A DNA stretch of 32,000 nucleotides, taken from Opitutales bacterium. Lineage in GTDB: Bacteria; Verrucomicrobiota; Verrucomicrobiia; Opitutales; PNEW01. Shown here in pieces: positions 1 to 32,000 of this stretch. Each line of letters begins with the position of its first letter. Within the stretch, counting starts at the first letter, position 1. The notes beneath the pieces are model-generated. The model was given only the letters and a program-made list of their open reading frames with translations, had not been told where the DNA came from and did no database searches. The stretch spans positions 1,380,001 to 1,412,000 of the forward strand of contig CBDCNV010000002.1 of NCBI GenBank assembly GCA_965219535.1. The letters are read 5' to 3'. The position numbers and the translations under genes are program-made.

Positions 1-588
1 AGGGATCAATCTCGAGCGTGGACGTCCGGGTAAACCCCAGGATAACGGTGCCCATGAGCGTCTCCATCGCGATATCAAAGAGGAGTTGCAAAAACATGCC
101 CAGGACGATCTTCGCACCCAACAGGTGGCCTTCGATCTGTGGCGCAAGACCTTCAATGAAGAACGCCCCCATGCGGCTCTTGCCATGAGCACGCCCTCTG
201 AAATCTATCAGCACAGCTCTCATCCTTACGGTGGCACTCCTGCCGATATCAGCTATGATTTGATGACTCGCCGGGTCTCAAAAAGCGGGTCTATCAAACT
301 CGATGGCTTCCAGATTCCTATCTCCACCGCCCTCGCCGGTTGGAGCGTTGGACTAAAACCACTAGACACGGTACACTTCGATGTTTACTTTGCCACTCTC
401 AGAATCGGTCAGATTGACCTTTCAACGGCTGCTTTCATTGGGGCCGCTTGCGGCCCCAACAATGCCAGCCAAACCTCTAAAACCGCATAACATTAACTTA
501 ACTATATAACCCGATTACCGTTCAGCATCCCTCACAAAGTGTAAACCATGTCTTGATCTAAATCTGTAAACCATGTCCTGGTTGTACC
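1..588 (+). mobile_element. Right-hand 588 bp of an IS481-family insertion sequence (left part lies outside the window)
   Basis: Reads identically to 22608-23195 of the complete copy, with the same 134-aa translation in the ORF track. Identity ends abruptly after GGTTGTACC at 588/23195, which fixes the shared right terminus. Confidence 0.9.
2..490 (+). CDS. DDE (rve/integrase-type) transposase, C-terminal fragment; 5' end off-window
   Basis: In frame with ORF 86..490. The translation equals the C-terminal part of the 396-aa transposase at 21907..23097, including the PGKPQDNGAHERLH catalytic-Glu region. Confidence 0.9.
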   Translation, partial: GINLERGRPGKPQDNGAHERLHRDIKEELQKHAQDDLRTQQVAFDLWRKTFNEERPHAALAMSTPSEIYQHSSHPYGGTPADISYDLMTRRVSKSGSIKLDGFQIPISTALAGWSVGLKPLDTVHFDVYFATLRIGQIDLSTAAFIGAACGPNNASQTSKTA

Positions 589-603
589 GTTTTAAGTCAA
601 TTA

Positions 604-644
604 CCTAAAACCTAACACTTAACACCTAAAACGCGCGAAAGCGC
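604..644. repeat. (CTAAAAC/TTAACAC) heptamer array followed by the mini-hairpin GCGC-GAAA-GCGC
   Basis: CCTAAAACCTAACACTTAACACCTAAAAC + GCGCGAAAGCGC. On the minus strand this reads hairpin then GTTTTAGGTGTT..., 53 nt after the stop of 697..3567. Confidence 0.8.
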
Positions 645-652
645 TTCCCTCC

Positions 653-705
653 TTCGACTTTCGACCTTCGACTTTTGACACGCGCTGATGCGCGCTTCAG
701 CGCGC
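653..705. repeat. (TCGACTT)-type array plus two overlapping GC hairpins; the second carries the stop codon of 697..3567 in its loop
   Basis: TTCGACTTTCGACCTTCGACTTTTGACA, then CGCGC-TGAT-GCGCG and GCGCGC-TTCA-GCGCGC (TCA is the reverse complement of TGA). Confidence 0.8.
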
Positions 706-3567
706 GCCCCCTTCCGTCCGAATCCTAGGATCGAGCCACATGAGGAGAAGATCGCTGACGAGGGTACCGAGGACACCGACGAGGCTGAGGACCATGAGCA
801 TCGATCCGGCCAGGTACATATCCTGATTCATTAGAGCATCAAGCATCAGGGGGCCGACGGTGGGCAGACTCAGGACCATGGCGACGATTGCACCGCCGGA
901 AATAAGTTGGGGAAACAGGGTGCCAATCGCTGAGATGAAGGGATTGAGTGCGATGCGCACAGGATATTTTAAAAGTACATGAATCGGTCGCACTCCTTTT
1001 GCCATCGCGGTTACGACATAGGGTTTTTTTAATTCATCGAGCAGGTTGCCGCGCATCACACGGATCATGCTCGCGGTGCCAGTGACCCCGAGAACAACGA
1101 CTGGGAGCCAGATGTGTTGCATGAGGTCTGCCGCTTTGCCCCAACTCCATTCGGGACGCCCGGCGTATTCGGGTGAATATAAGCCCGTCATGCTGATGCC
1201 GAAATAGAGATTACTCCAATACATAAGCAAGAGCGCGAGGAGAAAACTGGGGACGCACATCCCGATAAATCCGAGGAAGGTGAAGAAGTAATCACCAATC
1301 GAGTATTGTCGCACGGCAGAGTAGACACCAATCGGCAGGGCGATCGCCCAGGTAAAGAGTATGGACCCCAACGAAATTAAAAAAGTAAGCAGGATGCGGT
1401 CACCGACAACTTCGTTTACCGATGTTCGGCTCTCCATGGAAAACCCCAGGTGACCCTGGAGCAGACCACGTTCTACAGACTTAAAGGAGAGAAACCAGGG
1501 AAGACCAAGCCAATTGACGTACTGCCTGAAAGTGGATACATCGGTGGGATAGATTTCCCGCAATTGCTCGGCTTCAATTTTCGCTTGATCGTCACCAGTA
1601 TACTCTGCCTGTAAAATTTTTAAATCTATATAATTTGATGGAGGTAACTGAATGATGGTAAAAGAAATGATCGAGATAAGAAGTAAAGTAGGCACCATAA
1701 TAATGAGACGTCTGCCTATATAGGGGTGTTTAAATCCCATGAGAATCAGTCCCACCGCGATGATACCTAATATAATGTGAAGGACAACCCGACCGAAAGA
1801 GTCATTCCCTTTTGTTTCAAAGGTGACTGCATCAAGTGTGTGGGACGGGGGTGTAATCTCGGTCATTTCCCTTTTTATTTGTGCGATAACCCCCGGTGAA
1901 TCGTCCGGTTCCTCGAAATAGTAAGCTTCAAGTCCACCACTGGCAATGCTCTCATAGGCACCCCCGTAAAGCGCGTTACGGGGCACGCTCTTAAATCCCT
2001 TCTTCACGATCGCTACCCAGGGTTGACCGGTCGTAATATTAATATTCCAGAGATTATCCACCGCGATATCCTGAATTTTACTGTAAATAGCCGTCTGTTC
2101 TTCAAGGGTTAGCGCGCTGAAAGCCTCATCGAGCAGCTCATTAGCGCGATTGGGATTGTACTCAATAAAACTGTTTTTGAGTTCTTCATGGTAAAAGGGC
2201 GATTCCACTCCCGGTGAACCCTGTGTGGGCACACCGACTCCATAGTAAACCGCATCGATGATCTGTTCTCGATTGATGGCGAGAGACAGCGCTTGCCGAA
2301 AGCGTTTATCCTTGAGCAATTCCCTTTTCGGTTTGGACATGGGATCATGGGGATTAATATTTTTATTAAGATTCGGTAAAATACCCCACATCCTAAAGCC
2401 GGATGGATACCAATGATAAACATCATACCCCCCCGCTTCCCGTTGAGACATAAATAGAGTGTAGTGTAAAAAATAGATATTAACGGCCTGCATCGTAATG
2501 GCTCCACTCGCCGCGGCGATGGGGACCAGTTTGGATGACTTTACATCTATAATAAAGCGGTCTACGTAAGGCAATTGATTGCCCTCGGTATCAACCGCCC
2601 AGTAGTAGGGATTGCGAACATAGGCTTGGGGTGGGTTGGACTTATAAGTGCGATATATCCAGGGCCAGATACGGGGATAGTCCGGATTGTTATTGAGTCT
2701 AAGGCTAACGTAGAGTGCTTTTCGCGTAGGTATTTTTTTGGCTTTCATCGTGGCATCGATTAGCTCTTCGTTGCCAAGCTCAGGGTGATACTTTTCCATG
2801 TAGTGACGGGGTGAATAAAAAGAATCTTCAAATGGCAGGCGTTCCAGAAATAATCCATGGGGATGGGAAAAAATAATCTTCACTGTGTAGGGGTCTATTT
2901 TTAGAATTTCACCGCTTTCTCCCTTCACTTTCATGGAATTTGGGAAGCGTGTTAATTTTTGTTTTACCTCATCGTTCCACCAGAAGAGAATATCATCAGC
3001 GGTAAATGGATGGCCGTCGGACCACTTCATCCCCTCGCGCAGGTAAAATATCCATTCTCTCTTGTCAGGCGAAACCTCCCAACGCTTAGCGATGTGAGGG
3101 ACAATGGGATCACCTAGAGGTGACCAGCGTACAAGGCTGGTTCCAGTCATATAATCATCAATACGGTTGACCGTAAATATAGTGTTAGTGATCATATTCC
3201 AGGTGCCGCCGTAATTGCCGAGGCCGTCCCTTCCCTGAATGACCACCGGCTCGGGTCCCACGCGCTCCGCGACCGGTGGCAGTTTTCCCTCTTCTACCAG
3301 TTCCGCCAGGATTGGAGACTCCCCTTTAGGGTACCAACTGCCGGATTCGCCCTCGCTGTAGTCTACGTCGTGTTGTACTTTGTATACATCTTCTTCACCG
3401 AAACTGATGTCTCTCAATTCCTCTGTCGCTTCGATATATTCAGGACTGTAATGAATCGGTTCGCGTTCCAGTTCAGGCTTCATCAACGCGCCCCAGAAAT
3501 AAGCAATACCGAATACACCGCAGCAGGTAAGGAGGAAAAGCCCGCAATATTTAAAAACACGTTTCAC
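697..3567 (-). CDS. Fused ABC-importer protein: N-terminal membrane anchor + family-5 (peptide/nickel/oligosaccharide-type) solute-binding domain + DppB/OppB-type permease. The binding domain carries an internal deletion relative to the paralog.
   Basis: 956-aa ORF. Anchor VFKYCGLFLLTCCGVFGIAYFW. SBP5-like region (YGGTWNM..., PYVDRFIIDV...). Permease N-terminal TM RRLIIMVPTLLLISIISFTIIQLPP and EAA-loop region KPYVVTAMAKGVRPIHVLLKYPVRIALNPFIS. GTG start with in-frame TAA TAA just upstream. Strongly similar to 11727..15002. Confidence 0.85.
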   Translation of the reverse strand: MKRVFKYCGLFLLTCCGVFGIAYFWGALMKPELEREPIHYSPEYIEATEELRDISFGEEDVYKVQHDVDYSEGESGSWYPKGESPILAELVEEGKLPPVAERVGPEPVVIQGRDGLGNYGGTWNMITNTIFTVNRIDDYMTGTSLVRWSPLGDPIVPHIAKRWEVSPDKREWIFYLREGMKWSDGHPFTADDILFWWNDEVKQKLTRFPNSMKVKGESGEILKIDPYTVKIIFSHPHGLFLERLPFEDSFYSPRHYMEKYHPELGNEELIDATMKAKKIPTRKALYVSLRLNNNPDYPRIWPWIYRTYKSNPPQAYVRNPYYWAVDTEGNQLPYVDRFIIDVKSSKLVPIAAASGAITMQAVNIYFLHYTLFMSQREAGGYDVYHWYPSGFRMWGILPNLNKNINPHDPMSKPKRELLKDKRFRQALSLAINREQIIDAVYYGVGVPTQGSPGVESPFYHEELKNSFIEYNPNRANELLDEAFSALTLEEQTAIYSKIQDIAVDNLWNINITTGQPWVAIVKKGFKSVPRNALYGGAYESIASGGLEAYYFEEPDDSPGVIAQIKREMTEITPPSHTLDAVTFETKGNDSFGRVVLHIILGIIAVGLILMGFKHPYIGRRLIIMVPTLLLISIISFTIIQLPPSNYIDLKILQAEYTGDDQAKIEAEQLREIYPTDVSTFRQYVNWLGLPWFLSFKSVERGLLQGHLGFSMESRTSVNEVVGDRILLTFLISLGSILFTWAIALPIGVYSAVRQYSIGDYFFTFLGFIGMCVPSFLLALLLMYWSNLYFGISMTGLYSPEYAGRPEWSWGKAADLMQHIWLPVVVLGVTGTASMIRVMRGNLLDELKKPYVVTAMAKGVRPIHVLLKYPVRIALNPFISAIGTLFPQLISGGAIVAMVLSLPTVGPLMLDALMNQDMYLAGSMLMVLSLVGVLGTLVSDLLLMWLDPRIRTEGGAR

Positions 3568-3576
3568 GTGTTATTA

Positions 3577-3610
3577 GTCAAAAGGTCAAAAGGTCAAAAT
3601 GTCAAAAAGG
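3577..3610. repeat. (GGTCAAAA)4 octamer array, 9 nt upstream (minus strand) of the GTG start of 697..3567
   Basis: GTCAAAAGGTCAAAAGGTCAAAATGTCAAAAAGG. Near-identical array at 15013-15044. Confidence 0.9.
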
Positions 3611-3746
3611 ACTCAATATAGCATGTGTATTAATTAGAGATTTTAGGTTGATTATTGTAATCCAAATCTGTTGACAGGAAGGATAGGCGAGCGGAACATT
3701 TTGCGTACCATGAGAACGTACAGCGAATATCTTGGAGATAGTATGA

Positions 3747-4649
3747 ATGAATGAGACATCGCCATTTGTAGACTGTACGGATATGATCGGGGATCGCGAT
3801 CGTCTCCTCGATCACGGTCGGAAGAATGGTTATTTCTATTTTCCCGGACTACTGCCTGTAGATCCTGTACTCGAGCTGCGTCGACACGTGCTCCGAGTAG
3901 CGGAAGAGCACGATCTCCTCGAACCGGGCACCGATCCCAATGACGGCATCCGCAGAAACGGGGTCTTCATTTACGAAGAGGATGGAACCGAGACCTTCAG
4001 ACGCTATTATATCGACATCCAAAAACTTAAACTATTTCACGAACTTCCCCATCACGAACGTATAGTAAGTGTGCTGGAAACACTTTTCGACGAACCCGTC
4101 TTTGTTCACCCCCGTCACATATTTCACATCGTCTTCCCCGGTGGGCATCAGTCTACTACACCACCGCATCAAGACTTTCATCCGGTTCGCGGCACGCGAA
4201 ATACATGGACCGTGTGGACACCGCTAGGCGATTGTGACCCCGAGTTGGGTGGTCTGGCGATCGCAAGGGGTTCTAACCGTTGGGGTTTCCTGAAAGACGA
4301 CGATGTCCGTTCAGGGAAGTTGTTTGAAAACGATACAGAATGGGCTTGGAACCCCTTCAAATGTAGCGATGTCCTCATGTTTCACAGCTTGTCGATTCAC
4401 CGCGGGCGCAACAATATGAGTGAAGACCGTATACGACTCGCGACGAGTGCACGCTACCAGCCGGTCTCCGAACCTATAGATGAAGCGGCTCTCAACGTAC
4501 ACATGAATTGGGCGAAATGGGAGCAAGTCTATTCTGAGTGGGAAGCAAACGATCCACTAAAATATTACTGGAAGTCTGTCGACCTCGATGTCCAACCCGC
4601 CCACCATCTCCGTAAATCAAAAAAAAAGAAAACCGCTGAACCCTCCTAA
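3747..4649 (+). CDS. Phytanoyl-CoA dioxygenase (PhyH)-family Fe(II)/2-oxoglutarate dioxygenase
   Basis: 300-aa ORF with an HxD motif (TTPPHQDFH), the distal His in LMFHSLSIHRG and a conserved Arg region (RIRLATSARYQ). Divergent from 697..3567. Confidence 0.85.
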   Translation: MNETSPFVDCTDMIGDRDRLLDHGRKNGYFYFPGLLPVDPVLELRRHVLRVAEEHDLLEPGTDPNDGIRRNGVFIYEEDGTETFRRYYIDIQKLKLFHELPHHERIVSVLETLFDEPVFVHPRHIFHIVFPGGHQSTTPPHQDFHPVRGTRNTWTVWTPLGDCDPELGGLAIARGSNRWGFLKDDDVRSGKLFENDTEWAWNPFKCSDVLMFHSLSIHRGRNNMSEDRIRLATSARYQPVSEPIDEAALNVHMNWAKWEQVYSEWEANDPLKYYWKSVDLDVQPAHHLRKSKKKKTAEPS

Positions 4650-4657
4650 CTTAAAAC

Positions 4658-4721
4658 GCTTGGCACGCCATAGTGAAACGACGGCGGCTAACACTTAAAA
4701 CTTAACACTCATGCGTGCATG
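4658..4721. repeat. Mosaic of a CCATAG...GACGG motif copy, a (TTAAAAC/TTAACAC) array and the small palindrome CATGCGTGCATG overlapping the start codon
   Basis: GCTTGGCACGCCATAGTGAAACGACGGCGGC + TAACACTTAAAACTTAACACTC + ATGCGTGCATG. Confidence 0.7.
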
Positions 4722-5765
4722 AAATTACTATCCGATAAAGTCATATATCAAGACGGTCGGCACAACGCCTTCACTTCGCTCGTGCCATGGAAGGGGAAAT
4801 ACTGGCTTACCTTCAGGAATGGGACACACCATAAGTCCGATGATGGACGGATTTATGTCATCAGCTCGCCTGACCTGGAAAATTGGTCTGAACCTCAGTC
4901 GCTTATTGATACAGACATCGACGATCGAGATCCGACCTTATATGTTTACGACGACCAGCTTTTTCTCATCAGTATGTCTTACGATCGCCAGTTGCATCCG
5001 GGAGAGAAAGAGCGCCGTCTTGCGAGTAAAAAAAGTTATCTTGTCCACAGTGTGGACGGTGTGACATGGACCGATCCCCAATTAGCTCTGCCGGAGAACC
5101 GTGTCATCTGGTGGGTAGCTAAAGGTCCCGACGCTAACTATGCTTCCGTTTATCACGTGGATACTGCTTTCGACGGTCCCGCGCGTTCATCATTATCAGA
5201 ATTGTGGCGGAGCGTCGATGGATTGCAGTGGGAAAAGGTTGGCGTCATTTCTGATGAACATAGGGCGACTGAAGTGGCCCTCGCTTTTTTGCCTGACAAT
5301 CGTCTGTTCGCTTTCATTCGGCACGACGCGCACGATAAGCCGGAGATTAAATATTCTTCGCCTCCGTATACCGATTGGACGACAGCCTACCAGTTTGATT
5401 TCAGACACAATGGACCTTGTATAGGGCTTGTCGGCGACAAGCTGGTAACTTCAAGCCGCGCGTTTTTTGTCGAAGATGAAAAGACACCGCTAGCGGACGA
5501 ACGTTGTCGGGAACGCAAGCGCGGTTTGATTATGGGGGTGTTTGATCCGAGCACCCTTCAATGGAAACCCGAAATGGCTATACCTCATTCCCGCGGGGTG
5601 AGGGGCCCAGACGATCCGGACTGTCATGAGGTACCAGACATGAACTGGCCGGATGTTTCCTACGCCTCCATCTTCGCACTAAGTGACACCCAATTTAAAA
5701 TGGCTTACTACGAAGGTTTCAAAGGTTGGCCCTCCGATATCCGACTCGCGACCTTCTCCTTTTAG
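4719..5765 (+). CDS. Asp-box (BNR-like) beta-propeller protein, sialidase-fold-like; function unknown; no signal peptide
   Basis: 348-aa ORF with three SxDxxxW-type Asp-boxes: SSPDLENWSEP, HSVDGVTWTDP, RSVDGLQWEKV. Confidence 0.6.
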   Translation: MKLLSDKVIYQDGRHNAFTSLVPWKGKYWLTFRNGTHHKSDDGRIYVISSPDLENWSEPQSLIDTDIDDRDPTLYVYDDQLFLISMSYDRQLHPGEKERRLASKKSYLVHSVDGVTWTDPQLALPENRVIWWVAKGPDANYASVYHVDTAFDGPARSSLSELWRSVDGLQWEKVGVISDEHRATEVALAFLPDNRLFAFIRHDAHDKPEIKYSSPPYTDWTTAYQFDFRHNGPCIGLVGDKLVTSSRAFFVEDEKTPLADERCRERKRGLIMGVFDPSTLQWKPEMAIPHSRGVRGPDDPDCHEVPDMNWPDVSYASIFALSDTQFKMAYYEGFKGWPSDIRLATFSF

Positions 5766-5772
5766 AGGAGGA

Positions 5773-5811
5773 GCGCTGACGCGCGTGTTAGGTGTTAAGT
5801 ATTAGGTTAAG
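5773..5811. repeat. GCGC-TGAC-GCGC mini-hairpin followed by a (GTGTTAG/GTGTTAA) array, 8 nt after the stop of 4719..5765
   Basis: GCGCTGACGCGC + GTGTTAGGTGTTAAGTATTAGGTTAAG. This is the terminator-like orientation on the + strand. Confidence 0.75.
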
Positions 5812-5926
5812 AAGGTTCACGGCTCGCTGGAATATTGGAAGAATGGAAGTAAGGATGATTGGGGAGATAACTGAAGAACCCGTCCTGAGTATGACCGAAG
5901 TAATTTTCCATCCATCCAACTTCTTC

Positions 5927-5987
5927 TAATCCACAATCCGCAATCGCAATTCGACTACCGAGCCCCGCAATCGCGTGGGCGACATCC
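5927..5987. repeat. (AATCCRC/AATCGCA) array followed by a copy of the TACCGAG-hairpin-CGACATC motif (long-stem variant)
   Basis: TAATCCACAATCCGCAATCGCAATTCG, then TACCGAG + GCCCCGC-AATC-GCG(T)GGGC + GACATCC. Confidence 0.75.
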
Positions 5988-6005
5988 ATCATTGAAAGGC
6001 TCCCT

Positions 6006-6812
6006 TTACGATTTCAGGTTTTTGACCATACTTTGGATTCGCGGTCGCTTGCTCTTTAGAAAGGCTTCATGGGGATGGAATATATATGCGGTGTTTTCCT
6101 TAATTAAATTGATATGTTCATCTGTCATCGGCTTCGCCGCGAATTTCATGGCGATATATCTTCGCCTTTCACCCAGTCCCCCATAGACGGCATGGTATGC
6201 GTTCTGATGGAAAATGACAACATCTCCGGGATTGGATTCGATTGCATGGGAGGGAATGTCTGAACTCACCACACCGAATGGCAGACTTGAATGACCACTC
6301 GGATTACTCTCATCTAAACTCCTCAATCCTTCATATTTCATATGATACTGCATAAGCGGATTGAGAGAATCATGATAGGGTGAACGATGAGATCCGGGGA
6401 TGACGCGCAAGGCACCGGTCTCTTTCGTTGTCGGCTCGAGATAAAGGTGAACTTTAAGGCGCGTATAGGTATTCTGATTTTTACCTGGACGATCATTATG
6501 CCAGGTGGTGCTGATTCGCCCTATCTGGCCTTCCGATCCTGCCCAGATAAATTCCGGCCCGAGCAAGAGTTCAATGACATTATATATACGGTCGTCTTCA
6601 ACGAGCGAAGTTAACTTCGGGTGTTTTTCGAAAATCGCGGCTACAGCAGTAGCACCGCTGTATTCACCACCGCCCTCGGGTAACCCTTTTTCAACAGCCC
6701 AAATTTCCTCGGCTGCAACCGTGATTGTTTCCATCTCCATGGGTGAAAACACCTGTCGCAAAACGAGAAACCCGAACGTTTCGAAAAAAGCTAAATGTCC
6801 TGTTTTTACCAT
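6006..6812 (-). CDS. PhyH-family Fe(II)/2OG dioxygenase
   Basis: The ORF track gives 6006..6839 from a TTG. I prefer the ATG at 6812 (MVKTGHLAFFETFGFLVLRQVF, a typical PhyH N-terminus). HxD in TTWHNDRPG, GALRVIPGSH, distal His in VIFHQNAYHAV. Confidence 0.8.
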   Translation of the reverse strand: MVKTGHLAFFETFGFLVLRQVFSPMEMETITVAAEEIWAVEKGLPEGGGEYSGATAVAAIFEKHPKLTSLVEDDRIYNVIELLLGPEFIWAGSEGQIGRISTTWHNDRPGKNQNTYTRLKVHLYLEPTTKETGALRVIPGSHRSPYHDSLNPLMQYHMKYEGLRSLDESNPSGHSSLPFGVVSSDIPSHAIESNPGDVVIFHQNAYHAVYGGLGERRRYIAMKFAAKPMTDEHINLIKENTAYIFHPHEAFLKSKRPRIQSMVKNLKS

Positions 6813-6945
6813 CAATTTATATTGTGTGGGAATGCACAACTTCAGTCAATGGGCATGCGCTATGTTTTTGGTTAAGAAGGTTCCCTTCGACTACACTCAT
6901 GGCGGGCAGGATTATCTGGTCTTCAGGACATCCGGCTTTCTCTTT

Positions 6946-8054
6946 TTATTGTTGCGCTTCCAGTTCACCGCCTTCAAGTCCCAGTGGTAAAGGCGCAGGT
7001 CGCTCAATAGTGCTTTCAACATGAATGTATTTTCCGTTAGTGGAGGATTCAATGAGTGACTCCATCACATCAAGTACGTGGTAGGCTAATTCACCGTTAC
7101 AGCGGTTTTTTCGTTTTCCTCTTATCGCACAGGCCATGTCGGCAACTCCTATGATGCGCATTTGGTTGGTGTAACCATGAGAAAGGGGAACTGACTGCCA
7201 GCCTTCATCCCCGGGTTTATTAATGTAAACCGGGCCATCGAAAATATTCGGATCGGGAACTTTCATACTGCCTTCCTCTCCATGAATTTCTATAGGGTGG
7301 TTGCTATGATGCCATACATCAAAACTCATGATCAGTGTTATCAGGGCCCCACAGGTAAATTCAAGTGTTCCCGCAATATGAGTGGGAACATCGACGGGAA
7401 TTACTCTGATTGCTTGATCTTCACAAGTGGCAATCCGTTCTTTAAATGTAATGGCCGATAGTGCGCACACGCGTTTGACAGGTCCCAGCAGGTTTACGAG
7501 TGCGGTAATATAGTAAGGACCAAAATCGAATAATGGGCCCCCTCCTTTCTTATAAAGAAATTCAGGAATCGGACATTCGCTATCACTGTCTTGTTCCATA
7601 AAAATTGCAGTTCCCGATACCGCTTTCCCTATACACCCATCGTCTATCATCTTGCGGCAGGTTGAAGACCTCCACCGAGGAAAGTGTCAGGTGCACATCC
7701 TACCAGGAGCCGTTGCTTTTGCGCCAGGTTGATAACAGTCATCCCTTCTCTTCGTGTTAGAGCCAACGGCTTTTCACAATGGACATGCTTACCGGCATGC
7801 AATGCCTTTAAATTAACTTCGGTATGAGATTGTGGTGTTGTTAAGTTTAGGACGATTTCAACGTTGCTCGCTTTCAACAAACGCTCAACAGGTATGGCTT
7901 CGATTCCATGTTCTTTTGCCTTCTGTTTTGCCACCTCCTGCTTTATATCCGCGCAAGCAACGATTTGTATATTGGGAAATAATTTGGCAGCTTTCAGATA
8001 GATTTCGCTGATTTTCCCACAGCCAATGACACCTACATTTACTTTATTATTCAT
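6946..8054 (-). pseudogene. Gfo/Idh/MocA-family NAD(P)-dependent oxidoreductase split into N-terminal Rossmann (7647..8054) and C-terminal (6946..7650) ORFs by a 1-nt frame change at an ATGA stop/start overlap
   Basis: The N-terminal ORF has VGVIGCGKIS and the EKP motif and ends ...GGGLQPAAR*. The next ORF starts MIDDGCIGK..., which continues the canonical single-polypeptide sequence. Minus strand reads GCA AGA TGA / ATG ATA GAC. Confidence 0.7.
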
Positions 8055-8082
8055 TTAAAAAATCCTGCATTGCAGGTTTTTA

Positions 8083-8116
8083 GTCAAAAGGTCAAAAGGT
8101 CAAAAGGTCAAAATGG
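8083..8116. repeat. (GGTCAAAA)4 array, 28 nt upstream (minus strand) of the ATG of the Gfo/Idh/MocA gene
   Basis: GTCAAAAGGTCAAAAGGTCAAAAGGTCAAAATGG, preceded by the palindrome CCTGCA-T-TGCAGG at 8064-8076. Confidence 0.9.
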
Positions 8117-8146
8117 AAATTCACATAAGCAGTGATTTTTATGGAG

Positions 8147-8166
8147 GGACGCGCTCCGTCGCGTCC
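8147..8166. repeat. 7-bp-stem hairpin GGACGCG-CTCCGT-CGCGTCC
   Basis: Perfect inverted repeat read directly. Confidence 0.8.
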
Positions 8167-8185
8167 GCTTCAATCGACAATCGAC

Positions 8186-8275
8186 ATGGCCTTTTGACTC
8201 TATACAATCCGAAATCGTAAATTGATATGGCCTTTTGACTTTATACAATCGACAATCGCAAATCGCAAATTGATT
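8186..8275. repeat. Tandem duplication (41 + 49 bp units) ending at the start codon of 8276..9037
   Basis: ATGGCCTTTTGACTCTATACAATCCGAAATCGTAAATTGAT / ATGGCCTTTTGACTTTATACAATCGACAATCGCAAATCGCAAATTGATT. Confidence 0.85.
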
Positions 8276-9037
8276 ATGTCCGCCCTGTCAGTAATACTAT
8301 TCACAGTGAGGGATTTTACTAAAACTCCCGCGGCCATAGTTCAAACACTAAAGAAGGTAAAGGCAATCGGCTATGACCATATTGAGTTAGGAGAACTGGG
8401 CCCAATCAATCCAAAAGAATTGAAGAAGATGGTGGATGCCGAGGGGTTGAGCATTTGCTCAACCCATGTGGAATTGCCTCGGTTGCGGGATGAACTTAAC
8501 GCCGTTATTGAAGAACATCATATCTGGGAGTGTAAGAATGTCGTTATCGGGGCATTGCCTAAAGAAAACCGAAATGAAGATGGTTACAAGCGGTTCGCTA
8601 GAGAATGTTCTGAGATTGGCCGCCGGCTTAATGAGCATGGAATAACATTAAGCTATCACAACCACTGGTGGGAGTTGGAAAAAATCGGTTCTCGGACTGG
8701 GTTGGATATACTGTTTGAGGAGAGTGATCCGGAGACGTTCTTCTTTGAGATTGATACCTGCTGGCTACAGTACGGAGGTGGAGATCCGTCGACATGGATA
8801 AGAAGAATGAAGGGACGACAGCACATGGTCCATTTCAAGGACATGATTTTACCTTCTACCGATACCAGCTCGACCCTTGAGGTGGGAGAGGGCAGTCTTG
8901 ACTTTCCATCGATTATTCAGGCATGTAAGGATGCCGGAGTTCAGTGGTACATCGTGGAACAGGATTATTGTCCGGGTGATCCTTTTGAAAGCATAGAGAA
9001 AAGTTACAGGAATTTGAAAGCTATGGAATTGGGATGA
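8276..9037 (+). CDS. Sugar phosphate isomerase/epimerase (xylose-isomerase-like TIM barrel, AP-endonuclease-2 fold)
   Basis: The ORF track starts at a TTG (8222) inside a tandem repeat. I prefer the ATG at 8276 (MSALSVILFTVRDF...). Typical family features: GYDHIELG, HNHWWE, FFEIDTCW, HFKD, VEQD. Confidence 0.8.
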   Translation: MSALSVILFTVRDFTKTPAAIVQTLKKVKAIGYDHIELGELGPINPKELKKMVDAEGLSICSTHVELPRLRDELNAVIEEHHIWECKNVVIGALPKENRNEDGYKRFARECSEIGRRLNEHGITLSYHNHWWELEKIGSRTGLDILFEESDPETFFFEIDTCWLQYGGGDPSTWIRRMKGRQHMVHFKDMILPSTDTSSTLEVGEGSLDFPSIIQACKDAGVQWYIVEQDYCPGDPFESIEKSYRNLKAMELG

Positions 9038-9055
9038 GATTCAATCGGCATTCCA

Positions 9056-9113
9056 GTACCGAGAGCCCAGCCCTCCTGTCATCTATAGCCTTGTGCGACA
9101 GATGGACATCCCA
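9056..9113. repeat. GTACCGAG...GACATCCCA motif copy with an expanded insert containing the hairpin CTGTC...GACAG
   Basis: GTACCGAG AGCCCAGCCCTC CTGTC ATCTATAGCCTTGTGC GACAG ATG GACATCCCATATTTGAAA, 22 nt before the ATG at 9135. Confidence 0.65.
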
Positions 9114-9134
9114 TATTTGAAAATCCGCAATTAA

Positions 9135-11489
9135 ATGAGTCGTAACACATCACGTGAGAGTAGCAGTCAGCCAGGGTTAACCGCTGTCGTCATCTCGAGT
9201 GTGTTGGTCGATAATGACAGGGCTGCGCTAGTTTCAGCCCTCGAACATTTGCATACGTACTGGGAGCGATATTTTAACAAAGGGAGTTTTCGCATTGCTC
9301 CGGAAGGTGAAAGCTTATCTGCAGAATTGCGAATATTGATTGGCACTGGGGAAACACTGCCCGAGATTGCAAACCTGGAGAACGAGGAAAGGATAGCGAA
9401 GCTCTCATTGGAACCTGAGAGCTTCGCCCTGGACATTACCAAAGTTGACGGGCAGCAACTGGCCGTACTCCGCTCCGTAGACAGACTCGGATTACAATAC
9501 GCGGTCTATGGATTTGCCGAGTATTTCCTGGGTATGCGCTTTGTCCATCCGCATTTCGACGTGGGGCCGGAAGAACCGCCGGCGCCTACGGAATTGCAAA
9601 TTGTAGAGAAGCCGTCCATGTCATTGCGCGTGCTCTATGAAACTTCGCATGTAAATGGTGGATGGCTGCGCGGCACGAGGAGGCAAAAGGCGCATTTCAG
9701 CGATATCGGGGCATGGCGCCTCGAGGATTGGGCGGGCAATCACGAACGTATGCATCTTTACGTTGATTGGGCTGTCAAGAATCGCGCCAACGTGATCATG
9801 TATGATGACACATTTCTGGACGAGAATCTTAAAACGGTCTCGGATGCCATCTGGGATTACATGGACCTTCTCGGGCTAAAGACTATTCTGGATGTCAACC
9901 CTGGTCACTGTCTTCATGATTTCCCGGGTATCAGCGATAATGACTTTTGCCAACCAACTGAGAGTATCGGCAAGCAGTATCCTTCGCCCCTGTGCATAGA
10001 GAAACCAGGGTTCTGGAAAGTTGTGGAGAAAAAATTGGATATCGCCGAGGCGCATGCCCATCGGCTTGCCGGATTGGTCTGTTTCTGGGATGAAGGAGCC
10101 CTCGGCTGGGGAGCTTTGGAAGGGGCGGGCGACGGATCCTATAGTACCCTGTCCGGAATTCTGCTTGATAATGTTACCACACGTTTTGTGGAACCCATAC
10201 TATTCCATGGCGGCTGTGTTACCTGCGGTGACCAACCTAATACCCGGAAGTGGTCAAAGCTGCTGGACCACCTTAACGGTCCAAAGGGCACGGTCGCCCG
10301 TGGATTGCCGGCGGTGGGCATGGGCAGGGCGCACTGCGGCATAGCTGATCCGGACGATGCCCTGATTGCCCGGGAAGTGATTCCCCACCTGCCTTCGGGA
10401 TCATTAAATTACGTTACCGCTGAATCAAACAGTCAGGGAGCGGATCGCATAGAAGCGTGGCCGCAGCTGATTGACGAGGCTAACGCAGCGGATGGTGGGG
10501 ATAGACGAGTGTTCATGCGGAGAGAGCTCACCTACGGCTGTGAGGGTGATTTTCCGCTGGTGCATCCCACTTCTCTAGATCGCACAGACGATGACTTCCG
10601 CATCTTCACCCAATACGCGAGCACCTCAACCTGTCTCGGCGGAGTCTACACTTTTCATTCGATGGGCTGGCTGCTCGCCTGGTATTCGCTGCGAAAACAA
10701 TGGCAACCCTCCGGCGCTTGGACGGACCGACTTACCTCGGAGTTGACCGGTTCCATGGGTGAGGATGCGATCCACCTCGCGGTGTCTATTTTCGAAGCTA
10801 TGAGGGACATCCAATTATACGAAGGGCTCGAGGAAGGCGAGTATGTAACTTATTACAGCCGCTGGGGTCTCGATCTTCACAAACTGGCTCCCGAGACGCT
10901 TAAGGGTGAAAGTCCCTTTGCGCTGTCTCCTGAAGAGGGTTTCTGCCCGTTCATTCGAATTGTCGCAGAGGGTGCGGAAGATAAGCAGAAGCTCTATACG
11001 AGCGGCAACTGTTCACCGGCAGAGAAACGCCTTCAGGGACTGCGGACAAAACTGGGTCGTGTGGAAAGTGAAGTCAAAAATATGGAGACCATGCTGTTTA
11101 CGAGGCGTGATCGATCCTTCTGGGATGAACATCTGATTCAGCCATTGCGCTGGACGGCAGCTTTCCTGAAAAGCCGCGTCGCATTGGCTCTCACCTATTG
11201 CTCCTACACGAAAGTCAGAGAATGGGTAGCCCAGGGGAAAGATGCTTCCGGCCTTGTATCTGAAGGCGAAGCTCTGACCCGTGAAGCGCTTGAAGCACAG
11301 AATCTTTATGTTTGTCTGCGTCCAGGTTTCAGTATGGTGGACTACCCCAAAGAAGTAAATCCGGAGGTCATTCGACACCTCATCGACGAGTGGCGAAATC
11401 TCATCACTCACCCTGAACAGTGTCTGGATCTACCTCTGTTAAACTTTCTTGACCGCGCTGAGCGGCATGTAGAAAACAGGAAAGCCTGA
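9135..11489 (+). CDS. Large hypothetical protein. The N-terminal part resembles the GH20b/DUF4838-type domain of putative glycoside hydrolases. No signal peptide.
   Basis: 784-aa ORF. DRLGLQYAVYGFAEYFLGMRFVHP resembles the conserved DUF4838/GH20-N motif as I recall it. The functional call is weak. The stop codon lies inside a repeat module. Confidence 0.5.
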   Translation: MSRNTSRESSSQPGLTAVVISSVLVDNDRAALVSALEHLHTYWERYFNKGSFRIAPEGESLSAELRILIGTGETLPEIANLENEERIAKLSLEPESFALDITKVDGQQLAVLRSVDRLGLQYAVYGFAEYFLGMRFVHPHFDVGPEEPPAPTELQIVEKPSMSLRVLYETSHVNGGWLRGTRRQKAHFSDIGAWRLEDWAGNHERMHLYVDWAVKNRANVIMYDDTFLDENLKTVSDAIWDYMDLLGLKTILDVNPGHCLHDFPGISDNDFCQPTESIGKQYPSPLCIEKPGFWKVVEKKLDIAEAHAHRLAGLVCFWDEGALGWGALEGAGDGSYSTLSGILLDNVTTRFVEPILFHGGCVTCGDQPNTRKWSKLLDHLNGPKGTVARGLPAVGMGRAHCGIADPDDALIAREVIPHLPSGSLNYVTAESNSQGADRIEAWPQLIDEANAADGGDRRVFMRRELTYGCEGDFPLVHPTSLDRTDDDFRIFTQYASTSTCLGGVYTFHSMGWLLAWYSLRKQWQPSGAWTDRLTSELTGSMGEDAIHLAVSIFEAMRDIQLYEGLEEGEYVTYYSRWGLDLHKLAPETLKGESPFALSPEEGFCPFIRIVAEGAEDKQKLYTSGNCSPAEKRLQGLRTKLGRVESEVKNMETMLFTRRDRSFWDEHLIQPLRWTAAFLKSRVALALTYCSYTKVREWVAQGKDASGLVSEGEALTREALEAQNLYVCLRPGFSMVDYPKEVNPEVIRHLIDEWRNLITHPEQCLDLPLLNFLDRAERHVENRKA

Positions 11490-11722
11490 AGGCCAGAGGG
11501 TCGGACTTCGAGAAAGCCAGACAGCCCGAAGGCTGGAAGGCCGGTTTCGAGTTCCGCAATCGCGGAACGACATCTTCCAAGCCGGAAGGTTGGATTGATG
11601 CATAATATTTGATGTTAAATAATCCTAACGTATTGGTTGATGTCGCACATTACCCTCGGTACGGATGTCCAATTGTCTGGCCTTCCGGAACCCTGGCTTT
11701 CCGGGTGTCCGGCTTTCTGGAT
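11477..11722. repeat. Composite, roughly palindromic spacer between convergent genes. Outer arms are CCGGAAGG/CCAGAAAG-type arrays. Inner elements are a hairpin-GACATCTTCCA copy and an inverted ATGTCG...CCCTCGGTAC copy.
   Basis: Left arm 11477-11544 (it includes the TGA stop of 9135..11489). GTTCCGC-AATC-GCGGAAC at 11551-11568, then GACATCTTCCA. ATGTCGCACATTACCCTCGGTAC at 11640-11661. Right arm CTGGCCTTCCGGAACCCTGGCTTTCCGGGTGTCCGGCTTTCTGG at 11677-11720. Confidence 0.7.
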
Positions 11723-11726
11723 CGCT

Positions 11727-14700
11727 CTAACGCGCTCCCGCTTCCATACGTATCCGGGGATCCAGCCACATCAGTAAAAGATCGCTGACCAATGTACCAA
11801 GGACACCCAATAGACTTAAAATCATGAGCAGGGAACCAGCGAGGTAAGTGTCTTCAGTCATCAGCGCTTCCAACATCATCGGGCCCACAGTGGGCAAGCT
11901 GAGCACCATCGCGACAATCGCCCCGCCGGATACCAGTTGGGGAAAGAGCATTCCTAGCCCTGAGATAAAAGGATTAAACGCGATACGCACTGGATATTTA
12001 ATAAGCAGTTTGAAGGGCCGCACCCCCTTCGCCAGCGCTGTCGTGACATAGGGTTTTCGCAGTTCGTCCAGCAAATTGCCGCGCATTACTCGGATCATGC
12101 TGGCGGTACCGGTAATTCCCAAGACAACAATCGGAACCCAGATGTGTTGTAAAAGATCAATCACTTTGGGCAAAGTCCATTCCACTTGCCCTGCATGTTC
12201 GGGTGAGTAAAGCCCCGTCATACTGATACCAAAATAAGCTTTGGCCCAATACATCAGGAGGAGCGCGAGAAGAAAGCTGGGTACGCACATCCCGATGAAG
12301 CCGAGAAATGTGAAAATATAATCGCCGAGTGAATACTGGCGCACGGCCGAGTAGATTCCGATGGGCAGGGCAACGGCCCAGGTGAAAAGGATAGAACCTA
12401 ACGCGATCAAGACCGTTAGAAAAATACGATCGCCTACTACGTCATTGACGGGTCTCCGGCTCTCCATGGAAAAACCCAAGTGTCCTTGCAGCAAGCCGTG
12501 ATCTTCGGACTTAAAAGATAAAAACCAGGGAAGGCCAAGCCAAACTCCGTACTGGGTTAAGACAGGTTCATCGATGGGAAACAATTTTCGGAGCTGCTCT
12601 GCTTCGATGATGTACCGTTGATCACCCGTTATTTCCGCCTCTAAAATCTTGTTATCAATATAATTACTCGGAGGAAGTTGAATGATAGTAAAGGCCACGA
12701 TGGATATTAGAAGAAGCGTGGGTGCCATAATTAATAAGCGACGCCCAACATAGGGATGCCTTACACCGGTGAGGATGAGTCCCACCGCGAATATGCCAAG
12801 GAAAAGATGGCGAACAAACCTGCCTATGCGAATTCCATTTCCACGTTCAAGAGATTCCGTGAATATCGTGTTATCCCGCGGTGTGATTTCCGTCATTTCT
12901 CTTTTTATTTTAGCAATCGTCCCAGGAGAATCTTTCGGGCTTTCGAAATAGAAAGTTTCGGGGCCGCCATTGGACGGAGGTCCATACCAATATATAAGCT
13001 TGCGCGGAACGTTTTTGAAATCTTTCTTCACGATAGCAAGTTTCGGAGTCGGCGTAGAGATGCCGATGGCCCAGAGTTCTTCAGCCATGATATCCTGGAC
13101 TTCCCGAATAATCTCCCTCTGCTCTTGAATCGTGGGGGCCTGTTGCGCTGCATCAAATAATTCCATACAGCGCCGCACCGGATGTCCTGGCGGCGGCTCA
13201 ATTCCACCCTCTTCGGTCGCTCTGGGATCACCGTAAAGCCCACCATATACATACCATGAGGTATATCCCCGCGCTTGTGACCACTCGGATATAAAACCTC
13301 TGTTTTTTAAAATTGGATTGAAACCACCACCAACACCAAATATATGAAAATCGTTCTTTCGCGCCCGGCTTATAACATTAAAATAATTCATGGTTAGCTC
13401 CCGCTCAATGGCACGGAGACCGACCTTTTTCCAACCCTCGATGACAAAGGAGGAAGGACCCTGGGCAAAGTTGGGGATAATATCGAGATACCAAACCATG
13501 CGGGTACCATCCTTGAAATTGCGATATCCGTTTGCGTCCCTTCCTATCAAACCGATCTCATCCAACAACTGGTTGGCGCGATCAGGATCGTAATCGGTAT
13601 AATTTTTATGTAGTTTTTCGTGATAAAAAAAAGATTCTCTACCGGGTCCTACTTGTGCCGGTTCTCCCCACCCATCATAGATGGCATCTATAATCTCTTG
13701 CCGATTAATCGCGAGTGATAGCGCCTTGCGGAATCGCTTGTCATTGAGCAGTTCACCTTTCTTTGCTGTCCTTGGATCATTCGGATCGATATAACGATTA
13801 AGATTAGGAAAAATCGCCCAATCAGAAACCCCGGCATCGTACCAGTGGTAAACTTCATAATTGTTTTCTTCGCGCTGAGACATGAAGAGGGTGTAATACA
13901 AATAATAAATATTGATCGCCTGCATCGTAATACCGCCTTCAGCTGCGGTGATTGGAACAAGTGCAATGTTTCTTACATCGAGCAAAACACGGTCGACATA
14001 AGGGAGTTGGTTACCCTCGGTATCTACAGCCCAGTAGTAGGGATTGCGTACGTATGACCGCGGAGGATTAGCTTTGTAGGTGCGATAAAGCCAAGGCCAG
14101 AGACGGGGATGCTCGGGGTTGTCATAGAGTTTCAATTCTATATAAAGTCCGAGCCGGGTGGGAATTTTTTTTGCTTTCATCGTATCTTCAATAAGCGTGT
14201 CGTCACCGATTTCGGGGTGATATTTTTCCATATAGTGACGGGGCGAACAAAAAGTGTGAGCCTCGGCCATTCGCTCAAGAAAAAGCGGATGCGGTGCAGA
14301 AAAAACGAATTTTAAGGTGTGTGTATCGATTTTAATGATCTCGCCTGTCTTGCCAGCGGTTATCAGCCATCGATAACTCTCCTCTTCCGCATAGGGTGTT
14401 TCATAATTCCACCAGTAGAGAATGTCAGCTGCGGTAAAAGGGTGACCATCTGACCATTTCATCCCCTTGCGTAAATAGATCGTCCATTCTTTTTTGTCTG
14501 GTGAGGCTTTCCATCCCTTGGCGACGTGGGGCACAATCGGATAACCGAGAGGTGACAAGCGGACGAGAGTCGACCCGGAATACCAACTTTCGACCAAAGT
14601 TTGGACATTGTGCGGATTGTTTAACACCCCAAGCCATGTTCCTCCGTATTTGCCTATACCTTCTACTCCTTCTATCACTACCGGTTCCGGTCCTACCCGT

Positions 14701-15002
14701 TCCGCTACCGGTGGCAGCGTTCCCTCTTTTACTAATTCGGCGAGAATCGGTGACTCATTTTTCGGATACCAGGAAGCATTTTCTCCTTCCCGATAGTCGA
14801 CATCCCGTTGAATAGCGTATTCATCATCGGGACCAAAACGATTATCGCGTAACGCTTCTGTTTCCTCTATCAACTCTTTGCTGTAATGCAGAGGTTCCTG
14901 CTGGAGTTCCGTTTTAAAAACACTGCTCCAAAAGTAGAGAAACCCGAATAAGAAACCACCCGTGAGAAGAAGGAGGCCGGAATATTTAAAAACACGTTTC
15001 AC
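11727..15002 (-). CDS. Fused ABC-importer protein: membrane anchor + complete family-5 solute-binding domain + DppB/OppB-type permease (full-length paralog of 697..3567)
   Basis: The ORF track gives 11727..15017 from a TTG. The GTG at 15002 gives the same MKRVFKY start and the same upstream sequence as the paralog. EAA region KPYVTTALAKGVRPFKLLIKYPVRIAFNPFIS. Confidence 0.85.
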   Translation of the reverse strand: MKRVFKYSGLLLLTGGFLFGFLYFWSSVFKTELQQEPLHYSKELIEETEALRDNRFGPDDEYAIQRDVDYREGENASWYPKNESPILAELVKEGTLPPVAERVGPEPVVIEGVEGIGKYGGTWLGVLNNPHNVQTLVESWYSGSTLVRLSPLGYPIVPHVAKGWKASPDKKEWTIYLRKGMKWSDGHPFTAADILYWWNYETPYAEEESYRWLITAGKTGEIIKIDTHTLKFVFSAPHPLFLERMAEAHTFCSPRHYMEKYHPEIGDDTLIEDTMKAKKIPTRLGLYIELKLYDNPEHPRLWPWLYRTYKANPPRSYVRNPYYWAVDTEGNQLPYVDRVLLDVRNIALVPITAAEGGITMQAINIYYLYYTLFMSQREENNYEVYHWYDAGVSDWAIFPNLNRYIDPNDPRTAKKGELLNDKRFRKALSLAINRQEIIDAIYDGWGEPAQVGPGRESFFYHEKLHKNYTDYDPDRANQLLDEIGLIGRDANGYRNFKDGTRMVWYLDIIPNFAQGPSSFVIEGWKKVGLRAIERELTMNYFNVISRARKNDFHIFGVGGGFNPILKNRGFISEWSQARGYTSWYVYGGLYGDPRATEEGGIEPPPGHPVRRCMELFDAAQQAPTIQEQREIIREVQDIMAEELWAIGISTPTPKLAIVKKDFKNVPRKLIYWYGPPSNGGPETFYFESPKDSPGTIAKIKREMTEITPRDNTIFTESLERGNGIRIGRFVRHLFLGIFAVGLILTGVRHPYVGRRLLIMAPTLLLISIVAFTIIQLPPSNYIDNKILEAEITGDQRYIIEAEQLRKLFPIDEPVLTQYGVWLGLPWFLSFKSEDHGLLQGHLGFSMESRRPVNDVVGDRIFLTVLIALGSILFTWAVALPIGIYSAVRQYSLGDYIFTFLGFIGMCVPSFLLALLLMYWAKAYFGISMTGLYSPEHAGQVEWTLPKVIDLLQHIWVPIVVLGITGTASMIRVMRGNLLDELRKPYVTTALAKGVRPFKLLIKYPVRIAFNPFISGLGMLFPQLVSGGAIVAMVLSLPTVGPMMLEALMTEDTYLAGSLLMILSLLGVLGTLVSDLLLMWLDPRIRMEAGAR

Positions 15003-15012
15003 GTTGTTTTTA

Positions 15013-15044
15013 GTCAAAAGGTCAAAAGGTCAAAATGTCAAAAC
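15013..15044. repeat. (GGTCAAAA)4 array, 10 nt upstream (minus strand) of the GTG start of 11727..15002
   Basis: GTCAAAAGGTCAAAAGGTCAAAATGTCAAAAC. Confidence 0.9.
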
Positions 15045-15064
15045 GTTGAAGACTAAGGAAAGAC

Positions 15065-15215
15065 CAGTGAACGGTAAACAGTGAACAGTGGGGAGAGTAG
15101 GGGTGTGGTTGCCCTGTCTTGTTTAAACTCGCAATGACAAATGAAATATTTCAACCTCCAAAATCCGACATCCCAAATCCGCAATCCGCTACCGAGGGCA
15201 AAGCCCGACATCCCA
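15065..15215. repeat. Mosaic of a (GTGAACA) array ending CAGTGGGG, a CTCGCAATGACAA motif, an (AATCCGC) array and the TACCGAG-GGGC-AAA-GCCC-GACATCCCA hairpin motif
   Basis: Read directly. The hairpin stem is 15196-15199/15203-15206. The motif ends 9 nt before the ATG at 15224. Confidence 0.8.
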
Positions 15216-15223
15216 CATTTGAA

Positions 15224-16150
15224 ATGTCCCCCTTCATAGAGTCTAACGCTATAATAGACGATAGTGAAGCGTTGCGCTGCCGTGCGGATCGCAACGGCTA
15301 TCTCTTTCTGCGAAACTTTGTCGACGGGGAGTCGATCCTCGAAACGCGGCGAGACATCACCGCAATCCTGCAAGGTGTCGGTTGGATTCAAGCGGGCACC
15401 GATCCACTCGAAGCAATAACCACTCACCCGGCGATCATTTCAGGGATGGAAGAATTCAAACCTGTCTATGACGAAATTCTAAAGCTCGAATCGTTCCAGA
15501 CGCTTGCCCACGCTGCTACTCTTTTCAAACTCGCGGAAGCGCTTCTCGGACCTGATGTGTTGTTGCAGCCCAGCAACATTCTGCGCATCATCTTTCCGAG
15601 CGACCTCGACCAAACCACACCGGCTGACCAGGATTATGTTCACATTCAAGGCACTCTGGATGTCTGGACGGCATGGATGCCATTGAGCGACTGCCCGGTA
15701 AAACTGGGTGGACTGAGTGTGCTGAGTGGGTCGCACAAGTCAGGTATTTTTCCCGTGACGAAAGCCACCGGTGCCGGCGGACTGCGAAGTGAAACTGAAG
15801 CATTCGGCGAGGACTGGGTTTCGAGTCCTTTCAATCTCGGGGACGTATTATTTTTCCACAGTCACACCGTGCATCAGGGGCTTCCCAATCGATCGGGTGA
15901 TCGCCTGCGTCTTTCAGCAGACTTTCGCTATCAGAGAGCTTCGGAACCAGTCATTCATCAGGTCCTCACCCCGCACCAGGGCCGCCTGATCTGGGAAGAG
16001 GTTTACGCAGGTTGGAAATCAGATGAGTATCAGTTCTATTGGAAAAAATTTCCCCTCACGACAGTGACCAAGGTGCCTTGGGAAGTAGATGCGCATCAGC
16101 GCGAGTCAAAAAGTCAAAAGGGGGGAGAACCAGTAAACAGTGAACGGTGA
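15224..16150 (+). CDS. PhyH-family dioxygenase paralog with Asp in place of the first iron-binding His (ADQD instead of HQD)
   Basis: The ORF track starts at 15119, but the first 35 codons are translated repeat modules. The ATG at 15224 (MSPFIESN...) aligns with MNETSPFVD of 3747..4649. The alignment FPGGHQSTTPPHQDFH / FPSDLDQTTPADQDYVH is unambiguous. The distal His is retained (FFHSHTVHQG). Confidence 0.8.
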   Translation: MSPFIESNAIIDDSEALRCRADRNGYLFLRNFVDGESILETRRDITAILQGVGWIQAGTDPLEAITTHPAIISGMEEFKPVYDEILKLESFQTLAHAATLFKLAEALLGPDVLLQPSNILRIIFPSDLDQTTPADQDYVHIQGTLDVWTAWMPLSDCPVKLGGLSVLSGSHKSGIFPVTKATGAGGLRSETEAFGEDWVSSPFNLGDVLFFHSHTVHQGLPNRSGDRLRLSADFRYQRASEPVIHQVLTPHQGRLIWEEVYAGWKSDEYQFYWKKFPLTTVTKVPWEVDAHQRESKSQKGGEPVNSER

Positions 16151-16156
16151 ACAGTT

Positions 16157-16211
16157 GGGGAGTTGCGGATTTATTATAATAGTGCTAGCTATTCTTACCT
16201 GAACCCTGAAC
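16157..16211. repeat. Dispersed roughly 55-bp unit (copy 1): GGGGAGTTGCGGATTTATTATAATAGTGCTAGCTATTCTTACCTGAACCCTGAAC
   Basis: Near-identical to 21768-21820 (2 mismatches seen). A related degenerate version lies at about 19571-19620. Confidence 0.85.
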
Positions 16212-16432
16212 GGAATCAAATTATGAATTTGGAATTAGGAATTATGAAAAAAGCGTTAGTTACACGACACCTGCCTGCCCTGATCGTAGTCGAAGGGAAC
16301 CCTGTACCGAGAGCGTAGCTCGACATCTTCCACCCTGATCGGAATCAAATTATGAATTAGGAATTATGAATTATGAAAATTCCTCTAGTTACCCAACACC
16401 TGCCTGCCCTGAGCGAAGTCGAAGGGAACCCT
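16204..16432. repeat. Direct duplication of a roughly 100-bp composite unit (period about 129 bp) separated by a hairpin motif copy
   Basis: Units 16204-16303 and 16333-16432: CCCTGA(A/T)CGGAATC + (GAATTAT/GAATTAG) array + ACACCTGCCTGCCCTGA(T/G)CG(T/A)AGTCGAAGGGAACCCT. The linker 16304-16332 is GTACCGAG-AGC-GTA-GCT-CGACATCTTCCA. Confidence 0.85.
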
Positions 16433-16436
16433 CTTA

Positions 16437-16484
16437 CCTAAAACATAACACCTAAAACTTAAAACGAGCCTTAGCGCTCGTTTT
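16437..16484. repeat. (CTAAAAC) array plus the 9-bp-stem hairpin AAAACGAGC-CTTAGC-GCTCGTTTT (bidirectional terminator-like)
   Basis: Read directly. It lies 20 nt upstream of the ATG at 16505 and about 310 nt downstream of the stop at 16150. Confidence 0.6.
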
Positions 16485-16504
16485 AATGCGCTCTCCATCC
16501 AATC

Positions 16505-17953
16505 ATGATAATCAAAAACAATCCGGAATGCGTCAGTGCCGATCAGGTGGTTCTCTTCCCTTTCGACGACTACAGTATTCCGTTTCAGCATGGCGTCCGC
16601 TTGCATTTGGTCAGGTATAAAGCTGCGGTTGATCATACGAGGATCGTTGTGAAGCCCGGTCCTCCCGGCTCACCGGACTGCGGCGGTGTTATCTATTATG
16701 GAACGGTCCATCGCGTGAGCGATGAACTCTGGATGTGGTACCTCGGGCAGGGTGAGGATGGGCCCTGGCTGGAACGGACGTGTCTGGCGAAAAGTCGCGA
16801 TGGATACAACTGGGAGAAACCTGAACTCGGCCTTGTGGAATACAAGGGTTCAACGCGCAACAACCTGGTGAATATGCTGGACGGACAATATCACATTAAG
16901 GCGTGCGTGGTCTATTATGAACCGGATGATCCTGATCCTTCGCGTAGATTTAAGGCCGTTATCGAAACCACTAAGTACCCAACGCAATTTACCGTCGCGT
17001 TTAGTGAAGACGGCTTGCAGTGGAATGAAGCTGAGCGCCCGCCGGAGGTCCCTGCTTGCGAGATGTCGGGCGGCACTAAGTTCAACGGCTGCTATTACCT
17101 GAGCGGCCATGGTGGCAGGCATTTCGGTTCCTTGCGGCAGCTGGTGATGTTTACGTCGTACGATTTCGAACATTGGATAGAAGCTTCCTGCCTGGGTTTC
17201 CGTCGCGAAAATATTCCCCCCAGACCGATGGTCTACGGAGACCACCAGGGGGAGCAAGTGCACCTGGGCGCGTCTCTGTGGAATCGTGGGAATGTGATTA
17301 TCGGCTTCTACGGTCAGTGGCACGGTCCCGATAATGACGACCGCCGGCACGTTGAGATGGATCTTGGTCTGGTTATCAGCAACGACGCGTTGCACTATCG
17401 TGAACCGATTCCGGATTTTCGCATTGTAGAGGCGGGTGAAGACGATTTTGAACATCTCCCCACACCGATGAATTTTAAACACGCGGGTCTCGTGCAGGGA
17501 CAGGGCTTCGAAAATGTGGGCGATGAGACACTGTTCTGGTACGCGCCCTGGCCGGAGCAGTTGAGTAATGGTGTCCGTGTGGCCAGCTGGAAGCGCGATC
17601 GCCTCGGCTACTTCCAGGCCTCTGACCTGAAGTTGAAATCGGCTCAGCCACGACACGTGATTTCGGCTCCGATCGACCTCGAGGGACAGCCCGGCCGAGT
17701 ATCCTTGAATGTCGACGGCTTGTCTGAACACGCTCAGATAACAGTAGATATTTTAGATGAGCGTTTTCAACCAGTGGAAGGGTACTCTAGAGAGGACTGT
17801 GCTCCACTCGAGTCGGGGTTTGATCAGGCAGTGAAATGGAAAAACCATGACCGAATCGAAAATGTAGATGGAGCCATTAGGCTTCGACTCAATTTCGTCG
17901 GCATTCGTCCCGAAGATCCAAAGCTCTACGCGATTTATTTGAAGAGCGCTTAA
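16505..17953 (+). CDS. Asp-box-containing beta-propeller protein, glycoside-hydrolase-like; function unknown; no signal peptide
   Basis: 482-aa ORF with the Asp-box-like motifs SRDGYNWEKP and SEDGLQWNE, plus WMWYLGQGEDG. It sits in the same relative position as 4719..5765 in the paralogous cassette. Confidence 0.55.
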   Translation: MIIKNNPECVSADQVVLFPFDDYSIPFQHGVRLHLVRYKAAVDHTRIVVKPGPPGSPDCGGVIYYGTVHRVSDELWMWYLGQGEDGPWLERTCLAKSRDGYNWEKPELGLVEYKGSTRNNLVNMLDGQYHIKACVVYYEPDDPDPSRRFKAVIETTKYPTQFTVAFSEDGLQWNEAERPPEVPACEMSGGTKFNGCYYLSGHGGRHFGSLRQLVMFTSYDFEHWIEASCLGFRRENIPPRPMVYGDHQGEQVHLGASLWNRGNVIIGFYGQWHGPDNDDRRHVEMDLGLVISNDALHYREPIPDFRIVEAGEDDFEHLPTPMNFKHAGLVQGQGFENVGDETLFWYAPWPEQLSNGVRVASWKRDRLGYFQASDLKLKSAQPRHVISAPIDLEGQPGRVSLNVDGLSEHAQITVDILDERFQPVEGYSREDCAPLESGFDQAVKWKNHDRIENVDGAIRLRLNFVGIRPEDPKLYAIYLKSA

Positions 17954-17990
17954 GCGCTCTAGTCGAAGGTCAAAGGTCGAAAGTCGAAAG
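17943..17990. repeat. Perfect 18-nt palindrome AGAGCGCTTAAGCGCTCT with the TAA stop of 16505..17953 at its centre, followed by a (GTCGAAA/GGTCAAA) array
   Basis: Read directly. The array is AGTCGAAGGTCAAAGGTCGAAAGTCGAAAGC. Confidence 0.85.
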
Positions 17991-18047
17991 CGGGAGAAAG
18001 ACCAGTTAACATTTTGGGAGTGACTAATTATTGCAGATTTATTCACC

Positions 18048-18175
18048 TTGTCATCGCGAGGCTGCTTGTCAACCGTGGCTACCAAGCGCAGCGACATCTT
18101 CCATTCCAGGGGAATGTCGATTGCGAAAAGTTAGCCCCCTGGATTGCTTCGTCACGTTGCTCCTCGCAATGACAA
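18048..18175. repeat. Nested inverted repeats: outer TTGTCATCGCGAGG / CCTCGCAATGACAA, inner CGACAT...ATGTCG and CCAGGGG...CCCCCTGG
   Basis: Outer arms 18048-18061 and 18162-18175 (13/14 complementary). Inner arms 18092-18097/18114-18119 and 18106-18112/18135-18142. It also contains a CGACATCTTCCA copy. Confidence 0.7.
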
Positions 18176-18210
18176 AAAAATTATACAGCCTTCCAAATCC
18201 CTAATCAAAA

Positions 18211-19464
18211 ATGGCATCCTCACTCCACGACCTGACCGCTGCCCCGCACGAGGTGGGAATGTCAGCAGAGGGTCTGGAGCGGATCACCGTGACAGCGCAA
18301 AAGTTTATCGATGACGAGCAGCTCGCCGGTGCGGTTACGATTGTGGCGCGGCGCGGTAAGGTCGCGCACTTCGAGGCATTCGGGATGATGGACATCGAAG
18401 CGGACAAACCGATGCAGAGAGATACCATCTTTCGTATCTATTCGATGTCCAAGCCGACCGCGGCGGTGGGAGTAATGATGCTGTGTGAGGAGGGAAAGTT
18501 GGAGCTCGACGCACCGGCTTCGAAGTACATGCCCGAATTCCGCGATATGAAAGTGATCGTGGACCCCGATGCCGACGAAGTTGAAGTAGTGGATGCAGAG
18601 CGTGAAATGACCGTCCGCGATCTGCTGCGGCACAGTTCCGGACTACCTGGCGCCGCTCTTTACTTGAAAAACAAATCGGCCCTCGGGGTGCTCTATCGTC
18701 AGGCCGGTCTGGACCTATTCCACGAAGGCGATCTGCAGGATATGGTCGAAAAGCTGGGGACGATTCCACTGCTCTATCAACCGGGAACAAAATGGCATTA
18801 CAGTATCGCTGCCGATGTTCTGGGACGATTGATAGAAATTATTTCTGGTCTGTCGTTCGACACGTTCCTGGCCGAACGTATTTTTAAACCATTGGGCATG
18901 GTGGATACCGCGTTTTTCGTACCGGCTGAGAAAATCGATCGGCTCTCCGGCATGTACGGTCCATCGCCGGGCGGTGGTCTGCAAAGTGTCGATGCTCCAG
19001 CTGGAGGCACCGATAACTACTCCCCTACCAATTTTATAGAATTGCCGAAGTTCCTCTCTGCAGGTGGTGGACTGGTTTCGACGGCCGCCGATTTCATGCG
19101 CTTCTGTTTGATGCTCTCGAATAAAGGTATACTGGCTGGAAATAGAATCCTTAAAACGGAGTCCGTCGAAGAGATGACGCGCAATCAATTACCGGAACAC
19201 TTGATACCGATCGATAAGAAACCGGAGGACCGCTACTCAGGGTTGGGCTTTGGGCTCGGGTTCTCGGTTCGCGTCTATCAAACCGACTGGGTGCCGGCTT
19301 CCCAGGTAGGTGAATACGGATGGATAGGCGGGACCAGCACCGAGTTCTGGATCTCCCCACGCGATGAACTGGTGACTATCATTCTCCCCCAATACATACC
19401 TTTCTCCAAGCTAAGCGAAACCGTTAAGCCGCTCGTTTACGCAGCGGTAGCTGAGCTAAGGTAA
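18211..19464 (+). CDS. Serine hydrolase of the beta-lactamase/transpeptidase fold (class C / S12-peptidase / EstB-like)
   Basis: 417-aa ORF with the SxxK motif in FRIYSMSKPTAAV, then WHYSIAADVLG (Tyr motif region) and a family-typical length. Confidence 0.85.
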   Translation: MASSLHDLTAAPHEVGMSAEGLERITVTAQKFIDDEQLAGAVTIVARRGKVAHFEAFGMMDIEADKPMQRDTIFRIYSMSKPTAAVGVMMLCEEGKLELDAPASKYMPEFRDMKVIVDPDADEVEVVDAEREMTVRDLLRHSSGLPGAALYLKNKSALGVLYRQAGLDLFHEGDLQDMVEKLGTIPLLYQPGTKWHYSIAADVLGRLIEIISGLSFDTFLAERIFKPLGMVDTAFFVPAEKIDRLSGMYGPSPGGGLQSVDAPAGGTDNYSPTNFIELPKFLSAGGGLVSTAADFMRFCLMLSNKGILAGNRILKTESVEEMTRNQLPEHLIPIDKKPEDRYSGLGFGLGFSVRVYQTDWVPASQVGEYGWIGGTSTEFWISPRDELVTIILPQYIPFSKLSETVKPLVYAAVAELR

Positions 19465-19466
19465 GC

Positions 19467-19497
19467 AGGGTTCGGGGTTCAGGGGGGATCAGGGTAG
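19467..19497. repeat. (GGGTTCR) array, G-rich on the + strand, starting 3 nt after the stop of 18211..19464
   Basis: AGGGTTCGGGGTTCAGGGGGGATCAGGGTAG: four G-runs of 3 or more, separated by 3-4 nt. Confidence 0.85.
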
Positions 19498-19601
19498 TAA
19501 TTGAAGTGTGAATGATTGGTGTGGGTAGGACAATTTCTGATCCGCCTTCGCCGAGCTATAGCGTGGTAAGTTGCTTATTAATCCTAACGGTGCTAATAAT
19601 T

Positions 19602-19671
19602 CTTACCTGAACCCTGAACCCTGAACCCTGAACCCTGAACCCTGAACCCTAACACGCGCGCCTCCGCGCGC
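19602..19671. repeat. CTTACC + (CTGAACC)6 + CTAACAC + hairpin GCGCGC-CTCC-GCGCGC, ending 1 nt from the stop of 19673..20503
   Basis: Six perfect heptamers at 19607-19648. Inverted relative to 19467-19497. Confidence 0.9.
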
Positions 19672-19672
19672 T

Positions 19673-20503
19673 CTACGCCCACACATAAATCTCTTCGTCG
19701 TCATCGGACATGGCGAAAAAAACGGCGAGAACGACACGTGCTCGCTCCCCCTTGGGTGCTGGTAATTCGTGCACTGTTTCCGAGCAGAAGACATAAAAGT
19801 CGCCCGGTTCGAGATTAACACTCACGCGTTCGATTCCCTGTTCTTCGGCATAGGTGCGGAAGTCTGACAGTTTGTCATTAATTTCCGGTGACCACTGCTG
19901 GCGATAGAGCAGGGTCTGGCCCTTTTCATCATCGAGAAGCGACTCCTGCATACAGAGGATGGCCGCGAACTGCTTATCGAAACGCGAGACCTGCATGTCG
20001 AGCAGTCGTGTCCGATCGCGCACGGAATCAAAGTGTGGTTTATGTCCCATGCCCTCGTAGTAGGTGCGAAAGATGGCCGGACCATAGAGCTGTCCGTCCG
20101 GTTCGCGCGCAACCATGACACGTTTGCCGGGTGCCATCTCCCCGATCCTCTTGTAGATAAAATCGACAGGATCATCGTACCCCTTAAAGAGCGAGGCGAA
20201 CAGTTCGCGTGTTTCTTCGGCGTGGGAAAAAAATTTCGCTTTATCCCTATGTCTCATCCCCAGGCTCGTGCCGATGTCGATGCGCGGTACCGGTTTACCT
20301 TTGAGATTTATCCTCGGATCGTAGAGCAGTCCGCGTTCATAGAATCGTTCGATCAATGCCGCACAGTGGTCTGCCTTGTAGGCACCGCGCATAATGAATG
20401 CTGGCACGTCCCCATCCCCCAATGTTTTAAGCGGCCGGGGATAGTCCTCGAGCAGGGTAGCCAGGTCAGTTTCAACCGAACGCCAGGGTGATGAAGTTTT
20501 CAT
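19673..20503 (-). CDS. Probable Fe(II)/2OG-dependent oxygenase (cupin/P4H-like); subfamily uncertain
   Basis: 276-aa ORF with an HxD candidate in GHKPHFDS, a distal His in SETVHELP and an Arg in RARVVLAVF. Confidence 0.55.
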   Translation of the reverse strand: MKTSSPWRSVETDLATLLEDYPRPLKTLGDGDVPAFIMRGAYKADHCAALIERFYERGLLYDPRINLKGKPVPRIDIGTSLGMRHRDKAKFFSHAEETRELFASLFKGYDDPVDFIYKRIGEMAPGKRVMVAREPDGQLYGPAIFRTYYEGMGHKPHFDSVRDRTRLLDMQVSRFDKQFAAILCMQESLLDDEKGQTLLYRQQWSPEINDKLSDFRTYAEEQGIERVSVNLEPGDFYVFCSETVHELPAPKGERARVVLAVFFAMSDDDEEIYVWA

Positions 20504-20520
20504 CGGGTAGAATAGATTAA

Positions 20521-20546
20521 GAGTCGAAAGTCGAAGGTCAAATGTC
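20521..20546. repeat. (GTCGAAA/GGTCAAA) array, 17 nt upstream (minus strand) of the ATG of 19673..20503
   Basis: GAGTCGAAAGTCGAAGGTCAAATGTC. Confidence 0.8.
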
Positions 20547-20575
20547 TAATGCAGGGAAATATAGAAAATAAATTT

Positions 20576-20650
20576 GGAACTCAGGAACTCAGGAAAAAAA
20601 GAAATACTTCTCATCTCCCACCTAAAACCTAACACTTAAAACTTAACACA
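20576..20650. repeat. (GGAACTCA)2 and a (CTAAAAC/TTAACAC) array in a divergent promoter region
   Basis: GGAACTCAGGAACTCAGG at 20576-20593. CACCTAAAACCTAACACTTAAAACTTAACAC at 20620-20650. Confidence 0.8.
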
Positions 20651-20682
20651 CGCATTAGCGCTTCTCTGCGGTGCATGGAAGT

Positions 20683-20754
20683 CATCATTTTTAATTTGGC
20701 TTTTACTATGTATGATGACATCATTTTTAATTTGGCTTTTACTATGTATGATGA
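20683..20754. repeat. Perfect tandem duplication of a 36-bp unit, ending 14 nt upstream of the ATG at 20769
   Basis: CATCATTTTTAATTTGGCTTTTACTATGTATGATGA x2. Each unit has CATCAT...ATGATG inverted ends. Confidence 0.9.
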
Positions 20755-20768
20755 ATATAAGGTAAAGA

Positions 20769-21638
20769 ATGGAGGGAGAAACATCGGTGTCTATCACGTC
20801 TAAAGAAAAAAGGGAGCAACTTATAAATGAAGGCTTCTGTGTCTTTGAAAATGTTCTCGAGCCCGAGATGGTTGATAAGCTGAATGCGATGAGTGAATGG
20901 ACAATCGCGCAGGAGGATCCCGCTCACTTCGAAGAGCGCCGTTCTCAGGGCTGTATCATTCCCTATTGGAAATTTCCTCATCCCGCTTTTACCGAACTTA
21001 TTGTCCATCCAAGCGCGCTCTCCGTTTTCGCTGAACTGGGATTTAACGACCCCAAAGTCTGGAGTGGCTTTGTGATCAGCAAACCGCCGCATGCCCCGCC
21101 ACTCTACTGGCACCAGGATGGCGTTATGTGGGGTCATCCGCTCAGCTTTACAAAAAAACCACAGCAGTATTTTATGATGTACTACCTCGTCGACACAAAC
21201 CGTCGGAATGGGTGTTTACGTGTGATTCCCGGTTCTCACTTAAAACGTCACGCCCTGCATGATGACAATCGAACGGCTCACGCACGCGACGAAGTAAGTA
21301 GCGCCTCCAATCTAGATCTTCCTTCCTTTCAACATGCCGAGGGTGAAATCGACGTCCCGGTAAAAGCCGGCGACGTGGTCATCGGTGATTCACGCCTGCT
21401 CCATTCCGCTCACGCTAATCAAACCGACCAGCGGCGAACCGTGCTCACGATCTGGTATTGGCCGGACTACGACAACTTACCCGAGGATGTCCAAAAGTTG
21501 ATCATCAAACATTATGTGGACAATTCTGATTGGTCCTCGTGGGTTGAAAAAACGCGGTCACTCACCGAGCCCGTGATACCGACCTGCGAAGGTGAATCAG
21601 AGGCCGCCACTTGGAACAACAACTGCATGTTGCCGTAG
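20769..21638 (+). CDS. PhyH-family Fe(II)/2OG dioxygenase
   Basis: 289-aa ORF with LYWHQDGVMWG (HxD), GCLRVIPGSHLKRH, SRLLHSAHAN and RRTVLTIWY. Confidence 0.85.
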   Translation: MEGETSVSITSKEKREQLINEGFCVFENVLEPEMVDKLNAMSEWTIAQEDPAHFEERRSQGCIIPYWKFPHPAFTELIVHPSALSVFAELGFNDPKVWSGFVISKPPHAPPLYWHQDGVMWGHPLSFTKKPQQYFMMYYLVDTNRRNGCLRVIPGSHLKRHALHDDNRTAHARDEVSSASNLDLPSFQHAEGEIDVPVKAGDVVIGDSRLLHSAHANQTDQRRTVLTIWYWPDYDNLPEDVQKLIIKHYVDNSDWSSWVEKTRSLTEPVIPTCEGESEAATWNNNCMLP

Positions 21639-21644
21639 ACCGTA

Positions 21645-21675
21645 GGTAATAGGGTTCAGGGTTCGGGGTTCAGGG
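21645..21675. repeat. GGTAA + (GGGTTCR) array, G-rich on the + strand, 7 nt after the stop of 20769..21638
   Basis: GGTAATAGGGTTCAGGGTTCGGGGTTCAGGG: four G-runs. Confidence 0.85.
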
Positions 21676-21767
21676 AACAAGCGCTACCGCGTGTCAAAAG
21701 GTCAACAACCGTCGCCAAGGCTATGGCCGTCAAGAAAGGTCAAAATGAGAAGAATACAGTGAACAGT

Positions 21768-21820
21768 GGGGGAGTTGCAGATTTATTATAATAGTGCTAA
21801 CTATTCTTACCTGAACCCTG
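21768..21820. repeat. Dispersed roughly 55-bp unit (copy 2), interrupted at its CTGAACC end by the IS
   Basis: GGGGAGTTGCAGATTTATTATAATAGTGCTAACTATTCTTACCTGAACCCTG, then the IS left end. Confidence 0.85.
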
Positions 21821-23195
21821 GGTATAGGTTCAAGACATTCTTTACACAAAAGGTTCAGGACATCCTTTACAGATTGCCAAAGAAAGAAGGATGCTAAGTA
21901 AGGGGTATGATGTCATGGAAGGAAACAAATAAAATGGACCAAAGATACCAATTCGCCCTGGAATCGATGCAACCGGGAGTAAAGATGAACGAGCTGTGTG
22001 AAGACTACGGGATCAGCCGACCGACAGGGTATAAATGGAAGAAGCGCTTCCTGAGCGAAGGGATGGAGGGGTTGCACGAGCGCTCACGCCGACCGCATGG
22101 AAGTGTTCAGGAACTATCCGAATCAGTAGTATGTACGCTGATCAAACTCAAGCATCATCACCCGACGTGGGGCCCCTACAAGATCCGCGAGCTTTACCAG
22201 AGGCGTTACGGGAAGGCCCCCTCAGACTCGAGCGTGAAACGGGTCTTGGAACGTGCGGGACTGGTGCAAAAGCGTCGGCGCAGAAGCGCTCAAAAAAGCG
22301 GACGCCTTTACCGCAGCGTCAAGGCCAGTGGCTGTAACGAAGTGTGGAGCGTAGACTTCAAAGGGTGGTGGCACACCGTTGATGGCAACCGTTGTGAACC
22401 TTTGACGGTACGGGATGAATGGAGCCGCTATGTATTAGAGGTGCGGGTGCTCAGTTCAGCCCGTAGCGAAGCGGTGCGTGAATGCTTCACAAAACTCTTT
22501 GAACGCTATGGACTTCCCGCTTGCATCCGCAGCGACAACGGCAGTCCCTTTGCCAGTGCCAATGCGGTCCTGGGCCTGAGCAAACTGGCGGCCTGGTGGC
22601 TGGCCTTAGGGATCAATCTCGAGCGTGGACGTCCGGGTAAACCCCAGGATAACGGTGCCCATGAGCGTCTCCATCGCGATATCAAAGAGGAGTTGCAAAA
22701 ACATGCCCAGGACGATCTTCGCACCCAACAGGTGGCCTTCGATCTGTGGCGCAAGACCTTCAATGAAGAACGCCCCCATGCGGCTCTTGCCATGAGCACG
22801 CCCTCTGAAATCTATCAGCACAGCTCTCATCCTTACGGTGGCACTCCTGCCGATATCAGCTATGATTTGATGACTCGCCGGGTCTCAAAAAGCGGGTCTA
22901 TCAAACTCGATGGCTTCCAGATTCCTATCTCCACCGCCCTCGCCGGTTGGAGCGTTGGACTAAAACCACTAGACACGGTACACTTCGATGTTTACTTTGC
23001 CACTCTCAGAATCGGTCAGATTGACCTTTCAACGGCTGCTTTCATTGGGGCCGCTTGCGGCCCCAACAATGCCAGCCAAACCTCTAAAACCGCATAACAT
23101 TAACTTAACTATATAACCCGATTACCGTTCAGCATCCCTCACAAAGTGTAAACCATGTCTTGATCTAAATCTGTAAACCATGTCCTGGTTGTACC
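21821..23195 (+). mobile_element. Complete IS481-family insertion sequence (about 1.37 kb)
   Basis: The right end is fixed by comparison with the copy at 1-588. The left end is inferred (+/- 3 nt) from the interruption of a host repeat (...CTTACCTGAACCCTG|GGTATAGG) and from imperfect terminal inverted repeats (GGTATAGGTTCAAGACAT... versus the reverse complement GGTACAACCAGGACAT...). A single transposase ORF lies inside. Confidence 0.85.
21907..23097 (+). CDS. IS481-family DDE transposase (N-terminal HTH + rve integrase core)
   Basis: 396-aa ORF. HTH region ELCEDYGISRPTGYKWKKRFLSEGMEGLHERSRRPHGS. DDE candidates in VWSVDFKG, IRSDNGSPF and QDNGAHERLH. Confidence 0.9.
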   Translation: MMSWKETNKMDQRYQFALESMQPGVKMNELCEDYGISRPTGYKWKKRFLSEGMEGLHERSRRPHGSVQELSESVVCTLIKLKHHHPTWGPYKIRELYQRRYGKAPSDSSVKRVLERAGLVQKRRRRSAQKSGRLYRSVKASGCNEVWSVDFKGWWHTVDGNRCEPLTVRDEWSRYVLEVRVLSSARSEAVRECFTKLFERYGLPACIRSDNGSPFASANAVLGLSKLAAWWLALGINLERGRPGKPQDNGAHERLHRDIKEELQKHAQDDLRTQQVAFDLWRKTFNEERPHAALAMSTPSEIYQHSSHPYGGTPADISYDLMTRRVSKSGSIKLDGFQIPISTALAGWSVGLKPLDTVHFDVYFATLRIGQIDLSTAAFIGAACGPNNASQTSKTA

Positions 23196-23198
23196 AAC

Positions 23199-23411
23199 CC
23201 GATACCTATACTCGATACCGATACCTCTAACCTAAAACTTAACCCGCGCTCCAGCGCTCTTTCACTGTTTACTGTTCACTGTTTACTGATTTCCCCCCGA
23301 CACCTGACACCGGACAACCAGAAGGCCGGCGGGCTGGAAGAGTTCAGGGTAGAAAATATGTCCACACAAGAATAGTATTCTCCTTCAACCGTGAACGGTG
23401 AACCTTGAACC
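23199..23411. repeat. Mosaic spacer: GATACC array, TAAAAC array, GCGC-TCCA-GCGC hairpin, inverted GTGAACA array, GACACC array, CCGGAAGG-type module, GTGAACG array
   Basis: 23199-23225, 23227-23243, 23246-23257, 23263-23288, 23298-23316, 23318-23340 and 23387-23411, all read directly. Confidence 0.8.
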
Positions 23412-23446
23412 TTTGTTCCCTGTGCGCAGCGAAGAAAACAGCTTAT

Positions 23447-24328
23447 TTAATCTTTAAGCACAAATTTCTGCACGCGCATGCCTACATTGACATCGGTTAT
23501 GTAGACGGCGCCGTCTTTTCCGAGGGCTACGTCATGGCCCCAGTAAAATTGGCCGTCGTGTTTTCCAAAAGAACCCCAGGTTTCACAATCGTTTCCGTTT
23601 AAGTCCTTTTTTACTGCAACATTGCGATCGGGCGGTGCCTCTTTCAGATCCCCTCCATAAATGACGTAAAGAAAACCATCTGCACCCACATCCAATCCCC
23701 AGGGTCTTCCGTTTTCCTTGCTGATCCATTCATCGATGAATTTCCCATCACTTTCGAATATCTGGATGCGGTGATTGGACCGGTCGGCGACATAGACCCT
23801 GTTTTCATTATCGGACGTGATCCCATGGGGTAATTCGAAGTCTCCTTGCTCTTTCCCCAGTTTCCCCCATTCAGTAAGGTACTTCCCGTCCTTATCAAAT
23901 TTGACCACACGGTTATTGCCATAGCCATCCGAGACAAAAAAATCACCATTGGCTAAAACGGCAACGCCCGTCGGACCGTAGAGATGATCGTGATCGTCCC
24001 CACTTACATCCAGCTCCCCTATGGTCATCAATAGCTCCCCATCGTTACTGAATTTGTAAACCTGCTCGTTTTTCGCGTCCGTCACCCAGAGATTATCCTC
24101 CCTATCGACTTCAACATCATGTGGGTTTTTCAGCAATGTGTCCTCCCAGGAGACAATTTGCTCCCCGGTGTCACCATCAAAAGCGCGCACCTTGTTCGCG
24201 CCGCGATGACAAATAAATACCCGGTTGTGAGAGTCGACACTGACACCCGTCACCTGACCGAGTGAATCGTTTTCCGGCAGTTGTGGCCACCCATGCACCA
24301 CTTGGTAGTTATCGTTAGGATTTGGCAT
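23447..24328 (-). CDS. NHL-repeat six-bladed beta-propeller resembling peptidyl-alpha-hydroxyglycine alpha-amidating lyase (PAL); no signal peptide
   Basis: 293-aa ORF. FVSDGYGNNRVVKFDKDGKYLTEWG and VADRSNHRIQIF closely mirror the animal PAL segments ...SDGYCNSRIVQF...WG and VADRENGRIQCF as I recall them. Candidate His ligands lie in ICHRG, NPHDVEVD and LPHGITSD. Confidence 0.75.
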   Translation of the reverse strand: MPNPNDNYQVVHGWPQLPENDSLGQVTGVSVDSHNRVFICHRGANKVRAFDGDTGEQIVSWEDTLLKNPHDVEVDREDNLWVTDAKNEQVYKFSNDGELLMTIGELDVSGDDHDHLYGPTGVAVLANGDFFVSDGYGNNRVVKFDKDGKYLTEWGKLGKEQGDFELPHGITSDNENRVYVADRSNHRIQIFESDGKFIDEWISKENGRPWGLDVGADGFLYVIYGGDLKEAPPDRNVAVKKDLNGNDCETWGSFGKHDGQFYWGHDVALGKDGAVYITDVNVGMRVQKFVLKD

Positions 24329-24378
24329 GATTTGTATATTAGAAGGATGAACTTATGAGAAAGTAAACAGTAATCAGT

Positions 24379-24646
24379 AAGGAAGTATTGGATGGGTGGA
24401 TGATTGGAAGGTTGGAGTATTGAAGAATGAGAGATTAAACAATAGAAGATATTAAATATGAGGGTATCAGGTGTCGGTGGTGAATGAAAAGTGACTTGGG
24501 TTAGTTTAGACAATCCTTAAGATTCATGGGCTTTACTTTTGGACATTTTGAAGTACGCTAGCCTTTGTCCCTGACACCCGACACCTGCCCTGAGCACTGG
24601 CAAAGGGAATTTTTAACCTTGAACATTGAACGGTGAACGGTGAACC
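24379..24646. repeat. Mosaic spacer: ATTGGAAG-type array, inverted pair of GACACC arrays, CCTGCCCTGAGC motif, GTGAACG/TTGAACA array
   Basis: 24379-24433; 24465-24482 (reverse complement) versus 24570-24589; 24615-24646. Confidence 0.8.
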
Positions 24647-24656
24647 TTATTCAAAA

Positions 24657-26000
24657 ATGAGTATCACTGAACTGCACGCCAAAGCTGCCCGCTTGGAGCG
24701 GGAGTTGCAGGAGACGCGTGAGCTTCTTGCGCGGAAGACTCATGACTCGGAGGCGGTCACGGCCGAACTTAGGCGCACGCGGGCTTATGCGTTCGACGCT
24801 GCCGCGCTGCCGCTTGAGGAGGTGGTTGCGGGTTGTGCCGATTCGCTCGAGCGTTACGGGTTCTGCGTCGTCGACCATGTGATACCACCCGATGAGGTGG
24901 ATGCGATACGCGAGGAAGCGGAGGCGGCGCATGCCACCATTGAACGCAATAAACAGGGCATCAAGGATCTGTTTGAAAAAGAGGGGGCGAACGCCGAGGA
25001 TTTACTCAACGGTAAGGCTGCGGCAAACGGCGTGGAGTTAAGGCGGGTGCGCCGCATCGGACACCCCCCGAAAGCTCCGAACGACATTATCTGGATGCCG
25101 CAGTACGCCCAACATTTGGCTAACCCGGTCATCACCGCCCTCGCAAGCCACGTCCTCGATGACCACCTTCGAATCGCGCAGCTACATATGCGTTTCATCG
25201 AGACCGACAAAGCCGACGGCACCCCGGGTGGGTTCAACATCGGTGATTACAAGAACAAGGGCCGTGCCGACACCCGTGAATGGCACACCGACTGGCCCCA
25301 TGACCTTTCAGCTTACGGCAATAAAGACCCCTACCATAATGTAGGCTGCATCCGCCAGCCCTTCCCCGACGTGCCGATGTGCCTGGTTATGATCTGGTAT
25401 TTAACCGACACTGATGAAAACTCGGGTGGAACCTGGGTTGTTCCCGGATCGCATAAGGACGAACGGAACCCACGGGGACCGGCCGACAATATAAATATCG
25501 CCGCCCCCATTCCCGGTGACATTCAAGTGACGGCTCCGGCGGGGTCGGTCTATATTCAGGACTCGCGCAGTTGGCATTCGTCCACGATGCATAATCCGAG
25601 CGGACGGGCGAGGATCGCGATCGTAAACCGCTGGGCCCCCTGGTGGTTGTCCGTCGATGACTTCGCCCCCGGAGATACGTACAATCTCAACACGATATGT
25701 ATGCCACTGACGCACGCAGAGTATCTCGCCCTACCCTCTAACCTTCAACCCTTGATGCGGCATCTCTGCCCCGATGAGCATGACACCTTGCAGCAACCAG
25801 TCCTCGATCGAGCCGCCGCCGCTCGTTTACGCGCGACTGTAGGATTTAAGCAACTGGATGAAGATCCAGAGTCGTTGAAACATGCCAACGCACACATTCG
25901 TGTGCCGTTGGACCTGAAAACCAGAGGACCGGAAAGCCTGAAAGCCGGAGGACCGGAGAGCCTGAAGACTAGAAAGCCGGAGAACCAGAAGGTTAGTTAG
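24657..26000 (+). CDS. PhyH-family Fe(II)/2OG dioxygenase with an N-terminal coiled-coil-like extension and a repeat-encoded C-terminal tail
   Basis: The ORF track starts at a GTG (24633) inside a GTGAACG array. I prefer the ATG at 24657 (MSITELHAKAARLERELQETRELL). REWHTDWPHD (HxD), GGTWVVPGSHKDE, SRSWHSS. The tail DLKTRGPESLKAGGPESLKTRKPENQKVS is a translated repeat module. Confidence 0.8.
   Translation: MSITELHAKAARLERELQETRELLARKTHDSEAVTAELRRTRAYAFDAAALPLEEVVAGCADSLERYGFCVVDHVIPPDEVDAIREEAEAAHATIERNKQGIKDLFEKEGANAEDLLNGKAAANGVELRRVRRIGHPPKAPNDIIWMPQYAQHLANPVITALASHVLDDHLRIAQLHMRFIETDKADGTPGGFNIGDYKNKGRADTREWHTDWPHDLSAYGNKDPYHNVGCIRQPFPDVPMCLVMIWYLTDTDENSGGTWVVPGSHKDERNPRGPADNINIAAPIPGDIQVTAPAGSVYIQDSRSWHSSTMHNPSGRARIAIVNRWAPWWLSVDDFAPGDTYNLNTICMPLTHAEYLALPSNLQPLMRHLCPDEHDTLQQPVLDRAAAARLRATVGFKQLDEDPESLKHANAHIRVPLDLKTRGPESLKAGGPESLKTRKPENQKVS
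25911..25993. repeat. CCGGARAGCCTGAA-type array lying inside the 3' end of CDS 24657..26000
   Basis: GACCTGAAAACCAGAGGACCGGAAAGCCTGAAAGCCGGAGGACCGGAGAGCCTGAAGACTAGAAAGCCGGAGAACCAGAAGG. Same family as 11477-11544. Confidence 0.8.
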
Positions 26001-26024
26001 CAGGATAACTGGTTCCGTTAGCTA

Positions 26025-26087
26025 CATCCTGTATCCTTCATCTTGCAACCTGAACCCTGTACCGAGGGCGTAGCCCGACATCTTCCA
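26025..26087. repeat. (ATCCTGT/ATCCTTC/ATCTTGC) heptamers, a CTGAACC unit and the hairpin motif GTACCGAG-GGC-GTA-GCC-CGACATCTTCCA
   Basis: Stem 26066-26069/26073-26076. Confidence 0.8.
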
Positions 26088-26277
26088 CCCCGAACCCTGC
26101 TGAATTCGGTTGACCTCCGTTGATCTATTACCCAAAATTCCAGTCACGCTCTTCAGGAAGCTATCGGTCCCGCGTAAAGGGCTATGCCCGTCTGAATAAA
26201 ATTTAATGAATCGACAGTGATAAACTCTATTGCTGTCTGTTCGCGGGTCGCAGACGCAATGCAATGGAGATTATACA

Positions 26278-28320
26278 ATGTCGGAATCAGACCCTGCTCT
26301 TCACGATTTAGAGCAACTCAAGAAGCAGGCCAAGTGCCTGCTCAAAGCCGCTCGTTCGGGCGATCCCAAAGCAACCAGTCGCTTCGCAATATACGGTTTC
26401 TCAAACCAGAAAGAAGCTGAATACAAACTCGCCAATGCCCAGCTAATCATCGCTCGCGACAGGGGCTTCGACAGTTGGAGAAAACTACGCAGCTACATTG
26501 AAAAAAGTATCGCCGATGTTTTCTTCGCTGCCCTTGCGGAAGGCAAACTGCGCAAATTCAAGCTGCTCCTCAAAGAGTACCCAGCTCTTAAGGGAGCCCG
26601 CGAAAAGAAAAGTAAGCTGCTCCCTGTCCAGATCGCCTTACAACAGGGAAATCACGAGTTGACCCGCTTCTTATTCGCCCTCGAAGAACCCATGAGTAAA
26701 TCCAAGTATCAATACTTGGAAAACGGACCCATGCACGATATCTGGAGTATGGTGAACGCTGCTTATACGGGAGATCTTCCCACTATTACCTCACTCATAA
26801 AGCGATCGCCTCAATTAGTGAACAGTCACTATGACTATGTGTGCCCTCTTCATTTAGCGGTCATCAACGGGCACGATGACGTCGCGCAATATCTTATCGC
26901 TCAGGGGGCCGACATAAGCAGCGATAACTACTGGTTTAAAGACTCGCTCGTCACCACTACGACGGACCGTCAGTCAACGCACATGCGTGAGATAATTATC
27001 GAAGCGCTAAAAAAACGCTTCCAATACTACGCGCCAGGACCTCATGCGATACTCGATGCGGTAAAAGGGGACGATCAGATCACCGTAGAACGCATACTCA
27101 CAGCTACACCCGACGAGGTTAACGTCTGTGATGAAACAGGTAATACGCCCCTGCACCTCGCGGTCATGAATCTGAACACGGAACTCGTCCAATGCCTCAT
27201 CGAGCATGGGGCCGATCCCAATGCGATTAACAAAGTCGGATTCAAGCCCATCCACTACGCGTTTTACAAAAATAACTTCTGGCTTAAAGAAAACAAAGGC
27301 CTTCCACTTGCTGAGTACTTGCGAGACAACGGAACGGAGTACAACATCCATCTCGCCACTCTCTTCGGCGATCTGAATGGGGTTCAGGCCTTTCTTTCGA
27401 AGGACCCCTCACTCAGTAACTTCCATGACAGCTGCGACAAGCGTCCGCTTTCTTCCGCGGCGGCAGTAGGCAACGCAGCGATGGTGAAAATCCTCCTGGA
27501 AAATGGAGCCGATCCGATGGGACCGGAAAGTAATTCTCCGAACGGTCACGCGCTATGGATTGCCGCATATAAAAATTATCCGGCCATTGTCGAAATGCTA
27601 CTCAATGCCGGGGCCGATCCACACAGTATGGTTCACGCTTGTGGATCAGCTTTTACCGCAGGAAAGGATCATCCGGAAGTATTCGAGATCTTTAAACGTT
27701 TTACCGAGACGCCTATTGATCCGGATCCTGAGGAAGAAAAAGGTCTCGATCCCGTAGTGGGAGCAATACTTGATAATAATCTCGAAAAAGTACGGCAATA
27801 TCTCGATGAAAACCCAGCGCTTGCCACTAATAATGAAGCCTTCTATGGTGAAGGTTATCTCGCAATCGCCGCGAATCGCAATTTTACCGAGATCATTGAC
27901 CTCCTTATTGAACGCGGCGCAACGACACCCGATCAATCCAACTGGGGACCCGAATATAGTTTCAAGCATCTCGACCTCGCTCGGAGATTCCTTGAAAATG
28001 GAGCGAACCCGAATCACTGCAACTGGCTCAAGCGTACTATTCTCCATTTTTTCGCTTACCATGGCGACCTGGATAAAGTGAACCTCCTCCTGGAGTTCGG
28101 CGCAGAGATTGACCCCATCGATATGGAATACCAATCCACACCACTTGGCTTCGCCGCGAGAGGTGGACAAGTCGAAGTCGTTAAACGCCTGCTCGAAGTC
28201 GGTGCTGATCCCAATCTTCCCGAGCACCCACTCTGGGCAAAGCCGCTAGCCTGGGCGAAGGCTAGGAACCACCAGGAGGTAGTGGAGATATTGGAGGGGA
28301 GAGTGAACAGTGAACGGTAA
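26278..28320 (+). CDS. Ankyrin-repeat protein (about 680 aa, many ANK repeats); no signal peptide
   Basis: The ATG at 26278 is preceded by GGAG. Repeated ANK consensus: TPLHLAVMNLNTELVQCLIEHGADPN, RPLSSAAAVGNAAMVKILLENGADP, TPLGFAARGGQVEVVKRLLEVGADPN. Confidence 0.85.
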   Translation: MSESDPALHDLEQLKKQAKCLLKAARSGDPKATSRFAIYGFSNQKEAEYKLANAQLIIARDRGFDSWRKLRSYIEKSIADVFFAALAEGKLRKFKLLLKEYPALKGAREKKSKLLPVQIALQQGNHELTRFLFALEEPMSKSKYQYLENGPMHDIWSMVNAAYTGDLPTITSLIKRSPQLVNSHYDYVCPLHLAVINGHDDVAQYLIAQGADISSDNYWFKDSLVTTTTDRQSTHMREIIIEALKKRFQYYAPGPHAILDAVKGDDQITVERILTATPDEVNVCDETGNTPLHLAVMNLNTELVQCLIEHGADPNAINKVGFKPIHYAFYKNNFWLKENKGLPLAEYLRDNGTEYNIHLATLFGDLNGVQAFLSKDPSLSNFHDSCDKRPLSSAAAVGNAAMVKILLENGADPMGPESNSPNGHALWIAAYKNYPAIVEMLLNAGADPHSMVHACGSAFTAGKDHPEVFEIFKRFTETPIDPDPEEEKGLDPVVGAILDNNLEKVRQYLDENPALATNNEAFYGEGYLAIAANRNFTEIIDLLIERGATTPDQSNWGPEYSFKHLDLARRFLENGANPNHCNWLKRTILHFFAYHGDLDKVNLLLEFGAEIDPIDMEYQSTPLGFAARGGQVEVVKRLLEVGADPNLPEHPLWAKPLAWAKARNHQEVVEILEGRVNSER

Positions 28321-28385
28321 ACAGTGAACAGTGGGGGAAACCGTAGGCAAATTATGAATTAGGAATTAAGAATTATGAATTAGGG
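28303..28385. repeat. (GTGAACA) array containing the stop of the ankyrin gene, then a (GAATTAT/GAATTAG/GAATTAA) array
   Basis: GTGAACAGTGAACGGTAAACAGTGAACAGTGGGGG, then AAATTATGAATTAGGAATTAAGAATTATGAATTAGGG. Confidence 0.85.
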
Positions 28386-28528
28386 TGGAACGTGTTGCCT
28401 GACCGCCATAGCCTTGGCGACGGTTGTTCCCTACCGCGTTAATATTAAGTATTAAAAAAAGAAGCGCGCTAGGGAACAGCCGTCGCTGTGAAATGTTAGG
28501 CTATGGCCGTCAGGCAGCCCGCTCCACC
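28384..28528. repeat. Imperfect palindrome of about 145 bp (arms about 50-60 nt) built from two inverted copies of the CTGACSGCCATAGCC...CGACGGYTGTTCCC motif
   Basis: Left arm GGTGGAACGTGTTGCCTGACCGCCATAGCCTTGGCGACGGTTGTTCCCTA. The right arm in reverse complement is GGTGGAGCGGGCTGCCTGACGGCCATAGCCTAACATTTCACAGCGACGGCTGTTCCCTA. The centre is A/T-rich. Related single copies lie at 21701-21734 and 4658-4689. Confidence 0.8.
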
Positions 28529-28590
28529 TCTCACCTAACGCCAAAAAATTAAAACGCGCGTCAGTGCTTTTTCACTGTTTACTGATCCCC

Positions 28591-28625
28591 CTCGACACCC
28601 GACACTCGACACCTGACACTCGACC
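28591..28625. repeat. (CGACACC/CGACACT/TGACACT) heptamer array, 5 nt upstream of the sulfatase ATG
   Basis: CTCGACACCCGACACTCGACACCTGACACTCGACC. Confidence 0.85.
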
Positions 28626-28630
28626 TGAAA

Positions 28631-30073
28631 ATGACCAAAAAAAACATCATGCTGATTATTTCGGATCAGCAACGCACGGACACAATCAGTTATCTCGGTC
28701 GCACACCTTGCCGCACACCGCATATCGATGCCTTAATTGATCGTGGGGTTATTTTTGAGAAGACGATCACACCCACCCCGGTCTGCACCCCTGCGCGGGC
28801 GTCCATCTTTACCGGACTCTACGCCCATCAAGCCAAGGGAACTTTTGCCAAAGATCATGTCGGTCCTCTCAGCGATGATCAGATGACAGCCGATGCGACG
28901 GACATGCTGCTCTGTGATTACTCCTGCCGGGAAGAACCACTGCTGACGGACGCCCTTAAAGCAGAAGGGTATTACTGTTGCTATGTGGGTAAATGGCACC
29001 TTGGCGACGATATTTTCGATAATTGGTTTGAACATCATCACGGGGAGACAGATCAGCAGTATATTGATTGGTCCAACGAGCAGGGATATCCTGATGCCTG
29101 GTCTTTGAGCGATTTATCGGTTCGCAGTCACCGCAACCCCCCGATGTCCATCCCTGTGGCCAAAGAAAATAAAATTCCTCACGAGAAGAGTAACGACGCG
29201 TGGATCGCTGACCTTTCCATCGAGATGATTGAACAGCGCCCGAAAGATAAACCCTTCATGGCGGTCTGCAGTATGATCGGGCCCCATCCGCCATTCAAGA
29301 TACCGGAACCTTATTTCAGCATGTATGACGATGAGGAGGTTCCCGAACCACCTAACTTTCATCTCACGGAAGGAAAACCAAAATGCAAGGAAGCGAGTTT
29401 CTATCATAAACTTTGGGAAGACCACGGCACCGACTGGTCAGCGTGGAAAAAATCGGTGACGACTTACTGGGGATTTGTCACCCACATCGACGACCAGGTC
29501 GGACGTCTTATCCAATGCCTCAAAGACGAAGGTGTTTATGAGGATACACTTATTATTTTCTGCAGCGACCACGGTGAAATGCTGGGCCAGCATGGTCTGT
29601 GGCATAAAATGCAGGCTTATGAGGAGTCGCTTCGCGTCCCCCTGGTTTTCAGTGCGCCATGGATCAAATGTGATAAACGTTCAACTACGCTTACCTCACT
29701 GATCGATTTAACCCCGACAATTCTCAGCTCGGCGGGCTGTCCGATTCCGGATTCATACGAGGGTGAAGACTTGTCTGCATTATTAAACGGGCAGAGTGAC
29801 CGGACTGCACGCAGCGCACTCTTCAGCGAACACAAACCGGATGGGGATTATCACATGGAGACTGATTGGAGAATGGTGACGGATAATAAGTTTAAATATA
29901 TCTGGAATCGCGGTGAGTGCGAAGAGCTATACGATCTGGAATCAGACCCCTGGGAAAAGGTTAACCTCGCTAACAACAATCAGGATAATGAACGTCTGGC
30001 TTTCTATCGATCCCAACTCATTGAGTGGATGGAGAAAACGGAAGATCCGATGCGGACCCAATTAGGAATTTAG
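28631..30073 (+). CDS. Sulfatase (S1 family, Cys-type formylglycine motif); no signal peptide
   Basis: 480-aa ORF with NIMLIISDQQRTD, CTPARASIFTG (CxPxR), GKWHLG, CSDHGEMLGQHGLWHK and a C-terminal LYDLESDPWE motif. Confidence 0.9.
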   Translation: MTKKNIMLIISDQQRTDTISYLGRTPCRTPHIDALIDRGVIFEKTITPTPVCTPARASIFTGLYAHQAKGTFAKDHVGPLSDDQMTADATDMLLCDYSCREEPLLTDALKAEGYYCCYVGKWHLGDDIFDNWFEHHHGETDQQYIDWSNEQGYPDAWSLSDLSVRSHRNPPMSIPVAKENKIPHEKSNDAWIADLSIEMIEQRPKDKPFMAVCSMIGPHPPFKIPEPYFSMYDDEEVPEPPNFHLTEGKPKCKEASFYHKLWEDHGTDWSAWKKSVTTYWGFVTHIDDQVGRLIQCLKDEGVYEDTLIIFCSDHGEMLGQHGLWHKMQAYEESLRVPLVFSAPWIKCDKRSTTLTSLIDLTPTILSSAGCPIPDSYEGEDLSALLNGQSDRTARSALFSEHKPDGDYHMETDWRMVTDNKFKYIWNRGECEELYDLESDPWEKVNLANNNQDNERLAFYRSQLIEWMEKTEDPMRTQLGI

Positions 30074-30093
30074 ATTTATGATGCTGTAAAGGT

Positions 30094-30149
30094 GCTGCCC
30101 GCCCTGAGCTCGATGATATCCCTGAGCTCGTCGAAGGGTCGAAGGTAAG
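30094..30149. repeat. CCCTGAGC...GTCGAAGGG motif with an internal duplication
   Basis: GCTGCCCGCCCTGAGCTCGATGATATCCCTGAGCTCGTCGAAGGGTCGAAGGTAAGC. Same family as 16271-16303, 16400-16432, 6879-6910 (reverse complement) and 24585-24608. Confidence 0.75.
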
Positions 30150-30173
30150 CAAGCCATTCATGTATCTTTCTTT

Positions 30174-30333
30174 CTGATATCCGACGTTTGATATTTGATG
30201 TTTGATGTTTGAAGTGCTTTAATTACATCGCATATCAAATATCGGATATCGTACCGAGGACGAAGTCCGACGTCTTCCAAATCGTATATCTTTCCCACCG
30301 AACCGTTGAACCGTGAACTGTGAACGGTGAACC
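30174..30333. repeat. Inverted pair of (TTGATRT) arrays, the hairpin motif GTACCGAG-GAC-GAA-GTC-CGACGTCTTCCA, and a GTGAACG array
   Basis: 30174-30214 versus 30231-30251 (reverse complement). Stem 30258-30261/30265-30268. Array 30300-30333. Confidence 0.8.
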
Positions 30334-30383
30334 CTCAAATTTCGATTGCAGAAAAGGGAAGTGTTATCAATCTGGAAAACACG

Positions 30384-31145
30384 ATGGGGAAATTAACGGG
30401 TAAAGTTGCGCTGGTAACGGGCGGGGGTCGTGGACTTGGTCGGGCTTATGCGCTGCACCTGGCGAAACTGGGGGCGGATGTGGTGGTTAATGATATCAGC
30501 ATGAAAGCGCATGAAGAGTACAATGAGGAAATCGGCGCGGACTCCGTTCCGGAAGAGATAGAAGCTCTGGGTGTGCAGGGCGTGGGGATTGTCGCTGATG
30601 TGTCTGATAAAAAGCAGGTCGAGAAGATGGTGGCCGATATAGACGCAAAGTTCGGCCAACTGGATATTTTGATAAACAATGCGGGTGGCGCGCTCTGGGG
30701 AGCCCGGGATTTTGATCCGATGTTTGCCTTGAATTTTCACGGGACAGTCTACTGTTGCGAGGCGGTCGCGGAAATTATGAAACGGCAGGGATCGGGCAAG
30801 ATTGTTAATGTGGGCAGTCAGGCTGGAATGCGGGGAGGTGAAGGCGGTGCGTATGCAACAGCGAAGGCAGCAGTGATTCATTATACCCGCTGTTTGGCGC
30901 TGAGCCTGGGACCGCATCAGATAAATGTAAACTGCATTGCACCGGCCTGGATATTAAGTTCACGCGCTATTGCGGGAGGTCGAGGAGAGAAGGAGACACG
31001 TGAAAAACTGGAGGCTACTATTGCCCTCGGTCGATTGGGTGTGCCGGATGACTGTGCAAAAGTCATTGAGTTTCTGGTCACGGATTTGTCAGACTATGTG
31101 ACCGGACAGACGATCGCGGTGTGTGGTGGCAATGTGCTGTTTTAA
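30384..31145 (+). CDS. Short-chain dehydrogenase/reductase (FabG-like SDR)
   Basis: The ORF track starts at a GTG (30327) inside a repeat array. I prefer the ATG at 30384 (MGKLTGKVALVTGGGRGLG). Motifs TGxxxGxG, NNAG and YATAKAA (YxxxK). Confidence 0.9.
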   Translation: MGKLTGKVALVTGGGRGLGRAYALHLAKLGADVVVNDISMKAHEEYNEEIGADSVPEEIEALGVQGVGIVADVSDKKQVEKMVADIDAKFGQLDILINNAGGALWGARDFDPMFALNFHGTVYCCEAVAEIMKRQGSGKIVNVGSQAGMRGGEGGAYATAKAAVIHYTRCLALSLGPHQINVNCIAPAWILSSRAIAGGRGEKETREKLEATIALGRLGVPDDCAKVIEFLVTDLSDYVTGQTIAVCGGNVLF

Positions 31146-31156
31146 ACGGAGCCTAT

Positions 31157-32000
31157 ATGAAGATAACTGAGATCAAACCCATCCTCACCGATCGTTATCT
31201 ACTTGTTCGTGTCTATACCGATGCTGGCATTGTGGGCAATGGCGAATCCGGTTGTTGGGCGCATCATAAACCAGTAGCTGAGACAATCAGGGAATTCAGC
31301 AATTACTTTATTGGCAAAGATCCCCGGTTAATCGAGCACCACCACCAGGTGTTGTCGCGGCAGACCCATTTTATGGGGGCGGTGATCAGTTCAGCGCTCA
31401 GCGCAATAGATATTGCGCTGTGGGATATTTTAGGAAAGTCGGTTGACCTGCCGGTGTATCAACTCCTTGGAGGAAAATGTCGCGAGAAGGTGCGGGTTTT
31501 TAATAACGTCAATGGCGATACTCTCGATGAGCGGGTCGCGTCGGCAAATCAAGCTGTTGTCGACGGGTTCACCTCATTGAGAATGACACCATTCTTCAGT
31601 GGGTTTGAAGAAAAGGATTCTACCGAGGTAATCACGACGGCCGTAGAGATGGTGGCTGCCGTGCGCGGTGCGGTTGGCGATAAGATTGACCTGGGTCTTG
31701 AGATCCATCGGAACCTTCAGCCCGATGAAGCGATCACCCTCGCGCAGGAACTGCGACCCTTTAAACTCAAATATTATGAAGACCCTCTCGCGCCCGAATG
31801 CAATGAAGCCCTTGAATATATCGCGCGTCAAATTGACATCCCGATGGCTGTTGGTGAACGCAGTTACAATCTGTTTCAATTTAAGGAACTGATTGATAAA
31901 AAAATCGCGTCGTTTATTCGTCCTGACGTGTCTCTCGCGGGTGGCTTTACCCAGGTGAAAAAAATCGCGGGGATTGCGGAGTCTGCTTTTGTGCAAATAT
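31157..32000 (+). CDS. Enolase-superfamily dehydratase (galactonate/mannonate-dehydratase-like); 3' end off-window
   Basis: Not in the ORF track because the frame is still open at the window edge. My manual translation from the ATG at 31157 found no stop: MKITEIKPILTDRYLLVRVYTDAGIVGNGES...DIALWDILGK...PVYQLLGG...YYEDP...AVGER.... It starts 11 nt after the SDR stop, so the two are probably co-transcribed. Confidence 0.85.
   Translation, partial: MKITEIKPILTDRYLLVRVYTDAGIVGNGESGCWAHHKPVAETIREFSNYFIGKDPRLIEHHHQVLSRQTHFMGAVISSALSAIDIALWDILGKSVDLPVYQLLGGKCREKVRVFNNVNGDTLDERVASANQAVVDGFTSLRMTPFFSGFEEKDSTEVITTAVEMVAAVRGAVGDKIDLGLEIHRNLQPDEAITLAQELRPFKLKYYEDPLAPECNEALEYIARQIDIPMAVGERSYNLFQFKELIDKKIASFIRPDVSLAGGFTQVKKIAGIAESAFVQI

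Follow-up and report, generated by a model that had tools for sequence, protein, structure and literature searches.

Several described systems come close to the repeats reported here. REP/BIME elements stabilise 3' ends, and 7-bp promoter repeats tune expression at hmw of H. influenzae. Tuning by 7-bp promoter repeats has also been described for ctx. Long simple sequence repeats, among which heptamers are over-represented, form a class described by Mrazek 2007 (summarised in PMC4679880 and PMC4692102), heptad arrays are known as binding sites (10.1101/2021.05.14.444153 and PMC5930380), and the proposal made for TAACTGA repeats resembles the RNA-level reading weighed below (PMC4679880).

The intergenic DNA of the window (the whole stretch analysed, 32,000 nt, from an uncultured marine Opitutales-type lineage of the Verrucomicrobiota) is a new, unusually regular example of this unexplained bacterial heptamer-repeat phenomenon. 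It resembles STRR and long simple sequence repeats in its tandem arrays, here combined with BIME/REP-like elements. None of STRR1-3, TAACTGA, GGGAATC, GGGGATT and TTTTGAT occurred in tandem in the window, and a literature search turned up no article on repeats of this kind in Opitutales. The preliminary description had named no known family, but a descriptive class exists in the long simple sequence repeats. Its inference of a PVC-type heterotroph agreed with the relatives, which are Opitutales (Verrucomicrobiota). Our preferred reading, to which we assign a probability of about 0.55, is that of a lineage-specific system of mosaic extragenic repeats in an uncultured marine Opitutales-type clade, shaped by slippage and module exchange and semi-selfish in nature.

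Tandem arrays were concentrated between genes. TRF returned 54 rows in the window and 51 in a re-run (26 of period 7, 9 of period 14 and 9 of period 8), the prevailing period being 7, then 8. A simple longest-ORF caller supplied the ORF boundaries. Arrays covered 871 of 4211 intergenic nucleotides (20.7%) versus 244 of 27789 coding nucleotides (0.88%), as expected from the proposed intergenic enrichment. The units had been called non-coding, which held for their period and location, but some arrays extend into ORF 3' ends, and about 240 array bases lay inside predicted ORF ends (16104-16150, 28302-28320, 25911-25993, 15013-15017, 8246-8272 and 24633-24646). The gene map contained exactly 19 spacers longer than 60 nt, the number given before; not all of them held a library element, since arrays were found in 15 and a shared module in 17. 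Three of the four spacers free of TRF arrays (6840-6945, 11490-11726 and 26001-26229) had degenerate or non-tandem modules in common with other spacers, while 9038-9134 had none. Matches to other window spacers or to spacers of distant relatives accounted for 39% of spacer bases (0% in shuffled and coding controls), and 31% matched 17 kb of OY829953/CBDANS spacers (controls 0%); about 60% of spacer DNA had no shared match. More than 25 different units occurred within 32 kb, and a search for known RNA genes matched no Rfam family and no tRNA. TRF and cross-spacer matching thus agreed with the earlier view of the spacers as mosaics from a common library of 7-8-nt tandem modules.

An assembly or scaffolding artefact, or chance low-complexity sequence, is a practically negligible explanation, to which only the general difficulty of assembling repeats lends anything. 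TRF returned 41 rows from the joined spacers, whereas 50 dinucleotide shuffles averaged 0.54 and never exceeded 3. Independent assemblies from ENA, JGI and NCBI, one of them the 4.49-Mb single-chromosome OY829953.1, contained the same families and composites, and orthologous arrays aligned in register. The artefact alternative, raised in the preliminary description itself, was rejected on these three grounds.

Arrays of GTCAAAAG (GTCRAAR units, hereafter F1) were found at the following positions (strand in brackets):

653-680 (-): GTCRAAR units that read GTCGAAAG on the minus strand and point outward at the 3' end of gene 697-3567
3577-3610 (+): (GTCAAAAG)x4, pointing outward, 10 nt away from the GTG start codon of minus-strand gene 697-3567
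8083-8116 (+): (GTCAAAAG)x4, all copies perfect, 29 nt away from the start codon of minus-strand gene 7647-8054
15013-15044 (+): array adjoining the start of minus-strand gene 11727-15017, a paralogous ABC gene
16104-16120 (+): two units inside ORF 15119-16150, at its 3' end, with GC palindrome GATGCGCATC ahead of them
17961-17990 (+): (GTCGAAG/GTCAAAG)x4, abutting a stop-codon palindrome
20521-20546 (+): array at the 5' end of the WelO5-like gene
21693-21747 (+): two short remnants separated by a ~25-nt small element (21707-21731)
30130-30145 (+): F1-type (GTCGAAGG)x2, from TRF

The G-rich strand (5'-GTCAAAAG-3') of boundary arrays reads away from the gene, regardless of gene direction. F1 arrays pointed outward from the nearest gene in 68 of 71 cases by TRF and in 59 of 60 by regex (59:1, versus 26:17 in other phyla), with ratios of 23:0 at 3' ends and 36:1 at 5' ends, and non-F1 arrays had G>C on the outward strand (65:22, p = 4e-6). 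The modules had been described as variously oriented, but they are not freely oriented: with respect to the closest gene boundary, array polarity is strict.

F1 arrays are also coupled to a short hairpin containing the start or stop codon. A perfect stem of at least 6 bp lay on the gene side of 29 of the 71 arrays and on the distal side of 3 of 71 (random 40-mers, 6%). Twenty of these hairpins abutted the 5' end of the array (background 1.9%), the gap being 0-2 nt in 20 of 29, and 24 of 28 overlapped an ORF end. Where F1 was present, a hairpin spanned 20% of 5' and 36% of 3' boundaries; the figures without it were 3% and 7% (control genomes 3% and 6%). Hairpins next to arrays in the window were:

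632-645 (-): GC hairpin AGCGCTTTCGCGCG, the F1-F3 link in a conserved composite
681-704 (no strand): GC palindrome CGCGCTGA..TCAGCGCG, holding the stop codon of gene 697-3567 and abutting F1
3556-3572 (no strand): hairpin AACACGTTTCACGTGTT, holding the GTG start of gene 697-3567 and abutting F1
17943-17960 (no strand): palindrome AGAGCGCTTAAGCGCTCT, centred on the TAA stop of gene 16505-17953 and abutting F1
19657-19672 (-): GC hairpin right after the stop of the WelO5-like gene, then an F2 array

Modules may have been moved by recombination between dispersed modules or by hairpin-directed single-strand insertion, the latter analogous to REP/RAYT, to IS200/IS605-type elements and to class C group II introns, which target terminator hairpins. 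An insertion would survive only if it fell on the non-coding side of a hairpin at the gene boundary, and this could explain outward polarity at both gene ends. As 42 of the 71 F1 arrays had no perfect stem of at least 6 bp, hairpin targeting cannot account for everything, and the hairpins might instead have been created or selected jointly with the arrays.

It is possible, though doubtful, that the same arrangement punctuates gene boundaries in RNA, on the model of REP/BIME elements: outward hairpin-plus-array units would act as transcript 3' ends or insulators, and the inward strand would supply G-poor, unstructured, Shine-Dalgarno-less leaders with ribosome standby or S1 sites and the start codon shown in a hairpin loop. 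Canonical hairpin-plus-T-run terminators were not enriched (22 versus 20.9 expected; 21 versus 17.3) and were almost absent at 3' ends, where a GC hairpin and then an array followed many stop codons directly, and the 0-2 nt gap in 20 of 29 cases has the geometry of intrinsic terminators; however, A and not U prevails in the tract that follows the hairpin (GUCAAAAG). Most starts lacked a Shine-Dalgarno sequence and arrays ended 3-30 nt before the start codon, yet F1 is just as strictly antisense at 5' ends as it is sense at 3' ends, which RNA function does not predict. Several convergent spacers folded into spacer-spanning stems (z = -5 to -9), whereas 12 of 17 spacers had z > -3 and most were no more structured than shuffles. 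Retention of F1 at the WelO5-like start in five genomes and an F3-to-F1 swap with unchanged polarity also fit such a role; the loss or reduction of arrays at some orthologous boundaries does not. Under the preferred mosaic-repeat reading, any gene-end role (hairpin-plus-tail 3' ends, G-poor unstructured leaders) would be a secondary co-option.

The intervals given earlier for the families held the stated unit and orientation in all but one case (1 to 9 units, at most one mismatch), the exception being 8171-8189, which is (CAATCGA)2 and not AATCGCA; the CCGGAAGG-like and ATTGGAAG-like families were present where reported but loose. Arrays other than F1 were:

603-632 (+): F3 (CCTAAAA/CTTAACA), adjoining GC hairpin 632-645
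4689-4710 (+): F3, 10 nt upstream of gene 4719-5765
5785-5811 (-): F3 inverted (GTGTTAGG), immediately following GC hairpin 5772-5785, which lies at the gene 4719-5765 stop
5927-5953 (+): (AATCCGC/AATCGCA)
8171-8272 (+): (CAATCGA)/(AATCGCA) arrays within 2.3 copies of a 41-nt repeat, upstream of where gene 8222-9037 probably starts (~8276)
11477-11544 (+): loose CCRGAARG-type repeats, forming a spacer-spanning stem with 11677-11720 (z = -5.9)
11677-11720 (-): CCRGAARG-type repeats, inverted
15065-15093 (+): (CAGTGAA/CGGTAAA), then GGGGAG
15157-15189 (+): (AAATCCG), upstream of the PhyH gene, kept in L085 and L073
16131-16160 (+): (CAGTGAA), giving the last codons and stop (VNSER*) of ORF 15119-16150
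16218-16250 (+): (GAATTAK), copy 1 of a 101-nt composite
16348-16381 (+): (GAATTAK), copy 2 of the 101-nt composite
16436-16465 (+): F3 with hairpin 16459-16486, upstream of gene 16505-17953, kept in L073
19466-19497 (-): F2 inverted, GGGTTCA on the plus strand, pairing with 19606-19650 and closing the spacer; G4-type motif
19606-19650 (+): F2 (CCTGAAC)x6.4
20576-20595 (+): (GGAACTCA)x2.5, 3 units in L073
20619-20650 (+): F3 with degenerate GC hairpin ACGCATTAGCGCT
21645-21675 (-): F2 inverted, 3.6 units of (GGGTTCA) following the gene 20769-21638 stop; G4-type motif
23199-23225 (+): (CGATAC), adjoining the right end of the IS
23261-23288 (-): (CAGTGAA) inverted, CACTGTT on the plus strand
23298-23316 (+): (YGACACC)
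23382-23413 (+): (CGTGAAC/CTTGAAC)
24362-24433 (+): (AGTAAAC) and degenerate (ATTGGATG)-type arrays
24570-24589 (+): (YGACACC)
24615-24646 (+): (TTGAACA/GTGAACG), at the 5' end of gene 24633-26000
25911-25993 (+): 16/24-nt periodic CCGGARRG-type repeats, encoding the C-terminal tail of ORF 24633-26000
28302-28337 (+): (CAGTGAA), giving VNSER* of ORF 26230-28320
28349-28385 (+): (GAATTAK)x5
28591-28628 (+): (CGACACC/TGACACT), ending 3 nt before the ATG of a sulfatase gene
30174-30214 (+): (TTTGATR)
30300-30333 (+): (CGTGAAC), upstream of an SDR gene

The tandem 7-8-nt modules proposed as the library were confirmed, but they are not all of it: it also contains GC hairpins, a ~26-nt REP-like hairpin element, a ~29-nt element, a MITE-like inverted doublet of ~130 nt and longer composites, e.g., (GTCAAAAG)n-GGRGAGA-AGCGC(N3-5)GCGCG-(TGTTAGG)n. 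The two copies of the 101-nt composite (16203-16303 and 16332-16432) were 88% identical, with a start-to-start spacing of 129 nt. Composites and mobile elements were:

1-588 (+): second, identical IS copy, 3' part only, cut by the window edge
11551-11579 (+): small hairpin element, long-stem subfamily (GTTCCGC..GCGGAAC)
16144-16211 (+): composite E1 copy 1, (CAGTGAA)n-GGGGAG-TTGCGGATTTATTATAATAGTGCTAGCTATTCTTA-(CCTGAAC)2, direct repeat of 19552-19650
16304-16332 (+): small hairpin element GTACCGAG-GAGC/GTA/GCTC-GACATCTTCCA
18048-18175 (no strand): MITE-like element with terminal inverted repeats TTGTCATCGCGAGG / CCTCGCAATGACAA
19552-19616 (+): E1 copy 2, 66% identical, running on into the F2 array
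21756-21820 (+): E1 copy 3, 94% identical to copy 1, with the IS inserted right after its CCTGAACCCTG
21820-23195 (+): complete IS481-family insertion sequence, transposase 21907-23097
26059-26087 (+): small hairpin element, stem GGGC/GCCC, with CCTGAAC units on its flanks
30251-30279 (+): small hairpin element, stem GGAC/GTCC

Within the MITE-like element lies a single small hairpin element (18077-18102), which makes the whole REPIN-like. Small mobile elements in the same spacers as arrays were polymorphic for presence among relatives. In the partial genome sequences examined, no mobilising enzyme was found, the only transposase being that of the IS481-family element.

The same units and composite grammar recurred in six independent assemblies of relatives, among them OY829953/CBDANS. 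Tandem repeats made up 15-21% of intergenic DNA in the window, L073, OY829953 and CBDANS, the OY829953 loci having been picked for carrying F1 arrays, which biases array densities there and leaves polarity unaffected. The share was 0.7% in L074 and L075, and almost no arrays occurred in L077, L079 and L081. The units and grammar were absent from genomes whose homologues of one window gene are 77-84% identical.

Alignment of orthologous spacers, as previously suggested, revealed copy numbers changing by whole units and modules swapped wholesale. Array size changes by whole units, as replication slippage would give: in an otherwise ~97% identical spacer, (CCTGAAC) had 6.4 units in the window and 3.4 in L073, a clean 21-nt difference, and (GGGTTCA) differed by one unit. 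An array of 3-4 units in one relative may correspond to a lone proto-unit in a second, as with F1 at the ABC gene start (4 units versus 1); F1 at the WelO5-like start ranged from 2 to 3.5 units across five genomes, and (CGGTTCA) was amplified in L073 and a single unit in L083. Whole spacer contents are exchanged between genomes with ~88% identical flanking genes, the orthologous bla/WelO5 spacer of L083 holding entirely different modules. At the 5' boundary of gene 4719-5765, F3 was replaced by F1 in L085 with polarity kept, and direct E1 copies (16144-16211 and 19552-19650) bounded a two-gene insertion/deletion. Spacers would thus have been assembled from a limited library of tandem arrays, hairpins, small elements and composites, in which slippage would make and resize arrays and modules may persist as semi-selfish DNA.

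Protein-binding DNA arrays are an improbable alternative. Direct heptads or octads would be cooperative sites for a regulator or nucleoid protein (modelled on ToxR/H-NS at the V. cholerae ctx TTTTGAT heptads, SARP heptamers and IHF in BIMEs) or, in a variant, Chi-like orientation signals protecting genes. The known heptad binding sites cited above, and a strict polarity independent of gene direction, fit such a DNA-level reading, but the diversity of units, the substitution of F3 by F1 at one site, arrays as frequent at 3' as at 5' ends, and differences in copy number and presence between close relatives argue against it. Contingency loci, in which copy number would alter promoter spacing or leader length in phase variation or expression tuning, are likewise improbable: whole-unit differences just upstream of start codons and the hmw and ctx precedents recall them, but arrays were missing from few spacers, occurring at 3' ends and in convergent spacers too, had low copy numbers (2-6 units) and lay next to ordinary catabolic enzymes, not surface antigens.

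Weighing against the preferred reading, the conservation of some arrays at one boundary in five genomes and family replacement under unchanged polarity could each mean function and not selfish turnover.

Short tandem arrays were concentrated between the genes of the window. TRF returned 54 rows, and 51 in a second run, in which the period was 7 in 26, 14 (two heptamers) in nine and 8 in nine, with a few others. Arrays occupied 871 of the 4211 intergenic nucleotides (20.7%) versus 244 of the 27789 coding nucleotides (0.88%), and the concatenated spacers held 41 arrays, compared with a mean of 0.54 and a maximum of 3 in 50 dinucleotide-preserving shuffles. The central claim of the preliminary description, an intergenic library of tandem repeats shared among spacers, stands on these values, and the idea that the arrays are an artefact is barely credible. 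Gene boundaries were taken from a map built from ORFs and Pfam matches, with ORFs delimited by a simple longest-ORF caller. The map contained 19 spacers longer than 60 nt, in agreement with the earlier count, and 15 of these held a TRF array (all but 6840-6945, 9038-9134, 11490-11726 and 26001-26229). Modules common to other spacers of the window or to spacers of distant relatives were found by BLAST in 17 of the 19 (exceptions, 9038-9134 and 24329-24632), so that extending the observation to every sizeable spacer was too strong, its core being retained. Shared bases made up 39% of the spacers by BLAST versus 0% of shuffled spacers and coding controls.

Three array families recur below: F1 (GTCRAAR units, read on the GTCAAAAG strand), F2 (CCTGAAC/GGGTTCA) and F3 (CTAAAAC/TTAACAC type). 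The intervals assigned to repeat families in the preliminary description each carried the expected unit and orientation, apart from a trivial case (8171-8189, CAATCGA and not AATCGCA), and its CCGGAAGG-like and ATTGGAAG-like families were loose; its interpretation was largely right once so corrected. A scan against Rfam 15 at gathering score, which had been proposed for the modules, gave no match in the window, and a tRNA scan gave none either.

Genes of the window (Pfam matches and ORF map)
six PhyH-type dioxygenases and a WelO5-like protein
two paralogous fused SBP_bac_5-permease genes
a sulfatase, a beta-lactamase-fold protein, an ankyrin protein and an SDR
GFO/IDH/MocA and xylose-isomerase-like genes
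an IS481-family transposase

Scanning one genome per species for three consecutive GTCAAAAG units yielded 72 loci, among which 13 were 8-kb blocks of OY829953.1, the complete 4.49-Mb chromosome of an Opitutales MAG, and two belonged to a second Opitutales MAG (CBDANS010000007.1). The earlier guess of a PVC-type lineage was correct, the relatives being Opitutales, within the PVC group. The IS481-family element of the window was 92-94% identical to copies on the distant OY829953.1 chromosome, and in the comparison with OY829953 and CBDANS an ABC gene was 66-72% identical and many spacer modules were common. The ENA contig L073 was syntenic with 15223-21675 at about 87-91% nucleotide identity, and three JGI metagenome contigs (L083 to L085) carried genes 82-94% identical in a partly rearranged order. 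In the window, L073, OY829953 and CBDANS, tandem repeats took up 15-21% of the bases between genes, compared with just 0.7% in loci L074 and L075; arrays of 6-9 nt were nearly absent from L077, L079 and L081. Each of these five array-poor loci carried a 77-84%-identical homologue of the window gene at 16505-17953. The array phenomenon is specific to the clade of the window, as seen in about 0.2 Mb of clade sequence in all, with OY829953 blocks picked for carrying F1 arrays. This clade is an extreme case, about a fifth of its intergenic DNA being tandem repeat. Exact matches to three GTCAAAAG units were unevenly distributed on OY829953.1, with 11 of the 13 blocks at 2.08-2.13 or 3.73-4.37 Mb, which hints at a concentration of arrays in particular, possibly flexible, regions of that chromosome.

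The orientation of the arrays followed the gene boundary. F1 arrays of the window, L073, OY829953 and CBDANS lay 0-25 nt from an ORF boundary. Of 71 such arrays, 68 (37 next to a 5' end, 31 next to a 3' end) had the 5'-GTCAAAAG-3' strand reading outward, i.e., 5'->3' away from the nearest gene. An independent regex count including L083 to L085 gave 59 outward and 1 inward arrays (36:1 at 5' ends, 23:0 at 3' ends), and the window's own F1 arrays obeyed the same polarity. An artefact of ORF calling does not account for this, as inward arrays would still have been counted and just two arrays lay inside ORFs. The rule generalises beyond F1, with G exceeding C on the outward strand in 65 non-F1 arrays versus 22 (p = 4e-6). 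Over the first 80 nt of spacers, outward GC skew was +0.14 to +0.23 at both types of gene end, the corresponding values in control genomes being +0.10 (5') and -0.03 (3'). No absolute (replication) strand bias was found, the F1 arrays of OY829953 being distributed as 30 on the plus and 24 on the minus strand, and the 6:1 strand ratio of F1 within the window reflects the side of genes on which its arrays sit. Orientation is therefore set by the gene boundary and not by the direction of transcription or replication. Bracketing of spacers by inverted arrays (+ ... -), seen in 12 of the 48 F1-bearing spacers with no case of the opposite arrangement, is a consequence. A general rule by which arrays would place stop codons in all three frames of the inward strand was rejected (51 of 66 for F1; 31 inward versus 25 outward for other families).

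Arrays of (GTCAAAAG)n also occurred at several loci in unrelated genomes, among them Segatella/Prevotella and Deinococcales, Planctomycetales and Bacteroidia MAGs, and the same octamer was dispersed in Segatella copri (L056, 4800-5330), a Planctomycetales MAG (L054, 7180-7270) and a Deinococcales MAG (L062, 2330-2400). The S. copri copies belonged to a large inverted mosaic in which several families of 6-9-nt repeats surround an AT-rich core, and an array of the Deinococcales MAG stood between a stop codon and a normal terminator. Such loci suggest that mosaic short-repeat spacers are commoner than the literature consulted indicates. As the polarity of the window's clade was absent from these other phyla (26:17), the same general phenomenon probably arose there independently.

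F1 arrays were also coupled to hairpins on their gene side. A perfect stem of at least 6 bp lay within 40 nt of the array toward the gene in 29 of 71 F1 arrays, toward the distal side in 3 of 71, and in 6% of random 40-mers (p = 1e-11). The hairpin ended exactly where the array started in 15 of the 29. With up to 3 nt of separation allowed, the GTCAAAAG strand was abutted by 20 hairpins at its 5' end and by 1 at its 3' end, over a background of 1.9%. The hairpin overlapped the ORF end in 24 of 28 cases; independent cases are somewhat fewer, since some of the 5' examples come from paralogous or orthologous genes.

Examples of hairpins at start and stop codons
TATGACCCATGGGGTCATA
AGTGAATCCATGGATTCACT
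17943-17960 of the window, AGAGCGCTTAAGCGCTCT
681-704 of the window, CGCGCTGA..TCAGCGCG

Among boundaries with F1, 20% (5') and 36% (3') were spanned by a hairpin, versus 3% and 7% of those without F1 and 3% and 6% in control genomes. As the excess was confined to F1 boundaries, hairpin and array are best regarded as one unit. A clade-wide excess of boundary palindromes independent of the arrays, as from a template-switch mutator, was rejected because boundaries without F1 stayed at control rates.

Several of these features would suit a role in RNA, as punctuation at gene ends, which we regard as possible though doubtful. Canonical hairpin-plus-T-run terminators were not enriched (22 vs 20.9 expected; 21 vs 17.3) and were almost lacking at gene 3' ends, GC hairpins followed by arrays came directly after many stop codons, and most starts had no Shine-Dalgarno sequence, with arrays ending 3-30 nt upstream of the start. 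Spanning stems closed by inverted arrays were formed by some, chiefly convergent, spacers (z = -6.8, -5.9, -9.2 and -5.4), but most spacers were no more structured than shuffles. The notion that every spacer is one large hairpin closed by inverted arrays is not general, holding for 5 of the 17 spacers of the window and for 12 of 48 F1 spacers, and for pairing between the arrays flanking a gene, from 5' to 3' UTR, families matched by eye at just about 2 of 8 genes. Nor do the arrays qualify as intrinsic (Rho-independent) terminators, with no excess over shuffles and with hairpins followed by GTCAAAAG or GT-rich arrays and not by a T-run. Sigma-70 promoter-like motifs were in modest excess (38 vs 23).

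The module library extended beyond tandem arrays. It included GC hairpins of the type AGCGC(N3-5)GCGCG and an element of about 26 nt, TACCGAG-[4-bp stem, 3-nt loop]-GACATCYTCC, whose stems covaried (GAGC/GCTC, GGGC/GCCC, GGAC/GTCC). The latter was present or absent at orthologous sites, often lay within heptamer arrays, and occurred as singlets and as inverted doublets with covarying stems, in locus L015 and in an element of about 130 nt (18048-18175). These features make it a candidate REP/REPIN-like or SDR-like tiny mobile element. The larger element at 18048-18175 (128 nt) had terminal inverted repeats and carried the ~26-nt element; in OY829953 both of its arms did so, in a REPIN-like manner. 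A second family of small elements, CCGTCGCC..GCTATGGCCGTC, was inserted into (CAGTGAA)n and F3 arrays of relatives, and the very low folding energy of spacer 28321-28630 (z = -9.2) is due to an inverted pair of it.

Copies of the two small elements
16304-16332, ~26-nt element
26059-26087, ~26-nt element
30251-30279, ~26-nt element
11551-11579, ~26-nt element
15189-15217, ~26-nt element
18077-18102, ~26-nt element
L084 about 4475-4510, and loci L016, L033 and L037, ~26-nt element in relatives
21707-21731, second element
28401-28426, reverse complement, second element
28477-28514, second element
L085 about 6740-6770, and the WelO5 3' flank of L084/L085, second element in relatives

Modules were also combined in fixed order. 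The composite E1, (CAGTGAA)n-GGGGAG-TTGCGGATTTATTATAATAGTGCTA.CTATTCTTA-(CCTGAAC)n, was found at 16144, 19552 and 21756, and a second composite, (GTCAAAAG)n-GGRGAGA-AGCGC..GCGCG-(TGTTAGG/TTTTAGG)n, kept its order and orientation between the window (632-696) and OY829953 (L004, L015, L047). A complete copy of the IS481-family element (21820-23195) was inserted directly after CCTGAACCCTG of an E1 composite; a further copy at 1-588 was identical to it across the 588 nt visible.

Alignment of orthologous spacers, another check proposed in the preliminary description, revealed whole-unit changes in copy number, replacement of modules, and presence or absence of small elements. Spacer 19465-19672 was about 97% identical to that of L073 except for whole-unit changes ((CCTGAAC), 6.4 vs 3.4 units; (GGGTTCA), plus one unit). 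The F1 array at the start of the WelO5-like gene was kept in five genomes with 2 to 3.5 units, that at the start of the ABC gene comprised 4 units in the window versus single units in L085, and a (CGGTTCA) array of L073 had a lone proto-unit as its counterpart in L083. Other orthologous spacers had been replaced outright: between one pair of genes L083 displayed F1, a linker, a GC hairpin and F3, and the window and L073 an E1/F2 architecture; at the 5' boundary of gene 4719-5765, the F3 array of the window had an F1 array of equal polarity in its place in L085. A (GGTTCAC)n array was split by the ~26-nt element in L084 and L085, the element being absent at that site in the window, L073 and L083, and a (CAGTGAA)n array was split by the second small element in L085. 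Furthermore, the two-gene block 16505-19464, bounded by direct copies of E1+(CCTGAAC)n (16144-16211 and 19552-19650), was missing in L085, whose single spacer (6591-6900) was colinear with the predicted recombinant of the two E1 copies. These changes imply that arrays are born and resized locally and that modules are exchanged, mediating gene gain and loss. Genome plasticity is visibly driven by the modules, as replaced spacers and an indel of two genes between direct module copies show, and this bears on the rearrangement of flexible catabolic islands in marine Verrucomicrobiota. The gene order of the island varied among relatives, with breakpoints in mosaic spacers. Copy-number differences between relatives are the point in favour of contingency loci, a very unlikely role for the arrays; a role in protein binding is quite unlikely.

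RNA function predicts neither this fast turnover, nor the dispensability of arrays at some orthologous boundaries, nor the equal strictness with which one and the same unit appears as antisense at 5' ends and as sense at 3' ends. A semi-selfish repeat system is for these reasons ranked above RNA punctuation. We assign it a probability of roughly 0.55. Slippage would create and resize arrays, modules would spread via recombination or via a putative hairpin-directed, strand-specific insertion, and insertions would survive on the non-coding side of a boundary hairpin alone; under this proposal, survival restricted to that side would produce the outward polarity at both gene ends. It is unlikely, though conceivable, that a hairpin with its outward array is the footprint of an unrecognised hairpin- or end-directed DNA machinery writing templated repeats by reiterative copying. 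An enzyme of HUH/Y1 type, a reverse transcriptase or telomerase-like enzyme, or a PrimPol-like one would then nick or prime at the 3' side of the gene-edge hairpin, the G-rich strand would head outward, 5'->3', from either side of the gene in a telomere-like manner, and the start- and stop-codon palindromes would be by-products of fold-back synthesis. If so, the long-sought generator of bacterial heptamer repeats would come to light in this clade. The semi-selfish system, like any other mechanism, has to satisfy two hard constraints, a near-absolute boundary polarity that ignores gene direction and the tight coupling of the main family to hairpins holding the start or stop codon. Several close relatives for before/after comparison and one complete chromosome form a set in which the generator could be hunted.

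Recognition of intergenic heptamer arrays is said to date from the STRR work of 1990 and the LSSR survey of 2007, and we know of no explanation for their origin, spread and role. The array class itself is already known; what is new is the polarity relative to gene boundaries and the coupling to start- and stop-codon hairpins. No account of such repeats in Opitutales, or of these unit sequences, turned up in full-text literature searches. Cyanobacterial STRR heptamers were reportedly described together with small dispersed repeats by Elhai et al. in 2008. Like the arrays of the window, which are heptanucleotide units in tandem dispersed over many loci, STRR are said to comprise many different heptamers at many intergenic loci, in genomes that reportedly also contain mobile hairpin-like elements of 21-27 nt, nested within other repeats and within MITEs, as well as many IS elements. 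No tandem dimer of the canonical STRR units (STRR1 CCCCAGT, STRR2 TTGGTCA, STRR3 CAACAGT) was present in the window, and its relatives are Opitutales and not heterocystous cyanobacteria. The Opitutales arrays thus differ from STRR in phylum, in units and in the prominence of 8-nt units; to our knowledge, no polarity rule has been described for STRR.

BIMEs are extragenic mosaics of short modules in defined combinations. Resemblances to them, and to REP/REPIN systems (PMC3116915), include module mosaics, hairpin singlets and inverted doublets, location at gene ends, and hotspots for IS insertion and rearrangement. REP units are palindromes of 20-40 nt, however, whereas the Opitutales arrays consist of non-palindromic 7-8-nt units; by its hairpin, the ~26-nt element is REP-like. 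REP are defined by a GTAG beside the hairpin together with a cognate RAYT (Y1 HUH transposase) gene in the genome, and no such gene lay within the window. The arrays were not MITEs, having no TIR/TSD structure (TIRs occurred just in 18048-18175), nor a CRISPR array, their periods being 6-16 nt, head to tail and without spacers.

The arrays fall within LSSR, both as tandem 1-11-nt units beyond chance (41 vs 0.54 arrays, periods 7 and 8 dominant) and as 5-11-nt units mainly in non-coding DNA (20.7% vs 0.88%, likewise in relatives). According to the parts of PMC4679880 and PMC4692102 consulted, a heptamer excess was first noted by Mrazek, Guo and Shah in 2007, and LSSR share with our arrays units of 5-11 nt, mostly heptamers, that are intergenic, phylogenetically sporadic and length-variable, slippage being their proposed cause. 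In those same parts, LSSR are a descriptive class without known mechanism, described in genomes outside Opitutales, and in the portion of the LSSR literature covered no report was found of a shared library, composite grammar, boundary polarity or hairpin coupling. TAACTGA repeats of marine Beggiatoaceae form sets of 2-6 copies a few nucleotides upstream of starts without Shine-Dalgarno, are patchy across phyla and are mechanistically unexplained (PMC4679880). Heptamer arrays just before such starts are common to both systems, but TAACTGA is a single, forward-oriented heptamer found at 5' ends, and more than 25 units are used here at both ends, antisense at 5' and sense at 3' ends. GGGAATC/GGGGAYT heptamers of Xanthomonas and Nostoc form intergenic G-rich arrays, some of them in inverted pairs, whose length differs from one close relative to another (PMC4692102). 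At least four G3+ runs with short loops, a predicted G4-type motif, occurred in (GGGTTCA)n alone (19468-19494, 19626-19649 on the minus strand, and 21652-21675); just one of the families here could thus form G4, and the dominant GTCAAAAG family cannot. No unit of STRR, TAACTGA, GGGAATC/GGGGAYT or the ctx heptad was in tandem in the window, and membership in these families was rejected. Borg tandem repeats, in the part of PMC9879509 consulted, are likewise pervasive, fast-evolving and genome-type-specific, with intergenic units mostly not multiples of three, but their units are about 18-21 nt in the examples, virtually all unique and about half in ORFs, whereas the units here are 7-8 nt and reused at many loci.

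Arrays ran into ORF 3' ends at 16104-16150, 28302-28320 and 25911-25993. Two unrelated ORFs shared the C-terminus VNSER*, encoded in both by (CAGTGAA)n, and the ORF at 24633-26000 had a periodic C-terminal tail (GPESLK..) made of 16/24-nt repeats. As arrays extend into ORF ends, C-terminal residues and stop codons can come from them, which matters for the annotation of such genomes. At 11727-15017, the predicted TTG start at 15017 falls within an F1 array, and the true start is therefore probably near 15002. This ORF and 697-3567 were paralogous (1096 and 956 aa, respectively; about 73% nucleotide identity), both with SBP_bac_5 solute-binding and BPD_transp_1 permease domains in a single polypeptide, an unusual architecture for an ABC importer. 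PhyH/WelO5-type Fe(II)/2-oxoglutarate oxygenase genes numbered seven in 32 kb, and spacers of 100-350 nt separated almost all neighbouring genes, most of whose start codons lacked a Shine-Dalgarno. A perfect 36-bp tandem duplication (20683-20754) lay directly upstream of the PhyH gene at 20769-21638 and was present as a single copy in L073.

Follow-up and report, generated by a model that had tools for sequence, protein, structure and literature searches.

Nine copies of a short hairpin motif

The window, a 32,000-nt stretch of contig CBDCNV010000002.1 from an Opitutales bacterium, carries nine copies of a short dispersed motif. A typical unit measures 28 nt (range 24-36 nt) and is made of two near-invariant flanks, 5' TACCGAG and 3' CGACATC(TTCCA), with a variable hairpin between them. 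All nine had been listed in a first-pass annotation of this DNA and were confirmed by direct reading, in sequence and in position. The core TACCGAG-N9-CGACATC, with at most one mismatch, has five matches in the window, where 100 dinucleotide shuffles give an expectation of 0.00. Scanning the window, filters off, with a covariance model derived from related copies returned the same nine sites and nothing else, none of them in genes. Seven sites reached E<0.01; the two weak ones were 11548, where the 5' flank is altered, and 9054, where the copy is interrupted.

The canonical short-stem copy, GGGC GTA GCCC (26059..26087, plus strand, 54.9 bits), lies amid GAACCCT repeats. At 15190..15217 (plus) a GGGC AAA GCCC copy of the subfamily with a 'CCNCA' 3' flank sits in an array of AATCCGC heptamers, with CGACATC ending 11 nt 5' of the ATG at 15224; the orthologous sites read GGGC TAA GCCC in L094 and GGAC GAA GTCC in the Opitutales MAG OY829953.1. 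The two compensatory changes reported earlier, GAGC/GCTC at 16304 and GGAC/GTCC at 30251, are present as described. The former copy (GAGC GTA GCTC, 16304..16332, plus) is found between CCCTG repeats and also at the orthologous OY829953.1 site (L027:5743-5775). Around it are two 101-nt direct repeats (16203..16432, plus; 88% identical, 129 nt start to start), both missing in the orthologous spacer. The latter (GGAC GAA GTCC, 30251..30279, plus), with CGACGTC in its 3' flank, is held by a 'GATATCG' carrier repeat of ~170-190 nt (30138..30304, plus) that has four matches in OY829953.1.

Longer stems were observed at two sites. In a convergent spacer, the copy at 5956..5991 (plus; covariance model E 0.004) reads TACCGAG-CCCCGC AATC GCG(T)GGG-CGACATC CATCA, with an RNA MFE of -12.6 kcal/mol (z -2.5). 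The copy first placed at 11551 is present at 11545..11579 (plus; RNA MFE -11.9 kcal/mol, z -3.0) as TTTCGAG-TTCCGC AATC GCGGAA-CGACATC TTCCA, but TTTCGAG replaces TACCGAG as its 5' flank. It forms an inverted pair with the copy to its right, which has the degenerate stem GGGT AAT GTGC (11634..11662, minus; E 6.5e-06). Together with these two copies, heptamers of the CCGGAAG type make the entire convergent spacer (11486..11726) one long imperfect palindrome, with an MFE of -104.8 kcal/mol (z -5.6) and none of 200 shuffles as stable.

The minimal copy, TACCAAG-CGCAG-CGACATC TTCCA (plus; E 0.005), was rightly seen as such, but it extends over 18080..18103 rather than 18084-18102 and lies in the left arm of a 155-nt palindromic carrier (18028..18184; MFE -51.5, z -2.75). 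Finally, the supposed expanded insert at 9056..9113 (plus) is actually a normal copy broken up by another small repeat, of the CCATAGCCTTG or CTATAGCCTTG type, nested in it, and this composite recurs at L023:856-919.

Distribution and conservation of pairing

The genome that the window comes from is ~90% identical to OY829953.1. Across three to four related lineages, 117 distinct copies were assembled into the sample used here. Of 49 genome matches, 32 belong to OY829953.1 and CBDANS01, both Opitutales MAGs, the others being singletons in roughly the number estimated for chance, and a third lineage with the motif is represented by metagenome contigs. The motif is specific to a narrow clade of Opitutales (Verrucomicrobiota). 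All but one of the 107 copies scored lie outside ORFs of at least 200 aa, while non-coding sequence amounts to 24%. Most copies are singletons, and those of OY829953.1 are concentrated in a few islands. The islands carrying copies are rich in PhyH genes.

The invariance of the flanks is partly a matter of ascertainment, because loci were fetched by a pattern requiring exact flanks; secondary copies, for which one mismatch was allowed in either flank, have conserved flanks too. The middle part between the flanks has three sharply preferred lengths, 9, 16-17 and 5 nt, and the hairpins fall into three size classes: 2-bp stems, 4-bp stems closed by a triloop and 7-bp stems closed by a tetraloop (full span of stems, 2 to 8 bp). 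At least 12 different stem sequences occur with pairing retained. In the 77 short-stem copies, 96.7% of cells are paired versus 90.7% after shuffling and 17 cells show double changes versus 3.0, in shuffles that ignore kinship; slid controls gave 21-49% paired cells. The 18 long-stem copies reach 92.1% versus 84.4%, again with shuffles blind to kinship, and have changes on both sides at 4 of 7 pairs. For neither stem class did any of 500 shuffles match the observed pairing. Judged by this covariation, it is pairing and not sequence that is conserved in the hairpin, and the earlier proposal to that effect, with constant flanks, holds across several lineages.

The loops were said to be mostly GNA triloops, which is true of 48 of the 79 distinct copies with a 9-nt middle, but the rest have AAA, TAA, ATA, GCC and others; a preference for GNRA or UNCG loops was not seen among the copies. 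The short hairpin alone is thermodynamically ordinary (RNA MFE -3.9 to -6.0 kcal/mol, z -0.3 to -1.7).

Gain, loss and competing explanations

Copies lie within tandem arrays of heptamers or within larger repeats, and beyond ~10-15 nt their surroundings differ. Stem subfamilies are each associated with a particular type of flanking heptamer, a correlation that co-duplication or gene conversion could also yield without dedicated machinery. Nevertheless, at least eight contexts of unrelated sequence share the identical core, which argues against mere duplicates of a few loci, and in this core CBDANS01 copies are 100% identical to those of OY829953.1, compared with 70-84% for the genes.

In four comparisons of sites with and without it, the motif behaves as a discrete insertion/deletion unit. 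The flanks of L100 and L086 are 99-100% identical around a 33-nt indel made of a 28-nt copy and a 5-nt CCATG/CCCTG repeat. Exactly the motif distinguishes GATATCG carrier paralogues, the L010/L014 pair and the 155-nt palindromic carriers, of which the one at L020:5960-6130 lacks just the stretch 18080..18103. Three of the four pairs are paralogous carrier repeats, each of which may record one event per carrier, and the pairs may reflect loss of the motif instead of its insertion. Furthermore, a GAACCCT x7 array uninterrupted in the window (19603..19651, plus) is broken at the OY829953.1 site L022:953-985 by a copy and further modules, and the copy split by another small repeat is a nested insertion. 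A 5-nt phase offset was found in 9 of 10 scorable arrays. The carrier cases have 2-3 nt in the motif's place and no clean 5-nt duplication, and the idea of a target duplication is therefore inconsistent across cases.

A search with a TnpA query validated against PDB TnpA structures found no Y1/HUH (IS200/RAYT) transposase gene in ~570 kb around copies. No other candidate mobilising gene was found adjoining any copy, nor was a clear GTAG tag found at the motif or a fixed insertion target among the copies. With copies being mostly singletons as well, the REP/RAYT or IS200/IS605 link put forward in the first-pass annotation is not shown. Of the two options it offered, a REP-like single-stranded hairpin fits better, and a structured regulatory RNA is not supported.

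Such an RNA would be a cis-acting hairpin in 5' or 3' UTRs controlling the stability, processing or translation of mRNAs from adjoining PhyH, sulfatase or transporter genes, which we regard as very unlikely. All nine window copies are co-oriented with an adjoining gene, 18 G.T wobbles against 7 A.C mismatches on the motif strand would suit RNA, and a smaller first sample gave 24 sense and 10 antisense copies; the larger sample, however, is near random (31 sense vs 22 antisense, p=0.27). Closeness to start codons is real at 15224 and 9135 but not general, the downstream gene lying ~20 to >400 nt away elsewhere. Convergent spacers hold 25 copies, divergent ones 18 and tandem ones 53, at no fixed distance from genes, starts or stops, variants differ between orthologous genes, and matching repeat elements exist with or without the motif, which is present or absent as a unit. 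The 2 to 8 bp range of the stem and the lack of a favoured GNRA or UNCG loop also speak against this reading, as does an Rfam search that returned no match even at E<=1. An intrinsic terminator was rejected because no T-run follows the hairpin.

Near-invariant flanking words and the limitation of copies to spacers in a few PhyH-rich islands would suit an operator or nucleoid-protein site in double-stranded DNA that co-regulates island genes. This is highly improbable: a protein reading the duplex would neither need nor tolerate a centre that varies in sequence and length (5, 9 or 16-17 nt) yet stays self-complementary, position relative to promoters is not fixed, and in the first sample divergent, promoter-only spacers were less dense in copies (0.6 per kb vs 1.25-1.5 per kb elsewhere). 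Passive spread is also unlikely. Here the motif would lack machinery of its own, and copies would only be carried along by slippage of heptamer arrays, by unequal crossing-over or gene conversion and by segmental duplication in repeat-rich islands, the hairpin being kept by descent or since palindromes favour such events. The pairing of stem subfamilies with their heptamers, the multiplication of motif-bearing carriers themselves, the clustering in OY829953.1 and the missing transposase gene agree with it, and unequal exchange could yield the head-to-tail 33-nt indel. But the tandem L100 copies differ in loop and flanks, and the second was therefore not copied from its neighbour. Simple co-duplication is insufficient because the same 14 flank bases span at least 8 unrelated contexts and at least 12 stems; the identity of the core between diverged species and the compensatory nature of stem changes also stand against it.

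We therefore consider it likely that the motif represents a family of tiny (24-36 nt) non-coding dispersed hairpin modules, REP/SDR-like and proper to this Opitutales clade. Such a unit would spread as a non-autonomous element, and by analogy with REP/RAYT and cyanobacterial SDRs a trans-acting factor may recognise the two fixed flanks together with the folded single strand. The excess of G.T over A.C hints that the motif strand might be the one that folds. Insertion might duplicate ~5 nt of target, if not consistently, and the repeat-laden spacers could act as recombination substrates reshuffling PhyH/sulfatase gene islands.

Comparison with known repeat families

A hairpin flanked by conserved unpaired bases could well be recognised by a Y1/HUH enzyme that works on single-stranded DNA, as in IS200/IS605 elements and the gene-less PATEs. 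However, the motif has one hairpin per unit and not two subterminal ones, lacks a fixed 4-5 nt target on its 5' side and has no TnpA within the ~570 kb; its possible 5-nt duplication also differs from IS200/IS605 elements, which insert without duplicating their target. Like MITEs, the motif is small, non-coding, intergenic and present in some relatives but not in others, and it may duplicate a short target, but it has no terminal inverted repeats (its ends TACCGAG and TTCCA are not complementary) and 28 nt is far under MITE size.

The cyanobacterial elements SDR1-8, reportedly described by Elhai and co-workers in 2008, are said to measure 20-30 nt and to share a hairpin with compensatory changes despite differing sequence. 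They reportedly also lie inside tandem heptamer repeats or larger mini-elements and show nested insertions, and no transposase is known to be associated with them. The motif resembles them in all these respects and in its confinement to a narrow clade. It differs in being found in Verrucomicrobiota, in having one core only, whose flanks are fixed and whose hairpin comes in three length classes, and in showing no HIP1 involvement, with just 4 GCGATCGC sites in the window; two reports restrict SDR1-8 to Nostocaceae and mention an SDR5/HIP1 insertion (PMC5861425, PMC4390886).

REP/REPIN sequences are repetitive extragenic palindromes tagged with GTAG and CGTC (Di Nocera et al. 2013, PMC3733652; Bertels & Rainey 2011, PMC3116915). 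The motif has no such tag: GTAC-CGA precedes the stem on its own strand, and GTCG on the other fits only the degenerate GTMG form, with its last G paired. A conserved word stands at either side of its hairpin rather than at one only, its stems are mostly of 4 bp (usually 6-13 bp in REPs), and its copies are mostly singletons instead of doublets, embedded in heptamer arrays and with no RAYT gene within the ~570 kb. Nevertheless, both are short, multicopy extragenic stem-loops with conserved unpaired bases adjoining the stem, and both occur as singletons, inverted pairs and clusters, with some copies inside larger repeats. REP subfamilies differ from one another by complementary substitutions in the stem and by G.T pairs, as do those of the motif, and Opitutus terrae, of the order Opitutales, is rich in REPs (PMC3733652). 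With SDR1-8 compared by description, the motif is best read as a new REP/SDR-like family of miniature hairpins.

Distribution of the motif and its host genomes

The hairpin motif, framed by the fixed words TACCGAG (5') and CGACATC(TTCCA) (3'), was listed by the first-pass annotation at nine window sites, here placed at 5956, 9056, 11545, 11634 (minus strand), 15190, 16304, 18080, 26059 and 30251, and the quoted sequences are present at all nine. A covariance model (R1) built from related copies and run with filters off detected in the window precisely these nine sites and no other above noise; 9/9 are located between ORFs. When no more than one mismatch was allowed, the core TACCGAG-N9-CGACATC was found five times in the 32-kb window, against none expected from 100 dinucleotide-preserving shuffles.

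A pattern search, of the type that the annotation had proposed, with GTACCGAG-N9-21-CGACATCTTCCA on one genome per GTDB species gave 49 loci. Two Opitutales MAGs account for 32 of the 49, namely OY829953.1 (4.49-Mb chromosome, 23 blocks) and CBDANS01 (9 blocks), and the rest are singletons or conserved coding stretches from unrelated phyla, in a number close to the chance estimate for the pattern. Strict-pattern copies are unevenly placed along OY829953.1, with clusters at 1.94-2.05 Mb, 2.78-2.83 Mb and 4.29-4.49 Mb, the latter running to 0.03 Mb across the record start. The window itself is ~90% identical to positions 1.944-1.984 Mb of this chromosome. A metagenome scan revealed a third lineage (contigs Ga0114993, Ga0114996, Ga0114999 and Ga0115002), which shares 84-94% identity with the window. 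The motif core does not differ between species that share only 70-84% identity in their genes, and 106/107 scored copies lie outside ORFs of at least 200 aa in sequence that is 24% non-coding. The motif family is clade-restricted and strictly intergenic. For its phylum, in which hardly any such elements have been described, the repeat family is new.

Window gene products comprise six PhyH dioxygenases, a sulfatase, an ankyrin-repeat protein, an IS481-family transposase and two paralogous solute-binding/permease fusions. The fusions, at 697-3567 and 11727-15017 (minus strand), combine family-5 solute-binding protein and ABC permease domains in 956 and 1096 aa and share ~73% nucleotide identity. 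A GFO/IDH/MocA oxidoreductase is spread over two ORFs overlapping by 4 nt (6946-7650 and 7647-8054, minus strand), which carry the N-terminal Rossmann domain and the C-terminal domain; the gene is either genuinely split or a pseudogene with a frameshift. The 396-aa transposase (21907-23097) belongs to an IS481-family element at 21820-23195, and a partial IS481-family copy lies at 1-628, its first 300 nt being identical.

A covarying hairpin of variable length between fixed flanks

Pooled across lineages, 117 copies were found in distinct contexts. The middle is 9 nt long in 79/117, with a 4-bp stem (outer G-C counted) and a triloop; it is 16-17 nt long in 18/117, with a 7-bp stem, a tetraloop and in some a one-base bulge, and 5 nt long in 10/117, with a 2-bp stem and a triloop. 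In the flanks T-A-C-C-G-A-G and C-G-A-C-A-T-C, every base is invariant or >90% conserved among loci fetched by an exact-flank pattern, a mode of sampling that bears on both flank conservation and the pairing tests. The fixed flanks span 7 nt (5') and 7-12 nt (3'), and the 3' flank exists in two types, TTCCA where G precedes TACCGAG and CC(N)CA-T(Y)GAAA where C precedes it.

The claim that pairing and not sequence is maintained was borne out by covariation in both stem classes and by the diversity of stems. In the short class (77 copies, 60 distinct rows), 96.7% of cells are standard pairs against 90.7% in column shuffles, a level reached by 0/500 of the shuffles in a control that ignores relatedness, many copies being identical. 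Double-sided changes occupy 17 cells where 3.0 were expected, and pairing falls to 21-49% when the 3' partner is slid by 1-3 columns. In the same way, 92.1% of cells are paired in the long class (18 copies) against 84.4% after shuffling (0/500), with double changes at 4/7 pairs (1/500). Among the distinct stems are GGGC/GCCC, GAGC/GCTC, GGAC/GTCC, GGGT/ACCC, GGTT/AACC, CCCCGC/GCGGGG-type, CACCGC/GCGTGTG, TTCCGC/GCGGAA, CTCAGC/GCTGGG and TCCCAC/GTGGGA. On these alignments, pairing rather than sequence is robustly kept, despite the caveats of control and sampling. Neither the element kind (REP/SDR-like hairpin mini-repeats) nor its hallmark, the compensatory changes that set the stems of subfamilies apart, is new.

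The short hairpin is thermodynamically ordinary (RNA MFE -3.9 to -6.0 kcal/mol, z -0.3 to -1.7), so that its support comes from covariation and not from energy. On the motif strand, G.T mismatches exceed A.C mismatches (18 vs 7), a weak hint that this strand may be the folding one. At one orthologous site (L086:1125-1147, L066:4066-4088, L089:4876-4898 and L100:3725-3785, all related loci), the triloop is TAA, ATA or GTA among population variants, with stem, flanks and surroundings 96-100% identical, which suggests loop hypermutability or inter-copy conversion.

Heptamer arrays, carrier repeats and units present or absent as blocks

Nearly all window spacers are mosaics of tandem 7-mers and one 8-mer, GTCAAAAG. 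The 7-mers include GAACCCT, GTGAACR, CTAAAAC/CTAACAC, TCGAAAG, GAATTAT (also GAATTAK), GACACCY (also GACACYY) and GATRTTT. Tandem arrays were located at 603-632, 3576-3608, 4688-4708, 8082-8114, 15012-15093, 16217-16248, 16346-16377, 16431-16470, 17961-17992, 19603-19651, 20523-20549, 20615-20649, 28302-28379, 28596-28625 and 30176-30212. Tandem-heptamer spacers of this design have otherwise been known from heterocystous cyanobacteria. Between the window and OY829953.1, orthologous sites differ in array length. Arrays of the CCGGAAR/GAAGGCC type (11477-11543, 25929-26003, also 23310-23336 and 29713-29739) extend into the 3' ends of the ORFs at 9135-11489 and 24633-26000, where they would encode C-terminal seven-residue peptide repeats. 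GC-rich GCGC...GCGC hairpins (633-645, 680-696, 5772-5785, 16474-16490, 17945-17960, 19653-19672, 23247-23260 and 28553-28566) lie exactly at stop codons or span them, usually beside CTAAAAC arrays, and may be real terminators or another repeat family.

Motif copies are embedded within heptamer arrays or larger repeats, and each stem subfamily has its own neighbouring heptamers: GAACCCT accompanies GRGC GTA GCYC, GATATCG accompanies GGAC GAA GTCC, AATCSRC accompanies GGGC RAA GCCC and GTGAACG accompanies GGGT ATA RCCC. A 155-nt palindromic element holds the minimal copy at 18080-18103; in locus L010, this element carries two inverted copies of the motif, with a REPIN-like look. The copies at 11545 (plus) and 11634 (minus) are paired in inverted orientation within a convergent spacer whose entire length folds as a single palindrome (-104.8 kcal/mol, z -5.6). 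At 9056-9113, the annotation had described an expanded insert; the site is real, and the insert proved to be a second dispersed repeat, CCATAGCCTTGGCGACGG, splitting a normal unit. This repeat has 26 matches at no more than one mismatch, at window positions 9083 (plus), 21726 (minus) and 28406 (plus) and 23 times more in related loci, and its composite with the split copy recurs at L023:856-919. It was seen between GTCAAAAG arrays, within a GGTGGAACGCG...CGCGTT palindrome and nested in the hairpin motif. Another recurrent module, CCTGCCTGCCCTGAGC(N)AAGTCGAAGGGAACCCT, often adjoins the motif (16270-16303, 16399-16432, 6879-6910 on the minus strand, 24580-24600 and 30094-30140).

Units are present or absent as discrete blocks. 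The population variants L100 and L086, with flanks 99-100% identical, differ by 33 nt corresponding to a second 28-nt unit and a 5-nt CCATG/CCCTG repeat. The extra unit of L100 has another loop (ATA vs TAA) and other flank bases than its neighbour, and the orthologous site in three more contigs has ATA, TAA or GTA in surroundings 96-100% identical. The GATATCG carrier, a repeat of ~190 nt, holds the motif in the window (30150-30330), L033 and L034:7110, and is without exactly the motif at L034:4020, L031 and L022. The 155-nt palindromic element contains the motif in the window and L010 and has GA instead in L020; the motif is also found in L010:7080-7260 and not in L014:6770-6940. One of these with/without differences is between near-identical population variants and three are between paralogous repeats, and each may be a gain or a loss. 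In addition, the GAACCCT array at 19603-19651 is unbroken, its OY829953.1 orthologue being broken by a copy and further modules, and the site upstream of the PhyH gene at 15224 has three motif variants in three lineages.

For units that have one period-7 array running on to either side, the phase offset is 5 nt in 9/10 scorable cases, and a 5-nt target duplication is therefore suggested. Since 2-3 nt stand in place of the unit in the carrier cases, with no 5-nt flanking repeat, the sequences are only suggestive of a duplication of ~5 nt at insertion.

Rearrangements of three kinds end in the repeat-rich spacers, a 9.4-kb indel, a two-gene absence and an inversion. The 9.4-kb segment (5766-15213), with a paralogous transporter gene, is extra in the window relative to OY829953.1 and is missing at this position in L094 as well. 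Two genes at 16505-19464 (within 16121-19667) are missing in lineage L094. Synteny with OY829953.1 inverts directly after the IS481-family element.

Candidate mechanisms and related element families

Neither a regulatory RNA nor an operator in duplex DNA is supported. In co-directional spacers, 31 copies are in sense and 22 in antisense orientation (p=0.27), and 25 copies lie in convergent and 18 in divergent spacers. The annotation had suggested mapping orientation against flanking genes and replication; the former showed no significant bias, and neither did local GC skew in OY829953.1 blocks (20 vs 22). An apparent sense-strand bias (9/9 co-oriented in the window, 24:10 in the first 34 tandem-spacer copies) was gone at 53 copies. 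Closeness to start codons, noted for two copies, is not a general feature, as distances vary elsewhere. A leader or ribosome-binding link via GACATCCCAYATTTGAAA was rejected, the TTGAAA being the gene leader's and extra heptamers parting it from the motif in OY829953.1. An Rfam search, also suggested in the annotation, gave no relevant family, with 0 matches at gathering score and solely an irrelevant mir-190 match at E<=1. Three further candidates were discarded: an intrinsic terminator, as CGACATC(TTCCA) and no T-run always directly follows the hairpin; a kink-turn, for which tandem G.A/A.G lies beside the stem (G8.A22, A9.G21), but with no conserved C-stem pairing in the alignment; and a reverse-strand sigma-54 promoter with TGG-N9-GC spacing, as the GGAC/GTCC subfamily is without the -12 GC and TTGC is absent.

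A mobilising enzyme was searched for around the copies. With a TnpA query that matches PDB TnpA structures at 1e-23, no IS200/IS605 TnpA was found in 2,137 six-frame ORFs from ~570 kb. With E. coli TnpA-REP, identical to PDB 4ER8, as phmmer query against six-frame ORFs of at least 70 aa, no RAYT was found in the same ~570 kb (best E 0.86). The Y1/HUH transposase proposed in the annotation was thus missing from these loci. They take in all 8-kb OY829953.1 blocks with a strict-pattern copy, which makes it unlikely that canonical copies bracket a RAYT gene; one may lie elsewhere in the genome. Candidates from a crude HUH...Y..NP regex were merely two amidohydrolase-like ORFs. Among 118 small ORFs (100-330 aa) of the copy-bearing 8-kb blocks of OY829953.1 and CBDANS01, PhyH accounted for 21, counting the best 25 of 93 Pfam families; a single-copy family could hide beyond these 25, and the direct phmmer searches were therefore relied on. 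Within the same best 25 of 93, 4/118 belong to 23S_rRNA_IVP, an Avd-like four-helix-bundle family with frequent links to mobile-element or retroelement contexts. A likeness of the 3' flank to an IS481 terminal repeat (GGACATCCTTTACA vs CGACATCTTCCA) was too short and one-sided.

The units are probably non-autonomous miniature elements, for which a trans-acting factor would recognise the folded single strand and read the two flanks, and the repeat-rich spacers may promote the rearrangements that end there. The main rival is that the units spread passively, through slippage, unequal exchange and gene conversion, and without machinery dedicated to them. Flanks more than ~10-15 nt out are unrelated between copies, so that the copies are not just products of a few segmental duplications; the annotation's own alternative, recent duplicates of a few loci, is at odds with these distant flanks and with the covarying stems. 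In its fullest form, the active reading is one we consider rather unlikely: a second, independent case of the "ultra-small mobile elements" so far described from Nostocaceae only, in which a 28-nt hairpin module would actively insert in heptamer arrays and other repeats via a folded single strand, duplicate ~5 nt and depend on an enzyme neither RAYT nor IS200-type, arrays and module forming one coupled system that drives gene turnover in PhyH/sulfatase islands. If merely passively duplicated, the family would be an ordinary lineage-specific repeat.

Small hairpin repeats are widespread in bacteria and, to our knowledge, the movement of the smallest ones is still unexplained, for both CGTC-type REPs and cyanobacterial SDRs. 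With its fixed flanks, 2/4/7-bp hairpin and presence/absence differences, the motif family is an unusually clean test case, and all copies and candidate enzymes could be catalogued in the complete OY829953.1 chromosome. Its value would lie mainly in a second, independent case of heptamer-nested mini-repeats that is tractable for how tiny units move. Heptamer arrays with nested mini-repeats are not peculiar to Nostocaceae, which points to a shared mechanism or convergent evolution. Moreover, the spacers are rearrangement hot spots, and they will cause trouble when these genomes are assembled and annotated.

REPs have stems of 5-13 bp, mostly 6-9, and a tag of unpaired bases, GTAG or CGTC, with degenerate GTMG as a listed variant; their subfamilies differ by complementary stem changes with G.T pairs, and Opitutus terrae contains them in abundance (PMC3733652, Di Nocera et al. 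2013). The motif resembles them as an extragenic imperfect palindrome of 20-40 nt in many copies, with subfamilies of the same kind, and O. terrae is a member of the same order. As to the tag, the motif strand reads GTAC-CGA-stem and the opposite strand GTCG-stem, which fits GTMG only, with its last G paired, and there is no CGTC. Stems are mostly of 4 bp or even 2 bp, reaching 7 bp in 18 copies only, and conserved words flank the hairpin on both sides. Unlike REPINs, copies are mostly singletons or in mixed clusters, with few clear close inverted pairs (11545/11634 in the window, 2819/2897 in L010), and unlike RAYT systems, no cognate Y1/HUH gene flanked by repeats was present in the ~570 kb. 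Of the annotation's REP/RAYT or IS200/IS605 comparison, the compensatory stem changes were borne out, and RAYT and TnpA genes were absent from the ~570 kb.

The motif also differs from MITEs, its ends not being complementary and thus without terminal inverted repeats; a 5-nt flanking repeat is present at 9/10 scorable arrays and not in the carrier cases. IS200/IS605 elements have two subterminal hairpins and, with no duplication of the target, insert on the 3' side of a fixed tetra- or pentanucleotide, whereas the motif has a single hairpin per unit, no TnpA in the ~570 kb and varied bases on its 5' side (e.g. CCCTG, TATCG, AATCG, CCGC, GCCAC).

Cyanobacterial SDRs were described by Elhai et al. 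in 2008, reportedly as units of 21-27 nt that share a common hairpin with compensatory changes, lie within heptamer repeats or mini-transposons and show nested insertions. On that description, the motif is likewise a small unit whose hairpin shows compensatory changes, lies in heptamer arrays or larger elements and is nested at window 9056-9113 and L023:856-919. SDRs were reported from Nostocaceae only (PMC5861425, PMC4390886), whereas the host here is Opitutales, and common descent is therefore unlikely. Compared by description, cyanobacterial SDRs are the closest behavioural parallel to the motif.

Follow-up and report, generated by a model that had tools for sequence, protein, structure and literature searches.

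In the animal peptidylglycine alpha-amidating monooxygenase (PAM) system, the lyase half (PAL) depends on a copper monooxygenase, PHM, which is required upstream of it. Stand-alone PALs are found in prokaryotes. The enzyme of Exiguobacterium sp. shows lyase activity in vitro, where it cleaves peptidyl-alpha-hydroxyglycine (PMC9155641), and bacterial PAL activity is also described in US patent 9,096,843, as cited in PMC10900485. The natural function of the bacterial PALs has been called unclear (PMC10900485). Bacterial PAL homologues are used as biocatalysts. In the demethylation of methylguanidine, the 2OG/Fe(II) dioxygenase MgdH makes a stable hemiaminal, which is then split by a dedicated lyase, MgdL; according to the authors, MgdL and PAL are not homologous in sequence (PMC12508155). 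C-terminal amidation in a RiPP is carried out by MicC, an alpha-KG non-haem iron enzyme that reportedly does so alone, with no PAL-type lyase involved; its gene belongs to a RiPP cluster that also encodes a precursor peptide (PMC12912966).

The window analysed here is the whole 32-kb stretch (32,000 nucleotides; positions 1380001-1412000 of contig C2) of an Opitutales MAG. The relatives of this genome by sequence are found in MAGs belonging to phyla that are typical of sponge microbiomes. It carries a PAL-like lyase gene, P0001, next to a divergently oriented PhyH-family oxygenase gene, P0002. A sequence-only reading had proposed that the two form a hydroxylate-then-cleave pair, with the oxygenase taking the place of the copper enzyme. 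Our analysis agrees with the identity given to each of the two proteins but not with a dedicated functional pair, for which no conserved linkage was found.

The lyase gene (23447..24328, minus strand) encodes a protein of 293 residues that matches the NHL repeats of Pfam at 1e-31. Its AlphaFold2 model (pLDDT 93) is a six-bladed NHL beta-propeller of 24 strands, for which the top PDB fold match is rat PAL (3fvz; TMq 0.88, rmsd 2.3 Å, 29% identity). As a single sequence, P0001 aligns with 3fvz in one collinear stretch (E 1.6e-31), and a family profile of 32 sequences covers chain residues 24-318 of the same structure at E 3e-55. The resemblance to animal PAL that had been pointed out earlier is borne out by the reading frame, by the presence of the motifs quoted for it and by 3fvz being the best structural match.

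The active-site residues were located in the profile alignment to 3fvz, in which the PAM numbering equals the chain index + 491, and their codons, all on the minus strand, were verified. Rat R533, H585, Y654, H690, R706, H786 and D787 correspond to R42 (24203-24205), H70 (24119-24121), Y136 (23921-23923), H168 (23825-23827), R183 (23780-23782), H265 (23534-23536) and D266 (23531-23533) of P0001. The three Zn-ligand positions (rat H585, H690 and H786) are filled by H70, H168 and H265, in register with 3fvz, as had been suspected from the placement of the His residues. Catalytic Tyr654 and the substrate-binding Arg706 and Arg533 are matched by Y136, R183 and R42, which completes the constellation of Zn, Tyr and Arg residues, and the side chain of the structural Ca-site Asp787 is matched by D266 in the alignment. 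Across 183 bacterial PAL-like sequences, H70, H168 and R183 are kept without exception, Y136 in 180, H265 in 177 and R42 in 175. This near-invariance of the catalytic site throughout the bacterial family is a useful outcome of the analysis. The position of the Ca-ligand Asp is variable (47/183 bacterial relatives), and the residue is missing from paralogs 3 and 4 of this genome.

P0001 also departs from rat PAL in several ways. It stands alone, has no signal peptide, lacks the loop of about 24 residues that follows R533, and has Trp in place of Met784. Bacterial PAL-like proteins form a large family, of which a search at E <= 1e-10 gave 2,577 members, and homologues of P0001 are already named amidating lyase by NCBI and JGI. 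P0001 is a member of the PAL family with a predicted intact active site; the PAL-like identity is right but not new, and what P0001 adds to this known family is a member without a leader. Like the Exiguobacterium enzyme, it is a stand-alone prokaryotic protein.

The propeller fold also invites other assignments. With 38.1 bits against a Pfam threshold of 26.3, P0001 also matches the SMP-30/gluconolactonase model SGL (PF08450), which would fit a metal-dependent propeller hydrolase, e.g., a sugar lactonase, serving the surrounding sugar-acid catabolic genes. Such genes are indeed present in the window (glucose-1-dehydrogenase-like SDR, galactonate-dehydratase-like, GFO/IDH/MocA and xylose-isomerase-like), and relatives of the other PAL paralogs of this genome adjoin GFO/IDH/MocA, UxuA, UDP-glucose dehydrogenase and xylose-isomerase-like genes. 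However, the SGL match spans only residues 70-202 of P0001, equivalent to profile positions 89-221 of 246, while the match that is full-length, collinear and structurally best is the one to PAL. SGL lactonases have a Glu/Asn/Asp metal site, and that of P0001 is predicted to be of the PAL type, with three His accompanied by Tyr and Arg. A lactonase is therefore improbable. The lowest E-values against PDB sequences belong to the NHL domains of TRIM71 and Thin, which would suit an NHL-repeat protein that binds without catalysis, as the NHL domains of TRIM or Brat do. Those matches are made repeat by repeat and are not collinear, PAL remains the top fold match, and the catalytic residues of PAL are near-invariant in the 183 relatives, all of which makes a mere binding protein very hard to credit. 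Two further candidates for the family of P0001 were rejected, namely ScyF (109 bits against 350) and the streptogramin lyase Vgb (below the cut-off).

The absence of an export signal sets the P0001 clade apart from its close homologues. A signal-like leader of about 30 residues is present in 105 of the 110 close homologues, and the only ones without it are P0001 itself and proteins at least 80% identical to it; upstream of the P0001 start, only eight codons are open. In a maximum-likelihood tree, the leaderless clade, which is confined to one Opitutales family, has 100/100 support and is sister to a leader-bearing clade of Opitutales paralogs, so the loss of the leader followed a gene duplication that took place within the PhyH-rich lineage. 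P0001 is most likely cytoplasmic, and the loss of the signal peptide would bring its clade into the same compartment as the PhyH enzymes. Most bacterial PAL-like proteins, having a signal-like leader, are exported, and a cytoplasmic 2OG enzyme therefore cannot be their partner. The small leaderless clade inside a PhyH-rich lineage is the best place to look for a cytoplasmic role of PAL.

On the other side of the intergenic region, P0002 (24657..26000, plus strand; 447 residues from the ATG) encodes a PhyH-family Fe(II)/2OG oxygenase, which matches PF05721 with 50.5 bits for a cut-off of 22. The start assigned to it before, at 24657, is also the ATG at which its homologues begin. An alternative GTG at 24633 is not used by the homologues; the residue numbers given here are counted from this GTG. 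The facial triad is formed by H218 (25284-25286), D220 (25290-25292) and H315 (25575-25577), and R327 (25611-25613) is the probable 2OG binder, all four codons lying on the plus strand. These residues are invariant in 28 homologues, and together with the Pfam match the conserved triad supports the earlier assignment as an Fe(II)/2OG hydroxylase.

The N-terminus of P0002, which had been singled out as unusual, is a real helical extension that is conserved in the homologues, with helices at residues 11-36 and 39-49 and an invariant Leu. The C-terminal part of about 35 residues, with its GPESLK repeats, is in comparison with the homologues unique to P0002. The subfamily consists of proteins of about 415 residues, which show 62-78% identity and come from MAGs labelled Latescibacterota, Chloroflexota, Spirochaetaceae and Gemmatimonadetes. 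A profile search of PDB sequences gave no match, and the structural model is weak (pLDDT 63.5), so that its fold matches to FtmOx1, SptF and KanJ confirm the superfamily only. By its residues, P0002 is an intact PhyH hydroxylase of a conserved, uncharacterised subfamily.

By analogy with PAL, P0001 is most likely a Zn-dependent lyase that breaks the bond between C-alpha and a heteroatom where an alpha-hydroxyl is adjacent. Its substrate would be an alpha-hydroxylated N-substituted (perhaps O-substituted) carboxylate, and carbinolamides, such as N-acyl-alpha-hydroxyglycine, would be converted to glyoxylate or another carbonyl compound. The hydroxylation step needed for this is not provided by a PHM-type enzyme that we could find. 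The sequence-only reading stated that no copper monooxygenase is present at the locus, and the genome as a whole, which is 94% complete, gave no match to PF01082 or PF03712 at E <= 0.01, in a search that had no positive control since the control genomes were likewise without a match. A real hydroxylase partner would explain the natural role of the bacterial PALs and define a copper-free route of amidation or dealkylation.

The proposed pair follows the same logic as MgdH/MgdL, and it resembles MicC in that a 2OG enzyme would bring about copper-independent oxidative N-C-alpha cleavage at glycine. The gene arrangement differs from both. MgdH and MgdL belong to one riboswitch-controlled operon, whereas P0001 and P0002 are divergent, thus not co-transcribed, and are not conserved as a pair. 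No RiPP cluster like that of MicC is present at the P0001-P0002 locus.

Conservation of the pair was followed from the closest relatives outward. In a genome of the same genus (G001), the divergent arrangement is kept, as are the ankyrin, sulfatase and SDR genes downstream of it. The sister genus (G003) encodes both a lyase of 80% identity and an oxygenase of 73% identity, but on different contigs (C6 and C5, respectively). The pair is thus kept within the genus only and is unlinked in the sister genus, and so this specific pair fails the test that the sequence-only reading itself had set for its refutation. The two families also occur apart. Genome G020 has a P0002-type oxygenase (63% identity) without an orthologue of P0001, no lyase adjoins the 71-77% identical paralogs of P0002 in this genome and in G001, and five other genomes that have a 56%-identical lyase gave no P0002-type protein at E <= 1e-60.

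The same picture emerges from a genome survey of the lyase family, which comprised 80 loci, 77 of them outside Opitutales, with neighbourhoods read from the lyase side. A PhyH gene was adjacent at only one of the 77 loci outside Opitutales (L047). PAL-like genes had no recurrent neighbour of any kind, with no family reaching more than 10 of 160 loci.

The abundance of PhyH genes in this genome offers a reason for the adjacency. At least 151 matches lie above the Pfam cut-off (150 of 230 candidates were scored), and a profile built from the genome's own paralogs finds 218-224 PhyH ORFs (about 220), which amounts to about 5-6% of the crude gene calls. The window itself contains five PF05721 genes and one WelO5-like gene, so that 2OG oxygenases make up about 6 of its 24 genes. 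An expansion has also been described in sponge-symbiont Poribacteria, in which no domain family is more abundant than PF05721, with more than 1.9% of genes and most functions unknown (PMC3909097). PhyH-family expansion is common to both; the present genome belongs to Verrucomicrobiota, Opitutales, and has a still higher PhyH density.

With more than 200 PhyH genes, adjacency to one of them is cheap. Contact rates were estimated on crude gene calls (longest non-overlapping ORFs of >= 100 aa), and the percentages are approximate. Genome-wide, the share of non-PhyH genes in contact with a PhyH gene is 8.3%, with values of 21% for sulfatases and 17% for SDRs, and it rises to 29% where 50 kb contain five or more PhyH genes. 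The P0001-P0002 locus has seven per 50 kb, and the chance expectation of a PhyH neighbour here is roughly 30-45%. We therefore favour, with some confidence, the explanation that P0001 and P0002 are chance neighbours in a PhyH-saturated Opitutales genome, P0001 being a cytoplasmic PAL-type lyase and P0002 a hydroxylase that would act independently of it. The locus supplies no such partner as would give the bacterial PALs their natural role, because the extreme PhyH expansion explains the adjacency.

The other PAL-like genes of this genome were considered in the same way. There are four paralogs in all, each with the three His, the Tyr and the Arg residues, and three of the four touch PhyH genes. 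Paralog 3 forms part of an aldolase-P450-PhyH-PhyH-PAL row and paralog 4 is flanked by a PhyH gene on each side; both arrangements, PhyH-PhyH-PAL and PhyH-PAL-PhyH, persist across family f1. Paralogs 3 and 4 have orthologues in G020 that likewise both touch PhyH genes, but these are not orthologous to the ones found here. PAL-like genes are present in all five PhyH-expanded genomes of the order, against 2 of the 36 other genomes. These contacts and this distribution, along with the loss of the leader in the PhyH-rich lineage, are counter-signals to a reading by chance.

They would suit a lineage-specific pairing, in which leaderless PAL-type lyases work downstream of PhyH hydroxylases in the PhyH-expanded Opitutales and P0001-P0002 is one such pair. 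An oxidative N- or O-dealkylation without copper would then yield alpha-hydroxylated products, of the carbinolamide or hemiacetal kind, for the lyase to split. The leaderless state fits the cytoplasmic location of PhyH enzymes, PHM was not found in the genome, and MgdH/MgdL is a known case in which a dedicated lyase acts after a 2OG dioxygenase (PMC12508155). Against this, besides the cheapness of adjacency in a genome of such PhyH density, stand the divergent orientation of the two genes, their separation in G003 and the failure of the families to co-occur elsewhere. In the PhyH-poor genomes G028 and G026, orthologues of the other PAL paralogs have no PhyH neighbour, and among relatives of these paralogs on metagenome contigs only 3 of 80 have one, two of the three resembling the same lineages; the neighbours of these relatives are genes of sugar metabolism. 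Contact of three of four paralogs with PhyH genes has a naive binomial p of about 0.002, or about 0.03 against a catabolic-gene null, values that ignore the relatedness of the paralogs and the clustering of PhyH genes and are not formal tests. Both the pairing and the dealkylation chemistry attached to it are thus unlikely. The paralog adjacencies and the leader loss leave a small share of the probability to some lineage-specific hydroxylase-lyase link, without pointing to P0002 in particular as the partner.

A broader form of this idea, which we consider doubtful, is that in PhyH-expanded Opitutales Zn lyases of the PAL fold, once deprived of their export signal, were taken into service in the cytoplasm as dedicated lyases for alpha-hydroxylated products made by PhyH enzymes. 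If true, two enzymes would together carry out an oxidative N- or O-dealkylation independent of copper, with glyoxylate or an aldehyde released, combining the logic of MgdH/MgdL with the fold of animal PAL. Such a cytoplasmic coupling of PAL and PhyH would be the first natural role for bacterial PALs.

Returning to the locus, where chance adjacency is the preferred explanation, P0001 and P0002 are separated by a divergent intergenic region of 328 bp (24329..24656). A consensus scan of this region found no convincing sigma-70-type promoter and did no better than on shuffled sequences. It contains an imperfect inverted repeat (24468-24490 / 24565-24587; 74% complementary), which in a genome search did not prove to be a genome-wide element.

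Elsewhere in the window, family-5 binding domains and an S12-type serine hydrolase had been reported, and both were recovered by Pfam: SBP_bac_5 domains in two fused SBP_bac_5-permease genes (697-3567 and 11727-15017) and a serine hydrolase matching PF00144 (18211-19464). The WelO5-like oxygenase gene lies at 19673-20503 and is followed by a second PhyH oxygenase gene (20769..21638, plus strand; PF05721). Between the latter and the lyase gene, 252 bp downstream of P0001, an IS481-family insertion sequence is found (21821..23195, plus strand), with its transposase at 21907-23097. About 20 near-identical copies of this element are present in the genome.

The expansion of PhyH genes in the Opitutales genome G000, of which the window covers C2:1380001-1412000, is extreme. 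At least 151 matches over the Pfam cut-off for PF05721 were identified in the whole genome, and an own-genome profile search yields ~220 PhyH genes in its 4.47 Mb, many of which are arranged as tandem runs. Within the order, this expansion is confined to G000-G003 and G020, with 94-230 PhyH candidates each, and the other genomes encode at most 15.

The PhyH-family oxygenase P0002, the divergent neighbour of the PAL-like lyase P0001, belongs to a subfamily of ~415-aa proteins. Identity is 62-78% across these homologues, which come from MAGs carrying the labels Latescibacterota, Chloroflexota, Spirochaetaceae and Gemmatimonadetes. Such values are unusually high between phyla, and the sequence comparison thus suggests that the subfamily has spread horizontally inside one habitat and acts on a well-defined substrate. 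The C-terminal tail of P0002 contains GPESLK-like repeats (window 25890-26000), which were found in none of the 27 aligned homologues. A P0002 paralog (71%) is located on a ~6-kb segment of locus L019 (G000:C2:1434500-1454499), between two copies of an IS481-family element in direct orientation (6872-8062 and 14132-15322 of the locus). This arrangement looks like a composite transposon. The element exists in ~20 near-identical copies, one of them in the window (21821-23195).

The divergent intergenic region between P0001 and P0002 carries an imperfect inverted repeat (window 24468-24490 and 24565-24587). One of its arms recurs with two mismatches inside the lyase gene itself, in its 5' part (24238-24256); no further copies of the repeat were found across the G000 genome. 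Directly downstream of P0002, and kept in the congeneric genome G001, a 696-aa ankyrin-repeat protein is encoded (window 26230-28320), a eukaryote-like type of protein that fits a host-associated lifestyle.

Among the PAL paralogs of G000, only the one at G000:C1:624706-625671 (60% identity to P0001) has a leader, the signal-like N-terminal stretch, and it is also the only one missing a PhyH neighbour. Relatives of paralog 3, a PAL-like gene that stands in a row with two PhyH genes in G000, adjoin sugar-metabolism genes at L112, L114, L117 and L102, encoding UDP-glucose dehydrogenase, GFO/IDH/MocA oxidoreductases, UxuA mannonate dehydratase and a xylose-isomerase-like TIM barrel; no oxygenase gene adjoins them at these four loci. 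On some metagenome contigs, PAL-like genes stand in tandem, with three in each of L143, L157 and L173 and two in L165.
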